This document shows, piece after piece, positions 1 through 64,000 of a stretch of 64,000 nucleotides of DNA. The notes under the pieces are model-generated. The model did not search any database and had not been told where the DNA came from. It worked only from the letters and a program-made list of their open reading frames with translations. The position numbers were made by a program, and so were the translations under genes. The stretch comes from Candidatus Thorarchaeota archaeon (lineage in GTDB: Archaea > Asgardarchaeota > Thorarchaeia > Thorarchaeales > Thorarchaeaceae). Position 1 is the stretch's first letter; every line of letters begins with the position of its first letter. Where the stretch lies: NCBI GenBank assembly GCA_048882325.1, contig JBHLRS010000006.1, positions 1-64,000 on the forward strand. The letters are read 5' to 3'.

Positions 1-2
1 TT

Positions 3-80
3 GGGGCCGTAGTCTAGCCTGGATAAGGCACCAGCCTCCGGAGTTGGTTATCCCCGGTTCAAATCCGGGCGGTCCCGCCA
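3..80 (+). tRNA. tRNA-Arg(CCG)
   Basis: Acceptor stem GGGGCCG/CGGTCCC, anticodon arm CCAGC-CT-CCG-GA-GTTGG, T-loop GGTTCAAATCC, encoded CCA, A20 arginine identity element in GGATA. Confidence 0.95.
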
Positions 81-158
81 TACAGGCCCCTATTTTTGCA
101 GTCTCTCGGAGTTTAAAAGACATCATTTTGCATTGTATGTGAACGTGAGGCCAATCAA

Positions 159-365
159 ATGAGTATCCTAAATGGACGGGGTTCATCCACAGATCGCATT
201 GTGAGCAGATTCACCAGGTATCTCAATGGTCCAATGGGCAAGACAGTTCTGGAGAATCTAGAAGAGGGCGAGCACTTCATTCTGCAGACATCCGATCATA
301 CGTTTCGAGTGACAAAACGAAGAGGTCGTGCAGTGGTGGAACTTCTTCAGTTGCAGCTTGCATGA
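159..365 (+). CDS. Small hypothetical protein (68 aa)
   Basis: ATG start with GTGAGG upstream, protein-like composition, fills the gap after the tRNA. No family recognised. Confidence 0.65.
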   Translation: MSILNGRGSSTDRIVSRFTRYLNGPMGKTVLENLEEGEHFILQTSDHTFRVTKRRGRAVVELLQLQLA

Positions 366-403
366 TGTTTCATATCACATAAACCCTAACTCTGTTTTCA
401 CAG

Positions 404-460
404 CGAAGACCCTATAAGTCAAACTTAGCCCCGACTGAATGGGGTCGTAGTCTGGCTTAG
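404..460 (+). repeat. Degenerate direct repeat of the tRNA-Arg(GCG) promoter, leader and first ~20 nt (copy 1; copy 2 is 861-918)
   Basis: cgaagaccctataagtcaaacttagccccgactgaatggggtcgtagtctggcttag aligns with cgaagactctataagtcaaacttggcccccgattgaatggggccgtagtctagcctgg. Confidence 0.9.
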
Positions 461-503
461 AGTTAGTATCACATATTGTGAATTGTAAGGAGATGTATCT
501 TGA

Positions 504-860
504 TTGGGCATATACGAGGCACTAATCTTTGTTATCATAGTATTTAGTGGGATGGTATTGGTATTTATCCCAATAGTAGTTCAATTCAGTCTTAGAGGAA
601 ATGGAAAAACAATCAAGCTGCCGCTAAGATTGTATTTTAAAAATCCTCGAAAATACTCATTCTACTGCGCAGTATGCGGAGCAGTAGGAATAGGGCTTAT
701 CGCCGGAACCAGTAGTATCTATCAATTCTATGATGGTAATTATACAATGTGTCTACTGCTACTTATTGCAGCAGTGATTGGTATGCCCTTTTCTGCATGG
801 CGCATTTATTACAATTTGATCAACCTCAATATCTCAAGTAGTAATTCATCAGGTTTCTAA
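504..860 (+). CDS. Small AT-rich membrane protein (~3 TM)
   Basis: TTG start with AAGGAG upstream, three hydrophobic segments, visibly AT-richer than its neighbours. Confidence 0.75.
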   Translation: MGIYEALIFVIIVFSGMVLVFIPIVVQFSLRGNGKTIKLPLRLYFKNPRKYSFYCAVCGAVGIGLIAGTSSIYQFYDGNYTMCLLLLIAAVIGMPFSAWRIYYNLINLNISSSNSSGF

Positions 861-898
861 CGAAGACTCTATAAGTCAAACTTGGCCCCCGATTGAAT
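861..898 (+). promoter_or_regulatory. Putative BRE/TATA promoter and leader of tRNA-Arg(GCG)
   Basis: Purine-rich CGAAGA followed by CTATAA about 25-30 nt upstream of the mature tRNA 5' end. Confidence 0.55.
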
Positions 899-976
899 GG
901 GGCCGTAGTCTAGCCTGGATAAGGCACCAGCCTGCGGAGTTGGTAATCCCCGGTTCGAATCCGGGCGGTCCCGCCA
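899..976 (+). tRNA. tRNA-Arg(GCG)
   Basis: Same cloverleaf as 3..80 with anticodon GCG, T-loop GGTTCGAATCC, encoded CCA, followed by a T-rich tract. Confidence 0.95.
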
Positions 977-1073
977 CTCCTTTTCTTCCAACGACAAGAA
1001 GCTTAAATGTGATACTAAAATCGACAATGCATAAGTGGAAAGATAATTTTCCGCAACATCGTGAGACCCGATT

Positions 1074-2201
1074 ATGCAGTTCACACCACAAAGACTTGAC
1101 AAAGTACATCGAGCAATGCGTAGAGAGGAAATCGATGCATTACTCGTTACTCGTCGACAGGATGTTCAATACCTCACTGGATTTCAGTATAGAGGTGTGA
1201 CTATTCCAATATGTTGTATCATTACTGAAGACCATCAACCACAGCTAGTACTTCCTGACAAACCGGAATTGGTCTCTCCCCGAGAATCTATGATGGCAAA
1301 GTTACGTCCATTCAATGAAACCTCTTTCGATGCTTGGTCACGAACACGCGGTGTAGAGTTCTGGGATCAGGTAACAGGCATCCTGAAGGAACTCGGTCAC
1401 ACTGGGAGCATGATTGGACTGCAGCATGATAGACTCTCTGTGCGCGAGTTTGAGAAATTAAAACAGGCACTTCCGGAAGCTGGCTTTAAAGACTTTTCAC
1501 CAAGCCTCTGGACTCTACGATATATCAAAGATGCAGCTGAGATAGACGCAATACGGAAAGCTGTCAATATTAGTGAGATTGGTGTCAGAACCGCTCTAGA
1601 GGTAGTAGCGACTGGTAAGTCAGAGGAAGATGTTTCACTCGAGATTGAGTCAGCAATGCGTAGTGCTGGTGGTCAACAACGCGGGATTCGTGCCGCTGTT
1701 CTGTCTGGTGTTGATGCACATCTACCATTTGCAGAACCTGGGGTGTCCAGAATCAGTGCTGACGATCTGGTGGTGCTGGACATGACTGTGAGCCACTCGG
1801 GCTACTTTGGAGAGCTGGCGAGAACAATACATCTTGGCAAACCATCTGAGAAGCAACGGAAGCTTTTCGATTATGTGATGAATTCTACTCGTTTATTGGA
1901 AAAACGCTTGAAACCTGGAGCTCAACTCAAAGACTTGGCAGAGAAGACCTTGAAAAAACTTGGCAAGAGTTTCCCCAGCGACACCATCATCCAACCTTTA
2001 GGCAATTCGATTGGGTTAGACCTCTATGAACCTCCCTACATTGTTCTTGAGGCACAGCAATCACTCAGGGAAGGAATGGTCCTTTCAATACACCCGACTG
2101 GGTATGCACCTGGAGTTGGAGCTGTCAAGATAGCTGATGTTGTTCTGATAACTCAGGATGGATTCGAGAACCTCACAGCACTTGCTCGAGAAACCATGTG
2201 A
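1074..2201 (+). CDS. M24 Xaa-Pro peptidase/creatinase-fold protein with degenerate metal ligands
   Basis: Creatinase-like N-domain (IDALLVT..DVQYLTGF), R.IKD..EI linker, pita-bread motifs DLVVLD..GYFGELART, LGNSIGL..YEPP, GMVLSIHP, VKIADVVLIT. Confidence 0.85.
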   Translation: MQFTPQRLDKVHRAMRREEIDALLVTRRQDVQYLTGFQYRGVTIPICCIITEDHQPQLVLPDKPELVSPRESMMAKLRPFNETSFDAWSRTRGVEFWDQVTGILKELGHTGSMIGLQHDRLSVREFEKLKQALPEAGFKDFSPSLWTLRYIKDAAEIDAIRKAVNISEIGVRTALEVVATGKSEEDVSLEIESAMRSAGGQQRGIRAAVLSGVDAHLPFAEPGVSRISADDLVVLDMTVSHSGYFGELARTIHLGKPSEKQRKLFDYVMNSTRLLEKRLKPGAQLKDLAEKTLKKLGKSFPSDTIIQPLGNSIGLDLYEPPYIVLEAQQSLREGMVLSIHPTGYAPGVGAVKIADVVLITQDGFENLTALARETM

Positions 2202-2207
2202 TTACGC

Positions 2208-2726
2208 TTAGCGTTGCCATCGTTTCAGTTTCATGAATGTCTGAGTTATGGTTTCAACACGAATGGTGTGTTTTTCAACCTCTTCCCGTGAAATCTCTCT
2301 GATTTGAGCTGCTGGTGCTCCCGAGTTTTGAGTTCTGGGTGGAATCACAATGTTGGGTGGAACAATGCTTCCTGGTGCTAAGGACACTTCTGCTCCAATG
2401 GTGGCACCATCGAAAATCACACAGCCTTCTCCAATGTACACACTATCCCCAATATAGACCCCATGGATTGCAGTTGCAGTAGAAATAATGACGTCATTGC
2501 CAATGATAGCTGGATTTCCCTCATTGTGTGCATGGATAACAACACTGTCCTGAACACATGTGTTCTCACCTATGCGGACTGAGGCTTGATCACCTCTGAT
2601 TACAGCACCTGGCCAAATATTCGCCCCTGCCAAAATATCAACCTCGCCCATTATGGTTGCCTGAGGACTGACGTACGCTTTTGCATCAATTTTTGGACTC
2701 TTGTCACCAAATGGTAGAATTGGCAA
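2208..2726 (-). CDS. Gamma-carbonic-anhydrase-like hexapeptide-repeat protein
   Basis: Left-handed beta-helix repeats, IWPGAVIRGD and QD..VIH motifs; GAGGTG SD before the TTG start. Confidence 0.9.
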   Translation of the reverse strand: MPILPFGDKSPKIDAKAYVSPQATIMGEVDILAGANIWPGAVIRGDQASVRIGENTCVQDSVVIHAHNEGNPAIIGNDVIISTATAIHGVYIGDSVYIGEGCVIFDGATIGAEVSLAPGSIVPPNIVIPPRTQNSGAPAAQIREISREEVEKHTIRVETITQTFMKLKRWQR

Positions 2727-2799
2727 GTATCACACCTCTATTTGTATCGAATAACACGCGTCGTGCAGTCATATAAAATATCATGCGACTTGTTGAGGC

Positions 2800-3174
2800 T
2801 CAACTCTCACCTAAAAAGTAGGCGACCACTTCCTCGTAATGCTCAGCTGGTCTGAGTCCAATCAATCGGCTCAGAGTTTTCTTCTCACCTGTCTGTTGAT
2901 GTGTCACTTCGTACTTAGCTGGCTCTCCATCAAAGAAAATCAAGACACACGGTATAGCATGAATACCATTTTCCATTGCGAATTCTTGGTAGTTCTGCGT
3001 ATTCACCTTTAGAAACCTGATGTCTGGATTGTCTGCATACTTCTCCTCAAGTTCTTCGAGAATTGGTGTCAACGCTTTGCATGGTTGGCACCAGTCTGCC
3101 CAGGCATCTACAAAAAGGAGTCTGGTTTCTTTCATTGCTCGTTCAACATCGTCGGGTGACACATCGTCGACCAT
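2800..3174 (-). CDS. Thioredoxin (WCQPC)
   Basis: VDAWADWCQPCK active site and cis-Pro loop AIPC. Confidence 0.92.
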   Translation of the reverse strand: MVDDVSPDDVERAMKETRLLFVDAWADWCQPCKALTPILEELEEKYADNPDIRFLKVNTQNYQEFAMENGIHAIPCVLIFFDGEPAKYEVTHQQTGEKKTLSRLIGLRPAEHYEEVVAYFLGES

Positions 3175-3240
3175 GTGAATTCCCCTGCATGGCAGGCTAA
3201 GAACTTTGTTTGGGTTTCACTAGAACATACAGTTATTCGA

Positions 3241-3281
3241 AAAGGAAATTTCCCGGTGAGGAAGATTATCTTCCTCTGGGG
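3241..3281 (-). terminator. Putative terminator or palindrome downstream of the WCGPC thioredoxin
   Basis: Perfect inverted repeat GAGGAAGAT-T-ATCTTCCTC (3258-3276), followed on the minus strand by TTTCCTTTT. Confidence 0.5.
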
Positions 3282-3290
3282 GTCAAGGAA

Positions 3291-3653
3291 TTATGCAGCT
3301 TCCATTTCTAGAAGATTGTCTGCAATCTGTTCGTAGACCTCTGGTGGCATCACACCAACCAGTTTGTCCATCTTTCTGCCTGCTCCGTCATCGAAGATGA
3401 CCCTCTTGCCTTCAGAGTAGACTAAAACACTTGGAACTCCAGTGATCTGGTTCTCCATGCTAAACTCTCTGTTATGGTCAACGTCAAGCTTAACGACTTT
3501 CAGACCCTTGCCAGCATACTTGTCATCCAGCTCCTCCAGAATAGGACCAAGTGTTTTGCAGGGGCCACACCAGACTGCATGACAGTCCACGAATACTACC
3601 TTGTGTTCTTCAACGATTCTTGGCAAATCATCGGAACTAATGTCTTCGACCAT
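3291..3653 (-). CDS. trxA: Thioredoxin (WCGPC)
   Basis: VDCHAVWCGPCK and GVPS. Start placed at MVEDIS (3653) because it has a GGAG SD and matches the paralogue start MVDDVS. Confidence 0.92.
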   Translation of the reverse strand: MVEDISSDDLPRIVEEHKVVFVDCHAVWCGPCKTLGPILEELDDKYAGKGLKVVKLDVDHNREFSMENQITGVPSVLVYSEGKRVIFDDGAGRKMDKLVGVMPPEVYEQIADNLLEMEAA

Positions 3654-3785
3654 CGTAATTGTCTCCCGTCTCCGGGTCGGTTGTGCATTCTCGTTGCACA
3701 TCCGTTATAAACTTGTTGTTATCACCCAGTTCTTCTGGAACAACATTATTATTCTCCTGCTGCTTGTATGACTCAGTGGTAGGAA

Positions 3786-4814
3786 TTGTGTCCATCCAAA
3801 GATTACATGATTGGAGCAGAGAAGAAGGTTGGTGAGGAAGGAAACGCTCCATACTTCCTATACAATTATCTTCCTATGGATATTGCTTTTGCTTCAGTCA
3901 TGTTCGAACCTCTGGCAGGTGCACCCTTTCCACCCATATCAATGCCCTTTACCCCTACAGGTATCTTGCTTTGGCTGGTAATTATTTTCACTATTGCATC
4001 TACAATTCAAATCATCATCCAGATAGTTTTACGTTATCGATTTAGAAATCCATACACAAGTCCTGAGTTGGAACACATTCTTACAAAAGTACGTAGTAAA
4101 ATGAACCTCAAAAGCTCAGTTGAAGTCTGGCTACTTGAAAGTGACAAGACTGTACTTGTTCCACTGTCTGGGATATTCTATAGAGCATTAGTCATTTCGA
4201 AGTCTGCTGAGGATGATCTTCTCGCATCACCGGACATGGCTGAACTTGTTCTTGCTGACAATCTAGAATCTGTTCAAGAACTCCCCCTCTTAAGTACCTG
4301 GATACCCATTACGCTCATGGTTTTTCCTTCCTTCATGTGGGTACGATGGACCGGATTGACAATTGAGCAGATTGTGGCAGTATCTTGGGCACTCTTCTGG
4401 GTTTTGGTCATCATTAGTGGTAAGCAGCTACTTGTTGGTAGAGGGGAGGAGAAATGTACTGTTCTTGAAACATATGGCACTCATCCCGACGTCGCAAGAT
4501 GTGTTGTGTTTCGTGGTTCTCCACCGACTTATCATGATAAGAAGGAGATCTTTAAACAGCTCCATGACCCGCTCTCAAAAGAAGTCAATCGAACAAAAAG
4601 ATACAAGGTCTTCTTCGTTGCCCTAGTAATTGCTCTATTCACAGGCTACATTCTAACTTCATGGGTTTCCAATTTCACTCCAATAGAATTCCCACCAATC
4701 AATATACTTGTCCAGTTACTACCAATGCTGGTGTCATTACTCCTTTTCGAGGGTCTTTTCTCCTATCGTACGAGAAGCAGGTACGAGATTGTTGATCTTC
4801 CATCAACCTCGTAG
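3786..4814 (+). CDS. Membrane protein with an M48/HtpX-like domain lacking HEXXH
   Basis: Several TM segments; LEHIL...VEVWLLES...ALVISKS...ELVLADNLESV follows the HtpX pattern, and GTHP is present. Start uncertain. Confidence 0.6.
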   Translation: MCPSKDYMIGAEKKVGEEGNAPYFLYNYLPMDIAFASVMFEPLAGAPFPPISMPFTPTGILLWLVIIFTIASTIQIIIQIVLRYRFRNPYTSPELEHILTKVRSKMNLKSSVEVWLLESDKTVLVPLSGIFYRALVISKSAEDDLLASPDMAELVLADNLESVQELPLLSTWIPITLMVFPSFMWVRWTGLTIEQIVAVSWALFWVLVIISGKQLLVGRGEEKCTVLETYGTHPDVARCVVFRGSPPTYHDKKEIFKQLHDPLSKEVNRTKRYKVFFVALVIALFTGYILTSWVSNFTPIEFPPINILVQLLPMLVSLLLFEGLFSYRTRSRYEIVDLPSTS

Positions 4815-4866
4815 TCGGTGCCAAAGTTTGATAAGACGCAGCGAAGGGATGTGAATTCCTAAGAGT

Positions 4867-7515
4867 TTGGTGATATCTGTGCCTGTTCTACACTGTCCAA
4901 AATGTGGTTCTCGCCTTGACTTCAGCAGAGTGGGCGATATCTGGACAGTGACATGTTTCTCTTGTAATGTCGAGGTTTCAACTGGCGGAAAGAAGACGGA
5001 CCTTTTTGATGCATATGAGGCTTATGCCGCTCAAGCTCTGAAAGGTACGGCACAGACGATAACTGACTACAAAAAGAAAAAGTATCTCGGTTCTGGAGCT
5101 GACACTCCAAAGAAGAAGCGAAAACTTGATCCCAGCGCCCGGGTCCAGTCTCAAGAGGACATCAATAGACTTGTGACTGAGGGTGGAGCTGACATAGGTG
5201 AACTTCAGGAGTCACTCAGAAAACTTCTCTCCAGTGGTAGAGACTATCTTGTAAAATACGAACTGATGCCTGCCACAGATGCCGAGTATGGTATTGACCT
5301 TGACAAACTCAGCATTCCAACCAGACTGAAAAAACATCTCAGTGGCCAAGGTATTAGGATCCTATACAAATTCCAAGAAGAATCGTACAATGCTATTGAG
5401 AATGGTGAAGATATTGTCATTGCAGCACCAACTGGTCAGGGGAAGACAGAGGGTTTCATTCTTCCCATCATAAGAAACCTACTCATCACTGTGCAAGAGT
5501 CATTTGCAAATCCGGGTGTCAGGGCACTACTGATTTATCCAACGAAAGCCCTTGCTCGAGACCAGTTCGATAAAATCCGACAGATGTGCAAAGCCTCAAA
5601 CCTTACGGCTTCGATTTTCGATGGTGATGTTTCAGCAAATGCACGACAGAAGATTTACGATGCACCACCTGACATTCTTCTGACGAATCCAGATGTTCTT
5701 CATTATCATCTTGGTTGGTCTCAATCTCGACTGGTTCCGCTGCTCCGAACCGTACAATTTGTGGTTTTGGATGAGATTCATCTCTACACCGGTTCGATGG
5801 GGACAAATGTCTACTACATTCTCAAAAGGCTGGAACTAGAATCAGGTAAGTTCCAGAAGATTGGTGCGTCTGCAACTGTGTCCAATCCTAAGGAGTTTGC
5901 AGATGTTTTGTTTGACTCAGAGGTCAGACTCATCGAGTCAAAGACAGCTAAACGTGGTCCTGTCCACTTCATGATGTACTATCCTGGGATGAGGAGTAAA
6001 TACAGCATGATTGTTGACCTTGTTGGTCAGCTTCAACAGGGAAAGTTCAAGACACTTGTTTTTGGGAACACTCACTCAGAGGCTGAGGTCCTAAACATGC
6101 TCATATCTGATACTGGAGTGAAATCCATGGTCCATCGGGCTGGTTTACCAAAGAAGTATCGAAGTGAAGTGGAAGATCAGTTCAGAGGTGGAGATTTACC
6201 TGTCATTGTTTCCACACCTACTCTAGAACTCGGAATCGACATCGGTGATCTGGACAGTGTGGTAAGTATGATTGTTTCAATCACAAGACTCACGCAACGC
6301 GTGGGACGAGCAGGAAGGAAAGGTCAAGAGAGTGTTGCCATCCTTGCTCTGAGGGAGAATGATCCCATCTCATCTTTCTATCGTCATCAGCCTGACAAGT
6401 ACTTCTCAGACATTGATGCTGCTTACATGGAACCCGAAAATGAGGTCGTTGGTTACTACCAACTTATTGCAGCAGCTATGAGTGAAAAGATGAAAGTTTC
6501 TGATTTTTCACGGCATCAGTTAATCATTGACAAACTAGAGAGTGAGGGTATCCTTCAAGCCCAAGAAGATGACAGTGTCCGCGTTGTTGACTTCGATGAG
6601 GCACGAAAGGCATGGCGCGGTTATAGTATCAGAGGGATTGGTGATACTGTTCAGATTAAGACTGGAAATAAGGGTCTAGGTGAACGGTCGATGCCAATGG
6701 CTGCTCAGGAACTTCACCCTGGTGCCATTTATCTCCATGGTGGCAAGAACTACATTTCTGTAGATTTCAAATACACACCGGGATTTGGAAGGGCTTCTGT
6801 TGTTCAGCATACGGATCGGAGTGCACATACAAAACCACTCTACTCAACTATGCCACAAATAATCGACATCATTGAACGAAGCAAGATTCTTGGTCTCAAT
6901 GCAGTCTATTGTACTCTTGAAATGACTCAGACAGTAGATGGTTATGTGAAAAAAGAAACAAGAACTGGAAGAACCTTGAGCCGTCATGGTCTAGCAACAC
7001 CTCTCACCTACAAGTATCGCACACGAGGTTTCGCATTTACAGCGCCAGAACCAGTTCAGGCTGTTAATGATCATGCCTCTGGGAAGTTGACTGGTCTTAA
7101 GGGGCCCAAGATGGGTCCTGCAGAGCTCTTTGGTGGTTCATTTCATGCCCTTGAACATGTATTGATTGAGTCAAGTGACATGCTTACCGGAGGTGGCACA
7201 CGTGAAATTGGCGGTGTTTCAATGGGGGACTCGGGTATCATCTTTGTGTACGATGGTAGTCCCGGAGGAAACGGAGCCTCTAAACTTCTGTTCACCAAAC
7301 TTGACGAAGCTTTCGCAAGAGTAAAAACAATCATCGAGCAGTGTGACTGCAAGACGATAGATGGTTGTCCTCTTTGTACATATTCATATCAATGTGGTAA
7401 TAACAATCATCCACTATTCAAACTAGGTGCTCTAGAAAGTGTCAAACGTATTCTCGAAATGGTGGAAACCACTGTTGACACGGAGGGATACGTAGGATAT
7501 CAACCACTAGTCTAA
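4867..7515 (+). CDS. DEAH-box SF2 helicase with C-terminal DUF1998/MZB domain (Hrq1/MrfA/SftH-like) and N-terminal Zn ribbon
   Basis: APTGQGKT, YPTKALARDQ, DEIH, SAT, TLELGIDIG, QRVGRAGR; C-terminal HALEH, YDGSPGGNG, CDC...GCPLC...C. Confidence 0.92.
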   Translation: MVISVPVLHCPKCGSRLDFSRVGDIWTVTCFSCNVEVSTGGKKTDLFDAYEAYAAQALKGTAQTITDYKKKKYLGSGADTPKKKRKLDPSARVQSQEDINRLVTEGGADIGELQESLRKLLSSGRDYLVKYELMPATDAEYGIDLDKLSIPTRLKKHLSGQGIRILYKFQEESYNAIENGEDIVIAAPTGQGKTEGFILPIIRNLLITVQESFANPGVRALLIYPTKALARDQFDKIRQMCKASNLTASIFDGDVSANARQKIYDAPPDILLTNPDVLHYHLGWSQSRLVPLLRTVQFVVLDEIHLYTGSMGTNVYYILKRLELESGKFQKIGASATVSNPKEFADVLFDSEVRLIESKTAKRGPVHFMMYYPGMRSKYSMIVDLVGQLQQGKFKTLVFGNTHSEAEVLNMLISDTGVKSMVHRAGLPKKYRSEVEDQFRGGDLPVIVSTPTLELGIDIGDLDSVVSMIVSITRLTQRVGRAGRKGQESVAILALRENDPISSFYRHQPDKYFSDIDAAYMEPENEVVGYYQLIAAAMSEKMKVSDFSRHQLIIDKLESEGILQAQEDDSVRVVDFDEARKAWRGYSIRGIGDTVQIKTGNKGLGERSMPMAAQELHPGAIYLHGGKNYISVDFKYTPGFGRASVVQHTDRSAHTKPLYSTMPQIIDIIERSKILGLNAVYCTLEMTQTVDGYVKKETRTGRTLSRHGLATPLTYKYRTRGFAFTAPEPVQAVNDHASGKLTGLKGPKMGPAELFGGSFHALEHVLIESSDMLTGGGTREIGGVSMGDSGIIFVYDGSPGGNGASKLLFTKLDEAFARVKTIIEQCDCKTIDGCPLCTYSYQCGNNNHPLFKLGALESVKRILEMVETTVDTEGYVGYQPLV

Positions 7516-7530
7516 TGAGGTGAATGTCAC

Positions 7531-9453
7531 TTGGCTGAGTTTCGGGTCGGTCGCGGTCATGATGGTCCTGCTCGTATTGGCGAATACATACTCGGGACTA
7601 AAACATACGCTACACCATTGTTGACCTCATCATTTACTTCTGACGACTCTATAATCCCTTACGGAGTTCTTGAACGGGATGCACCTGTTTCTGATCAGCC
7701 TATGTTAGTTTCATTACCATCTGTTAACGGATCTGACGACTTGCGGTTGACAAAGGTGCGGGAAATTGATGCTGTAATTTTACCAACATTGATTTCACTT
7801 GCTGCAGTCAGTCATGAATCTCATGGTCTTGTTATCGAGTACCAAAAGGAAGTCCTCTCTCAGATATCATCAGACATTGATCCCTCAAGGACCATCATCC
7901 GCATCCCCTACAATGCTGATCCTGAATCAATCTCAAATCTAGCCAATCTTGAATCGCATGGCGCTATGTTCTCAATCAATGGTCAACTTGGGCCAGAAGA
8001 TTTTGGGGCTATAAACCTTCGAAGTCGTCTACCACTGGACATGGTATCACTTGCAGTGGGTCGAATTGAACCTGGTTTGATTCCGCTCCTCTATTACACT
8101 GGGTTTGACATCATAGATATTGGATTTGCTGAAGCAGCTGCAGCTGATGGATTACGATTGTGGAAAAATGGTTCAGAGAAACTCGACCTCGAAAAAGAGC
8201 GACGTTACTGCTCCTGTTCAGCCTGCGCCAAACTTGATAGTGCAACATCAGAAGACTTGCAAAATATCCTCCTAGAACATAATCTCAGTATCTATAGGTC
8301 CGTTCTCTCTGAAACAAGAGAAGCAATGAAGACTGGCCGATTACGATGGTTAGTTGAGAGTACGACTCACAATAGTCCGGCTCATGCCTCTCTTGTACGA
8401 TTAGTAAACAGAGAACTCTATCACTATATCGAGGAGTTTTCGCCAACCGCTGGTCCTGAGGCTCTACCAGTGATTGGTTCGGAATCTTATCATGCACCAG
8501 TAGTTCAACGTTTTAGAGAGTTTGTTGCAAACAGGTACACCCCTCCTGAGAACAAACCAATCATTTTGCTTCTGCCCTGTTCTGCGAAGAAACCTTACTC
8601 CGACTCCAAGTCACATAGAAGATTTTCAGTTGTCATAGAAGCTGCATTAGGAGGGATGGAATCCCATGTAGCAGAGGTAATTCTAACTTCTCCTCTTGGA
8701 CTGGTCCCTAGAGAATTGGAGCGTATCTATCCTGCTGGTCAATATGACATTCCTGTTACAGGGGACTGGGACTCTGAAGAGATTGAGATTGGAGCGGATG
8801 CACTCATTACACACCTTCGCAAATTTAGCAGATCATCTGTGGTCGTAGCACATGTGTCAGGAGGATATATGGACATAGTAAGGGCTGCTGAACCCAGAAT
8901 TGAACAGAGCTTAATCTACACAACACACGAGGGTCGAGCCACAAGCAGGGAGGCCCTCAAAGCTCTAGAGGAAACCCTCACAGAACTGAGAGAGATACTC
9001 TCCATCTCTGGAGGTCCCCGGACAGAGTTAGAGGAGATAGTTTCTGCAACTGCAGACTATCAATTTGGACCAGGCGCGGGTAAGATACTTGTTCCCGGTC
9101 ATGCTAAACTCAAAGGCAAGCCCTATCGACTGATTCTGTGCAGCATTGATGGAGAACAAGTCTGTTCCTATGTTGCTGAAACTGGAACGCTATCTTTGAC
9201 ATTGGCTGGAGGTAAATTGCTTACTCCACTTAATCGATACTGGGTGCGACTTGATGCTCCAAAAGTGAAAGGCGGGTCGATCTTTGCTATCGGAGTTGAT
9301 GAGGCAGACTTTGCTATCAGACCAGGTGATGAAGTCATAGTCATCAACGCATTGGGAGAGGTCATCGCCGTTGGACGAAGTGAGATGTCTGGTCGAGAAA
9401 TGTGTGAATTGAAGCGGGGTAGAGCAGTATCTGTTCGCCACAAGAAGGAGTGA
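7531..9453 (+). CDS. arcS: Archaeosine synthase subunit alpha (TGT-like + DUF5591 + PUA)
   Basis: DGPARIG N-terminus, CSCSAC..EHN Zn site, LLPCSAKKPYS.SKSH, TSPLGLVPRELE..YP..YDIPVTGDW, C-terminal PUA domain; GAGGTG SD. Confidence 0.93.
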   Translation: MAEFRVGRGHDGPARIGEYILGTKTYATPLLTSSFTSDDSIIPYGVLERDAPVSDQPMLVSLPSVNGSDDLRLTKVREIDAVILPTLISLAAVSHESHGLVIEYQKEVLSQISSDIDPSRTIIRIPYNADPESISNLANLESHGAMFSINGQLGPEDFGAINLRSRLPLDMVSLAVGRIEPGLIPLLYYTGFDIIDIGFAEAAAADGLRLWKNGSEKLDLEKERRYCSCSACAKLDSATSEDLQNILLEHNLSIYRSVLSETREAMKTGRLRWLVESTTHNSPAHASLVRLVNRELYHYIEEFSPTAGPEALPVIGSESYHAPVVQRFREFVANRYTPPENKPIILLLPCSAKKPYSDSKSHRRFSVVIEAALGGMESHVAEVILTSPLGLVPRELERIYPAGQYDIPVTGDWDSEEIEIGADALITHLRKFSRSSVVVAHVSGGYMDIVRAAEPRIEQSLIYTTHEGRATSREALKALEETLTELREILSISGGPRTELEEIVSATADYQFGPGAGKILVPGHAKLKGKPYRLILCSIDGEQVCSYVAETGTLSLTLAGGKLLTPLNRYWVRLDAPKVKGGSIFAIGVDEADFAIRPGDEVIVINALGEVIAVGRSEMSGREMCELKRGRAVSVRHKKE

Positions 9454-10541
9454 CTAGCATGGAAGAGTCTCTAAACCGAATCAAAGAGGTTGTTCAGCAA
9501 GCCACACTCCGGGCCCGTGGCAGTTCGCTCAAGAAGAGAAGGAAGAGAGATCCTAATAGACCCTCTGCAAAATGGATTGCCCCAGCAAGAATAGGTAGGG
9601 AAAAAGGAACAGCTCTTGCAGTTGTTCTGTCAACAATTGGGTGTGCACACGCTCGTAGTGACTCAGGAGGCTGCACAATGTGTAGTTATCTTCTAGATGG
9701 TGTTCAAGAACAACCAACTTCTGACCAGATAATCAATCAATTCAGGGTTGCAATGAATGATTTGGAATCAAAACCCTCTCCATTGTCTGTAAAGATCTAT
9801 ACAAGTGGAAGTTTTCTTGATGATGATGAGGTTCCAGCAAAAGCTAGAGAATCAATACTTCAAATCATAGCTCAAGATGAAAGGGTTCGCGAGGTAGTTT
9901 TGGAATCTAGGCCAGAATATGTGACCGACAAGACACTCTCGGATGTGAGGACGAGGCTAGGCGACAGAATCGTCGAGATTGGAATGGGCTTGGAGAGTGC
10001 AAGTGACACTATCCGAACAGTCTGCATCAACAAGAACTTTGACCTAGCCATGTTCAAGGAAGCTCTCAAGACTGCTAAGAACTACAATATTGGGATACGC
10101 GCATATGTGCTGCTAAAACCACCCTTGCTTACAGAACGGGATGCACTCATCGATGCAATTTCAACAATTCAAGAGGCGCGTGAATTAGGAGTCACAACAG
10201 TGTCTCTAAACCCCGTGAATGTTCAGAAAGACACTCTTGTTGAGAAACTCTGGACAAGAGGCAACTACCGTCCCCCTTGGTTATGGAGTGTTCTTGAAGT
10301 GCTCCGCAAGGCGTCTAATGTTTCTGATGAATGGATGAAGATCATCTGCGACCCTGTTGCGGGCGGCAAAAGAAGAGGCGCACACAACTGTGGTACATGT
10401 GACAGCAACATTGTTGAGGCAATCCGTCAGTTCTCATTAAGTCAGGACTCAACTCACTTGCAGAATCAGACTTGTGACTGTATCAGGCAATGGGAGCATG
10501 TCTTAAAACACGAGGACTTCTCGTTACTCGTTCATAAATGA
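9450..10541 (+). CDS. raSEA: Archaeosine biosynthesis radical SAM enzyme RaSEA
   Basis: GC..ARS..GGCTMCSY, KIYTSGSFLD, ESRPEY, LLKPP, YRPPWLWS, G..RGAHNCG.C; overlaps the arcS stop. Confidence 0.92.
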   Translation: MTSMEESLNRIKEVVQQATLRARGSSLKKRRKRDPNRPSAKWIAPARIGREKGTALAVVLSTIGCAHARSDSGGCTMCSYLLDGVQEQPTSDQIINQFRVAMNDLESKPSPLSVKIYTSGSFLDDDEVPAKARESILQIIAQDERVREVVLESRPEYVTDKTLSDVRTRLGDRIVEIGMGLESASDTIRTVCINKNFDLAMFKEALKTAKNYNIGIRAYVLLKPPLLTERDALIDAISTIQEARELGVTTVSLNPVNVQKDTLVEKLWTRGNYRPPWLWSVLEVLRKASNVSDEWMKIICDPVAGGKRRGAHNCGTCDSNIVEAIRQFSLSQDSTHLQNQTCDCIRQWEHVLKHEDFSLLVHK

Positions 10542-10618
10542 AACAAACGTCTTATGAAAAAGGTCATAAAGAAAATCAAGCGCGGTCGCACATTCTGAAA
10601 AATCTTTGGTGATCAATC

Positions 10619-10972
10619 ATGTCTCGGTATGTTACACGTGTGTCAGTATGGTTCAATAGTGAAGGAGCTTCTCCCTCTCAAGTGATATCCAAACTCACAG
10701 ACCTTGGATTCAAACCTGTTAGAGGAGCTTATGATTTCGTTTATGAACACAGTGATGACGACATGACCGAGGCTGATTTAGGTAGCGCAATCATCGAGAT
10801 TTCAAATGCCCTGCATCAGACCCTCGCTGGATTCAAGGTACTCTACAACCTCGATACCCAGCTCGCTGAAGAGGAAGACTATGTTCCGCTAGAGGACCTA
10901 GATGCAGAGCTCGAGGAAACTCGCAAAGAGCTAGAGCAGATTGAAAAAGAAGATAATAGATCTCGAGAATGA
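10619..10972 (+). CDS. Conserved archaeal hypothetical protein with acidic coiled-coil tail
   Basis: GGTGA SD; WFNSEGASPS..LGFKP.RG.YDFVY pattern resembles a small archaeal hypothetical family. Confidence 0.75.
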   Translation: MSRYVTRVSVWFNSEGASPSQVISKLTDLGFKPVRGAYDFVYEHSDDDMTEADLGSAIIEISNALHQTLAGFKVLYNLDTQLAEEEDYVPLEDLDAELEETRKELEQIEKEDNRSRE

Positions 10973-11014
10973 GTCAGGAGCACACCCTCACTCATTCCCT
11001 GTGATTTGCTTCTA

Positions 11015-12799
11015 TTAGATTGAAGTGACTTCTGGCTCACGGCGTTCGTACTCGCCCTCACCATGCACTGTGACTCTGAGCTTCTTCTTGTCACCCGGAT
11101 TCATTCTTTGCCAAGTCCAGACCATGTAGTTTCCTCCTTCTGCAACTGGGAATATTTCCGGTGCATCATCCTCTGGGTCTGTTGATATGTACTCAAAGCC
11201 AGCTGGAATCCAATCGGTCACCTCAATATTCTCAGCTGTAACCTCACCATTATTGGTAACCACAAGCACAACGACATACTCACCTGCACCCGCGCCTTTG
11301 TTAATTGCTTTCTTCGTGGATAAGGCACGCTTTTTGTAGATTACACTAAGCTTGTGACTATCCTCTGGACTTTCAACAGCCACAGGAATTCCTGCAGGGT
11401 CTGTGTTTGCGGTGCAGACAACTGGTGATGGATATTCCTTTTCAGGTCTACTGCGCCAAGCCATTATCGCATAGTTGATCTTGAGGCTTTCACCAGGTTC
11501 TACTTCCCCCCCGTTTTCTTTCAAGTTTTCAACTCTAAAGGTGATTTTATGGGGCTTTTCTGGATCCTGATCCTCTGGGTCGATAATGAACTCAAATGGA
11601 CCGGTGTACTCCTTACCTCTTATCCATACAGAAACATGTTCGGTCGTGGGAGGCATCACATCGTCTGGAAGGTTGTCTTCTATGGTGAATTCGTTCAGCC
11701 TTGCTGACCCTGTATTAGTCACCTCAATAGTCACCTCTACAGGAGTCTTATCGAAGCTGTTCACCGAAGGAGGATCAAACTCCTTCGAATACTCAATATT
11801 GACAATTGGGATCTCCTGAGAGGCCTTCTCAATGGTCCCAAGAACTCTCTTTGTTACATCCGGAACAGGTGTGTAAATCAGGTCCTGGGTACATTTGGGT
11901 GTGGACTTGCTTGCAACCTCAAACGATGCAGACCATTCTTGATCAGGTTCCATCTCTACGCCTGGGGTTTCATCTAGCATCTTCTGTTTCGCGCCTCCAT
12001 CCTCAGGAGTGAGAAAGACCTCAGCCTTGTCCAATCTTACAATCAAGTCACTCTCATTCGAACATTCAAGTGTGCATTGCCATTGATTTGGTTCAGTTTC
12101 AGCAGTTTCGATTCCCGTCAAAAACTCTGTCAGTGCGTTCAAATCGGGTTTAAGACCTGATCTCTGTTGTCCCTCGCCTCGATATGTGATAACAACGTTT
12201 CCAGCCTTTCTCGGTTCCTTGTCTTCCACAAATCCAGTTGCGCTTATGACAAGATTTGAAGATTCATGGGGATAGATCAAGAAGTCTTTCCAGACTAGTT
12301 GTTTCGTTCCCTCATCGTATTCAGCTGTACCTGATTTAGCAGAAACAATTTCGATGTTGGAGAGTTCAGAAGGAATGGTCTTGTTGAGAATGATATTGTC
12401 CAATTCGCCATTCGTTTCATTTGTAACAGTGAGTGTGATTTTAACAGGATTCTCTTGTCCCATCACATAAGCCCAATGTGGTTCTTCAGTTTCAATGGAT
12501 CCACATGTATCATATACCTCTTTGAACTTCAGAATAGGTGCCTTTACAGTAATACCATAATTAGTGTCCCACTTGCCGCCCACATCTATCTCACCAGCAA
12601 CGAAGGTATCCTCATCAATGTCTGTGGCCTTACGAGTTCCTCCTAGGAGAACCTTCACATTCCAGATTCGACTTCTCTCTGATACATTGTTTACACTCAG
12701 TACTCCAGAAGCATTAACACTATCCAACTTTGAAAACTCGTCAAGTTGAACTCTTTCTGATTCTTCGAGGTCAATTACGACCTTCTTTCTCTCGCTCAT
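11015..12799 (-). CDS. Acidic all-beta protein: N-terminal mu-homology-domain-like region plus DUF11/Ig-like domains, no signal peptide
   Basis: 594-aa ORF with GGTG SD; three V.I.V.N....L.N..I.D..P strand patterns. The MHD similarity is by eye only. Confidence 0.7.
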   Translation of the reverse strand: MSERKKVVIDLEESERVQLDEFSKLDSVNASGVLSVNNVSERSRIWNVKVLLGGTRKATDIDEDTFVAGEIDVGGKWDTNYGITVKAPILKFKEVYDTCGSIETEEPHWAYVMGQENPVKITLTVTNETNGELDNIILNKTIPSELSNIEIVSAKSGTAEYDEGTKQLVWKDFLIYPHESSNLVISATGFVEDKEPRKAGNVVITYRGEGQQRSGLKPDLNALTEFLTGIETAETEPNQWQCTLECSNESDLIVRLDKAEVFLTPEDGGAKQKMLDETPGVEMEPDQEWSASFEVASKSTPKCTQDLIYTPVPDVTKRVLGTIEKASQEIPIVNIEYSKEFDPPSVNSFDKTPVEVTIEVTNTGSARLNEFTIEDNLPDDVMPPTTEHVSVWIRGKEYTGPFEFIIDPEDQDPEKPHKITFRVENLKENGGEVEPGESLKINYAIMAWRSRPEKEYPSPVVCTANTDPAGIPVAVESPEDSHKLSVIYKKRALSTKKAINKGAGAGEYVVVLVVTNNGEVTAENIEVTDWIPAGFEYISTDPEDDAPEIFPVAEGGNYMVWTWQRMNPGDKKKLRVTVHGEGEYERREPEVTSI

Positions 12800-12869
12800 T
12801 CAATGCACACCCATTGTTTCGCATTCGTTATTTTGGGAGTCTTCTGGCTTTTGTACGTGTAGTAGAATA

Positions 12870-13583
12870 TCAGTTTAGCTCGTATCTGAATTCGTTACCT
12901 GCAGCCCATGAAACCTCCAGAACCTGTTTTGGTTCCATGATCACCGGAATGACGCCTTGACCAAACTGCTGAACATATTTGGAGAACTTCCTTGCATCTT
13001 CCTCTGATGACCATCTCATCGGGATTCCAAGTCTTGGCTTTGAGTCGATACATAGACTCACGGCATCTTTCACTTCGAAGACACCATCACCGCCTACTGG
13101 AACTATGAGTACATCAATGTCAAGATGTTCGAAAGGCCCACGTATCAACGTGTCACCAAGATACGCTACCTTCATTCCTCCCATCTCTATATAGAGACCC
13201 ATATTCTCAATTCGTCCACCTTCGGTTTCATCTATTCGTGACAGAGAATAAGGTGTGACTTTGATGTCTGGAATCTCATAAGGCACCTCTGATTTGAGGA
13301 CATGAAGTAGCCATGGTTTGACACCCTTCTTCGAAGCCTTGTCAGCTGCTCCTTGATTCCCAAGGAACCATGCCTTTGAGTTGACTGCAATCTTTGCTGA
13401 ATTACCCACAGCATCGTCAGATTGATTTGTTGCGATGACTATTCTCGCACTGAAGTCATTTGGAACAACCTTCTTTCCATCCCATTTTCCTGGATTTAGA
13501 ATAACTGTTGTTTCGCCGTACTCGAGTGCGAATGAAGTCTTTCCAAAGTATACTATTTTGAGCAACAAATCACATCCCGTCAA
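12870..13583 (-). CDS. Metallo-beta-lactamase-fold protein (UPF0173/UlaG-like) with a degenerate metal motif
   Basis: IVYFGKTSFALE..VILNP, ATNQSDDA in place of THxHxDH, YLGDT, DVLIVPVGG, GIPMRW. Real start probably the TTG near 13565. Confidence 0.8.
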   Translation of the reverse strand: MTGCDLLLKIVYFGKTSFALEYGETTVILNPGKWDGKKVVPNDFSARIVIATNQSDDAVGNSAKIAVNSKAWFLGNQGAADKASKKGVKPWLLHVLKSEVPYEIPDIKVTPYSLSRIDETEGGRIENMGLYIEMGGMKVAYLGDTLIRGPFEHLDIDVLIVPVGGDGVFEVKDAVSLCIDSKPRLGIPMRWSSEEDARKFSKYVQQFGQGVIPVIMEPKQVLEVSWAAGNEFRYELN

Positions 13584-13817
13584 TGCGTACTGGCACGGTC
13601 AAGCCAGAATGACTGCTGCACTTCTTCAGTCGAGTTGGTTCTTAATAAGGTAATTTCGAACCTATGCGAATTCGCTTCAGAAATATCTATTCGGACCATT
13701 TCTGAGCGCCGTCCACAAATTCTCGAATCCGCCGAGTGCTACCCTTATATGAATCTGACTAGACAGAGGTTCAGAGGTCTATATGTCCTGCGGATTGTAA
13801 TCAGCGAGTTGGATTCT

Positions 13818-15110
13818 ATGTTAGACAAGATTCTTACTGAGAAGTTCAGACGAACACTGAAGATGGTCTTCACAGACATTGACAATCAACAGGACCGCCG
13901 CGATGAGCAGGAGTTTGCCAAAGACGAGGGTCGCATCAAAGAACGTCTATTGGACACGTTCACACCATATCCTCCTGATGTCATCTTGGAGAATGACTTT
14001 CGAATAGCTGCGATCGATGGTTCCGGTACAGACAGTCTCATGACGCTTGATGATGTCCGAATCCATCTGCTCAGTACTTCCACTATTGTAGTTGACACTA
14101 ACACACAATCTGAGAATCTATTTGCTCCCATTGAAAGAGAACTTCTAGAAACCGAGGTTGGAGAGCAACCTCATATAGACATTCACTGGCACTCCGGAGT
14201 TCGAGGCGATGCTCCAAAGAAACTAGCTGAAACCCTTGCTAATATCTATCCATTGAAAGATGTGGCGAGTCTGACTCTCCCTTTCTTTCAAGACTATACG
14301 CAAGGTAAGATATCAGCATTCTCTGATTTCACCGAAACCGAATATGAAAAGCATGTGCCTCGCTTGCGGGAAATTGAAACATTGATTTCACGAGAGCAAT
14401 TGCTGACCAATCCCACTGTCCATGAGGAGATTAGAAAGGTGAGTGAGTATGCAGCAGCCCGCAGACTCTTAACGAGTGATCTCAAACTGAAGTACCTTCT
14501 CCTAGATGGTGCACTATCCGTCTTCATGCATTTCGTGCGACACTACCCCTCTATGCCCAGCGGATTCATGTTAAGGGACCTCTGTGCGTTAGCGAGGCAA
14601 AAGAACGCTGTCATGTGTGCTGTAAGCAAGAATCATACTATCCCCTTTGCGCATCGTATAGCTGGAATGGCACGGGATGTATTTGGGGATAATGCAAAGT
14701 GGTTCTGCCATCTGCCAAGTAAGGAAGATCCAGAAGGAGGTCTTCATATCTACGAGGACCGAACCTACATTCCTCCCATGCTTGCGGTTCCTTACCTATA
14801 CAGTTTCTCAAGGGACAACAGACCCTCAAGGATTGATTTTGACCGAATTTGGTGGCTTGAGAATATATTTGTCCCAGGTGACCCTGGAGCAACTCGTGCA
14901 AATGAGAAGGCACTTTTTGCGGAGTTAGAGTTCATGTCAAGAGATGCTCGCTGGTATGGGTATCCTGTTCCTCTTGCTCTTGCACATGAGTCTTGCAAGT
15001 TGAGCTATGAGGATTTGCGATTGGCGAAAGAAGTATGTATGGATGTAAGGTCCGAGATGTATCTTGAAACTCGAAAAGCTCAGGATCTCCGTGCTGATTA
15101 CAATTTGTGA
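13818..15110 (+). CDS. nurA: NurA 5'-3' nuclease
   Basis: IAAIDGS, LLLDGAL, AVSK, GYPVPLALAHE; first gene of the herA-mre11-rad50 operon. Start moved downstream of the TTATAT box at 13745. Confidence 0.9.
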   Translation: MLDKILTEKFRRTLKMVFTDIDNQQDRRDEQEFAKDEGRIKERLLDTFTPYPPDVILENDFRIAAIDGSGTDSLMTLDDVRIHLLSTSTIVVDTNTQSENLFAPIERELLETEVGEQPHIDIHWHSGVRGDAPKKLAETLANIYPLKDVASLTLPFFQDYTQGKISAFSDFTETEYEKHVPRLREIETLISREQLLTNPTVHEEIRKVSEYAAARRLLTSDLKLKYLLLDGALSVFMHFVRHYPSMPSGFMLRDLCALARQKNAVMCAVSKNHTIPFAHRIAGMARDVFGDNAKWFCHLPSKEDPEGGLHIYEDRTYIPPMLAVPYLYSFSRDNRPSRIDFDRIWWLENIFVPGDPGATRANEKALFAELEFMSRDARWYGYPVPLALAHESCKLSYEDLRLAKEVCMDVRSEMYLETRKAQDLRADYNL

Positions 15111-15125
15111 AACGAGGTATGAAAC

Positions 15126-16895
15126 ATGAGTCTAGACAAAGACAAACTTGGAGAACTTTATGGGAAAGTGGGAGTGGGTAATCAGACTACTCTTGGGATA
15201 ATGGGGAATAACCGCGATATCAGTGTCGGAGAGATCTTTTTGATATACTCCTGCCGTGATAATCATGAAAGGGTCTTTTTCTTCCGAGTCCTTGGTCTGG
15301 AGAACTACCTGCGTCAGGTTGATGATTTGGCTCGTGTTGCTGGTACACTTATGGTAGAGGGTGATGCATATCTCTCTGGTATAGAGCGGAACATGCTACT
15401 CTCAGTAGGTGGAAGAATGCTTGGCTACGCTGAGAAGAGAGGTGATGGTTGGGTCTTTAATTCTCCCAGACGCCTGCCAGATCACCTAGCTTCTGTCTAT
15501 CGACCTGTTCCTGGTACATCCGACGAGAATGTCCGAACGATGTTGGAATGTCAGACCGATGGAGAAGTGTACGTTGGTGATCTTCAGGTAGGTGAAAACA
15601 CCCTTGACGTCCCAATTAAAATCCCAGCAAAATTCCTACCTATGCATGTGGGTATCTTTGGTTCCACAGGAGCTGGAAAGAGCAATTTAATGATGGTTCT
15701 CATCAAATCAGTGATTGACAACAACCTGAATGCATTCAGAGATTCAAAACAGGACTCCCAGAGAGTGTCTGCGTTCTGTATCGATCCGCATGATGAGTTT
15801 GCCAAAGGCGTAGACAAGTATGGCATTCAGCATGTGATTGAAGACATGAGTGCTTCCACCCGGAAAGAGGTCATAGGAGACTATTACTATCTGACAACGC
15901 ACAAAAAAGCAACAACTAGAGACATTCGCAAGTATACTCAAGAAATCAGAATTCTCTGGTCTGAAATTCAGCCACGAGATTTGTATTCGATACGCGAATT
16001 CACCGCTGAGATGACCTCGTTCATTGACTCTCAATATTCTAGACATGGGGAGGACTGGATTGCTTCTATTCTTAATCTGGACGAAGATAATGCTGATTCT
16101 GCAAACGTTCAGAAGGGCACACTACGTGCTGTAAAACGTAGACTTAGTTTTCTGCGAAGATCTCCAATATACATCGAAAAAGGAAATTCTATACTCAGTG
16201 ATATCTTTGTGGCGATGGAAACAGGACGTGTCCTTGTAGTCAATACAAGTCTAATGAGTGACAGAGAACAATTCCTTCTGACGACCATAGTCACACGAAC
16301 ACTTTCTGATATGCGGCGAGCTCTGAAAAGCAGCGGAAATCTTGGCGATTTCATAAGACAAGGTGAGATGCGACTCCCTTCATCATTCTTCAATAGAGTC
16401 AAAGATCAGGCACGTGCTTTCTACGGTTTAGGTGGAGTTGTTGATGATACGCCAGTACAGGATCCTAAACTTCTACCAGTAATCCAAGTGACTGTTGAGG
16501 AAGCTCCATCTATTCTAAATCCTGAATTGATGCGTGGTCAGTCAGTCTTCAAGGATATTTCAAGACAGGGTAGGAAGTTCAACATAGGTCTCCTCGTAGT
16601 GAGTCAACAAGTGAGTGTTCTAGATAATGTAATCCTGAGCCAAATGAATACCGAGATTAATCTCCGGCTTGGAAATGAACGTGAGATTCGAGCTTGCATA
16701 GAGAATGCCAGCGTGAATATATCGGGTTTTGAAAACGAGTTTCGAGTCATGTCCAGAGGAGAGGCAATCATTACTCAATCTTATAGAGAACTCCCATTAC
16801 CTGTCAAGATTCCCCTATTTGACGACATATACGAAAAAGACAAACACATGTACAAGGAAAAAGGTTCAAAGAAGAGTGAAGAACACATTCTCTGA
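15126..16895 (+). CDS. herA: HerA ATPase/helicase
   Basis: N-terminal HAS barrel, HVGIFGSTGAGKS, IDPHDE, VEEAP, SRQGRKF..LVVSQ, GEA. Confidence 0.93.
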   Translation: MSLDKDKLGELYGKVGVGNQTTLGIMGNNRDISVGEIFLIYSCRDNHERVFFFRVLGLENYLRQVDDLARVAGTLMVEGDAYLSGIERNMLLSVGGRMLGYAEKRGDGWVFNSPRRLPDHLASVYRPVPGTSDENVRTMLECQTDGEVYVGDLQVGENTLDVPIKIPAKFLPMHVGIFGSTGAGKSNLMMVLIKSVIDNNLNAFRDSKQDSQRVSAFCIDPHDEFAKGVDKYGIQHVIEDMSASTRKEVIGDYYYLTTHKKATTRDIRKYTQEIRILWSEIQPRDLYSIREFTAEMTSFIDSQYSRHGEDWIASILNLDEDNADSANVQKGTLRAVKRRLSFLRRSPIYIEKGNSILSDIFVAMETGRVLVVNTSLMSDREQFLLTTIVTRTLSDMRRALKSSGNLGDFIRQGEMRLPSSFFNRVKDQARAFYGLGGVVDDTPVQDPKLLPVIQVTVEEAPSILNPELMRGQSVFKDISRQGRKFNIGLLVVSQQVSVLDNVILSQMNTEINLRLGNEREIRACIENASVNISGFENEFRVMSRGEAIITQSYRELPLPVKIPLFDDIYEKDKHMYKEKGSKKSEEHIL

Positions 16896-16905
16896 GGATG
16901 AATGA

Positions 16906-18216
16906 ATGAAAGCACGGATTGCTCACATCTCCGATACCCATCTTGGGGCTCGTCCAAGAAGTGGTGTACGCCACAACGTTTGGGGAGAGGAGATGCGATC
17001 TCAGCTGCTTGAGAACGATTTCTACGAGCGATTCCGAGAGATCTTTGACAAAATAGCAGAACTAAATCCTCCCGTCGATCTGGTTGTTCACTCTGGAGAC
17101 CTCTATAACTCACCCTGGGAAGGAAATCCTTCACAACCTCCTGTTGTCGCTCAAGAAATTGCAATCCAAACCTTACAGAATTTCATTGAGAGGACCAACA
17201 TACCTGTCCTAATCATTGAAGGAAATCATGGTCTCTATAGACTACTAGAGGTTTCTCTTTTGGATAGTTTGAAACTTGCCGTTCCAGGAATGGCTGTTGC
17301 AACGCAACAGGATTTGAAACAAGCTGTGAGAGCTGGAGAACCACTTGTCAGGTCATTCGAAAATCTTGACGTCTATTGTTTCCCATTCATGGATGCAGCA
17401 GTCCTCCATTCTGCAGGATTGACAGCCAGCTTTGATGACTGGATAACTTCACACCAAAGCAGAGTTAGATCACGACCCTCAATTGCTGTGGCACATGGAA
17501 TGGACATTGATGGTACTCTGTTCAAAAGCATATTCTCTATGGATTACGATTACATTGCTCTTGGTCATGATCACCATCAACACGAACAGTCCAAGGGGGC
17601 TTGGTATGCAGGATCTCCTGAAAGATGGAGGTTCGACGAGAGTCGACATGATAAGGGTTTCTTGGTGATTGATGTTGATGTTGGTTCAAAACCTGTTGTG
17701 ACTCCCCAGATTCTCCAGTTTGATAGGCTTGTTCTGAATGAGAAAATCACTATATCCAAAGATGACACTATTGAGTCAATTACGGACAAGGTCTATTCTC
17801 TCTTTGACAAGAAAGGTGTGAAAGCTGACTGGAATCCAATCACTGCTGCGAGGATTCGCCTTGTGTTTGAGGGAAAAGCTGCTCGTGTGAGTTCCTTTGA
17901 TCTTGGGTTGGCACTTGAAGCTTTGAGAATCAAAGTTCTAGCAAAGGACTCGATTTACAACATTGCTCAATTGGTCTGGGTTGTCAGACAGTCTGTAGAT
18001 AGTGAGTTCACTGCAGCTTCTTACCCTGAAATTGAGTCTGAGTACCTAATTGAGGATCCTGAGGAAGATTTCCATGCCTATCTTGACACCCTAGATATTG
18101 ACGAGAGTCTAGACACCGATGTTCTGACGAAGATTGCCGTTCGTGCGCTTGAGCATGCAGTTGGAAAGAAAGAAGGTCGGTTGAATTCAGAATCTGTTAT
18201 GGAGGACGATAAATGA
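16906..18216 (+). CDS. mre11: Mre11 nuclease
   Basis: HISDTHLG, SGDLY, GNHG, VAHG, ALGHDH, YAGSPE. Confidence 0.93.
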   Translation: MKARIAHISDTHLGARPRSGVRHNVWGEEMRSQLLENDFYERFREIFDKIAELNPPVDLVVHSGDLYNSPWEGNPSQPPVVAQEIAIQTLQNFIERTNIPVLIIEGNHGLYRLLEVSLLDSLKLAVPGMAVATQQDLKQAVRAGEPLVRSFENLDVYCFPFMDAAVLHSAGLTASFDDWITSHQSRVRSRPSIAVAHGMDIDGTLFKSIFSMDYDYIALGHDHHQHEQSKGAWYAGSPERWRFDESRHDKGFLVIDVDVGSKPVVTPQILQFDRLVLNEKITISKDDTIESITDKVYSLFDKKGVKADWNPITAARIRLVFEGKAARVSSFDLGLALEALRIKVLAKDSIYNIAQLVWVVRQSVDSEFTAASYPEIESEYLIEDPEEDFHAYLDTLDIDESLDTDVLTKIAVRALEHAVGKKEGRLNSESVMEDDK

Positions 18217-20297
18217 AGATCCTACAGCTTCAGGTTCGAAACTTCAAACCGTTCACCAATCTCACTCTTCCCGAAGGAGATGTTGAACTGCCAGATGGCC
18301 TTATTCTTATTCGAGGTCCCAATTCTACAGGAAAATCTTCGCTCTTTGAAGCAATCCTTTGGGGTCTCTGGGGTGCAGAATCTGTCGGTCTTACAAATGA
18401 TGAGCTCATAAACTTCAGTTCAACTTCCTGTAGAGTAATTATCACATTTCAGGTTGCAGGAACTCAATACAAGATAGACAGATCATACGACCCAGCTAAT
18501 AAGATGGCTGTTGTGTTGTTCACAAAGAAAGATGATGCCTGGAAGCGAATTGCTGACAAAAGCAAATCCGTTAATTCCAAGCTTGATGAGATACTTAGTC
18601 TTGAACTCAATCAAGCTCTGAGTACTCTTCTAGTTCGTCAAGGAGAGGTTGCAGTCATAGCAAATGCAACTGCCTCGGTGTTAAGAGACCTCCTTGTGAA
18701 GATCTATGACATTGATTTGCTTAATCAGATGTCTGTTCATCTTGAGAGTCTTGAAAAAGACATTCAATCTAGAGTGGATGCTTTGGAGTCTGATTACACA
18801 CGCCCTGAGCAATTAGATGAACAGATTGAAGGGTGTAAAAACCGAATCCGTGAGTTTGAATCAGGATTGGGACAGAAAAAGGAGCAGCTTGAAACCTCTG
18901 AGAAACTGCTTCGTGATATACCAGATGCTGATATGCTGAAAAGACTTCATGAGCTTGACACAAAGCTTGAATCACTCAGGAGAGAAGTTGATGTAGCGAG
19001 CGAAGGATTGATTGCTGATTTGGAACAAGCAGGTGGCCTTACTCTTGATGCTAGCGCGTCAATTCTTAATGCACGACTGGATGCTCTTGAAAAAGGGAGA
19101 AAACGAATTGAAAAAGAACGGAAAGGACTCAAGGGCAAAATTCAGGTATTGGACCAAGAAATAGGACTGATTTCAGGAACAAATCGTGACCTTGAGGAGA
19201 AGATAGAAGTTCTAGCTGCTGCTGGGGCTGATGACATCATAGAGTGTCCTACATGCGCAAAACCCCTTTCTTTGGCTGAGCGAGAAAGACTCGTGGCAGA
19301 ATACAAAACAACAATCAATCAAGGGGAAACTAAGAGGAAAGACCTTGAGAAGAAGAAGGAAACTCTTGTAACTTCCTCTGAAGACTTTGAGGATCAATTA
19401 GCTCGAATGGCTAAGAGCGAGGACGCAGCAAAGAGAGCTAGTCAGGGTAAGAAAAGAGTTGACAAAGCGCAGGAGAAGGTCTTCAAAGTTGAGCAAGAGT
19501 ATACATCCCTGCTTGAAGAGTGTGGAATCAAAGATTTGGGTTCACTACTCAAGAAATATTCTGAGGATAATGTTTTGGACCTAAGGAAGAAGGTCACATC
19601 CTTTGAGGCAACAATGAAAGCACTCCAAAATCAAATAGAAGAGAGTGAGAAAAACATTCAGAGAGAAAGGGATGAAATCCTCAGGATTGAAAGCAAACGG
19701 ACTCAAATGGAGCGAATCGGTTCTGAGATTGCTGAATTCAAGAATATGAATGAACATGCGAAGTACGTCCGAATAAAACTAGTTCGCGGATTTGTGACTG
19801 ACTACGTGTTCCAGAAACGACTACTTGGTATCATTCGAGGTGCGACTAATCCATATGTTCGATCTTTTACTAATGGTCAATACACTGCAATTGATCTTGA
19901 ACCTACTGAAGCTAAAGGTCGGGGAGGCGCAGGACTACTTCTGAAGATCTGGGATGAACGAGACCAAGCTTGGAAAAAGACCTCTCAACTTAGTTTCGGC
20001 GATAGAACCGCCATCAGTCTCGCGCTACGAATGGGAATCAGCAGGACCATGAGCAGCATTCGACCACTCAAAGATAGTCCCATAGTAACACCTCGAGTTC
20101 GTTCAGTTCTTCTCGATGAACCTCTCGGAGGTCTTGATAGGGCTCGACGTGAGGCGGTAGTAAGGAATCTAATCAATGATCAAAGTTTCGAACAGATACT
20201 CTTGATCACACACACTGATGTTCAAGGCTGGGAAGGAGTTCCTGTCATTGATGTATCAAAAACTGGTGCATCAAGCAATGCGGTCCTTGAAATGTAA
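18213..20297 (+). CDS. rad50: Rad50 ABC-ATPase with a short coiled coil
   Basis: GPNSTGKSS, Q-loop RQGE, Zn hook CPTC, signature LSFGD, LLDEPLGGLD, ITH; ATGA overlap with mre11. Confidence 0.93.
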   Translation: MKILQLQVRNFKPFTNLTLPEGDVELPDGLILIRGPNSTGKSSLFEAILWGLWGAESVGLTNDELINFSSTSCRVIITFQVAGTQYKIDRSYDPANKMAVVLFTKKDDAWKRIADKSKSVNSKLDEILSLELNQALSTLLVRQGEVAVIANATASVLRDLLVKIYDIDLLNQMSVHLESLEKDIQSRVDALESDYTRPEQLDEQIEGCKNRIREFESGLGQKKEQLETSEKLLRDIPDADMLKRLHELDTKLESLRREVDVASEGLIADLEQAGGLTLDASASILNARLDALEKGRKRIEKERKGLKGKIQVLDQEIGLISGTNRDLEEKIEVLAAAGADDIIECPTCAKPLSLAERERLVAEYKTTINQGETKRKDLEKKKETLVTSSEDFEDQLARMAKSEDAAKRASQGKKRVDKAQEKVFKVEQEYTSLLEECGIKDLGSLLKKYSEDNVLDLRKKVTSFEATMKALQNQIEESEKNIQRERDEILRIESKRTQMERIGSEIAEFKNMNEHAKYVRIKLVRGFVTDYVFQKRLLGIIRGATNPYVRSFTNGQYTAIDLEPTEAKGRGGAGLLLKIWDERDQAWKKTSQLSFGDRTAISLALRMGISRTMSSIRPLKDSPIVTPRVRSVLLDEPLGGLDRARREAVVRNLINDQSFEQILLITHTDVQGWEGVPVIDVSKTGASSNAVLEM

Positions 20298-20351
20298 TTA
20301 GGCGCAGGCGTTGGAACATATATTAATCAGTAAACAGACCTCGAAAACATT

Positions 20352-22646
20352 ATGCATTTACTCGAAGAAGGTCGCAATCGAATTCGACAAGTTGCAACCA
20401 GAGTCGATAAACGACTCCTTCGAGCTGGAAAACATGCTGCAAAAACTCTGGTTGAATACAGACTCCTCATCTCTGTGCTTCTCATTGGGTTCATCGTGTG
20501 GGCAATTGTCTTCAACATCGCAGTCATCGACTACACAAACACCAATAATTGGCACTCAAGATCTGCATGGCTAGGACCATTCCCGAACCCAGGGACAGTT
20601 CAAATCTTTGGTTACACTGTCGAGTATCAGATAGAGGGCTATAGCGATTATTCCTTCTACTATGTTCATTGGGGATACAACTCTCTCTTCGGAGTTATGC
20701 CCTATTCTGGAGATTATGGTGTTCTGGAAATGGATGGAATCACCAATCGGAATGGCGCTCACATGTTTCCTCCCTTCACCTCCTACCTCTATGCTGCAGG
20801 AATTGCCCTGAGCAATTTCATGGGTTGGAAGAACTGGGGAATTGGGTTTTTGATTGCAGCCTTAGGATACCTAACAGCCCTTCCGGTCTATGGTATTGCT
20901 AGTGAGGTGTCGTCCAATCGACGGGTAGGCGAAGTTGCGGCTCTGACATATCTGCTGAATCCATTGATGCTCTATCACACGGATTTTCTTTGGTTCAATC
21001 CAGCCCCATTCGTCTTCTTCTTCTTTGCAGGTTTTTACATGCTAGTCCGTAACAAAAGACTAACCGGAACGCTTCTCATCGTGTCTGCGGCATTATTCAA
21101 GCAGACTGCATGGTTTCTCGGGATTCCACTCGTAATATATCTCCTTGTGAAACCGAGAGAGCGGAAGAATAAAGACAATGAAGCATCTGAGCCATCTGAC
21201 GACCTAAATTCTGAGGATGATGTGTCTACCAATCTCAATGAACGATTCCGTGCCAATTTACAGCCTCTGATTGACTACTTTGATTATCGAAATTTCCTGG
21301 TGAGTGTGATCTCAGTCCTCATCTTCGTGGGTGCTGTTATGCTGCCCTTCTTCATAGCACAGCTCAACTTCTGGCGGTTTTGGCGGTTAGCTTTGGGTTC
21401 CTTCACTATTGAGGACTTCACAAAGCTCCCACCATATAATGTTCCAATGAGACTACAGGTCCTTGCTATTGTCGCTGGTAAACCAGAGCTTGCTAAACTC
21501 CTTGATACTATTATAGTGTCAGGAGGGCCACTAATGTTTGGTGTCATACTTTGCGCTGGACTGATGGTCCTTCTAGACAAATTCATCGGCGAGGAGAAGC
21601 TCTATCTTCGTCGCTTGTTGTTCTTGACACTGCTGTTGATGCTAACCGTAACGCTCTTCGGTCCACGAGGAGTCTTCAAGTATTATTTTGTCATGCTCAT
21701 GCCATTCTTCTCGATATTCTCCTCAGCTAGAATGATCCGAGGGTCTGGAGACCATGTGCCATTTTCAGCCTCAATGGTGTGGTTACCAATCACACTGACC
21801 CTCCTGATTCTCATACCTGATCGCAACATCTACATGGCATTTGTGCTTCTGATATTTCTAGGTTACTTACTGACTCCTCTATGGGACCGACTTTACCATC
21901 TTGTGAAAGCACCATGTAGACTCCTTAAGGGCTCTGTCCAGAAGAGGTTGAATATCTATCAGGCACCTTTTGTGGTAGAAGAGCTACCGTTTGACGCATC
22001 AAGGAAACGATACACTGCTAACATCATCACTCAAGGAATTCTGTTAGGTTTAGGATTCTTCCTTGTATTATTTGGTTGGAGGGCCACTCAAATGGCACTG
22101 TATGTAGACATGGTAACAGGACTAGAGGTGATTCTTGTCTTCAGTGCAGCCTTTGTTATTGGATTCCAGATTCTCTCAATAGCTATCAGCATTACCCTTG
22201 ATAGCAAGATACGAGTGGATTATGCTAACCAAAGAGTTGGAGAGTTCTCTTCGATGACAGCAGTAGTCATCTGGGTCTATAGTATCCTGAGCTACTTCCA
22301 GAGCTGGCCTATAAATCAGACCCCAGAGAGACACCTGATTGTCCTCACCAGTGTGTTCATCTCTCTTTGGGCGGTATCACTTCGGATAAAGCAGGGCAAA
22401 CGAGAGAGAATAATTACTGATTTCATACTCATCGGCGGTTTGACAGTAGGTCTTATTGCTTGGTCCATAGTTGGTGCTGTGAATATCTTTCTTCTAGGTA
22501 GTATAGGCCTATGCGCTTTGATAGTACATCTCCTTCTTGTTTCCGTACATTACTTCGATAAAAAGGTCGAAGCCCATCTAGATGATTTAGACACTTCACA
22601 GATTGAGATGAGTGCAAGTCCTGACGACGGTGTGAAAGACCAATGA
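20352..22646 (+). CDS. GT-C-fold polytopic glycosyltransferase (GT87/PIG-M-like) with an extra C-terminal membrane domain
   Basis: EGYSDY.FYY...PYS, FPP...YLY, YLLNPL, LFKQ, PRGVFKYY; many TM segments. Confidence 0.75.
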   Translation: MHLLEEGRNRIRQVATRVDKRLLRAGKHAAKTLVEYRLLISVLLIGFIVWAIVFNIAVIDYTNTNNWHSRSAWLGPFPNPGTVQIFGYTVEYQIEGYSDYSFYYVHWGYNSLFGVMPYSGDYGVLEMDGITNRNGAHMFPPFTSYLYAAGIALSNFMGWKNWGIGFLIAALGYLTALPVYGIASEVSSNRRVGEVAALTYLLNPLMLYHTDFLWFNPAPFVFFFFAGFYMLVRNKRLTGTLLIVSAALFKQTAWFLGIPLVIYLLVKPRERKNKDNEASEPSDDLNSEDDVSTNLNERFRANLQPLIDYFDYRNFLVSVISVLIFVGAVMLPFFIAQLNFWRFWRLALGSFTIEDFTKLPPYNVPMRLQVLAIVAGKPELAKLLDTIIVSGGPLMFGVILCAGLMVLLDKFIGEEKLYLRRLLFLTLLLMLTVTLFGPRGVFKYYFVMLMPFFSIFSSARMIRGSGDHVPFSASMVWLPITLTLLILIPDRNIYMAFVLLIFLGYLLTPLWDRLYHLVKAPCRLLKGSVQKRLNIYQAPFVVEELPFDASRKRYTANIITQGILLGLGFFLVLFGWRATQMALYVDMVTGLEVILVFSAAFVIGFQILSIAISITLDSKIRVDYANQRVGEFSSMTAVVIWVYSILSYFQSWPINQTPERHLIVLTSVFISLWAVSLRIKQGKRERIITDFILIGGLTVGLIAWSIVGAVNIFLLGSIGLCALIVHLLLVSVHYFDKKVEAHLDDLDTSQIEMSASPDDGVKDQ

Positions 22647-24130
22647 ATGACTCTGACAGTTCACGATTAGCAGAATTCAAGTCATTCCTAAAATCTAATC
22701 GTGTACTTGTTTTCATCCTAATAGCAGCAGCTGTAGTTTGGGGTCTTATTTTTGCACAAGCAACATATGACTACATCATGTTGCAAACTTGGAATGGGTG
22801 GGGTCAGTTCAATATATTCGGATTCACAATCCATTTTCAATTTGAAGGTTGGTCCGACTACTCCTATTACTATCAGACCTGGGGTGACCGATTTCTCAGT
22901 GGATTTACCCCATACTCGAGCGCTTTTGACTATGTAACTGTCGACCACTACGTCCCCTACTTCTTTCCACCATTGTACCTGTATCTCTGTGTCTTAGGAA
23001 ACTCTCTTCCAATAGATCCCTTTGGTACTGCAGTCCTGCTGTGTGTGTTTGGTTTTGCCACGGCGTTTCCGATATATGGTATTGCTACATTTATCTCTGA
23101 TAGCAAACGGATCGGTGAGATAGCAGCAGCGACATACCTGTTTAATCCGCTGATTCTCTTTCACACAACCTATACTTGGTTGAATCCTGCACCATTTGTG
23201 TTCTTCATAATTTTGTCATTCTACCTTCTTATGAAACAACATCGACTCACCGGAACGTTGGCAATGGTCACTGCAGCTCTCTTCAAACAGACCGCATTCT
23301 TCTTGGCTCTCCCGTTGATAGCATATCTCATAAAGACACCACCCTCCAATGATCTCGATGTTGTCCAAGAAGCGGACGAGTCTCGGGTACTTGGAGATCA
23401 GACTGAAGTCCGCGGATTTTTAAAAATGACTGTCATTGTCTTGGTTTATTTCCTCATCATTTCCTTTCCATACATAATCGATTTCCGTAATTATTTCTAC
23501 TACATCTTCCAGAGACCTGGCATGTCTCTATTTGATGATTACACAAGTCTTCCAGCTGGAAATGCACCTATCTCATTCGCTGTATTGTTTATCTACTTCG
23601 GAGCACCTGAAGCGCTCACCCGAATAATCAATATCGCTACTGCTTACTCCTTGTTCATTGTCATTGGAGTTCTCATTACTTTCGTACCGATGCTTCTTGA
23701 GGTGAAAGATGATCGGAATCTTCCTCTCTATTGGCGAAGGATGTTGTACTTCACTTTGCTCATGTTACTCATAGTCCATATCTTCTCTCCACGTGGAATT
23801 TACAAGTACTATCTGGTGGCTCTCATTCCATTTTTCTCGATACTATCCAGTGAGAGGGTGATTACCAAACATTCAGAGAAAATCAAAACCTCATTGCCCA
23901 TGATCATCAATCCATTCCTGCTAACCATAGCGATACTCATGCCCAATCGAATCATCTATCTAGCTGTGCTAATCCTACTACTGGCAACCTACATTTTCTA
24001 CAAAGAATTCGGTCTTGTCTATACCCTCATCAGTGAGCCCTTATCACCTGTTCGAGCCCGTATAGTAAGGATATTCCTCTCTGAAAGCATGACAACAAAT
24101 ACATCAAGATCTCTCAGAAATGGCAGATAG
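22643..24130 (+). CDS. GT-C-fold glycosyltransferase, paralogue of the upstream gene
   Basis: EGWSDYSYYY...PYS, FFPPLYLYL, YLFNPL, LFKQ, PRGIYKYY; ATGA overlap with the upstream gene. Confidence 0.78.
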   Translation: MNDSDSSRLAEFKSFLKSNRVLVFILIAAAVVWGLIFAQATYDYIMLQTWNGWGQFNIFGFTIHFQFEGWSDYSYYYQTWGDRFLSGFTPYSSAFDYVTVDHYVPYFFPPLYLYLCVLGNSLPIDPFGTAVLLCVFGFATAFPIYGIATFISDSKRIGEIAAATYLFNPLILFHTTYTWLNPAPFVFFIILSFYLLMKQHRLTGTLAMVTAALFKQTAFFLALPLIAYLIKTPPSNDLDVVQEADESRVLGDQTEVRGFLKMTVIVLVYFLIISFPYIIDFRNYFYYIFQRPGMSLFDDYTSLPAGNAPISFAVLFIYFGAPEALTRIINIATAYSLFIVIGVLITFVPMLLEVKDDRNLPLYWRRMLYFTLLMLLIVHIFSPRGIYKYYLVALIPFFSILSSERVITKHSEKIKTSLPMIINPFLLTIAILMPNRIIYLAVLILLLATYIFYKEFGLVYTLISEPLSPVRARIVRIFLSESMTTNTSRSLRNGR

Positions 24131-25294
24131 TTCACTTTCTTTCGCGTCTATTTTCTTCTTTAGACTCTTGATTTGGGTATCAAGTTTAGCAACCTGTTCT
24201 GTGTACACTTCTTCAGGCATAGCGCCTGTAGCATGTCGCGCTTCAATATGTTTTCGAAGGTCTTCAACTGATCTCATCTCCTTCTTGAGTGCTATCAGGT
24301 CACCTTCAATCGCTGCAGACTTGCTCTCATCTGCAGTCTTGAATTGCTTTGCAGGAATCATGATTCCTAGTTGGTGTTGCGTCTTTTCAGCAAAGTCTTG
24401 AAACTGGTCTCGCAACATCTCAATGTTCGTGTCAACGTTGGATACCTGCTCTTTCACTTTGGAGATATCTTTCTGAAGGTCAAATACAGCATTTACAAGG
24501 CGTTTCAAGGTCTTCTCTACTTCTGCACTTGCCATGGAGTCTTCATCAGGTTCATCTTTTCCTCTCTTTTGTCTCTCAGCTTTTTCTTGTTCCTTGACCA
24601 ATGCACTAGGCTTAGCCATCTGAAGTTCTCCACTCAACCACCGGAAGGCGTTTAATGCAAAGTTTGCATTGCCCTTATGCTTAAGGCCACCTCCTTTTCT
24701 AAACACCTCATAACTACCGATACACATCACTCTTCCTTTGCCGATTTCAGCAATGGCGATAACAGCTGCTTTACCAGGCTCTGCTGTGTCTGATGTCAGA
24801 GCAAGCGTTTGAGCTTTTCCAGTTACTCTTAGACTGCACGCAGAGGGAATTAGTAAATCCCCTACATCCTCTGTAGAAGGATGGGCTTTTACGTCAGTTA
24901 TAATCGGCATTGTTGGTAGACCTGCATTATTTCGCTCATCTTTCACTGCTGTGTTTTCAAACGTGATGCCAAATTCATCGGAGATCTTTGACATGTTATT
25001 CATCAGTCCCCTGTCTCCGCCTGACAGAGAAAGGAGCAATAGTCCGCCTCCATTCTTAACATATTTCTGTAGGACATCTATCTCGGCTGGTCTAACCTTT
25101 GAGCTATTTGGACAACCGAACACCATTACATCTGCATCCTTCAGATTCTTTGCTAGAATCATGAACTCAGTATATGCCTCGATATCGAAGTCATTGTCTT
25201 GTAGCAGCTGTCCTAGTTCAGAGTAGGTACTTTCAAGTCTACCACGTTCATTTTGGGTCTGGTCAAAGAGTATTTTCTTTCTCCGTCCGCTCAA
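24104..25294 (-). CDS. GIFT (GldG/IFT52; DUF4350-like) domain protein with C-terminal coiled coil
   Basis: ILFDQTQNE..YSEL..LL..L.DADVMVFGCP....AEIDVL.KYVKNGGGLLLL..GGD...NN......FGI.F; GRV..IG; N..F..N..RWL. TTG start at 25294 with GGTG SD. Confidence 0.8.
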   Translation of the reverse strand: MSGRRKKILFDQTQNERGRLESTYSELGQLLQDNDFDIEAYTEFMILAKNLKDADVMVFGCPNSSKVRPAEIDVLQKYVKNGGGLLLLSLSGGDRGLMNNMSKISDEFGITFENTAVKDERNNAGLPTMPIITDVKAHPSTEDVGDLLIPSACSLRVTGKAQTLALTSDTAEPGKAAVIAIAEIGKGRVMCIGSYEVFRKGGGLKHKGNANFALNAFRWLSGELQMAKPSALVKEQEKAERQKRGKDEPDEDSMASAEVEKTLKRLVNAVFDLQKDISKVKEQVSNVDTNIEMLRDQFQDFAEKTQHQLGIMIPAKQFKTADESKSAAIEGDLIALKKEMRSVEDLRKHIEARHATGAMPEEVYTEQVAKLDTQIKSLKKKIDAKESELSAISERS

Positions 25295-25412
25295 GAGGAT
25301 GCACCAATGGTAACGGTTTGTAGTCAACGCTTTACGGATGCGCTAATAGTACTTCCGTAGACAGTCTCACCCATTCGAACACTTTATCTCCTTGCGATAC
25401 AAGAACACATGT

Positions 25413-25841
25413 ATGAGCGAGGAGAACTGCCTTTTCTGCAAGATAGTCCGTGGTGAGATGCCTGCTTCCATTATTTTCGAGGATAGAGAAAGCATAGCTT
25501 TCATGGATGTGTTTCCAGTTATTGAAGGTCATTGCCTCTTGATTCCAAGAAAACATTTCGAGAATATGTATGATGTTGACCCTGAGATTGTCGCTCATCT
25601 CGCAAAGAACCTTGCAGACTTAACAAAGAGAGTACAGAAAGCAACAGGTGCAGAGGGAGTCCTAAACATTGCAGCCAACGGTGAAGGAGCTGGACAGGAA
25701 ATTCCTCATCTACACTTTCATGTAATTCCAAGAAACAAGAACTCGCAATTTGGGTTCAAGTTTCCACCCGACTATCGAAACTCGATGGCTCCCAGAGAAG
25801 AGCTTGATAAAATAGCCAAGAAGATACGAGAAGCCACCTAA
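25413..25841 (+). CDS. HIT family hydrolase
   Basis: CLFCKI, GHCLLIP, AGQEIPHLHFHVIPR. Confidence 0.95.
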   Translation: MSEENCLFCKIVRGEMPASIIFEDRESIAFMDVFPVIEGHCLLIPRKHFENMYDVDPEIVAHLAKNLADLTKRVQKATGAEGVLNIAANGEGAGQEIPHLHFHVIPRNKNSQFGFKFPPDYRNSMAPREELDKIAKKIREAT

Positions 25842-26272
25842 TCGATGTGAAGCAGATTCAAACCAGTCATATCATCTCTTTTTCTGATCAATTCGATCTC
25901 TGTTTCTATGATTACTAGTTCCATGGTAACAGAAACCTCGCATCCTGGCAGTAAATGACCTCCCCAACATTTTCCAGCCTCATCAGCTACAATCATGTGT
26001 GCGTGTACGACAATATTACTCTCATGTGTAGAGATATCACCAATACAGGACACTACCTCGACATCCTCATCCACCGTGAAGTCACGGTATTCAGATGTTT
26101 GCCTGTGGAAGTATCCCAGCTTAGCTTTTGACACCGCACCAATAAGGCTGAGCTGAGCTGATTTCACACCGTGCTCCTTCGCGACAGTTTCTATCGATGC
26201 CAGCACATCTTCTCCGGGGTCCATACGAGCAAAAATCACCCGTTTGATTTCGGTCTGAACTGAGCGAACCAT
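25838..26272 (-). CDS. PPC/DUF296 domain protein
   Basis: R.DPGEDV, IGAVS, EVVSC.G.I, HAH....D..G..WGGHL, TME. Confidence 0.92.
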   Translation of the reverse strand: MVRSVQTEIKRVIFARMDPGEDVLASIETVAKEHGVKSAQLSLIGAVSKAKLGYFHRQTSEYRDFTVDEDVEVVSCIGDISTHESNIVVHAHMIVADEAGKCWGGHLLPGCEVSVTMELVIIETEIELIRKRDDMTGLNLLHID

Positions 26273-26377
26273 ATCCAAAGATTGTATGGAACCGACTAAT
26301 GAAGTACTCGTATTCTCAATAAAAAGCGAGAGAAGCGCTTATCAGGGGTGGACAAACCACTATAGCTGTGAACTGTA

Positions 26378-29173
26378 TTGACCAAGGACGAGAAACCTGC
26401 AGATGAGGATCAGTCCTCTCTCGAGGACTATTTCACTGAGGCTGATGAATCCTCAGAACAGTTTCTCGAATCAGATGGAATGCAGTCTGATATTAAAGAA
26501 GGTCTGTCGGGAAAAAGAACTACAAGCAAAAATGCAGAGCCATCTGATGATGTTACTGATAATGAGGAGGATGCTTCTCAAGTGGAGGTGTCTATCGAAG
26601 ACAGTGATACACCAGAAAACCTCCCCCCTTCATTTCTACTTGCAATTGATTATTCCGGACCTCACAACAAAGCTGTCGCCAGACTCTTCAATCCCAATAA
26701 CCAACGAGTCTACTTCTGGTTCGATAACACTGGCCACAAGCCCTACTGCTACACGGACTGGCCACCACAGGCTGTTGAATCCTCAGCAAGAAGGAATCCT
26801 GGATTCTTGAGAGCGGAAGCGGTGGAGCTTCATGACCTTCTCAAGGATGAACCTGTCAAAATGACGAAGGTTATCGGTGACAACCCACTGGCAATAGGAG
26901 GATCAGCTAGTTCAATCCGCAATGTTCTCGTGGATGACAACAACATAAGTCATGCTTGGGAGGCTGCTATTCGCTATCAGCTGTGCTATACATATGACTC
27001 TAAACTTGTTCCAGGACTAATGTACAAGATAGAGAATGGAAATCTTGTTCCTTGTCCACCGAATGTTGATGCGAAGACACTTGATGAGTTTAAGAAGACC
27101 ATTCAAACAGAGGTGGGTCGCGAAGATATAATCTCTGAATATTCCCCCATGTTCTTTACCGAAGTTCCTGATATCAAGAGACTCGCTGTTGACATCGAGG
27201 TCTATAGCCCTGTTGTAAACAGAGTTCCAGATGCTCGCACATCAGAGTATCAAGTGACAGCAATAGGTCTTTCTGATAGTGAAGGCTACAACAAGTGCTT
27301 TGTGTTGGAAAGGGAAGGACACCCTGAAGGCAAGAAAGCATCTGACTTTCCGAAAGAGCTGGATATCGTCTATTTTAAGGACGAAGCAGAGATGTTGGTC
27401 AAGGCGTTTGAAGTCATAGACCAGTATCCGATTGTCCTCACTTTTGTTGGTGACACTTTTGACCTGAAGTATCTCCACAATCGTGCGAAGCGCCTAAGAA
27501 TTGACATGGAAAAGTATTGCCCGATTAAACTTCGTGGGAATCAGGACCCACGGCGGGAACGTGCCAATCTTGACCATGGTGTCCATATAGACATGTACAA
27601 GTTCTTCACAAATCCCTCAATCAAAATCTATGCCCTCTCTGGTGCATACCAACGTGAGAACCTGGAGTCCATCGCTCAAGGCATACTAGGTGTGGGAAAA
27701 CTGGAATTAAGTAATAATATCTCAGAGTTACCGTATTATGAGCTTGCTCATTACTGCTGGTTGGATGCAAGTCTTGTTCTTCGTTTCACACAATTCGAGG
27801 ACAATCTTCTACTACGCCTGATTGTTCTCTTGATGCGTATCTCGCGCATGTCAATGGATGATGTAACACGCTTCTACATCTCTTCCTGGATTCAGTCTGT
27901 GTTTAGGCAAGAACATCGATCACGGAATCTCTTGATTCCGAGGCGAGTGGATATCGATACTATGAAGACAGCTGATGCACAGGTGGAAGCAATAATTGAA
28001 GGAAAGGGCTTCAAAGGGGCGATTGTGATTGAGCCAGTAGCAGGTGTTCATTTCAACGCTACAGTTCTCGATTTTGCAAGCCTGTATCCTACTATCATGA
28101 AGACTCATAACATCAGCTATGAAACCGTTGATTGTCCTCATGAAGTGTGTAAGAATGGTTCTAATAACCAGGTCCCAGAAACCGACCATTGGACTTGTAC
28201 TCTGAAGCGAGGGATGATTAGTGAAACAATCGGTTTCTTCAGAGACACACGTGTGAAGTGGTTCAAACCCAAGGCCAAAGACAAATCACTAGGTGAAAAG
28301 ACTCAGAACTGGTATTCTGTGGTAGAGAAGGCCCTAAAGGTGTTTGTCAACGCATCATATGGAGTAACCGGAGCCCAGCACTTTGAGCTCTTTTGTATGC
28401 CAGCAGCTGAGAGTGTAACTGCATATGGTCGAGATGCCATTATCAGAACCAAAGCAAAGGCAGAATCGATGGGTATCCGTGTTCTCTACGGTGACACCGA
28501 CTCAGTATTTCTAGACAATCCAACAGAGCAACAACAGAAAGAACTTGTTGAATGGTCTAGAGAAGAGCTTGGTATCGACCTCGAAGTGGAGAAGACCTAC
28601 AAATATGTGGCACTCTCGGAAAGGAAAAAGAACTACATTGGTGTCTATGAGGATGGCAATGTCGAGGTCAAGGGTCTCAGCGGAAAGAAACGAAACACTC
28701 CCGATTTTGCACAAGAGGCTTTTCGTGATATGTTGAATGTCCTGAGCAGGGTTGATGATACTGAGGGCTTCGAGGTGGCGAAGGAGGAAATCAGAGAGAT
28801 TGTCAATAAAGTCATCGATCGTCTAGAGGGGAAAGCTGAGCCGTATACTCCAGAAGAGCTGGCTTTCAGGATTCAAATGACCAAACCCCTCCACTCTTAT
28901 GACACAGACATACCTCACATTCGCGCAGCAAAGATGCTGGTCGAAAAGACACAAGACCCAACAAAAGCACTCCCAGGCACTATTGTTTCATTCATTAAGA
29001 CCAAGGGTCAGGAAACAGTCCTACCTGTTGAGATGGCTGAAGACATGAGCTACTGGATTGATAAGGACGCATACATTGATATTTTGAGGAGTGTGTTCGA
29101 ACAGGTTCTCGATTCAGTAGGTCTCGACTTTGATGAGTTTCTTGGTTTCACAACCCTTGACCAATTCTTCTGA
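26378..29173 (+). CDS. polB1: Family B DNA polymerase, PolB1 type
   Basis: DIE, GDTFD and YCWLD exonuclease motifs; DFASLYP, K...NASYG, YGDTDS, KKNY.G; N-domain DNTGHKPY and WEAAIRY...Y.YD typical of PolB1. Confidence 0.95.
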   Translation: MTKDEKPADEDQSSLEDYFTEADESSEQFLESDGMQSDIKEGLSGKRTTSKNAEPSDDVTDNEEDASQVEVSIEDSDTPENLPPSFLLAIDYSGPHNKAVARLFNPNNQRVYFWFDNTGHKPYCYTDWPPQAVESSARRNPGFLRAEAVELHDLLKDEPVKMTKVIGDNPLAIGGSASSIRNVLVDDNNISHAWEAAIRYQLCYTYDSKLVPGLMYKIENGNLVPCPPNVDAKTLDEFKKTIQTEVGREDIISEYSPMFFTEVPDIKRLAVDIEVYSPVVNRVPDARTSEYQVTAIGLSDSEGYNKCFVLEREGHPEGKKASDFPKELDIVYFKDEAEMLVKAFEVIDQYPIVLTFVGDTFDLKYLHNRAKRLRIDMEKYCPIKLRGNQDPRRERANLDHGVHIDMYKFFTNPSIKIYALSGAYQRENLESIAQGILGVGKLELSNNISELPYYELAHYCWLDASLVLRFTQFEDNLLLRLIVLLMRISRMSMDDVTRFYISSWIQSVFRQEHRSRNLLIPRRVDIDTMKTADAQVEAIIEGKGFKGAIVIEPVAGVHFNATVLDFASLYPTIMKTHNISYETVDCPHEVCKNGSNNQVPETDHWTCTLKRGMISETIGFFRDTRVKWFKPKAKDKSLGEKTQNWYSVVEKALKVFVNASYGVTGAQHFELFCMPAAESVTAYGRDAIIRTKAKAESMGIRVLYGDTDSVFLDNPTEQQQKELVEWSREELGIDLEVEKTYKYVALSERKKNYIGVYEDGNVEVKGLSGKKRNTPDFAQEAFRDMLNVLSRVDDTEGFEVAKEEIREIVNKVIDRLEGKAEPYTPEELAFRIQMTKPLHSYDTDIPHIRAAKMLVEKTQDPTKALPGTIVSFIKTKGQETVLPVEMAEDMSYWIDKDAYIDILRSVFEQVLDSVGLDFDEFLGFTTLDQFF

Positions 29174-29282
29174 CGGGAGGACTGGGGATGGGTCTGAATA
29201 AGAAATTCTTATAGCGGAGACTTGGTACACGCATGAAGACTGAGAGCCTTTCTTACACCTATTTCGACGGGGTACAAATCTA

Positions 29283-30317
29283 ATGAAGTTAAATTATCGC
29301 GAATTCTTCATGCAGAAGATGTTAATCATGTTCAAACCCGGCGACATTGAGTTGTCTGCGAAAGACTTCATTTCTACCTATGCCTCTTACATGGAAGATG
29401 TCGGAATCGTTGGCAAGGGTCCAGATGGTTATGCTTTGTTCCCCAGCAAGACAGCTCCAGTTCGCGAAGAACACACTGAGTTCTTTACTGAATGGGTTCA
29501 ACTTAATGATGCACTTGGAATTCACGGAGTTGTCGGAATGGATTTCTACACTGACGGATGGTTTGCCCGTGATCCCAAGTATCAAACCATGAATGACCAA
29601 TCAGTCAAGATGGAACATCAAATATGTCCAAATCGAGAAGAGTTCTGGCAGTATGGGGCTGAGATTGTCAAGGAGATTGGATCTTATCCGATTAATGAGA
29701 TTCTTCTCTTTGGAACGGGTTTCATTCGTGACCACTTTTGCTTCTGTGAACGTTGCCGGTCTGAGTTCGGACCGATGATCGATCAAGAACCAGACCGCTT
29801 AAATTACGCGCTCATTCAGGAGAACGAAGAATACTACCAGAAATGGCATCAATTCCGTAGTGACAAGGTACATGAGGGCCTTCAATATCTACAAGATGCA
29901 GCAAATGAAGTAGATGAAGCTACAGGACGGGAGCAACCTTTGAGGCTCTCCGTTGAAGTTTTGCTTGATCCTGAAACCGGTCTCTCAGAGGGGGCTCGCA
30001 ATGAATATGGCTACGATTACGCCAGAATTGGGGAGATCACTAAGAATGTGTTGATCAACTTATTCCCATGGTCTCCAACCTTACCCACAAAGGACAGTCC
30101 TGAGTACAGTGAACTGGTTGAGTCACTGTATTTTGTCAATGAGTTCACGAGACGTGGTGGAAGGGCATCCCTCTTCCGATGGGGTGTTACAACCATTGAG
30201 CAGTTACAGGAACTAAAGACACTCGGAAAAGATGTCGGTATTGACCGAATAGTAAGTACCTTTCACTATCCGTCTGACTACTCTCGTAGGCGCGAGAGTG
30301 CAATTGGGAACTACTAG
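29283..30317 (+). CDS. Glycoside-hydrolase-like (GHL/DUF187-like) TIM-barrel protein with Cys cluster
   Basis: ICPN.EE......IVKEI..YPI..I.L, FCFCERC..EF, W..FR...V. Start may be 29310. Confidence 0.6.
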   Translation: MKLNYREFFMQKMLIMFKPGDIELSAKDFISTYASYMEDVGIVGKGPDGYALFPSKTAPVREEHTEFFTEWVQLNDALGIHGVVGMDFYTDGWFARDPKYQTMNDQSVKMEHQICPNREEFWQYGAEIVKEIGSYPINEILLFGTGFIRDHFCFCERCRSEFGPMIDQEPDRLNYALIQENEEYYQKWHQFRSDKVHEGLQYLQDAANEVDEATGREQPLRLSVEVLLDPETGLSEGARNEYGYDYARIGEITKNVLINLFPWSPTLPTKDSPEYSELVESLYFVNEFTRRGGRASLFRWGVTTIEQLQELKTLGKDVGIDRIVSTFHYPSDYSRRRESAIGNY

Positions 30318-30320
30318 GTT

Positions 30321-31151
30321 TCACTGTCTGGCACTGCAATAGGGACAAACCCGATTGTCAGATCGAATGCTTCGTCCACATGAAAAGCAAAAGCTGTACC
30401 CATCCTCCTCCTCTCTGGAATCATCCACAAAAGGGCTGAGCTCGCCCTGGGAGAACAGGGACCCGATTCCCTCTATTGATTCATCTGGCTGTGTGTTGCA
30501 CACCTTGCGATCATCTTGGCTAAAGATACGACTGTCCCCCTGATACTGGTAGCTATCTGTTGGTTGTCTTGACTCAGTTCGTTCATCACGCCACAATCCT
30601 GAACGGTCATTGTATTGAGATGCAACTGACTGCATTGTTTGGTCTAGTGACTCAAAGTCCTGTCTATAATCATCGGTTCCAAATCCCGGATCAGTTGCAG
30701 GACGATTTGCCATTCTGTCCCTGGATGCCTGGCGTTGCCAGGTTGGATCTAAGTTTGATAGTCCCCTAGCAGTTTCAACAAATCTGACATGAGCATCTCC
30801 CTTCAGTTGCTCATACTCATCCATTGTAAGGCCAAGCACTTCAAGCGCTCTATCTCGCTCAGCACACCTCTTCGATAATGGGCAACAATATGCGAGACTA
30901 CCATGGCACAGAGAAGCCATAGCCCTATCTTGACGTGACTTGAAGATTGGGGTTATACGTCTGTTTCCAAGGATAAGTGAATCACCGGTTGATCTCAATT
31001 CAGAGTATCCACTCTGAGCCAGAGCCTCCACTATCTCTCGAGCTGGATATGCGCGCCCTTCAATGATTACGTGGCCCTCGGTCTTGTCAAGTCGAACAGG
31101 TCTTTCGCTGCTCTTATTCCCGTCATAGCTTGGATATCTCGTGTTTGCCAC
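30321..31151 (-). CDS. Protein with a methanogenesis-marker-9-like Cys domain and C-terminal Zn ribbon
   Basis: LCHGSLAYCCPLSKRCAERDRALEVLGLTMDEYEQLK; C-terminal FCFSCG......VCPYC. Confidence 0.7.
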   Translation of the reverse strand: MANTRYPSYDGNKSSERPVRLDKTEGHVIIEGRAYPAREIVEALAQSGYSELRSTGDSLILGNRRITPIFKSRQDRAMASLCHGSLAYCCPLSKRCAERDRALEVLGLTMDEYEQLKGDAHVRFVETARGLSNLDPTWQRQASRDRMANRPATDPGFGTDDYRQDFESLDQTMQSVASQYNDRSGLWRDERTESRQPTDSYQYQGDSRIFSQDDRKVCNTQPDESIEGIGSLFSQGELSPFVDDSREEEDGYSFCFSCGRSIRSDNRVCPYCSARQ

Positions 31152-31292
31152 CTCTCAGTATACCGACTGGATGTCATACGAACATGCTTTCCGAGCAATA
31201 CAGGTGTATGTATTACCTAGGTCTGACGCGGGATAGTTATATACTGACATCCATTTAGCAATCTCTAGAAGTTCTCTCGGAGGAAAAAGAAA

Positions 31293-31661
31293 ATGGGTTG
31301 TAAAGCTTTAGGCGCCTCGCAGGGCTATACAGTTCTGGGTGGTATTGTACTTCTTGTGTATGCAATTCAGCGTCTTTATTATGCAGCAATCGGGGATGGT
31401 ATCAGTACATTCGCTGGAGTTATTGAGATTCTCCTAGCAATTGTGCTGATTATTATTGTTGCCCTTGCTTTCGATGCTAGTGGGTTCATTTCCTGGAAAG
31501 TATCAAAGTCTGCTATACTATTGACATTGTTTGGTTTGATTGCTATTGTGATTGTGTCATATCCTTTCATTACTATCAATCCCATCAATTGGATACAAAG
31601 TCTGGACACGCTTGCAGGATTTATGATTCTACTAGGTGGCCTCCTCTCATTCAAAGGATAA
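31293..31661 (+). CDS. Small 4-TM membrane protein
   Basis: GGAGG SD, four hydrophobic helices, similar to 33141..33479. Confidence 0.8.
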   Translation: MGCKALGASQGYTVLGGIVLLVYAIQRLYYAAIGDGISTFAGVIEILLAIVLIIIVALAFDASGFISWKVSKSAILLTLFGLIAIVIVSYPFITINPINWIQSLDTLAGFMILLGGLLSFKG

Positions 31662-31739
31662 CCGTCTCGCTCACATAGGAAATTAGATAACGGGGGCACT
31701 TCCCCAAAACGACCGTTCAATCAGTGGACGGTTGTTGAG

Positions 31740-33086
31740 ATGGACGAGAAACACATCCAAATCCTCAAGGATCTTGGTTACAACCTTGATCAAAAAAACA
31801 TGACCAACGACTATTGGAAAAAGAGGGGTGCTGATGCTCTTGCACTCACAACTCAAGACCGTGACGTCTATGGTTGTCTTGACCATACAGTTGGTGAAGG
31901 TGTCAAGATTTTCGATATTGAAGGTACTGAGTACCTTGATGTTACAGGTGGAGTTGCAGTCCGTGCATTGGGACTTAGATACAAGCCATATATCGAATTC
32001 GAACAGAGTATTCTCGATACCGTCAAAGAGCTACCAGGAATGGATTTTGATGCTATTCCACAGACACTTCTAGCTGAGCGTGTTGCTGGAATCACACCTG
32101 GCAGTCACAAGAAACGTGTTGTATTCACCACCTCTGGTGGTCGTGCTGTTGAAGGATGTATGAAATCTGCCATGGACTTGTCAGGAAAACGAAGGTTTGT
32201 TGCCTTCAGACCCGCTTTTCATGGACGAACCGGTTATGCATTATCTCTAACATCATCAAATTCAAAACATAAATCTGGTTTTCCGCAGGGCGTTGATGTC
32301 ATCCGTGTCTTCTATCCATATTGCTACCGGTGTCCCTATGGAACACATGTTGAAGACTGTAGCTTGGAGTGTGTTGAAGCCCTGCGGTATGCTTTGCAGG
32401 TTGAAGGCAATGATATTGCAGCAACAGTCATGGAATCAATATCTGGAGAAGGAGGTTACATAGTACCCCCAGCAAAGGCAGTTCAGGGATTCTATAAAGT
32501 GACAAAGGAAGTTGGAGCATATTTCATGTCAGACGAGGTTCAATCTGGAATGGGTAGAACTGGGAAATGGTGTGCTGTGGAGAATTATGGTGTAGTTCCT
32601 GACTATATCTCAATGGGCAAAGCAATCGGTGGTGGTTATCCACTGGGTGCATCAATTGGTCCTGCTCCAATGTTTTCTGGAGGCGCTCGACACTCCGAAA
32701 CATTCTCTGCAGAGCCAAAGATGTCCTTACTTTCATTGTGGATATTCAAACACATGGAGGATGGAAACTATCTCAAGAAAAATGCTGAGAAAGGCGCCTA
32801 TCTATTGAAGCAGTTCAATGATCTCATGGACAAGTATGAGGTTATTGGAGATGTCAGAGGTATCGGTCTTATGGCTGGTATCGAATTTGTGAAGGATAAG
32901 AAGTCAAAAGAGAAAGCATCCAAGCTTCGTGATGAGATTCTCAAGAATGCTGTCCAGAAACAGAAACTATGGGTACTTGGTTGTGGTCAGAACGTAATCA
33001 GGTTTATGCCTAGTTATGTCATAACTAACGAAGAGTTAGACGAAGCTGTAGCCCGACTTGACAAGGCAATTAGTGCTTGTGTCTAA
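31740..33086 (+). CDS. Class III PLP aminotransferase (GABA/acetylornithine-like)
   Basis: G.EYLD, TSGG.AVE, FHGRT, DEVQSGMGRTG, MGKAIGGG, VRGIGLM.GIEF. Confidence 0.93.
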   Translation: MDEKHIQILKDLGYNLDQKNMTNDYWKKRGADALALTTQDRDVYGCLDHTVGEGVKIFDIEGTEYLDVTGGVAVRALGLRYKPYIEFEQSILDTVKELPGMDFDAIPQTLLAERVAGITPGSHKKRVVFTTSGGRAVEGCMKSAMDLSGKRRFVAFRPAFHGRTGYALSLTSSNSKHKSGFPQGVDVIRVFYPYCYRCPYGTHVEDCSLECVEALRYALQVEGNDIAATVMESISGEGGYIVPPAKAVQGFYKVTKEVGAYFMSDEVQSGMGRTGKWCAVENYGVVPDYISMGKAIGGGYPLGASIGPAPMFSGGARHSETFSAEPKMSLLSLWIFKHMEDGNYLKKNAEKGAYLLKQFNDLMDKYEVIGDVRGIGLMAGIEFVKDKKSKEKASKLRDEILKNAVQKQKLWVLGCGQNVIRFMPSYVITNEELDEAVARLDKAISACV

Positions 33087-33141
33087 AAAAAGAAAAAGAC
33101 CCATCTCTGGTCATAGAACGCCAGAGATGAGTTCATTTCTT
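33084..33141. terminator. Hairpin terminator between convergent genes
   Basis: CATCTCTGG/CCAGAGATG inverted repeat (33102-33129), with an A-tract on the left and TTTCTTT on the right. Confidence 0.65.
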
Positions 33142-33479
33142 TATAGCAACCAAAGAATCGCGCCTAGTATGACGAGAATGCCACCAAGGTCGCTTGCGAA
33201 CACAACCATTAGGATTCCAATAATGAGAACCACAATGAACTTGTTCGTCTTTCCAAAGTCCAGTGCCTTGATCTTTAGGAATCCACTGTTCACCAATGCT
33301 ATAAGTGAGAACAGAATAGCCAAGATGCCTATGACAATAGCATCAAGGTAACCCCCCAATGGATTAAAGTAACCTAATGTGTAACCCGCGCCTGGAATTA
33401 GCAATAGGATTCCCTGGATTAGGCCAATCAATGCACCTAGGAGAACTAGAAGGTCTCCAATCTTCTTTAGGTCTGCCAT
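33141..33479 (-). CDS. Small 4-TM membrane protein
   Basis: AAGGAGAG SD; hydrophobic Gly-rich helices; paralogue of 31293..31661. Confidence 0.85.
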   Translation of the reverse strand: MADLKKIGDLLVLLGALIGLIQGILLLIPGAGYTLGYFNPLGGYLDAIVIGILAILFSLIALVNSGFLKIKALDFGKTNKFIVVLIIGILMVVFASDLGGILVILGAILWLL

Positions 33480-33643
33480 TTAGTGTTATACTCTCCTTCT
33501 ATGTACATTACCCTCGAAAGGGTTGAAAATGGACCCAACTTCTGCAATATAATGTTACCGAAAGTGGTTAACTTACGTTAATTTGTAATGTTAACCTATT
33601 AAGCCTAAAATATCTCCTCTACGCCCATAGGTGGTCTAGAACT

Positions 33644-34984
33644 GTGGATATGTTGACTCCAACCGATAGCCTTGATGAGTCTAGTCAGGGAGATTCACTT
33701 CAGACTTTGGAGTTTGTTGGTGATATTGACCCTCTTTTTGATATCCCCAATCAGGGGGAGATTCTCATTATCAGCAATGATCAGTCATATCTAACGCATG
33801 GAATTCACAAGTTTCCAGCCAAATTCTTTCCAGAATTACCTCGTTATTTAATTCGCAAGTATTCTTTGCCCGGCAATACAGTACTCGATCCAATGTGTGG
33901 TAGTGGGACGGTTGTCTTAGAGTCCCTTCTGAACGATCGGATTGGGATTGGAATCGATATTGACCCAATGGCACAGCTGATTACCAAAGTCAAGACTACA
34001 CCCATAGATCCTAAAGAACTGCTTCCGGCTGCACGAGGTTTAATTGCTCAGATAAATGAAATGAACGATGCTTCTGATTATCAACCTGAGATACCAGAGT
34101 TTCATTATCGTGATAGCTGGTTCCGGTCCTATGTTTTACTTGAATTGGCAATCATCCATGATTCCATTGACACCCTTACTTCGAAACAACAGAACGACTC
34201 CGACCGTGAGAACATTCGTGATTTCTTCCGAGTTGTACTCTCCTCCATCATCAGGGATGTGTCAAATGCTGATTCTCATTGTACTCGGACGGTAATCCGT
34301 AAGAAAGTAGTGAAGAAGATAGACCCCGGTGACACGCTAAGAAAGTTCTCTGAAACACTAACTAATCAGTGTGACTCTATGTCTGAGCTATTCCATATAT
34401 CGAATACACTGGGTATCAATGAAGTTCATCTCCCCATAAAGAACGCTTTTGATACTGGACTTGATTCTGACTCGATTGACCTCTCTGTTACATCTCCCCC
34501 ATACATAAACGCAGTAGATTATCCGCGAACACATCAGCTCGAGATGTACTGGCTTGGATTACTAGATGGTAGTCCTTTATCCCATGTCAAACGGAAATAC
34601 ATTGGGACCGAAACAGTCTACAAAAAAGAATATGCTACCCTTAGGACCTCAAGTTATGAATCCCTCGACCCTATTCTAGAGAAAATATACAACTCGGACC
34701 CAAGACGATCGTATATTGTCTTCAAGTTCTTTGAAGACATGAAGAAACAGCTTGCAGAAACATATCGTGTATTGAAACCTGGAGGTACTTATTGTTTAAC
34801 AATTGGGAGCAATTTGATTCGTGGAGTGGAAGTGCGTTCTGACCAAATTCTCTCTGAAATTGCAGTTACGGACATTGGATTTGAATTGGAAAAATCCTTC
34901 TTCTCAAAATTGATTCGACATTACATCAGAATTCCTCGTCCTGAACGAATGTTGGGTGAATGGGTACTAGTGTTGAGGAAATAA
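33644..34984 (+). CDS. Amino-DNA methyltransferase (alpha order, SPPY, probably m4C); no adjacent restriction enzyme
   Basis: HGIHKFPAKF.P, VLDPMCGSGT, GIDID, VTSPPY, RVLKPGG. Confidence 0.9.
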   Translation: MDMLTPTDSLDESSQGDSLQTLEFVGDIDPLFDIPNQGEILIISNDQSYLTHGIHKFPAKFFPELPRYLIRKYSLPGNTVLDPMCGSGTVVLESLLNDRIGIGIDIDPMAQLITKVKTTPIDPKELLPAARGLIAQINEMNDASDYQPEIPEFHYRDSWFRSYVLLELAIIHDSIDTLTSKQQNDSDRENIRDFFRVVLSSIIRDVSNADSHCTRTVIRKKVVKKIDPGDTLRKFSETLTNQCDSMSELFHISNTLGINEVHLPIKNAFDTGLDSDSIDLSVTSPPYINAVDYPRTHQLEMYWLGLLDGSPLSHVKRKYIGTETVYKKEYATLRTSSYESLDPILEKIYNSDPRRSYIVFKFFEDMKKQLAETYRVLKPGGTYCLTIGSNLIRGVEVRSDQILSEIAVTDIGFELEKSFFSKLIRHYIRIPRPERMLGEWVLVLRK

Positions 34985-35019
34985 TGTGATATTTGTGAAA
35001 CTTAATCTGATGATTGTTT

Positions 35020-38000
35020 TCATTTCTTCCTTGATTTCAAATCCTCATCTATGCTTTTCAAGAGATCATCAACTAAAGCGCTAGGAAGATTCTTAGCTTG
35101 CTTCACAATATTATTCACTTCCTCCGGTGGGAGCCCTCTATTCTCAAGCTGTTTTCGAAGGTCCTCAATTTCAAAATCGGTAAGCTTGTCTTCAAACTCG
35201 GATTCCTGAATTGGTATCTCAAGTTTAGTATCATCGAGTGATTTTACAAATTCCTCTATCTTTTCCTTCGGGGCTGTTTCAGCCTCTTTCATGATTGCCT
35301 CAATTTCTATTTCTGGTACTTTCCGCCGAACCAACTCTGCTTCTAAATCAGCACACTCTTCTTCTGTTAAAGTCACAACTTTCTTTCTACGTTTCATTTT
35401 CTTCGGTTTTTCTGTTTTCTTGAAAAACTCAAGTGCAAGCTCCTTAGGAAGACTTCTTGCTTGTTCAACGATTGACTCGATTTCACGATCACTAGCTTTT
35501 CGCTTAATCAGCTCAGAACGAAGATTTTCAATTTCCTCTTCTGTGAGATGTTCAACCTTTTCTTCAACAGGTTTTGGTTTTTCTTTAGCCAGAATACTCT
35601 GAAGAAGCATCTGGACTACATCTTTTGGAAGTTCTCTGGCTTGTGTGACAAAGGACTCAATTTCATGCTCTGGAATTCCTCGTTTTTCAAGTTGTTCAGT
35701 CATTGTGTTCAATTCTAATTCTCTTAGCTGATGTTCGATATCGAGTCCTTCTTCTTCTGGCTCAGAGATATCAGCATCTTCTTCAACTACAGCGTAAATG
35801 TCTGGTTTAGCTACTATAGCAGCTCCACCAATTCTCTTTCTCCTTTCTGCTACAACTTCTTCCATGACCTGTTCTACAGATTTGTTCTGTATACCTGCGA
35901 CTCTAATTGCTTCCTGACTAATTACCTCTCTTACGAAACTGGTTTGCTGACTCAACTTCATCTTTGATATCTCAAATTTGAAGTCATCAAGCTCTTGTTG
36001 AGTCATTTCAGTAAGTATAGCGAGGTCAATAATCAGTTCATCAATTTCAGGCACTTCTATTTTGACTGATTCTGCAGGAATTTGCGAAGCTTCTCTTTTA
36101 ATTCCAACTGGATCATGTAGTTCATTGAATAATTCTGCGACGAGGGATTGTCTTGATCGCACGCCCCTAGCTGGTTTAGGTACTCTACTTCTACGTAATT
36201 GTCTAACCTGACCACTAATTATCCTGATTATCTTTGGCACTCTTAGAATCCTTACCCATACAACACCGAATAGAATCAGGAAGATGGCAAAAGCACTACC
36301 GTAAGTCATTGCGTTCTGCAGAGCAAGATCTTCTTCAGATGGACTTACCGAAACTGAAATCATTACACTGGCTGTTTCATAGTATGTTTTATTGAAGTGA
36401 ATTGTTACTTCCGTGACACCAGCTCTTCTTTTAGCTAATACTCTAAACTGATAATATCCATCGCGACTTTCATCAGGACCTAGATATTCGACAGTGGCAA
36501 ATTGGGGTTCAGAGTTATCAACTATGATACGAGCCTCGGTAATTCCCTCTCCAGAATGACCTAGCCACGCATCGGAATAATAGATCCAAAATGTTGCGTT
36601 CATTCCCCAGTGAAGTGACAGTGCTGACGGTCCTTCCACCTGAAGACTAGTTTGAATCTTGATAATCGTGATCTCGAACACGAATACCGCGGTGGTGTGA
36701 TTTTCTAACATGAATTGGATGTTAAATAATATTGTCGCACCTAAGCCCCAATCAAGTGTGTTGAAAGCGAATGAATAATTACCATTTCCGTGATCGGACA
36801 AAATAAGTGGTTCTTCGTAGACTCTTGGTCCTGTATAGAACGAGTTGTTGGATATTGCGTCTGGAATCCCTCTTGCACCATAGGTGTCATTGTATAACAT
36901 GGTGACCGTAAGTGTATCTCCGTATGGTACTTGTAGTGTTGTCCAGGAATCTCCAATTCGATACAGTTCAGGGAGAAGAATCGAGATGTCCGTGGGGACT
37001 GATGCAATATGAATTCTAATCGTCAATTCTTCATCCTCATAGTTTGCCTTTCGGAACTCCACTGTGATCGTGTAAGTTCCCGGGTTTAGTTTTGATGTAT
37101 CAACTGGAATGCCATAGATTCCTTCACCAAGATATACAGCACTACCTGATCCTCCTGCCCAGGAAAAAGCGGAAAAGTCAGCCTGAATACCTTGTGCATG
37201 ATAACTATCATAGTAGGTGACATTGACAAAACCTGTCCCGCCCCAAACAAACTCATCAGTTCCTGGTGAAAGAATAGTTGCTTCTAGATTTCTCACATAT
37301 ATCGATGTAGAATTATCCGCCCTCTCGTAATCCTGATTGGGTGAATTGGCTGAGATGATGAATGTGTGAAGCGCGGCAATTCCTTGGCTTGTGTCGAAGT
37401 CATAGTAGTAATAACCAGGACCTCCAATTATGGGTCCATTCACTAATGTTCCATTTGTGCCGAGTTCAGGTGAGTTCCATGTAACATTCAGACCGTCTAA
37501 TCCTGTGGAGTACGGATGTGTTGCGTTAAGGGCTGGAGCTAGAACATAAACTCCAATTCTGACAATATCGGACCAGTACACAGATGTATATTCGTAGCTT
37601 AAAGTAGCATTATCGAGCCATACTACCATCTGTATCTTTGAAATTGCCATAATCAGAGTCGCGGATGCATTACCATAGTTGTATTTTGAAGCCCGTAGAC
37701 GAATCTGGTAACTTCCATATCCCGCATTTCCTGTAGGTATTTGAAGTCTGTAATGCCCCTGTTCACCTGATATCTCAGTCACTGTCAAATTGGTGTCATA
37801 CACCCAGCTTCCTACAAGGGTTGCCTCAGAAACATAAGTGCCGTCAAGGATGTCCTCTAGATAGACCTCAACCACAGCAGTAGCGCCATATGATACGGTG
37901 AAGACATAGCCTTCTTCAGGGATGATTTCCATTGGTCTTGGTAAAAGTCTGAAAACCAGCTGATAAGAAGCATCAATATAGTTTGGTGCACTACCTTCAA

Positions 38001-41000
38001 TTCTAACGATAATTGTGTCCGATATTACGCCCAAACTAGTATCGAGAATTGCTGTGTAGTTACCTGGCACACCAGTGGGTACAAATGAATCTATGTAGCC
38101 ATCCCAATCATATGTGATTGTCGCTATCGAAACAGTCTGATTTCTAAGTGTATCATTAATTGCTGCAAATATGGTGAGAGGCTCACCCCAGTATATATCG
38201 CTAGTGGCTCTTGGTCCACTCCAAGTGACAATCAGCTCGGATGGAACAGCAAGAAGGTTGATCTCTACATTCAGTGAAGAGATTGAATAGCGAAGCAGAT
38301 TTGCTTGCACAGATAAAATTTGAGAGCCATGACTCAAACTACCTGTCTGAAGAGTTAGATTATAACTACCATCTCCAAGATCAATGTATGACGACAAATC
38401 TCCCCATGTCAAGGTCAGTGAGGCTCCTGCAAGTGGGTTGTCGTCAGCATCATAATCAACGAGGTATATCATGGCTGATGTAGTATAGCCTGCATAGTTT
38501 GTAGGTGCAATAACTGCAGAGAGTCCTGCAACTCTCTTCCTTAATCCGAAAACTACAGATGTTTCTGCTATCTCGTATTGTGAGTGGTTGATTGTTACAA
38601 GTACAGATTGTAAACCAACAGTCAAGGAATCTACCATGCTCAATGTAATATTGTACTGTCCACTACCTAGTGCTAGAACTGACCAGGACGATGGTGCTAG
38701 TCCTGTTGATTCATAGATTAAAGAAATCTGCCCCTCTGCACCATTTATTGGCTGTCCATGATCCGTGTCCAAAAACTGAAGCACAAACGAAACGTCTTCA
38801 TAGAATGCTACAACTGAGGGTGATGGTAAGTCACTTGAAACAGATGTCTGAATTGCGCGAACTAATCCTTCTGCTTCTGGTGCAAAGGCAGTCATGTAGT
38901 ATGGAACTACTAAGGCGCTCCATTGAACTTCAATATCAAAACTGAAGGTTCCAAGGCTTCCTAATGAGGATGTGCTGACACGTATTGTATACTTCCCTGA
39001 ATCAACACCAGTTCCCATTTGGACCCAGTAATCCACTCCTTCAATGAGACCTGGAGCCTCAAAGCAATCAAAGACTATGATTGCACCTTCAATTGGATCC
39101 CCTGTCGACTGATCAGTGTACATCAGAGTGACGTTCATGAGATCCCCAAAAGGCGTTTCCTCAATTTGACCCAGCTCGATGTTTCCAAGTCTTCCTACTA
39201 TATCAACAAAGACTGAGGTCGCATCATCTTTGTAGTATGGAGCACCCGTAGTCCACTCAATCTGAATTGTTATGTTCCAATCGCTCACCAGGATTGCGCT
39301 TATGACAGTAGAATTGATTTTGAGTCTGAAAATCGAACCAATCTGCTGAATCACATACTCACCATATGCGAGAAGTGAAGTGTCACTGTATATCTTGACA
39401 TCACTAATAACAACTACAACACTTTCACCAGTTGATAAATCCACGAATGCAAAATCTAAGGTCATATTATCAAGGTACAATATTTGACCTGGTGGAAACA
39501 CTATCTCAACACTAGCAGATCTCTCAGTAACAGGGATATTGATATTTCGTTGAGCATCCTGGTAATGTGGAGGTCCTGCAGACCAATTGGCTACTACTGT
39601 TATTGTCTTTACTCCTGGAGGCCCGAGAGCAGATGTGTCCAATGAAAAAGCATAGAGACCGGGACTCGTTTCACTAATTTCATAGTCAACTGTGGGCTGA
39701 AGTAATGCTAATCCAAAATAGAGGTTAATTGTTCCACCAGTAATTCCTGATGATGATAGAATGTCCTTATACAGAATGGTGAAGTTTACGTAATCCTGAT
39801 AGTGCGTTTGAGAAGGTGACGAAATCAAGTCCAGACTTGTATCCCGTTCATGTATTTCGAATGGTACTAGTATCTCATTCCATTGGTAGAAGGGTGCTTC
39901 AAATTCGGAGCTGAAATTCAACCAAAGATGATAGGTTCGTCCTATCTCTATTACTTGATTAGAGGTTTCAACTGTGAGTAGGTAGTTCTGTTGTGATGGT
40001 CGCCAAGTACAAGTAAAGATCCAGTTGGATCCATTGAGTATCTCTAAGCTGGTCATGACACCTGTATCGTTTCCTATCGCAAAAAGGGAATCAAGGTCCT
40101 GGTAGTACAGAACTACACTGAATGAGCTTCCATATGGGATGGATCCAACAGGCTCAGATGTCAATAGAGTGTCTCGAAAACTGACCTCAAGGGTTTTTGT
40201 AGCACTTCTGGCTTGATAGTAGAACTGAACAGACGAAGCTTCCACTCTAAGTGAATAAAGTCCTGGCTTACCAAAGTATGATACATTCAGATTAACTAAG
40301 TATTCTCCAGACCCTAGATCTGTAATCTGAACATGACTAGAGGGAACAACTGTCACCCCGAAATATATGTCAATCGTGGCTCCTATTACCATCTTGGAGG
40401 CTGAACCTGCAATATCTACAAATGTCACAGTGAAGGTTGCATTATTACCAAATGGAGTTAGAGGGGGTGTAGGATATGTCAGAAGGGTTTGACGTTCTAT
40501 CAGTGTTATATCTATGATTCGTCCAGTGACGTTTGAATAGAATGGCAATCCACTCCAGGTAAGATTTAGGAATAGTTGTCTATCTCCTAGTGGGGCACCA
40601 AGCTGACTCGTGTTGAATGAAACTATGTATAATTCCTCAAGAGCATTGTAACTCAATGTGAAATCAGGCACATCTAGTAACACCGTCATGGCAGCTGGAT
40701 TATAGTCTATAGGACTTGAGAGTCCTCCCGTTGTATCTTCATAGGTGAAGGAGAATGTAGCATTCTCACCGTAGGGTACACTGGTTGGTGGTATGATTGA
40801 TAGTGATGCAGTCCTTGGAAGTACTCTCACTGAAATCAAGTCAGTCCTGTTTGTATAGAATGGAACCACATTGGCAGACCAGTTGATGAGTACCTTCATT
40901 GAAAAGATACCCGTTCCACTAATAATCGAATTGTTGAATCCGATTGAGTATTCCCCTTTCCTATTGACGCTGTCTATTTCCCAGATGTCCACTTGTGACA

Positions 41001-44000
41001 GATCCACAGTGACACCAACAAACTCAACACTAATGAAAACGTTGAATGTGTCGTTCGTGATGCCGCCTGTAGATGGGCTTGAATATAGGAAAGTGTAGGT
41101 CATGTAGTCTAGGCATGGAGAAGGAAGAGCTGCTTCAATCAGTGTGAGTTCTGTATCTGCACCAACTATTTCAACTGTAATGGATAGGAACCTGTTCTCA
41201 TACTTTTGGATGCTTCCAGTCCAATTGAAGTAGACTGTGAGTTGTTGAACTCCAATACCTCCAAACTGCAAGGCAACAATTGAAATGGTATAGTATCCAT
41301 CTCCTCTTGCCGTGTCATTATCCCAGGTAGTTGCTAATTGGTGGGTTGCATTCCAGACAGTACACTGAACATCAGAAGATACAATTCCCTGCAAGTGATC
41401 CCGATCCCCGTAATAAACTGAGATATTGATTGTTCCATCTGAAGTTGTGTCATCTACTGGTGAGAGCAGCCTGAGCTCGGTCCTAATGGAGCGAATCACA
41501 ACAGTGACATTGAATGATGCTGATTCATATTCTGCTCCGAATGAAAAATCAAAGACAAGCAGGTACAACGCTAAAGCATCGGTATCAAAGGTGTTGATGG
41601 TGACACTGTAACGGTTGCCCACCCACACAATGTCATAATGAACTGGAGTCCAGTTACAGCTATGACTCACTGTTAAGATTGGTAGGTCATGGTCCATGTC
41701 AATATAATCCACATAGAATGTCTGTGTGTCTCCTACTGGGATTTCTAGAGCTCCGACAGTAGCAGTTGCATATGTTCTGATTTGTCTGACCTGAATGTCT
41801 ATCGATATTATCTTGTCTTCATAGTTTGGTGCTGAAGCGGTGAAGCTCACAGTATAGACACCAATGCCCCATGTGTCGGTTTCAATCGTCACTCGATACC
41901 TGCCACTGGTTATCAGTTCTTGACCAAGCTTCGCAGCCCCAATCACGGTGAAAGTAGCTGTGTCAATTCCCTGTCCTCTATCTATATCAACAAACTCTAA
42001 GGTAACAACTGCATTCGTGCTGTAAGATATCGTCAAAAGTGGAAAGTCGGGTGAGCTTAAATCACAACGTGCTTGAGTGAACTGAAAACTAATGATGGGC
42101 GTCTGAACGTTGGAGTAGTTCTCTGAAACTCCAAATGAAATGAATATCCGTATTCCATATGTTCCTCCTGGGAAGTAGGACTGGTCTAAAGTTATGACAT
42201 ATGTCCCTGCACTTTGAGGTGAAAACGTCTTGATGTTATAGAGTGTACCATTCTTGTCCCTGACAGTGAAATGGCTCTGAAGAAGACCATTTACAGGCAT
42301 GTTATCAAAAGCTGAACTTGACTCATTCACAGTCACATAAGTGATTATCTCAAAATCATCCCCGACTGGGAAGACACCTATATTATCCCACAAAATCATT
42401 GTAGTCAATTTTTTGATGTTCAGAAGTATCGCAGTGGTTCCATCATAGTAATACCTAGGAGTTGTGGTTGTGAAAACTGTGAGGTCAATTGTATAGGTGC
42501 CTAATTCCCAATCCTGGGTTTCAATAAGGAATTGAAGAGATCCGTAACTTGCAGAACCTCCGGTCCATTCTGCGAGAACACTTGATAGGTTTCCGGTTAT
42601 TGCTGTATTTCCTGCATCAAGATCTAGCAACGATAGAGTAACTGTGACATTGGATCCCAAAGGTATAGTTCCATCATAACTGGCCACAACGGTAGTTCTA
42701 TGTGGTCTTATCGCCACTGCAACGGTAACCTCGCCCGCTTTATAGTTCGTGCCAGCTATTGTGAAATTGAACAAATAGATGTCAATACTGTACGAGTCAA
42801 CATCAATTTCGATGGAGTACCTCCCATCGAGTAAGTCTGTATACTGGAATATTCCATCACTACTCAACACACCTCCAGTTATTCCGATACTGCTATGATC
42901 AACATCTTGCCACTCAAGTATAATGGTTGCATTCTCACCCCAAGGTGTACTAACTGGATTGACCTCAACCTGAACCAAATCAGTCTCGATTTTTCTGTAT
43001 TGAACGTTCGCCTCCACAGAGCTATCGATTACGTACATTTGCGAAGGATTTGCATTTATGACAAAACAATGTGTTCCAAAATTCAATCCTGTTGAATCAA
43101 TGTTAACGATATACGTGCCATTGTTATAATCTGTGACACCATTTATTGTACCATTAGAGGTTATGGTGGCTCCTGCATAATATACTCCCGTTATTGCATC
43201 TTGGAGATTCACCCGGATAAGGAAGTCGTCTCCATATGGTGCTGAAGGTGGTGTTTCATAAGTCAACACCGTATTGTGAGATAGCTGCAAATCAAAGAAT
43301 GTTGCTGCATCAACGAGGAGTGGGTGGCTAGAAACAATGTCGAGTCTCCAATTTCCTGGCTGACCTAGATCCGAGGTGTTGAGAGTCTTTCCATAAATGC
43401 CGTTGCCATAATCTTCGAACTGGATTTGTGTCTCGATTCCCAAGACACTCCAGTTCATCATAACCGTGGAACCAACTACATTTTGTGCAGTTTCAATATC
43501 GGTCAGTTGAACCTCGACCTCTAGAAGTTCTCCTGCTGTCCGTACTGAAATTCCATCTCCAATTGCGTCATCTGGTGACAAGAGGTCAAGAGATGAAGCA
43601 TGTTCTACAATGAATAGTCTACTGTATCTTCCAACACGTTCTGGACTCAAGTCCGCCGTGTCGTTGAAGTCGACATGAACCTCCCAAAATCCATTTGGCC
43701 AAGAACCAGTCACGCTGATGCCTGTCCATTCGAACTGACCACTTCCATCTTGGCTCAAGTCATCTGAGCTGTAAAAGACCTGACCGCTTGGGTCTATCAA
43801 TTGAAGTTGCATGGCCGACCCAGGAATCACTGTTGCTGTCCCCCTAAACTTTGCAAGGTCTCCTGTCTGAAGTGTTACAGTATTTCCGTACGCACCAGCA
43901 TTTGCTCCACACTCTAGAAATGACGCCTCATTGTTTGAAGTGAATGTAAATGACCAAACACCTGGGACATCGAGGACTGACGATGGCACAGTGATCTGCA

Positions 44001-47000
44001 CACCTGTTGTTGAGATATCCAAGAGTCTGTTCCGGCCCATTGCATCAATGACCTTTGTCAGCGTCCAATCAACCGGATTCGTCAAAATCATCCTCAAATC
44101 ACTAACACCTTGTGGTGGACTCGCTAGGACATTTGCTGTCCATGTTACTCCCGTTCCGTTAGCCACAAAGAATGATGTTCCAGATACCATGTTCTCATCC
44201 AATGTTGAGCTCTGAGTTGTCACATTGAGTTTCATTCTTGGAAGGATACCCACAACCGATGAGGCATCTGTAGTGAAGGACAAAGTAGCGCTTTGTCCAT
44301 ATAGTACACTCTGTTCAGAACCAACACTTAGGAAGCTAGATGGGTCGTACTGGTTTTCATATTCAGTTTGAATCCAGCTAGCAGATTTGTAGCCCATCAT
44401 TGTGCGAAACTCGTCTATTCCTCCAAGGTGAACTTGCCCGCCTCCATATGAACCTAGCATGAAAATATTCGAAGCGTCTCTCAACCTATCTCCCAACCCT
44501 ATGCTTGAATCTGACTTGGAATCCTGCAGTACACCATCTGCAAAACTATAGGCTCGTAATGTTCCATCACCAGTACTTTCATACTTGTACACAACAAAGT
44601 TCCAAGTCTGACGTTTCACCAAGACATTGAGGTAGGTGGCGCCTCCAATATCAAAATGGATATCAGGTTGGAACGAAGCATAGTCGTCTGGCCAGCCCGT
44701 TGGATTCCTGAAAGTCCTTACCAGAGTTATAGATGTGCCCTTCTGGAAGAGCACGGGTTCTACACTTGTCCATTCAGCGTCACTTGAGTAATTAAAGTAG
44801 ACCCAAAACGAAAACTGGAAGTCTGACCAACCGTCGAAAATACTTTCGCTATCTATGAAGGGGATATAATTGCCAACCGCATCTTGGAAGTATCTAGCAT
44901 CTCCAATTTTCGCGTTCCGCATAAAGGATGTTTGAGTAGGTGTACCATCGTGGTTATTCTGGCTTGAATCTTCTAAGAACGAGCCATTGCCGGACTGTTC
45001 TGCGAGATGCCAAACGCTGTTATAGTCTTCCCAAATCCGATTCGGATTCTCTAGCATGGCTGCATTTGGAGCTCCATAAGCCATGGTGACTATTGTGTCA
45101 ATGGAAGCAGACAATAGAGGAACTTTCACCCAAGCCACAAGATGGGCATGAGTTGAATTATAATTAGAGTCAAAGAGTTCTATTTCGTGATCTAATGTTT
45201 CTGAACCAAGCATGAACTTGATATCCTCCCCATCTGGTTGAGTATCAGTCTTGAGATCGCTGTCATATATGTCAACCAGAACCGGGAAGTCCTTCAGGTC
45301 TGAGCTCACCTTTGTGTGGTCTATTGTCAAGTCTTTCCTATGATTAAGGATGGAAATAATATCATCTTCCTGAGGGACTAAGAAGTCCACGTAGAGCGTA
45401 GCCAAGTCGTCGCCGCCATAACCAAAAGTCCCCCTAATGGAGTTCCAGTCACGGTACTGGTCCGAGTTCATGTAGTCAATCATGATGCAGATATAGTTTC
45501 CACTATCCCACCCGGGACGGGATACTACACTTTGCACAAGCGAAGACATGTCAGGTGTTCTATATCTGAAATAATTCTCCCAAGAATCCTGTATCCAAGC
45601 TACACTTGTGCTGCTCCAGCTATACCTTTCTTCTAGATTTGGTAAACCGTTTGTGAACGGTGAAACATTGTCTTCCTCAGCTACAAATACCCGAAGCGAA
45701 TTGTTACCTCCACCAAAATAACCTAGCGCTTCCACCTCGAGAGATGCTGAGGTGATTATTGCACCTTGTGGAATATCTACTGGGAACTGGATGCCAATCT
45801 GATACTTGACAACATCATTCCATGATGTACCACTGGAACTCCAAACTCCCACTTCCAGCGCACTAGAAGTGCTAATTCCTGTATCAGATCTACTGAAACA
45901 GTCTCTTGCTGCGCCATCTGGAACATAGGTCGAAAAACTGCCTGATGTGGAGCTAGCTATTAAGGTCTGATTAGCACTGAGCCCAATCTGCTCTGGAAGA
46001 GGTCTGGCTTCGAAAATCACCTCAATCTCATCAATGAACAATCTATTGTTGATGTTTGAGGGTGCGTTTCCTGAGTAATCTGTACCAAGACCAATTGCAA
46101 GTGAAGTTGTACCCGGAATTGGCATATTATCAAAAACAGATGCAGGAATTTTAGCTTCACCTACAATCCACTGGTCTGTCACATATCCACTACTGAAGAC
46201 ATTGAATTTTGCCCGGAACCCACCAACATCTACAAATAAATAGAATATATCATTCATTACCTGTGCACTTGGGACAGAATGATAGAATCTAATCTCGCAA
46301 GAATACACGTCTCTCCAAGGCAACTGTAGGCTTTGGCTTAGATACAACTCCATATCAGTATTAATTGGTGTTCCTAAAGAGATTAGAACGCTAGGCCTCC
46401 ATCCCATGGAACTTTCTCTACCGCTCCCTGCTGAACTGTACCAGTACAGACTTCCATGTGTTGGATGAGTTGTAGAATCACCATTTTTCGATATTGACCA
46501 ATCATCTGGAACATTGAAAACCTCTGAGTTCCATGGTGAACCAGATAATATATGTCGTTCCTCATGATAATCATCGAGAAGACCATTCTTCACTGGTTTG
46601 ATCACTGTGGAAAGATACTCTAAGGACCCGCTCATGTCAGTACCAGTCCAACCTAACGGTGCCTGAATAGAAACCGGTGTGGGTGCTGATGAATCGAGCA
46701 TTACAATGCTTTGCGAATCATTGGAAAACAGGCCCTCATACGTAACTGGTTGAGCCGCTCCTGATGAGCTGTATGATTGTGATCCTTCTGTAGTCCAGAA
46801 CTGATTCGGTATGTTCTCGCTGGAGAATCCTCCACTAATCAAGTCAGCCTGATTTGGGTTGAGGCCTACAGGGGAGCAGAAAATCAAGAGAAAGATGCAC
46901 GGAATAATAATTCTGAAACTAGTGCGTTTGTACTCTTTAATTAAGGTCCTATAGCTTGATGAGATACTTAATCGAGATTTCTTGTGATAACCGGAGGATT

Positions 47001-47013
47001 CGATTAAACTCAT
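35020..47013 (-). CDS. Giant (3997 aa) surface protein: N-terminal signal/anchor, DNRLRE-like domain, one DUF2341-LamG module, long Ig-like stalk, C-terminal TM, acidic cytoplasmic tail
   Basis: Uninterrupted ORF; hydrophobic N-segment; IPQGAIITSASL..RTPD..V.RPGW.SGN; FPVLVD..QPDG.DI.F; repeated D.G.G.Y...DT..L..G.Y strands; TM AFAIFLILFGVVWV followed by basic residues; GGAGGTG SD. Confidence 0.9.
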   Translation of the reverse strand: MSLIESSGYHKKSRLSISSSYRTLIKEYKRTSFRIIIPCIFLLIFCSPVGLNPNQADLISGGFSSENIPNQFWTTEGSQSYSSSGAAQPVTYEGLFSNDSQSIVMLDSSAPTPVSIQAPLGWTGTDMSGSLEYLSTVIKPVKNGLLDDYHEERHILSGSPWNSEVFNVPDDWSISKNGDSTTHPTHGSLYWYSSAGSGRESSMGWRPSVLISLGTPINTDMELYLSQSLQLPWRDVYSCEIRFYHSVPSAQVMNDIFYLFVDVGGFRAKFNVFSSGYVTDQWIVGEAKIPASVFDNMPIPGTTSLAIGLGTDYSGNAPSNINNRLFIDEIEVIFEARPLPEQIGLSANQTLIASSTSGSFSTYVPDGAARDCFSRSDTGISTSSALEVGVWSSSGTSWNDVVKYQIGIQFPVDIPQGAIITSASLEVEALGYFGGGNNSLRVFVAEEDNVSPFTNGLPNLEERYSWSSTSVAWIQDSWENYFRYRTPDMSSLVQSVVSRPGWDSGNYICIMIDYMNSDQYRDWNSIRGTFGYGGDDLATLYVDFLVPQEDDIISILNHRKDLTIDHTKVSSDLKDFPVLVDIYDSDLKTDTQPDGEDIKFMLGSETLDHEIELFDSNYNSTHAHLVAWVKVPLLSASIDTIVTMAYGAPNAAMLENPNRIWEDYNSVWHLAEQSGNGSFLEDSSQNNHDGTPTQTSFMRNAKIGDARYFQDAVGNYIPFIDSESIFDGWSDFQFSFWVYFNYSSDAEWTSVEPVLFQKGTSITLVRTFRNPTGWPDDYASFQPDIHFDIGGATYLNVLVKRQTWNFVVYKYESTGDGTLRAYSFADGVLQDSKSDSSIGLGDRLRDASNIFMLGSYGGGQVHLGGIDEFRTMMGYKSASWIQTEYENQYDPSSFLSVGSEQSVLYGQSATLSFTTDASSVVGILPRMKLNVTTQSSTLDENMVSGTSFFVANGTGVTWTANVLASPPQGVSDLRMILTNPVDWTLTKVIDAMGRNRLLDISTTGVQITVPSSVLDVPGVWSFTFTSNNEASFLECGANAGAYGNTVTLQTGDLAKFRGTATVIPGSAMQLQLIDPSGQVFYSSDDLSQDGSGQFEWTGISVTGSWPNGFWEVHVDFNDTADLSPERVGRYSRLFIVEHASSLDLLSPDDAIGDGISVRTAGELLEVEVQLTDIETAQNVVGSTVMMNWSVLGIETQIQFEDYGNGIYGKTLNTSDLGQPGNWRLDIVSSHPLLVDAATFFDLQLSHNTVLTYETPPSAPYGDDFLIRVNLQDAITGVYYAGATITSNGTINGVTDYNNGTYIVNIDSTGLNFGTHCFVINANPSQMYVIDSSVEANVQYRKIETDLVQVEVNPVSTPWGENATIILEWQDVDHSSIGITGGVLSSDGIFQYTDLLDGRYSIEIDVDSYSIDIYLFNFTIAGTNYKAGEVTVAVAIRPHRTTVVASYDGTIPLGSNVTVTLSLLDLDAGNTAITGNLSSVLAEWTGGSASYGSLQFLIETQDWELGTYTIDLTVFTTTTPRYYYDGTTAILLNIKKLTTMILWDNIGVFPVGDDFEIITYVTVNESSSAFDNMPVNGLLQSHFTVRDKNGTLYNIKTFSPQSAGTYVITLDQSYFPGGTYGIRIFISFGVSENYSNVQTPIISFQFTQARCDLSSPDFPLLTISYSTNAVVTLEFVDIDRGQGIDTATFTVIGAAKLGQELITSGRYRVTIETDTWGIGVYTVSFTASAPNYEDKIISIDIQVRQIRTYATATVGALEIPVGDTQTFYVDYIDMDHDLPILTVSHSCNWTPVHYDIVWVGNRYSVTINTFDTDALALYLLVFDFSFGAEYESASFNVTVVIRSIRTELRLLSPVDDTTSDGTINISVYYGDRDHLQGIVSSDVQCTVWNATHQLATTWDNDTARGDGYYTISIVALQFGGIGVQQLTVYFNWTGSIQKYENRFLSITVEIVGADTELTLIEAALPSPCLDYMTYTFLYSSPSTGGITNDTFNVFISVEFVGVTVDLSQVDIWEIDSVNRKGEYSIGFNNSIISGTGIFSMKVLINWSANVVPFYTNRTDLISVRVLPRTASLSIIPPTSVPYGENATFSFTYEDTTGGLSSPIDYNPAAMTVLLDVPDFTLSYNALEELYIVSFNTSQLGAPLGDRQLFLNLTWSGLPFYSNVTGRIIDITLIERQTLLTYPTPPLTPFGNNATFTVTFVDIAGSASKMVIGATIDIYFGVTVVPSSHVQITDLGSGEYLVNLNVSYFGKPGLYSLRVEASSVQFYYQARSATKTLEVSFRDTLLTSEPVGSIPYGSSFSVVLYYQDLDSLFAIGNDTGVMTSLEILNGSNWIFTCTWRPSQQNYLLTVETSNQVIEIGRTYHLWLNFSSEFEAPFYQWNEILVPFEIHERDTSLDLISSPSQTHYQDYVNFTILYKDILSSSGITGGTINLYFGLALLQPTVDYEISETSPGLYAFSLDTSALGPPGVKTITVVANWSAGPPHYQDAQRNINIPVTERSASVEIVFPPGQILYLDNMTLDFAFVDLSTGESVVVVISDVKIYSDTSLLAYGEYVIQQIGSIFRLKINSTVISAILVSDWNITIQIEWTTGAPYYKDDATSVFVDIVGRLGNIELGQIEETPFGDLMNVTLMYTDQSTGDPIEGAIIVFDCFEAPGLIEGVDYWVQMGTGVDSGKYTIRVSTSSLGSLGTFSFDIEVQWSALVVPYYMTAFAPEAEGLVRAIQTSVSSDLPSPSVVAFYEDVSFVLQFLDTDHGQPINGAEGQISLIYESTGLAPSSWSVLALGSGQYNITLSMVDSLTVGLQSVLVTINHSQYEIAETSVVFGLRKRVAGLSAVIAPTNYAGYTTSAMIYLVDYDADDNPLAGASLTLTWGDLSSYIDLGDGSYNLTLQTGSLSHGSQILSVQANLLRYSISSLNVEINLLAVPSELIVTWSGPRATSDIYWGEPLTIFAAINDTLRNQTVSIATITYDWDGYIDSFVPTGVPGNYTAILDTSLGVISDTIIVRIEGSAPNYIDASYQLVFRLLPRPMEIIPEEGYVFTVSYGATAVVEVYLEDILDGTYVSEATLVGSWVYDTNLTVTEISGEQGHYRLQIPTGNAGYGSYQIRLRASKYNYGNASATLIMAISKIQMVVWLDNATLSYEYTSVYWSDIVRIGVYVLAPALNATHPYSTGLDGLNVTWNSPELGTNGTLVNGPIIGGPGYYYYDFDTSQGIAALHTFIISANSPNQDYERADNSTSIYVRNLEATILSPGTDEFVWGGTGFVNVTYYDSYHAQGIQADFSAFSWAGGSGSAVYLGEGIYGIPVDTSKLNPGTYTITVEFRKANYEDEELTIRIHIASVPTDISILLPELYRIGDSWTTLQVPYGDTLTVTMLYNDTYGARGIPDAISNNSFYTGPRVYEEPLILSDHGNGNYSFAFNTLDWGLGATILFNIQFMLENHTTAVFVFEITIIKIQTSLQVEGPSALSLHWGMNATFWIYYSDAWLGHSGEGITEARIIVDNSEPQFATVEYLGPDESRDGYYQFRVLAKRRAGVTEVTIHFNKTYYETASVMISVSVSPSEEDLALQNAMTYGSAFAIFLILFGVVWVRILRVPKIIRIISGQVRQLRRSRVPKPARGVRSRQSLVAELFNELHDPVGIKREASQIPAESVKIEVPEIDELIIDLAILTEMTQQELDDFKFEISKMKLSQQTSFVREVISQEAIRVAGIQNKSVEQVMEEVVAERRKRIGGAAIVAKPDIYAVVEEDADISEPEEEGLDIEHQLRELELNTMTEQLEKRGIPEHEIESFVTQARELPKDVVQMLLQSILAKEKPKPVEEKVEHLTEEEIENLRSELIKRKASDREIESIVEQARSLPKELALEFFKKTEKPKKMKRRKKVVTLTEEECADLEAELVRRKVPEIEIEAIMKEAETAPKEKIEEFVKSLDDTKLEIPIQESEFEDKLTDFEIEDLRKQLENRGLPPEEVNNIVKQAKNLPSALVDDLLKSIDEDLKSRKK
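35045..35725 (-). repeat. Four ~46-aa helical repeats in the cytoplasmic tail
   Basis: Consensus L(T/R)xxExxxLxxxLxxRxxPxxEIExIxxQAxxLPKxxxxxxxKS occurs four times. Confidence 0.85.
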
Positions 47014-50000
47014 TTGTCTCCACCTCCTTCTCCTAAGATGCTCTTCAGAAGTTCTTCAGCAAGTTCCTTTGGCAGTTCTCTGGCCTGCTCCATGATTGTT
47101 TCAAGTTCACTTCCCTTAATACCCGCATCCACTAATTGCTGACGTATCTCTTTTAGTTCGTAATCACTAAGCATGTCTTCTGAAACGACTTCTTCGAACT
47201 CTATAGGTTCTAGAAGACTTTCTTCTTTTTCATCAACAATCTTTAGTTCGGCCTTCTCCATAACAAGTTCTGGTCGAAAGACTTCTTCAATATCTTCTCC
47301 TGCAAGAATAGCACGTGCCTTTGCTGCAGTCTCTGCTAGAATCAACTCCATCGGTTTTCTTTCTATCCGTCCTTGTTTGATGGCTTCCTGGTTGATTACC
47401 TCCTTGACAAAAGCAACTTGCTCACTCAATTTCATCTTTGAAACATCAAGTCTGAAGTCTTCAAGTTCATCATCAGTCAAATTCGACAGGATTGATAATT
47501 GAACAAGCAACTCTTCTATTTCAGGAACCTCAGAAGGAATCGCTTCACTTGGAATAGATGAAGCTGTCTTTGTAATTCCAATAGGTCCAGCAATATCATT
47601 GAAGAGATTTGCAACAATCTCCTGTCTAGTGGGAACATTATCTGGTATTTCAGGAATCTTTCCTTTACTGATGGTCTTTACCATCTTTCTTATCTCTCGT
47701 AACCGCTTTGGTATACTGAAAAGCCGAGTCCATAAGACAGCTCCAACCAACAACACGAATCCGATAGGTGCGCCATATATGATTACTCGTTCTATAAGTA
47801 TGTCAAATTCTGACGGTTCCACAGAAATTGCTATGGACACACCAGCAGACTCAAAGTTGTCTTTTGACAGAATAATCGAAACAATTGTTGAGCCTTGGGT
47901 TCTTCGAGATCGTACTCTGATTTCATACCAACCTGGTCTGGAAGAATCAGATTGGTTCAGTGACACAATCACATATCCAGTGTCGAGAGGTGTTGCGTTT
48001 ATTGACCCTCCAGCTATACCCTCACCTGCATGACCAACCCATGCGTCATAATAGAATACCCAGATCGTGTACTCTTTTCCATAGCTCATGGTCAAAGAAG
48101 AAGATCCGTCAACTTGGAGACCTGTTGGAACATTGATGATGGTGATCTGTACTTCTACTGTGGCCCGACTCCAGTTTCCAAGATAGAAGTTTAGAATAAC
48201 CCTATATGGGCTATCACTTACAATCCAACGGCTCGTATCAAACAGTAGGCTGTAGTTTCCATCAGAAATTTCCTCAATCAGGATATAATCCCGTTCAGGA
48301 ATCTCAAGACCAATAACAACCCCGGTGATCTCAGTTGCACCAGGGATGCCTCTATTATACCATGTGTCATTATAGAACAGAACAACTGGAAGTACATCGC
48401 CATAGGGAACTTCCAAGATTAGAGCATCCTCGTCAAGCTGATTCAAGGTTGGTGCAAACACGCGGATAGCTGTAGGAACCTCCTTGACATTGAGTGTAAA
48501 GACCCCTGTTCCTATCTTGTAGTTGTCCAGTATGAAGCGGACAGAAACCGGATAAATTCCTGGTGTTACCAATGATGCATTGATAAACACTTGATAGGTT
48601 CCATTACCAACATACCTGAATGTATTTTCAAGACCATTCCAATCTACGATAACATCTGCACCAGCAATTCCTCTGTCAAATAGGAGGTCCCAGTAGGTGA
48701 GATTAACCCAACCTGTCCAACCCCATATCTTAGGACTTAGGTACGTTGATTCAACTGATGTTTCGATTGGTTCGATGATTAGTGTAGTAAAATTGCTGGA
48801 ATAAGCAAACATACCAATGTTTGGGTGTGCTGTGATTCTTAGAGTGTATGTTGATGCAGAATAGTCGAAGGTATTGAAATCGAAGTAGAAATACCCTGGA
48901 CCTCCAATCAATGATCCATTCAGGAATTCACCAGTAAAAATTGTTCCTGACAGAGACCACTGCACAGTGCAGTTTGCTAAGCCAGTTGATAATGGATAGG
49001 ATACATTCAATGATGGCGCAAGGACATATACTCCAACTCGAATTATGTCTGACCAATTGAAGGTACGAGTACTATATGTCGAGGTTAAAGCATCAAGCAT
49101 GACAACGGTTGATATCTGTTTGATTTTTACACTTACAGACGTAGTTGCTGTAACGTAGTTTGTTCTATCAGCTCTTACTGTAAGAACATATTCTTGAACA
49201 AACAGGTCATTAGTGTCAACAAACCCAGTATAGTATCCATCCAATCCCGGAACTGGGGAAAGAGTAATGCTCTGTTCACCTTGAGCAACCCAAGTCACTT
49301 CGACAGTCGCTCCCAGCAGGGGAGTATTAGTATAGGTATTATTGACATATACAGTGATATTCACAGGAGTGCCTTTGAAAACTTCTGGTTGGGTGTTACT
49401 AACAACAGTCAACTCAAGTGAAAGTTTCAATACATTCACAGTAAGTTGACCAGTTATTGTTTCATAGTTATTGAGCGTGGCTGTAATTGATACAACATAG
49501 GTTGTGGCTACAGCGAGATTTCCGGAATCAATCGTAATGGTGTAATTCCCCGGATCTGTTACCACTTCGGTAAGACTGCCACTCAGAACTCCAAACTGAT
49601 ACTCAAGATTTGCACCAGATATCAGGATGTTATCTCGAGTATCATTAAAGATGGCCCAGATAGAAACATCTTCACCCCAGTAGACATCGGGGATAGTCTG
49701 AGGTAGAATAAGCTCTGTGGAAATGCTTAGGATTTGAACTGGTACTGAAACATCTGAGATGAAATAGTCACTCTTCTGTGCACCAACAACCAGTGTGTAG
49801 AGGCCTGAATCAAGACTAGTTGTAGTCAGAGTAATATTGTATAAGCCTGGTCCAATTGACACGTAATCTGGTGTGTATCCGATGTCTGGCCATGTTAATG
49901 TCAGAACGGCACCATCAATCGGTGCATAACCTGCATCAATGTCAACGAGCTCAACAATAACATATGTTGTTTCGCCATAGTATGTGGCTGGAGCTACAAT

Positions 50001-53000
50001 TTCATTCAATTCTCCTTGTCGGAGTCGGATTTGAAATGGAACTTGAATCTCAACAGTTTGATAGTCCATGAATGATAGTGTTATTGTGAGTGCATTAGTC
50101 CCCGTTACGCCAGCATCAGAGCAATCCACAACCAATTCGTATACCCCTGGTGAAATTGGGATTATGCTCCAGGTTGAGGGTCCAGATGTGTTAGTCTTGT
50201 AGGTTACCGAGAATGACCCCTCGGCTCCAATGATTGGACTAGAATGATCCAGATCTTGAAGATTCAACACAACGGAAACATTGTCATGTATTGGTACAGT
50301 AGATGGATTTGGTTCTTCATTCGTGAGTTGTGTTTGAATTAAGCGAACAGTTCCTTGGAGATACAACATTGTCGTGTTTCTATAAAATGGCTCTAGGGTG
50401 GGGTTCCATAGTAAACGAAGGGAGAAAGTGAATGTTCCTGTGCTGCCAAGACTTGTAGTATCAACAAGTATCGAATAATTGCCATTATTTTGGAATACCC
50501 AGAAATCAACACCCTCGATTAAGCCACTTGGGCTAAGACAGTCGAATAAGACAATTGCATTATTGATACCTGCGCCAGTCGAATCATCAACATATCTAAA
50601 TTCGAGTGTCATATTGTCATGTATTGGAACAGTCGGCGATGACTCGCGAATTACAATCCCAACTCTGTTGACCACATTTACCCATGTGGATACCCGCCCA
50701 TCTGCATAGTACGGTGCAACGTTATCCTGCCACTCTATATAGAATGTAATGTTCCAACTGCTGATTAATCCAATTTTCAATATTGACGAGTTGATAGAAA
50801 CTTCATAACCAGGGCTTCGATACATCATCGAGAAATCGTTGCCCTGCAACGGAGTTCCTTCGCTATATATCAGCAACTGATCCTTGTTGAACAGTATTTC
50901 CTGTCCAGTTGAATCATCACTATATCTAATTGTGAAGGTGACATTCTCAAGGTACCTGACTAATGTTGTAGAAGTCAATATTTCTGTAATTGAGTTTCTC
51001 TTTGTGACACTCAGAGTGAGGCTTAGCACAGATGTTGAGTAGTATGGCGGGGCTGATATCCATGACGCAGTTAACTGAAGATTAACATTTGTCCCCGCTG
51101 GTCCTATCGATGTTGTATTGAGCGAAATCGAATAACGACCAATTGCTGGACTTTGTAGTAGGTAATCCACTCCTTCAACTAAGTCCGACCCACCAATTGT
51201 CAAAGTGATAGTGGCGCCAGCGATTCCACTCAAGGATAGCGTGTCCTGGTAGTAAACAGTAAAGTTGATCTTCTCAAGATACTGTGTTGGTTCTGGTGAT
51301 GATGTAAGTTCCAGATTTGTAGTTCGCTCTCGTAAGGTAAATGAAATAAACGCTTCAGAGGACAGATAGAACGGTGCCGCGTCTGGATAGCTGAGTTCAA
51401 TCCAAAGAACATATTCTTTGTTTATCTCAAGAATTTGATTGTATGTCTGAACTGTGAGAAGATAATCTTCTGAAGCACCACGCCAAACTGAGCTGAAGAT
51501 CCATGAACTTCCATTAAGGATCTTGATTGTTGTTGGTGTTGAAGTGTTACCAATATCCGCTAGAGTCAACACATCACTATAGTGGAATACTATTTCTAGG
51601 GAGTTATTGTATGGTGTTTCTGCAACAGGCTCTACTAGAACAACAGTTAGTCTGTATTGTAGACTGAGTGTTCGTGTTGCAGCGACCAGTGCATAGTAGA
51701 AATGGCTTGTACTCATTTCTATCGTAATTGCATAAGTTCCCGGATTTGAGAAGTAGGTTGTCTTAAGCTCTATTTCATAATCTCCGTTTCCGAGTGGTGA
51801 GAATGAATATTCAGATACAGGAATTTCCTGTACGCCATTATAAAGGGTGACTAAACCATCGTCGATTGTTTGTGATGCTCCTTCTGTGACATCAGTGAAA
51901 GAAACATGTAGTGTCACATTGTCGCCATAGGGTGCTGGACTAATTGCTGAGTAATCAAACTCTGTTTCACGGAACCTAACACTAATGATGACATTTCTCC
52001 CCGTCACATTAGTATAGAATGGTGACCCTGTCCAAACAACACCTATACTAAATTGTCTAGCTCCGAGAGGAGCTCCTAGAATACTTGTGTTGAAGGAAAC
52101 ATGGAACTGTCTTATGGATTCGTTATAGGTGATGGTATAATCTGGCAGACCAATAGTTATCGTCATCTGACTACTGTTTGCTACACTGTAAGCGATGCCT
52201 TCTGCTACGTCATCGAATGAAAATGCGAAGGTTGCGTTGACACCATATGGAGTACTCTCTGGAGGTATTAAATTGACCACAGTGCTTCTTGGAATGATCC
52301 GCACCGAAACAGTATCTGTCCAGTTACCATAGCCTGGATCAACTCCTTTCGACCAGTTCACGTACACAATCATGGTGTATATTCCAGGTTTTCCAAACAT
52401 CGTGCTGTTGAACATGATTGAATAATAACCTGGATTTCCGCTATCCTCAGTAATTGTATATAGAGAGGGATTGAAAGAATAGCCAACAAAATTAACATAG
52501 ATATGCACATTTCCTGCAGGTGCAGACACATTTGAAATTCCAATCCCACTGTAAAGTTCACTGTAAACATATGTATAGGTTAAGTTACCTAGGTACGGCG
52601 TAGGTTCTGCAGAATCAAACAACTCAAGATTTGAAGCCTCCCCTATTATTCTTATGGAAGCAAAAAGGGACCCATTGAGGTATTTCTGGACAGGTCCTGT
52701 CCAGTTGAAGTAGACCGTGAGATCGAAGATGCCAGAACTTCCCAAATTAGTTGCTGCGAATCGAATTATGTAATATCCATCTCCTAAGACTGTATCATTT
52801 TCATAAGTTGCTGGAATCAACCCCGAATCACCGTATACAGACAGAGCGATTGGAGCCTCTGCAATTCCAACATCATTGTCAAGGTCACCACAATAGACGG
52901 ATATATTGACCATGGCATTGTAGCTTGTAGGTTCGATAGCACTAGCAAGCCTGAACTCAGTTAAATGAGTCCTGACAATGATGCTTAGATTGAAGTAACC

Positions 53001-56000
53001 AGTCTGATAATTCGGACCTTTAGAGAAGGTGAACATTACCAAGTAACTACCGAGACCATCTGTGTCCGTACTTGGTAATTCGATTCTATACTGGTCACCT
53101 GTCCAACTAATACTCAAAGAATACGTCCAGTTATGGTTGATAGTTGCTCCGAGGATAGGTGCGTCATGTGTGATATCCCAATAGTCTGCGTAAAAGACTG
53201 CAGTGTCTCCAACTGGCAAATCTATGATAGAAACTGATGATCTAGCGTAGGCATATGCAATTTGGACAAGAATTTGAAAAGTCAGTGTTTTTGCTTGGTA
53301 TCCGTTTGCATCTGCTGTTAGATTAACCTCATGAGTACCGAGGTCCCATCCCTGTACAATGATCAGAACCTCATACACTCCGTTTCCGGTGTGTCGCCAG
53401 ACAATCGATGCCCCCTCTGAAGTTATTGTACCGATAGTTATGTTCTGTACATGATCAATGTCAACATACGACAATGTGACGGTGACATTTGTGTCAAAAC
53501 TTGTTGTCACTGTAGGATAGTCTGGTGATGATAGATATGTAAGAATCGGACGGTATGAAAACGTAACCTCTGGTGTGCTGCTGTCCGTATAGTTTTCTGC
53601 TGGCAGGAAATCAACAAAGACCTTTATCTTGTATTGCCCTTCAAGAAATCTTGTACTATCAATTGTGATTTGATAGACCCCTTCTCCGAGGTTTATGAAA
53701 CTCTCGAAGGTGTAAGGGTTCCCTGTTTCGTTAGTAGCACTAAAGTAAGACTGGTCAAGTCCCGTAATTGGCGTACCATCTATTGGATTTCCCGGCTCAC
53801 TGACGTTCACGTATACAAACATCACAAAGTCATTTCCATTTGGAAATGGCTCAAGCGGATCCCAACTCAGGTATACATTCAGTTTTCGAATCTCAAGTTG
53901 GATTTCGAGGTAAGAATCCATATAGAATCTCGGAGCTCCAATTGCATTGATTGTCACATTGATTGTATACGACCCAATGGCCCAACCACTTGTATCCAAC
54001 CAGAAACTGAACGCAGGGAAACTATCGCTTCCTGTGCCCCAATCCAGATTCACCTGACTCAGATTTCCACCACCAATTGATACTGAGTAAAGGTCCAAAT
54101 CCAGCCAAGAAACATCAAAGTACGCATCAGTGCCCACTGGTATTGTTGAGTTATAGTTTATACTTGGTGTTGTTCTATGGGCTAGAATTGTGATACTTAT
54201 AGTTGACATTGATGATTGGTAATTCTGTTTTGAGAATGTCAAATTGAAGTAGTAGGTCCCAGGAGTAAAGGAACTGACATCGATTGTTAGGCTGTAGTAG
54301 CCGCCTCCATCGTCATTAAGTTGAGTCTGAACAAATGGGGATATTGATATTGAGCCTCCATCAACTCCAATTCCCGCATGGTCAACATCAGACCAGTATA
54401 TGCTAGTATTAGCCTGATGTCCCCATGGCGACTCAACAGCATCAGGGTTAAGAGGGGTTACTTCAGTAGCAATGCCTCGATAATTGAATTGAACATCAAT
54501 ATTACTACTCAGTAGGTATGAAGTACTTGGGGATGTCGTGAACCTAAATGTATGTTCTCCAACGGAGAAACCTGTACTATCAATTGTTACTAGATATGTT
54601 CCATTTCCATAATCTGTTGGTAAACCTAGTATTGTCGCATTACAAGAAATAGTGGCACCTGTCAATGGGGTATTATCGAATTTGTCTCTAAGTGTCAGTT
54701 TAACCTCAAAATTACCTCCATATGGTGTGTCCTTAGGCGGTTCGTACGTGAGGAAGGTTCTATGAGAGAGATCCAAATAGAAGAAGTCTGTTGCATTTGT
54801 ATAGAATGGATGTGATGACTCAAGATCTAACCTCCATCGCCCATAGCTTCCCAGATCAGATGTATTGAGTGTCGTCCCATATCTGCCATCTCCATAGTCA
54901 TTGAGCTGGACATTAGTTGGTACTCCACTAACACTCCAGTTCATCGAAACTTCTGCTCCACTTAACATTGCAGTAGTCAATGTATCTTTCAGTTCAAACT
55001 CAACATAGAGCTGTTCTCCAATGAGTTTGGTCGAAATTCCATCTGCTATCGCATCTCCAGGTGCTATGAGACCTAATGAAGTCCCACGTTTCACAATGAA
55101 ACTTCTAGAAAACGTGCCCACCCTGTAATTTACATCAGAACTGCTATCACTATATCGGGCTGATGCATGCCAGACTCCTGCGGGAGCAGAGGCATCCAGA
55201 TTAATAGGGGCAGATTCCGAATATCCACTAGTTTCTTCCGAACTGACAGAATAGAAAACACTTGGATTATTCTGGTTCTCGAACTCAGTATTAATCCACG
55301 CACTAGATCGTGCAATATCGGAAATTCGCACTTCATCGATCTGCCCTATCCATGGGAAGGTCCATGCTTTTCCCTCTGGCTGGTCTGCATGCCCAATTCG
55401 GAATGAATCCGGAAGGGCTGACAAGATATTTGTTGTCATCTCCATTGTTGCTGCGTCTTGGCTGCCATCAATATAGAATTTCACAAGGGAGCCATCATAT
55501 GTGGCAACTACATGGTGCCACCCATTGGGCGCAATAGTCTGACTAGTACCCAAATCATAGGTGCCACCAGTAGGTCTAGGACCCAGATTAATCCTCATGT
55601 TTTGACTATTCTGAGACATGGTAAATCGATATCCACTGTACCACCCTTTGTGATTGAAGGGACCCATATTTGGATGTGTAGCGGATGGATACTGCATCCA
55701 AAGCTGAAGCGTAATCTGGTTGCCCGTAATATCAAGACTAGTGGCATTCCCACAGTCGATAAAGTGATCTGTGAAGTCTTGTCCGTAACCAATTCGTGTT
55801 GCCACCCTAGATGGTACATAACTGACATTTCCATCACCACCTTGCCCATGGTTATTGTAGAGGCTACTGTCTGCATATTCATCTACAAGTCCTGCACCAA
55901 TCTCTCCAAGATGCCAGACTCCTACATAGTTCGAATCCCAGACCGGTCCTGATGCATAAACTATAGGAGCCAATGGATTGTCGTAGTACATACTGATTAT

Positions 56001-59000
56001 TGTGTCACTTGAGCAAGAGAGCAATGGAACTTTTACCCATGCTACGAGATGCGCGTGAGTCAAGTTGTACGCTTGGTCGAAGAGTTCTATCTCATGTGAA
56101 AGTGTTTCTTCACCAATCGCGAATGCGATATCTCTACCATCAGGGCGGACATCTGTGCGGAGGTCTGTGTCGTATATGTCTATTAGAACTGGGAAGTTGG
56201 CAAGATCCTCTGCCACATTCTCATGACTGACTGTCAAGGTTTTCCTGTGATAGTATGGTAGTGTGAATCGATCTCCCTGATTTATAGTAGCTCCCGTATA
56301 CCAGGCTGAGCCTGATGGGTCTGTCAGCTCAAGAGCGATTGTTGACCCTGTAATCCACGAACTCCTTATTCTGAACTGGATGTCTTCACCCAATGTGAAC
56401 TGGTCGGTGGAAGAATAAGGTCCTCCACTTGGTCCAATTTGCATGTCAAGAATATGGTTTCTGTCTAGGAATTTGATTTGCCACATGCCATATTCATCAA
56501 TCGCTGTTGAAGCAACCGTTAGTCTACCATCAAAACATGTCCAATCCGATGCGTATGCTTTTTCAACACCTGAAGGGCTTGTAACAGAAAGTGGCCACCA
56601 ATCACCATCTGGATAGGAAATCTCGAATGAAATATCAACTATTTCAGACGGCGGGGAAATCAACACACCCGTAGTCCAAACTGGTACGCTTCCATTAGCA
56701 ATTGAGAAGGTTGTTCCTAGGCTGAAGTCATCTGCGTAGGTATAAAACGAAGTTTGGACTTCTAGTGTCAATTCAGCTCCAATTGTAACAGCAGACGCAG
56801 AGCTTGTTGTGAAAAGGTATTCTATACCGCTGATTTGTACCTCTGATCCAATAGAAAGGAAGGAGCTTGGATCGTTTTGATTGTTGTATTCCGTGATTAC
56901 CCAACCTGGAGATTGGACCGCAGTAGACACTCGAATTTCATCAAATTTCCCTAGAAAACGACTGGCGGTATCAAGTTGATTTCCTCCCCAAAGCCAATCA
57001 CCAAGACTTGCTAACTGTGTCCACTCTGTTGGTACATTTTCTGCGGCAAGAATCATTGGTGCTCCATCTAGGTAAATGATGACACTCTTTGTAGAATAGT
57101 CCAGTGTGAGCACAAGATGATGCCATACATTGTTTGTGAATGGGTCAGTGGCAAGGTTATAATCAATGCTGTTGCCACCCCAAGGATAGAAGAAGTGGTC
57201 ACCATCAGGTTGAACAGCCCATTCAAAGCCATCATCTTGTAGAAGTGTTGGTGGAGGAGCGGGATTCAATATGAACCGGTCACTGGTTGTCATAACTCGC
57301 TGATATCCTCCATCAGCGGAATCTACCCAATTGATCCATAATGAAAGAGTACCTGCGTATTTTACCGAATCCAGACTGGAACTTTCAGATACATTGATCA
57401 TGTCATCGACTCCATCCAACGCAAATCCACTTCCAATTTGCCCTGGAACGAGAGCTGAACCACTCATGGACCCCAAAGTTGCGCCATCATTATTGTATGG
57501 GCTACTATCATAAACTGTTCCTGTTGGAGTTTCCTCCAGATGCCACACACCTGCATAATTACCCCAGACCGCACTCGGATTTTCTTGAGCTGTCAAATCT
57601 GGGTTGCCATAATACATTGTGATTGTTGTGTCAACAGACGAGGAAAGGTCTGTTTTGACCCAGACCATTAGATGTGCATGTGTTGCATTATAGGTCTGGT
57701 CGAAGTAAGTAATCTCGTGTGGACACCAGCTTTGTCCGTTCCTGAACATGATGTCATCTCCATCAGATTGAACATCATTTCTAAGATCTGTGTCAAAGAT
57801 GTCAATGAGAACCGGGAAGTCAGTAAGGTCTGTAGCGACTTTTGCATGATCAACCACTAAATCCTTTTTGTATTGAAAATCAGTAGCTCGAGCTCTTGAT
57901 TGATATCCAACCCGGAGAGTTGTTTCCTCTCCTATTGAGTAGAAGCTTGACGGGTCATTTTGGTTTCTGTACTCTGTTGTAATCCAAGAGGCTGAGTGAG
58001 CAATACTTGAGATGCGGATTTCATCCATGGTGCCATTGACCATTCTGTCTAAATCAATTGTACCAGCTATGTTATCCACTGAGAGGGTGTTTGCACCTAC
58101 TGTTTCATCCTGTTGTATCCAAACACCATTAATATAGAGATCTCCAAAATCCCCTGACCTTACAAAAACAATATGCTGCCATGCATCCGCTACAACTGAA
58201 CTTGATGGGAAATCGAAATACTCAGCATCTGTAGCTGTTTCAACTCGTATCCTACCATTATAGTAAGAAATCCTATTAAGATAGGCATCTGCACCCATGA
58301 AATTGACTTCGCTATTGGGTCCCGGTGGAAATCCCACAGGATATACCCAAAATGAATAGGTTCCAGTGGACTGCGTATTAGAACTCTGCAAAGCAATGAA
58401 ATCATCTGTGCCGTCGAAATCATATCCATATCCCATGCGACCAGTAATTCCTTGAGTGGGTCCTCCCATTAAAGTACCATCTGGTCCACCAGAAACTGAA
58501 TCTCTCGAAACACCGGAGGTTTCTCCGAGATGCCAAACCCCCCAATAATTATCATTCCAGACACCATTCTGATTCTCCTGATTTGTTGCTGAGGGATTTC
58601 CGTAGAACATAGTAACAATCGTGTCAACTGTAGACGAGAGATTGGTCTTGACCCACGCAACAAGATGAGCATGCGTCGAGTTGTAGTTCTGATCAAAGAG
58701 CTCAATTTCATGTGGTAGGACTGTAGTACCAAGTTTGAAGATAATGTCATCACCATCTATCTGGACTTTTGCCCTCAAATCAGTGTCAAATAAATCAACA
58801 AGTAATGGGAAGTCTGTCAGGTCTGAGTCGACCTTCGTGTGGTCAACAGTTAAGTCCTTCTTGTAATCAAATTCGATAAGCTGCATTGATACTTCTGTAC
58901 CTACCGAATAGAAACCGGATGGATCGTTCTGATTTAGATACTCTGTCGCAATCCAGTCTGGGGAAAGAGAAACATTGAGGATTCTAAATTCTGAGATTGC

Positions 59001-62000
59001 TCCGGAGCCCCACATGTTTCCACCACTTAAATCGGACAGAATAGCTAATTGATTCCAGGTTAGGTGTGGATTTGCGTTATCTGCACTATTATCTTCCGCA
59101 TCCAATGTGCCATTCAAATAATGATATGCCCTTACCGCAGACATTGATCTTACCCATGCAAATTGGAACCATGTATCAGCTTCCCATGAACTCTTGCTTC
59201 CAGTACAGGTTTCGTCAATATCTGACGTGACCTCCATATGTGTCACGACCAAACCTGAACTCGCGGCAAATCTCATCAAAGGGTAGTCATTTGTTAGACT
59301 GTTTCCTCTGAAGAAGTGCATATCACTTCCTGGTGGGAAGACACTATCAAGGGCAAACCACGATTGAAATGTGAAATCATTTACAGGTCCTGAAATCCCG
59401 TTGATGCTAAATCTATCATCTAATCCATCCACAGCAATCGCAGTTCCTAGTTCACCGTCATATACCCTCTGGTCCGAACCAAATCCAGTTGCTGTCAGGT
59501 CATACCCATTAATTGTACTGTCTTTTATCAAGGAAGATGATGGATCTTGATTCATATGCCAAACCGCAACATAATTACTATTCCATACATCAGATGGATT
59601 CTCTTGATTACTTAAACCGGGATTTCCATAATACATCGAGATTGTTGTATCTACAGTGGAAGAAAGGTCAGTCTTGACCCAGGCGACAAGATGAGCATGC
59701 GTCGAGTTGTACGTCTGATTAAAGAGCTCTAGTTCGTGAGGCAATATTGTGTTGCCAATTGTGAAGATGATATCATCACCGTCAGATTGAGTCTTTGTCT
59801 GTAGATCACTATCAAAGATGTCAACAAGTAGTGGAAAGTCAACTAAATCTGCCGCAACTTTTGTATGATCAATGCTTATTTCTTTCTTGTAGTTGAATAC
59901 AAGGTCTTGAGATATTTCGGGACTGATTATACTTGTAGGTTCCGGACTCACAAAAGGTCTGAGAAACGCGTCATCTGCAATAACCGTGTTGGGTTCTGTC
60001 TGAGGTGCAGCCCAGTAAAAAACCGTACAGAACCTATCTATGCCCTCTGTTCCAAGATTTACTCCAGTTACTTCAATCTCAAGATTTCCGTCGAGCCATA
60101 ATCTAGCTTCACCGACAGTATCAGAGATCTTAGCCTGCATATCTAGTGTATGCCAAGAACCCGTGGAAATCGTACTTGTCGTTCCATAACCATATGCCTC
60201 ATCAACAACATCATTCCACATATACAGAGTCATGTCATCTCTAATTGTTACACTAAGTTGGTTTTGCCACACCGCGGAGGTGTCAACATATTGCATTATT
60301 GTGACATGATCGCTGGTGGAGAATCCTGCTGGTAGGTAGAAATGTACTCTTGCAAACAGATTCGATTTGTCACTGAAATCCTTCCAGACCATGGCTTGAG
60401 CGGCTGCCACATCGTCAACATCTCCCCTTACTGCATAGGTTCCGGAATGAACTGGAATCAGTGGTGTATTCAACACAATCAGTGTGTCACCAGTGTCTGT
60501 ATATGAACCATCCCAAGCGCTAAGATCCCCGCTCTCAAAACCATCATAGAATTGGAACACGTTCGTGTAGTCATTTGGTGGATTAGTAACAGTGGGATTT
60601 CCGTAGTATATGAAGTACTGATCATCGGAGGAGTATGCAGGAATATCCGTTTGAATTCTGAACCATATCTTTGCGGTCGCGGAATTCCAAGAAGAGTCAA
60701 AATCTAATATCCTGTCCAATTCAGTCAAACTTAGACCATTCCAGTACATTATCCGTAGATCATCACCATCAATTTGCGATTTCCCTGCAGCGACTAATGA
60801 TGCATGATCAATAGTCACTGAAGTCGTATATCCAGCAGGGACAAGTTCGGATCCTGAAGTAATGGTGACTTGCCTGCTGTATTCATATGTCACAGCAGTC
60901 GTGGTTTCAATTTCAACTGCATAGAATGAACTTGGGTCATTCTGGTTGTTAAATTCAGTAACAATCCATCCTAGATTTCTATAAGAGTTTGAAACCCGAA
61001 CCTCATCAATTCGGCCATCCCACTCTTGAATGAAACCAACTGACCCTGGATTATTGGCAATGTGAATTACTGATGTGCCCGTTTGAGTTGAGCCGGTGTA
61101 AGCTGCATTTCCACGCTCAACTCCATCAACATACAAGCGCAGTTCGCCAGTATCTGCATTTGCCACACCCGCAACATGATGCCACTGCCCATCATTCACC
61201 CAGCTTAGTGATGTTGTTACACTCTGAGTGTCGTCAACATAAAATGCGAGAGTCGAACTGTCCAATTTCCCTAGCCAATAGTTTCTGTGACCCACATCTC
61301 CCCATTTGGCGACTATCGCATCTGAAGAACCATCAATATTGTTTGTCCTTACCCACGCTTCTACCAGCATGTCTGAGGGAAGGACGAGTGAAGAGGAGTG
61401 AGGCGCTTCAATTCTGTCGTTGGTTGCCTCTCCGTAGAACTCAGAGCACCCGTCTATTTTCCCTGTCTGAAGAGTAGGTTCAGAGCCAAGTGGGTACCCT
61501 ATACCATCGTTTCCATTTGCTGTGCTATCGTAGACAGTCCCGGCTGGGTCTTCACTGAGATGCCACACAGCTGCAAAGGAAGTATCCCAGACACCATTGG
61601 GGTTTTCCTGACTCTCTGAACTGGAATCTCCATAGTACATCGATAGGACAGTATCAGTTGAAGCAGAGAGGTCAGCTCTCACCCAAGCGATAAGGTGTCC
61701 ATGCGAGGAATTGTATGATTGGTCAAACAGCTCAATCTCGTGCGGGAGTATCCATCCATCCTTCACAAACACAATGTCATCACCATCTGCTTGTACATCA
61801 AATCGAAGGTCTGCATCATAAAGATCGATAAGGACCGGAAATCCATAGAGGTCTGAGGCAACCTTGGTATGGTCGATGATGATGTCTTTCTTGTACATGA
61901 ATTCAAGTGGAACTTTCTTTGGAATTATGACCTCTTGCTCAACTCCCAGCGAATAGAAGCTGGACGGATCAAATTGGTTATTGTACTCTGTGAGAATCCA

Positions 62001-64000
62001 TGCAGGTGACCGTGCAACATACGATAATCGAAACTCATCGAGAGATCCATTAACGGGGGCTGAATCTCTGGATATCTGCAGGTCTCGGATGCTGGTGATG
62101 TCATCAACCATGCTTACGTCAACAGGAGTAGCAATCAAATTTCCGTCCATATAATATCTCATTAGATTATCAGATCTATCAACTGTCACAGCATAATAGA
62201 TCCATGCGTTGAGTGTAAAATCAACATAGGTGGATGATATTCTATCAACCCCATCGTTTACCAAGGCTTCGGTCTTTGTGGCGGCAGTATTTGTCGCAAG
62301 GGAATACCCTGGATCTGTCAATCCAGTAGATCCTTTGTATATTATATCTTGATAGTACCCTGTGCCACCGTCAAAGAATACCCAAATGCTGAAGGTCAAG
62401 TCGTTTGCTCCGAAATCAAGATCCCTATCCGCAGGATTTCCAAAATTAATGGAATCATCGATTCCATCCACATCATTTGCATTACCTATTTTACCAGATG
62501 CTCCTTGGGTGACACCTCCAAGAGGAATCCCATCATTATCATGTGCAGTTGAGTCGAGGGCATTACCACTAGTATCCCCAAGATGCCACACCCCAGCATA
62601 CGTGTAGCTCCATACCCCAACAGGATTTTCCTGACTCCCCATCGACGGATTGCTATAAAACATTGACAATACAGTATCAGTCGTGGATGAAAGGTCCATC
62701 CTCACCCAAGCTACCAAGTGAGCATGCGTAGAGTTGTATTGCTGGTCGAACAACTCTATTTCATGTGGAAGACTCCTGCCATTTGATGTGAACATTATGT
62801 CATCACCATCTGGTTGGACGTCTTTATGTAAGTCTGAGTCATAGATGTCAATCAATACTGGGAACCCTGTAAGATCAGATGCCACTTTATTATGGTCAAT
62901 AGTGATATCTTTCATATATCGAAAATTGACACCCTCTTCGCCTACTGTCAAAAATAATCCTGGATTTCTTTGATTATTGTATTGAGTTCTAATCCAGGCA
63001 TCTGATCTAGCAACAGTCGAAACCCGTACTTCATCAACAATACCATCAAAATAAGATGTTCCACCTGGATTATCGGACCTGCGACCAATTCTAAATGGAC
63101 GATTTGGATCATTCATAGATGCTGGTGTACCGGTTGTTATTTGGTCTACCAGCTCGCCATTCAAATAGAATCTCGCATATAATGAGGGTTGGAACACTCC
63201 CACGACATGGTACCATTGGCCAGTTTCAACACGTTCATAGCCAATGCTTGTGGTAGATACACCATCTGGACTAAATCTGAACATCACCCAACCTGCAGGA
63301 CTTATGGATGAATCAACGTCAAAACTGAGATCCCACCCACGGAAGTTGTTCTCAGCTGACTTGACAACAAGATAGTCATTATCAATAAAGTCCGCCTTGA
63401 ACCAAGATTCAACTGTGATTGCTCCAGTTATCTGCAGCTCTGCTGGATTTCCAAAATCAATGTAGTCGTTCACGCCCTCAAGATCAATAGCATTTCCAAA
63501 TTGACCGCTAACACTGTCACTAGATGTCATTGTCCCATAGGTTGAACCATCAAGACCTAGTAAAGTGCTATCAACGATTTGAGGTTGGTGCGGTAGATAA
63601 TCAGCTGATGTGGAATCCCATTGTGGTTGTGCAGGGTCATCATTCAGATGCCAAACAGCAGAATAGCCTGAGTCCCAGACATTCAGTGGATCTTCTTGAC
63701 TACCAAGGTCCTCGTCGCCATACACCATTACTAGGGTCGTGTCCTCAATAGATGACAAATACGGGACATTAACCCAGCAAACCAGATGTGCATGAGTTCC
63801 ATTTCCTTTCTTATCAAACAACTCAAGCTCATGAGGAATAATCTGGTCATTGTAAAGGAATGCGATGTCATCACCATCTGGCTGAACATCGATGTGTAGG
63901 TCCTCATCCCATATATCCACCAAGACTGGAAAGTTCTGAAGGTCTGAAACAACCCTAGTGTGGTCTATCACTAGGTTTTTGTTATATCGAAAGCTGGGAA
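47010..64000 (-). CDS. Giant (>5653 aa, 5'-truncated by the window) surface protein: at least 8 DUF2341-LamG modules, Ig-like stalk, C-terminal TM, cytoplasmic tail
   Basis: Frame stays open to 64000 (PSFRYNKNLVIDH...), so the GTG at 63971 is internal. Stalk and tail are collinear with the 3997-aa protein; TM APIGFVLLVGAVLW. Confidence 0.92.
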   Translation of the reverse strand, partial: PSFRYNKNLVIDHTRVVSDLQNFPVLVDIWDEDLHIDVQPDGDDIAFLYNDQIIPHELELFDKKGNGTHAHLVCWVNVPYLSSIEDTTLVMVYGDEDLGSQEDPLNVWDSGYSAVWHLNDDPAQPQWDSTSADYLPHQPQIVDSTLLGLDGSTYGTMTSSDSVSGQFGNAIDLEGVNDYIDFGNPAELQITGAITVESWFKADFIDNDYLVVKSAENNFRGWDLSFDVDSSISPAGWVMFRFSPDGVSTTSIGYERVETGQWYHVVGVFQPSLYARFYLNGELVDQITTGTPASMNDPNRPFRIGRRSDNPGGTSYFDGIVDEVRVSTVARSDAWIRTQYNNQRNPGLFLTVGEEGVNFRYMKDITIDHNKVASDLTGFPVLIDIYDSDLHKDVQPDGDDIMFTSNGRSLPHEIELFDQQYNSTHAHLVAWVRMDLSSTTDTVLSMFYSNPSMGSQENPVGVWSYTYAGVWHLGDTSGNALDSTAHDNDGIPLGGVTQGASGKIGNANDVDGIDDSINFGNPADRDLDFGANDLTFSIWVFFDGGTGYYQDIIYKGSTGLTDPGYSLATNTAATKTEALVNDGVDRISSTYVDFTLNAWIYYAVTVDRSDNLMRYYMDGNLIATPVDVSMVDDITSIRDLQISRDSAPVNGSLDEFRLSYVARSPAWILTEYNNQFDPSSFYSLGVEQEVIIPKKVPLEFMYKKDIIIDHTKVASDLYGFPVLIDLYDADLRFDVQADGDDIVFVKDGWILPHEIELFDQSYNSSHGHLIAWVRADLSASTDTVLSMYYGDSSSESQENPNGVWDTSFAAVWHLSEDPAGTVYDSTANGNDGIGYPLGSEPTLQTGKIDGCSEFYGEATNDRIEAPHSSSLVLPSDMLVEAWVRTNNIDGSSDAIVAKWGDVGHRNYWLGKLDSSTLAFYVDDTQSVTTSLSWVNDGQWHHVAGVANADTGELRLYVDGVERGNAAYTGSTQTGTSVIHIANNPGSVGFIQEWDGRIDEVRVSNSYRNLGWIVTEFNNQNDPSSFYAVEIETTTAVTYEYSRQVTITSGSELVPAGYTTSVTIDHASLVAAGKSQIDGDDLRIMYWNGLSLTELDRILDFDSSWNSATAKIWFRIQTDIPAYSSDDQYFIYYGNPTVTNPPNDYTNVFQFYDGFESGDLSAWDGSYTDTGDTLIVLNTPLIPVHSGTYAVRGDVDDVAAAQAMVWKDFSDKSNLFARVHFYLPAGFSTSDHVTIMQYVDTSAVWQNQLSVTIRDDMTLYMWNDVVDEAYGYGTTSTISTGSWHTLDMQAKISDTVGEARLWLDGNLEIEVTGVNLGTEGIDRFCTVFYWAAPQTEPNTVIADDAFLRPFVSPEPTSIISPEISQDLVFNYKKEISIDHTKVAADLVDFPLLVDIFDSDLQTKTQSDGDDIIFTIGNTILPHELELFNQTYNSTHAHLVAWVKTDLSSTVDTTISMYYGNPGLSNQENPSDVWNSNYVAVWHMNQDPSSSLIKDSTINGYDLTATGFGSDQRVYDGELGTAIAVDGLDDRFSINGISGPVNDFTFQSWFALDSVFPPGSDMHFFRGNSLTNDYPLMRFAASSGLVVTHMEVTSDIDETCTGSKSSWEADTWFQFAWVRSMSAVRAYHYLNGTLDAEDNSADNANPHLTWNQLAILSDLSGGNMWGSGAISEFRILNVSLSPDWIATEYLNQNDPSGFYSVGTEVSMQLIEFDYKKDLTVDHTKVDSDLTDFPLLVDLFDTDLRAKVQIDGDDIIFKLGTTVLPHEIELFDQNYNSTHAHLVAWVKTNLSSTVDTIVTMFYGNPSATNQENQNGVWNDNYWGVWHLGETSGVSRDSVSGGPDGTLMGGPTQGITGRMGYGYDFDGTDDFIALQSSNTQSTGTYSFWVYPVGFPPGPNSEVNFMGADAYLNRISYYNGRIRVETATDAEYFDFPSSSVVADAWQHIVFVRSGDFGDLYINGVWIQQDETVGANTLSVDNIAGTIDLDRMVNGTMDEIRISSIAHSASWITTEYRNQNDPSSFYSIGEETTLRVGYQSRARATDFQYKKDLVVDHAKVATDLTDFPVLIDIFDTDLRNDVQSDGDDIMFRNGQSWCPHEITYFDQTYNATHAHLMVWVKTDLSSSVDTTITMYYGNPDLTAQENPSAVWGNYAGVWHLEETPTGTVYDSSPYNNDGATLGSMSGSALVPGQIGSGFALDGVDDMINVSESSSLDSVKYAGTLSLWINWVDSADGGYQRVMTTSDRFILNPAPPPTLLQDDGFEWAVQPDGDHFFYPWGGNSIDYNLATDPFTNNVWHHLVLTLDYSTKSVIIYLDGAPMILAAENVPTEWTQLASLGDWLWGGNQLDTASRFLGKFDEIRVSTAVQSPGWVITEYNNQNDPSSFLSIGSEVQISGIEYLFTTSSASAVTIGAELTLEVQTSFYTYADDFSLGTTFSIANGSVPVWTTGVLISPPSEIVDISFEISYPDGDWWPLSVTSPSGVEKAYASDWTCFDGRLTVASTAIDEYGMWQIKFLDRNHILDMQIGPSGGPYSSTDQFTLGEDIQFRIRSSWITGSTIALELTDPSGSAWYTGATINQGDRFTLPYYHRKTLTVSHENVAEDLANFPVLIDIYDTDLRTDVRPDGRDIAFAIGEETLSHEIELFDQAYNLTHAHLVAWVKVPLLSCSSDTIISMYYDNPLAPIVYASGPVWDSNYVGVWHLGEIGAGLVDEYADSSLYNNHGQGGDGNVSYVPSRVATRIGYGQDFTDHFIDCGNATSLDITGNQITLQLWMQYPSATHPNMGPFNHKGWYSGYRFTMSQNSQNMRINLGPRPTGGTYDLGTSQTIAPNGWHHVVATYDGSLVKFYIDGSQDAATMEMTTNILSALPDSFRIGHADQPEGKAWTFPWIGQIDEVRISDIARSSAWINTEFENQNNPSVFYSVSSEETSGYSESAPINLDASAPAGVWHASARYSDSSSDVNYRVGTFSRSFIVKRGTSLGLIAPGDAIADGISTKLIGEQLYVEFELKDTLTTAMLSGAEVSMNWSVSGVPTNVQLNDYGDGRYGTTLNTSDLGSYGRWRLDLESSHPFYTNATDFFYLDLSHRTFLTYEPPKDTPYGGNFEVKLTLRDKFDNTPLTGATISCNATILGLPTDYGNGTYLVTIDSTGFSVGEHTFRFTTSPSTSYLLSSNIDVQFNYRGIATEVTPLNPDAVESPWGHQANTSIYWSDVDHAGIGVDGGSISISPFVQTQLNDDGGGYYSLTIDVSSFTPGTYYFNLTFSKQNYQSSMSTISITILAHRTTPSINYNSTIPVGTDAYFDVSWLDLDLYSVSIGGGNLSQVNLDWGTGSDSFPAFSFWLDTSGWAIGSYTINVTINAIGAPRFYMDSYLEIQLEIRKLNVYLSWDPLEPFPNGNDFVMFVYVNVSEPGNPIDGTPITGLDQSYFSATNETGNPYTFESFINLGEGVYQITIDSTRFLEGQYKIKVFVDFLPAENYTDSSTPEVTFSYRPILTYLSSPDYPTVTTSFDTNVTVTLSYVDIDHVQNITIGTITSEGASIVWRHTGNGVYEVLIIVQGWDLGTHEVNLTADANGYQAKTLTFQILVQIAYAYARSSVSIIDLPVGDTAVFYADYWDITHDAPILGATINHNWTYSLSISWTGDQYRIELPSTDTDGLGSYLVMFTFSKGPNYQTGYFNLSIIVRTHLTEFRLASAIEPTSYNAMVNISVYCGDLDNDVGIAEAPIALSVYGDSGLIPATYENDTVLGDGYYIIRFAATNLGSSGIFDLTVYFNWTGPVQKYLNGSLFASIRIIGEASNLELFDSAEPTPYLGNLTYTYVYSELYSGIGISNVSAPAGNVHIYVNFVGYSFNPSLYTITEDSGNPGYYSIMFNSTMFGKPGIYTMIVYVNWSKGVDPGYGNWTDTVSVRIIPRSTVVNLIPPESTPYGVNATFAFSFDDVAEGIAYSVANSSQMTITIGLPDYTITYNESIRQFHVSFNTSILGAPLGARQFSIGVVWTGSPFYTNVTGRNVIISVRFRETEFDYSAISPAPYGDNVTLHVSFTDVTEGASQTIDDGLVTLYNGVQEIPVSEYSFSPLGNGDYEIELKTTYFSNPGTYAITIEMSTSHFYYALVAATRTLSLQYRLTVVLVEPVAETPYNNSLEIVFHYSDVLTLADIGNTSTPTTIKILNGSSWIFSSVWRGASEDYLLTVQTYNQILEINKEYVLWIELSYPDAAPFYLSSEAFISFTLRERTTNLELTSSPEPTQYLEKINFTVYYQDTLSLSGIAGATITLTIGGSDLVEGVDYLLQSPAIGRYSISLNTTSIGPAGTNVNLQLTASWISAPPYYSTSVLSLTLSVTKRNSITEILTSTTLVRYLENVTFTIRYSDDSTGQEILFNKDQLLIYSEGTPLQGNDFSMMYRSPGYEVSINSSILKIGLISSWNITFYIEWQDNVAPYYADGRVSTWVNVVNRVGIVIRESSPTVPIHDNMTLEFRYVDDSTGAGINNAIVLFDCLSPSGLIEGVDFWVFQNNGNYSILVDTTSLGSTGTFTFSLRLLWNPTLEPFYRNTTMLYLQGTVRLIQTQLTNEEPNPSTVPIHDNVSVVLNLQDLDHSSPIIGAEGSFSVTYKTNTSGPSTWSIIPISPGVYELVVDCSDAGVTGTNALTITLSFMDYQTVEIQVPFQIRLRQGELNEIVAPATYYGETTYVIVELVDIDAGYAPIDGAVLTLTWPDIGYTPDYVSIGPGLYNITLTTTSLDSGLYTLVVGAQKSDYFISDVSVPVQILSISTELILPQTIPDVYWGEDVSIWAIFNDTRDNILISGANLEYQFGVLSGSLTEVVTDPGNYTITIDSGNLAVATTYVVSITATLNNYETITGQLTVNVLKLSLELTVVSNTQPEVFKGTPVNITVYVNNTYTNTPLLGATVEVTWVAQGEQSITLSPVPGLDGYYTGFVDTNDLFVQEYVLTVRADRTNYVTATTSVSVKIKQISTVVMLDALTSTYSTRTFNWSDIIRVGVYVLAPSLNVSYPLSTGLANCTVQWSLSGTIFTGEFLNGSLIGGPGYFYFDFNTFDYSASTYTLRITAHPNIGMFAYSSNFTTLIIEPIETSVESTYLSPKIWGWTGWVNLTYWDLLFDRGIAGADVIVDWNGLENTFRYVGNGTYQVFINASLVTPGIYPVSVRFILDNYKIGTGVFTLNVKEVPTAIRVFAPTLNQLDEDALILEVPYGDVLPVVLFYNDTWYNRGIPGATEITGVVIGLEIPERDYILIEEISDGNYSLLFDTSRWIVSDSPYRVILNFYLGNWSRATVEVQITIINVPTGLQVDGSSSLTMSYGKEYTIWVFYYDAWVGHAGEGIAGGSINATPLDTGYVIVSLNQSDSSRPGWYEIRVRSRRTQGSTIVSIILSKDNFESAGVSIAISVEPSEFDILIERVIIYGAPIGFVLLVGAVLWTRLFSIPKRLREIRKMVKTISKGKIPEIPDNVPTRQEIVANLFNDIAGPIGITKTASSIPSEAIPSEVPEIEELLVQLSILSNLTDDELEDFRLDVSKMKLSEQVAFVKEVINQEAIKQGRIERKPMELILAETAAKARAILAGEDIEEVFRPELVMEKAELKIVDEKEESLLEPIEFEEVVSEDMLSDYELKEIRQQLVDAGIKGSELETIMEQARELPKELAEELLKSILGEGGGDK
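56840..64000 (-). repeat. Tandem array of seven ~1-kb DUF2341+LamG modules
   Basis: Module starts near 63990, 62925, 61902, 60888, 59898, 58872 and 57879. Consensus FxYxKxxxIDHxKVxxDLxxFPxLxD...DGDDI...HExELF...N(S/A)THAHL..WV...WH(L/M)...DExRxS..WIxTEYxNQ; module 4 is divergent. Confidence 0.9.

Follow-up and report, generated by a model that had tools for sequence, protein, structure and literature searches.

The window, a 64,000-nucleotide stretch of a Thorarchaeota contig, probably carries a two-gene operon of paralogous giant type-I surface glycoproteins that form a shared coat or adhesion structure. The upstream gene was designated A and the downstream gene B, and their features were as follows.

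47010..64000, minus strand: window part of gene A (upstream giant); the whole gene spans 47010-65591 of contig C6 and encodes 6,193 aa
55221..63986, minus strand: seven canonical DUF2341-LamG modules of A (aa 536-3457), located with Pfam and our own module HMM
59892-60854, minus strand: variant module of A, DUF2341 plus Polysacc_lyase-like (PF14099), about aa 1580-1900
about 56250-56806, minus strand: 'X' beta domain of A, ~190 aa, preceding the last module
47802..55220, minus strand: stalk of A (aa 3458-5930), built of some 22-25 divergent beta-sandwich repeats with many N-X-S/T sequons
47709..47801, minus strand: transmembrane (TM) helix of A (aa 5931-5961), a helix in the structure model
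47013..47708, minus strand: predicted cytoplasmic tail of A (232 aa), comprising a basic juxtamembrane helix, a helical domain, an acidic disordered linker and one three-helix bundle
47010..47027, minus strand: coupling junction, with GGAGGTGGAG at 47018-47027, a 4-nt spacer and ATGA at 47010-47013
35020..47013, minus strand: gene B (downstream giant), 3,997 aa
45343..46923, minus strand: signal-anchor h-region of B (aa 31-53) and a ~505-aa head of two CBM-like beta-sandwiches, from a fold model
43750..45342, minus strand: single DUF2341-LamG module (aa 558-905) and 'X' domain (aa 906-1088) of B, from blastp and the module HMM
36313..43749, minus strand: stalk of B (aa 1089-3567), collinear with that of A
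36226..36312, minus strand: TM helix of B (aa 3568-3596)
35779..36225, minus strand: juxtamembrane basic motif and conserved helical domain of B (about aa 3597-3745)
35041..35733, minus strand: four ~50-aa three-helix-bundle repeats of B (aa 3761-3991) on an acidic/basic linker

The two genes were found as minus-strand open reading frames at 47010..63998+ (A) and 35020..47013 (B). The true start of A is an ATG at contig base 65591, past the window end, and its first ~531 aa (signal peptide and two-domain head) lie outside the window. An overlap of the genes by ATGA, behind a Shine-Dalgarno site in the upstream gene, had been read from the sequence, and the reading frames agreed: plus-strand 'tcat' at 47010-47013 gives minus-strand ATGA, in which the stop codon of A and the start codon of B overlap, and the Shine-Dalgarno site of B lies inside the last codons of A (GGGDK). 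The ATGA overlap and the internal GGAGG site indicated a common mRNA for A and B and translational coupling of B to A. The region 46010-49000 was spanned by contigs from independent sediment metagenomes (two studies) with 1-6 letter differences and 0 indels, indicating that the junction was not an assembly artefact. Three further 4-nt overlaps occur in the window (9450/9453, 18213/18216 and 22643/22646); such overlaps are common in this genome, and thus that of A and B marks an operon but is unremarkable by itself.

On sequence alignment, A and B are collinear paralogues. They share the order signal peptide, two CBM-like beta-sandwiches, DUF2341-LamG modules, stalk, TM helix and tail, and both tails run from a basic juxtamembrane motif through a helical domain and an acidic linker to the three-helix bundle(s). 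By blastp, A3445-6188 aligned with B1079-3810 at 38% identity over 2,763 columns, and A11-909 with B42-922 at 35% identity; together with the stalk gap count (below), these alignments bore out the claimed collinearity of stalks, TM helices and juxtamembrane domains. Recent gene conversion between A and B was considered and rejected, the identity per 100 aa being 0.23-0.53 with no near-identical block.

The signal peptide of A is MKKAGATIAIVVIFLVPLVG, and a K/R-rich stretch directly follows the TM helix in both proteins. From the N-terminal signal peptide, the single TM helix and the positive-inside rule, the tails are predicted to be cytoplasmic rather than extracellular, as the sequence-only reading had placed them. 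The ectodomains are rich in S/T/N/G and poor in K/R and contain 66-82 N-X-S/T sequons (33-59 expected), with the highest density in the stalk (12-17 per 500 aa). The tails, with 1 sequon, are 22% D/E and 13-17% K/R. An archaeosortase/PGF-CTERM anchor was not found, no PGF motif preceding the TM helix. A folded domain of 180-400 aa followed this helix in 33/33 aligned members.

Laminin_G_3 (PF13385) matched A in 7 stretches (E 2.3e-110, 365.9 bits against a cut-off of 27.6), with one more Pfam match from an overlapping second half, and DUF2341 (PF10102) matched A at 126.4 bits against a gathering cut-off of 23.4. The variant module scored 46.6 bits with PF14099 (Polysaccharide lyase; cut-off 29.9) and may be a binding-only ConA-like domain. 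DUF2341 in B is homologous to the units of A and reached 20.5 bits, slightly below the cut-off of 23.4; Pfam reported no Laminin_G_3 match for the B module, which scored 284 bits against an HMM built from the A modules. The earlier count of at least eight modules upstream and one downstream therefore stands, as seven canonical plus one lyase-like variant in A and one in B.

A DNRLRE-like domain had been taken as a speciality of B. By fold, B has such a domain, but a homologous ~510-aa head also occurs in A; the window end hides the A head, and therefore the earlier reading saw it in B alone. The B head was modelled with pLDDT 69.8 and pTM 0.70, and its second domain (about aa 356-545), like the corresponding homologous region of A, is CBM96/DNRLRE-like by fold. 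In fold-level matches it superposed on 8wab_B (chondroitin-sulfate CBM; Z 15.6, 170 aligned) and 7vbo_A (CBM96 alginate CBM; Z 13.4, 157 aligned, rmsd 3.2); the B head also matched 4d0q_A (hyaluronan-binding module; Z 12.3) and, by Foldseek, a tandem CBM22 (E 1.6e-7). CBM96 shares about 30% identity with DNRLRE-domain members (PDB 7VBO; PMC9971899). An NCBIfam search of the A and B heads returned no family at E up to 0.1, DNRLRE NF033679 included. From these fold classes, which are also found in non-lectin proteins, we infer that the heads may bind glycans.

The stalk is ~2,480 aa long in both proteins, and the last 2,450 aa before the TM helix aligned between A and B with 23 gap positions and no gap >4 aa. 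A periodicity of 97-116 aa with a lag-2 signal was detected, the stalk Pfam matches were sub-threshold but all in Ig-like/E-set families, and the language-model neighbours carry Big_3_5/MG4. Of the earlier claim of ~2,500-aa Ig-like stalks, length and collinearity were borne out, while an Ig-like fold is supported indirectly by the periodicity, the sub-threshold Pfam matches and the language-model neighbours.

The tail of B totals 401 aa, and the earlier repeat counts (one upstream, four downstream) proved correct. The tail model had defined helices (pLDDT 82.6). Searches with this model gave a best E of 1.1 and no assigned fold with Foldseek against the PDB, a TM of at most 0.28 in the ESM Atlas, and a best Z of 5.7 in a wide VIA-align search, the hits including a death domain (Z 5.7) and generic three-helix bundles. 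An Atlas feature search yielded no usable match, and Pfam and NCBIfam gave sub-threshold noise (e.g. DUF6074 at 21 bits, EAD1). The tail is without match to a known fold or family in the searches made, which is not proof of a new fold. A SAP/HeH or UBA-like reading of the repeat pattern L..E..LR..L..RG...E.E.I..QA found no support: no SAP, HeH, LEM or Rho_N match was obtained from Pfam at E up to 10, the unit was modelled as a three-helix bundle as against the two-helix HeH fold, and the repeat profile matched in the PDB designed helical repeats and the polycystin-2 helix-loop-helix, nothing else.

A tail profile detected 223 clusters among 1.84 billion representatives, each at the C-end of long proteins or fragments thereof; in this genome the tail is limited to six giants. 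An LRR gene upstream of A was considered as a tail partner and rejected. Such genes are found close to loci of types 1 and 3 (the pair types are given below), but those of type 3 stand ~3 kb off behind other genes, and the clustering is weakened by repeat similarity.

The six giants of this genome form three tandem pairs (types 1, 2 and 3), A and B being type 1. A search of the genus matched 24/24 relatives, and all three pair types recurred. Homologues occurring mostly as single genes would have spoken against the pairing; instead, the genus and one sister family yielded 23 tandem pairs on the same contig, and wherever both flanks were assembled in the genus, no gene stood alone. The family is largely restricted to Thorarchaeota-type Asgard archaea. 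An ATGA/GTGA overlap with a GGAGG site, the LamG giant being upstream, occurred in five distant type-1 Thorarchaeota contigs, and the coupling signal was also kept in type-3 pairs. In type-2 pairs the genes do not overlap but are separated by ~105 nt, indicating that coupling is not universal.

Modules were distributed upstream:downstream as 8:1 in type 1, 2:1 in type 2 and 0:0 in type 3, and tail repeats as 1:4 in type 1 and 1:1 in types 2 and 3. The proposed reciprocal expansion, outside in one partner and inside in the other, thus holds for type 1, where the 8:1 and 1:4 asymmetry is conserved across orthogroups, but is absent in types 2 and 3. Matched stalk lengths, also proposed, were confirmed: gap positions between partners numbered 23 in type 1 and 39-52 in type 3, as against 282-322 between non-partner paralogues at similar identity. 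B orthologues stay 3,938-4,004 aa long, down to 45% tail identity.

In the tree, a separate duplication lay behind each of the three pair types, and an AU test rejected the upstream genes of the three types as a clade (p 3.7e-6), a group named after the tree had been seen. An ancient alpha/beta subunit split was thereby rejected; each pair type stems from its own duplication, and thus no conserved 'ligand subunit' or 'scaffold subunit' lineage exists. The proposed division of labour between a ligand-binding and a scaffolding subunit was accordingly not upheld; both subunits have the same glycan-binding-type head, and B is therefore not head-less.

These data bear on two alternatives to a shared coat or adhesion structure. 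The first is an obligate 1:1 heterodimer with the stalks side by side, A binding ligand and B serving as intracellular scaffold, i.e. an integrin-type adhesion receptor. It draws on the overlap and internal Shine-Dalgarno site kept across deep type-1 lineages, on both members being kept in every genus genome whose contigs allow checking, on the partners' far fewer stalk indels and on the type-1 asymmetry. We nevertheless consider it unlikely: with the upstream genes not forming a clade, 'ligand' and 'scaffold' roles would have to arise afresh in every pair, reciprocity between inside and outside is lacking in types 2 and 3, and B retains a full head together with one LamG module. In other Asgard families, relatives stand in tandem arrays of 3-5, and the scaffolded assembly GCA_020348985.1 has a B-type gene without an adjacent upstream giant, although this assembly has N-runs within its other giant genes and its sister lineage retains the pair. 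An A-B heteromer as such is plausible as a hypothesis; complex prediction with A (TM plus juxtamembrane, 180 aa) and B (175 aa), with a 107-row alignment for each, scored 0.00 and gave no evidence either way.

The second alternative is that tandem duplication produced two separate fibres, independent adhesins of differing head and tail valency with the operon alone in common. The arrays of 3-5, of varied size across Asgard relatives, indicate that tandem duplication is a family habit, each pair has its own duplication, 4-nt overlaps are generic to operons of this genome, and heads vary by type (some type-3 upstream genes carry NHL-like repeats, and type 3 lacks LamG). This possibility is somewhat doubtful, as it leaves unexplained why partner stalks remain near-identical in length while non-partners drift, and why the coupling signal was kept in two separately duplicated pair types.

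In the favoured reading, a shared coat or adhesion structure, both proteins would be exported by a Sec-type signal peptide and held by one C-terminal helix. The far end would show domains of glycan-binding type (a pair of CBM-like sandwiches and then the DUF2341-LamG modules, eight in A and one in B), carried on an N-glycosylated rod of constant length made up of about 22-25 different beta-sandwich domains. A and B would thus present heads of different valency at equal height, and these would bind polysaccharide or partner-cell glycans. On the inside, a basic juxtamembrane motif, a small helical domain and an acidic flexible leash would lead to a terminal three-helix bundle (four in B). We infer that a cytoplasmic partner may dock on the tail, holding the proteins or reading them out from inside, with B offering four sites.

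A further possibility is that the pairs are coupled heteromeric transmembrane receptors, in which glycan binding at the tip, tens of nm out, is relayed via the matched stalks to partner-recruiting tails. We regard this as improbable. The tail partner might then be, for example, a small-GTPase or cytoskeletal module, and the four bundles of B a multivalent platform; such pairs would then parallel eukaryotic adhesion receptors, having evolved independently in archaea of the lineage nearest to eukaryotes.

The sole Asgard archaeon to have been imaged in detail lacks an ordered S-layer; its surface bears many protruding proteins, 'complex surface proteins' still to be identified, which are proposed to mediate cell-cell contacts relevant to eukaryogenesis (PMC9834061). 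The A/B family provides concrete Thorarchaeota candidates for such proteins. No published description of the tail or of the pairing was found in the literature searched, within which a folded lineage-wide cytoplasmic tail and conserved co-translated paralogue pairs with length-matched stalks are new for archaeal surface proteins. If the tail has a cytoplasmic partner, this partner would give direct access to outside-in coupling in Asgard archaea; otherwise, the A/B family would still be the best-defined candidates for the Thorarchaeota cell coat.

Among the closest known architectures is that of PySLP, a 292-kDa 'colossal' S-layer protein of Pyrobaculum arsenaticum with Thermoproteota homologues (bioRxiv 10.64898/2026.08.21.746120). 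Like A and B, it is an archaeal type-I giant with a signal peptide, one C-terminal TM helix and a basic stretch inside the membrane, and it has a long Ig-like array, to which the Thorarchaeota stalk, on indirect signals, may correspond. Unlike them, PySLP is a single gene with a short basic tail and a lattice/crown region and lacks LamG or CBM heads, whereas the Thorarchaeota proteins have folded tails of 230-400 aa (232 and 401 aa in A and B), CBM and LamG heads and tandem pairs; the likeness is one of architecture. This build, the strict conservation of ectodomain length, the match in all 24 related genomes and the surface of the imaged Asgard archaeon would suit a main cell-envelope scaffold, S-layer-like or a canopy, in which the LamG/CBM heads would attach to glycans of the cell itself or to adjacent subunits rather than to foreign ligands. 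Such a role for A and B is quite unlikely, since PySLP homologues have a short basic tail ending in Lys as against folded tails of 180-400 aa here, and three different pairs per genome with variable heads are more in keeping with adhesins than with a single lattice protein.

Archaeal 'huge proteins' with N-terminal Laminin_G_3 have been described as a class whose function is not understood (PMC11573180). As in A, they exceed 5,000 aa with Laminin_G_3 dominant near the N-terminus, and the survey counted three from Thorarchaeota; unlike the present analysis, it describes no tail, pairing or topology.

A and B share with the giant Ig-repeat adhesins of the SiiE, LapA and Bap type a head-rod-anchor logic, in which tens of beta-sandwich repeats keep a binding tip off the cell. 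Those bacterial adhesins reach the outside through T1SS or sortase routes and lack a C-terminal TM helix leading into a folded cytoplasmic domain. Their repeats tend to be near-identical and to vary in number, whereas the Thorarchaeota repeats are divergent and fixed in number. Integrin alpha and beta chains are likewise two single-pass type-I proteins with large ectodomains, and their tails dock intracellular adaptors. The likeness to A and B is by analogy: the integrin chains are not paralogues of each other, whereas A and B are paralogous.

The source genome amounts to 3.6 Mb in 89 contigs, one of them 126 kb long; the first 64 kb of this contig make up the window. The span 35020–64000 was taken up by two minus-strand ORFs, the giant genes A and B:

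47010 to 65591 of the contig, minus strand: gene A, upstream gene, 6,193 aa, start ATG at base 65591, past the window end, classical signal peptide
35020–47013, minus strand: gene B, downstream gene, 3,997 aa

The start of A and its signal peptide were found by extending the sequence past 64000. The stop of A and the start of B shared the ATGA at 47010–47013, and GGAGGTGGAG lay within the last codons of A, four bases upstream of the B start, as an earlier sequence-only reading had claimed for the overlap and its SD site. This junction was spanned without indels by independently assembled sediment-metagenome contigs from two studies. Three further 4-nt start/stop overlaps of same-strand ORFs were seen in the window (9450/9453, 18213/18216 and 22643/22646), indicating that coupling of this kind is routine in the source genome. 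Over 45000–46000 (B head and LamG module), public runs gave only short contigs with two allele sets, suggesting strain variation, or paralogous modules collapsed in short-read assemblies.

Protein comparison showed A and B to be paralogues over their whole length. The heads (A11–909 and B42–922) matched at 35% identity, and the region from the stalk start through the first tail repeat (A3445–6188 and B1079–3810) at 38%, in agreement with the collinearity proposed earlier. The B head, modelled from a 12-row alignment (pLDDT 69.8, pTM 0.70; first 90 residues unreliable), formed two beta-sandwiches. The first resembled CBM4/22/61/70-type modules (e.g. hyaluronan-binding 4d0q, Z 12.3), and the second a chondroitin-sulfate CBM (8wab, Z 15.6) and the CBM96 alginate module 7vbo (Z 13.4). 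Since CBM96 is reported to share ~30% identity with DNRLRE-domain members (PMC9971899), the label “DNRLRE-like” given to B by the sequence-only reading was reasonable at fold level, but A carries the same head, so that the contrast drawn between A and B was a window-edge effect. An NCBIfam search matched no family in either head.

Behind the head, A contained seven canonical DUF2341-LamG units of ~345 aa each and one additional variant unit, the ConA-like half of which matched polysaccharide-lyase family PF14099 above cut-off, whereas B contained one unit; the earlier count was at least eight against one. Next came a beta “X” domain, ~190 aa in length, and then a stalk of ~2,480 aa. The stalk had a periodicity of 97–116 aa plus a lag-2 signal, its Pfam matches were all sub-threshold and all within Ig-like/E-set families, and its language-model neighbours were archaeal Big_3_5/MG4 repeat proteins; an Ig-like stalk is thus a well-supported prediction. 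N-X-S/T sequons occurred in it at ~2 times expectation.

Each protein had one more hydrophobic helix (A 5931–5961, B 3568–3596), directly followed by a K/R-rich stretch, the rest being acidic/basic and helical. Together with the N-terminal signal peptide, this single later helix and its basic flank indicated that the tails of A and B are cytoplasmic, the topology previously assigned to them. The tail model (mean pLDDT 82.6) began with the TM helix, followed by a basic helix and a ~75-residue helical domain, and ended in a three-helix bundle behind a disordered acidic linker. There were four such bundles in B, at ~60-aa spacing, and one in A, matching the cytoplasmic repeats counted before. Five tail positions were invariant in 107 sequences; these include a Pro and an Arg close to the inner face of the membrane. 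No convincing fold or family was found for any tail part in the family and fold libraries searched. Among 1.84 billion representatives, the tail profile matched only 223 clusters, each time at the C-terminal end of a long protein or of a fragment of one. In the source genome it was limited to six ORFs, which formed three tandem pairs:

contig 6: A/B
contig 19: pair with its first member cut by the contig start
contig 16: pair

An open N-terminal head fragment of 485 aa, homologous to the A and B heads, ran to the end of contig C36 (29467–30922); it probably supplies the 5′ end that the truncated giant on contig 19 lacks.

Matches were found in 24/24 other genomes of the genus, and all three pair types recurred, with typical sizes of ~5,900–6,550 + 3,980 aa (type 1, that of A/B), ~4,100 + 3,180 aa and ~2,570–2,900 + 2,590 aa. 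Twenty-three pairs had both members on one contig (by type 5, 5 and 13; one was from a sister family), and all remaining members were at contig ends, so homologues were not mostly single genes. One scaffolded genome had a B-type gene without a giant upstream; N-runs break its other giant genes. Distant type-1 relatives on public contigs (43–47% tail identity) had a LamG giant directly upstream and the same ATGA or GTGA overlap with a GGAGG site; on one such contig the annotated start was placed too far downstream. Type-3 pairs had the same junction, with the ATG leading straight into a textbook signal peptide, and type-2 pairs a ~105-nt spacer. The upstream type-3 genes of genomes G001 and G012 (loci L003 and L015) were ~300 aa longer than other orthologues and had NHL-like repeats near the N-terminus, indicating head exchange on a constant stalk.

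Across the phylum, the complete tail was present in 72/76 genomes of the family and 19/19 of one other family. Outside these two, the match was limited to the TM helix and basic motif, on shorter surface proteins in arrays of 3–5. Every named database relative of B came from “Candidatus Thorarchaeota” or “Sifarchaeia” and had the annotation of a hypothetical, a DUF2341 or a LamG-like protein.

In other Asgard families, a conserved cytoplasmic protein of ~375 aa, which belongs to no Pfam family and is possibly a partner of the juxtamembrane motif, came directly after smaller surface proteins with this TM and YPxxVRKIRK-type motif:

other Asgard families: L041:295–1422; L047:339–1490 (genome G231); L043:2040–3155 (genome G026)
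source genome: C13:37171–38355; C36:13374–14612

Neither source-genome homologue adjoined giants; the C36 copy adjoined a GTPase-like ORF.

Just past the window, 175 nt upstream of A on the same strand, a gene at 65767–66390 (minus; L002:1767–2390) encoded a cytoplasmic leucine-rich-repeat protein of 207 aa (LRR_8, E 1.4e-11), and it occupied the same place in genome G005; G001 and G012 also had LRR genes a few kb away from their type-3 pairs. Divergent from the LRR, A and B unit, and kept in G005, were two tandem paralogues of 435 and 415 aa (66582–67889 and 68013–69260, plus; L002:2582–3889 and 4013–5260), whose N-terminal ~210–230 aa belong to no family and which end in a Ras/Roc-type GTPase domain. 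Elsewhere in the window (24104–25327, minus), a 407-aa protein matched the IFT52 GIFT domain (PF23355, E 5.4e-14, above cut-off), a eukaryote-associated name in an Asgard genome, and also had DUF4350/ThuA-like matches.

In a tree built from the final 500 residues of the stalk together with the TM helix and juxtamembrane domain, both members of each pair type grouped together, on long separating stems predating the genus. Forcing all upstream genes into one clade, a group named after the tree was seen, cost 355 log-likelihood units (AU p 3.7e-6). These results ruled out one ancestral two-subunit system as the source, and indicated separate tandem duplications or early homogenisation. The A/B stalk comparison gave no indication that gene conversion had occurred recently. 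In the 2,450 residues ahead of the TM helix, gap positions numbered 23 between A and B (39% identity), 39–52 between type-3 partners (32%) and 152 between type-2 partners, but 282–322 between non-partner paralogues of 29–33% identity. Stalk length was thus kept far better between partners than between non-partners of similar divergence; B orthologues were 3,938–4,004 aa long down to 45% tail identity. This matching is the strongest indirect argument that A and B may work side by side, although it would also be expected of two proteins that only need to stand equally tall in a shared coat.

Members of the family are best viewed as giant, glycosylated fibres anchored in the membrane, with predicted glycan-binding-type tips and, unusually, a folded tail in the cytoplasm; they are made as co-translated pairs. 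On these sequence data, co-assembly of A and B in one surface structure is likely, and a strict 1:1 heterodimer in which the two divide the labour is possible. The proposed inside/outside reciprocity was real and conserved in the A/B pair type but limited to it.

No paper on the tail, the pairs or their coupling was found as far as the literature search reached. A huge-protein survey placed LamG-headed archaeal giants in a class of unknown function (PMC11573180), and cryo-ET of a Lokiarchaeon showed unidentified proteins protruding from the surface, with no ordered S-layer (PMC9834061). The nearest published architecture was the colossal Ig-domain S-layer protein of Pyrobaculum (bioRxiv 10.64898/2026.08.21.746120). 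Like A and B, it combines a signal peptide with a domain array, a C-terminal helix and a basic stretch, but it has no more than a short tail and is encoded by a single gene.
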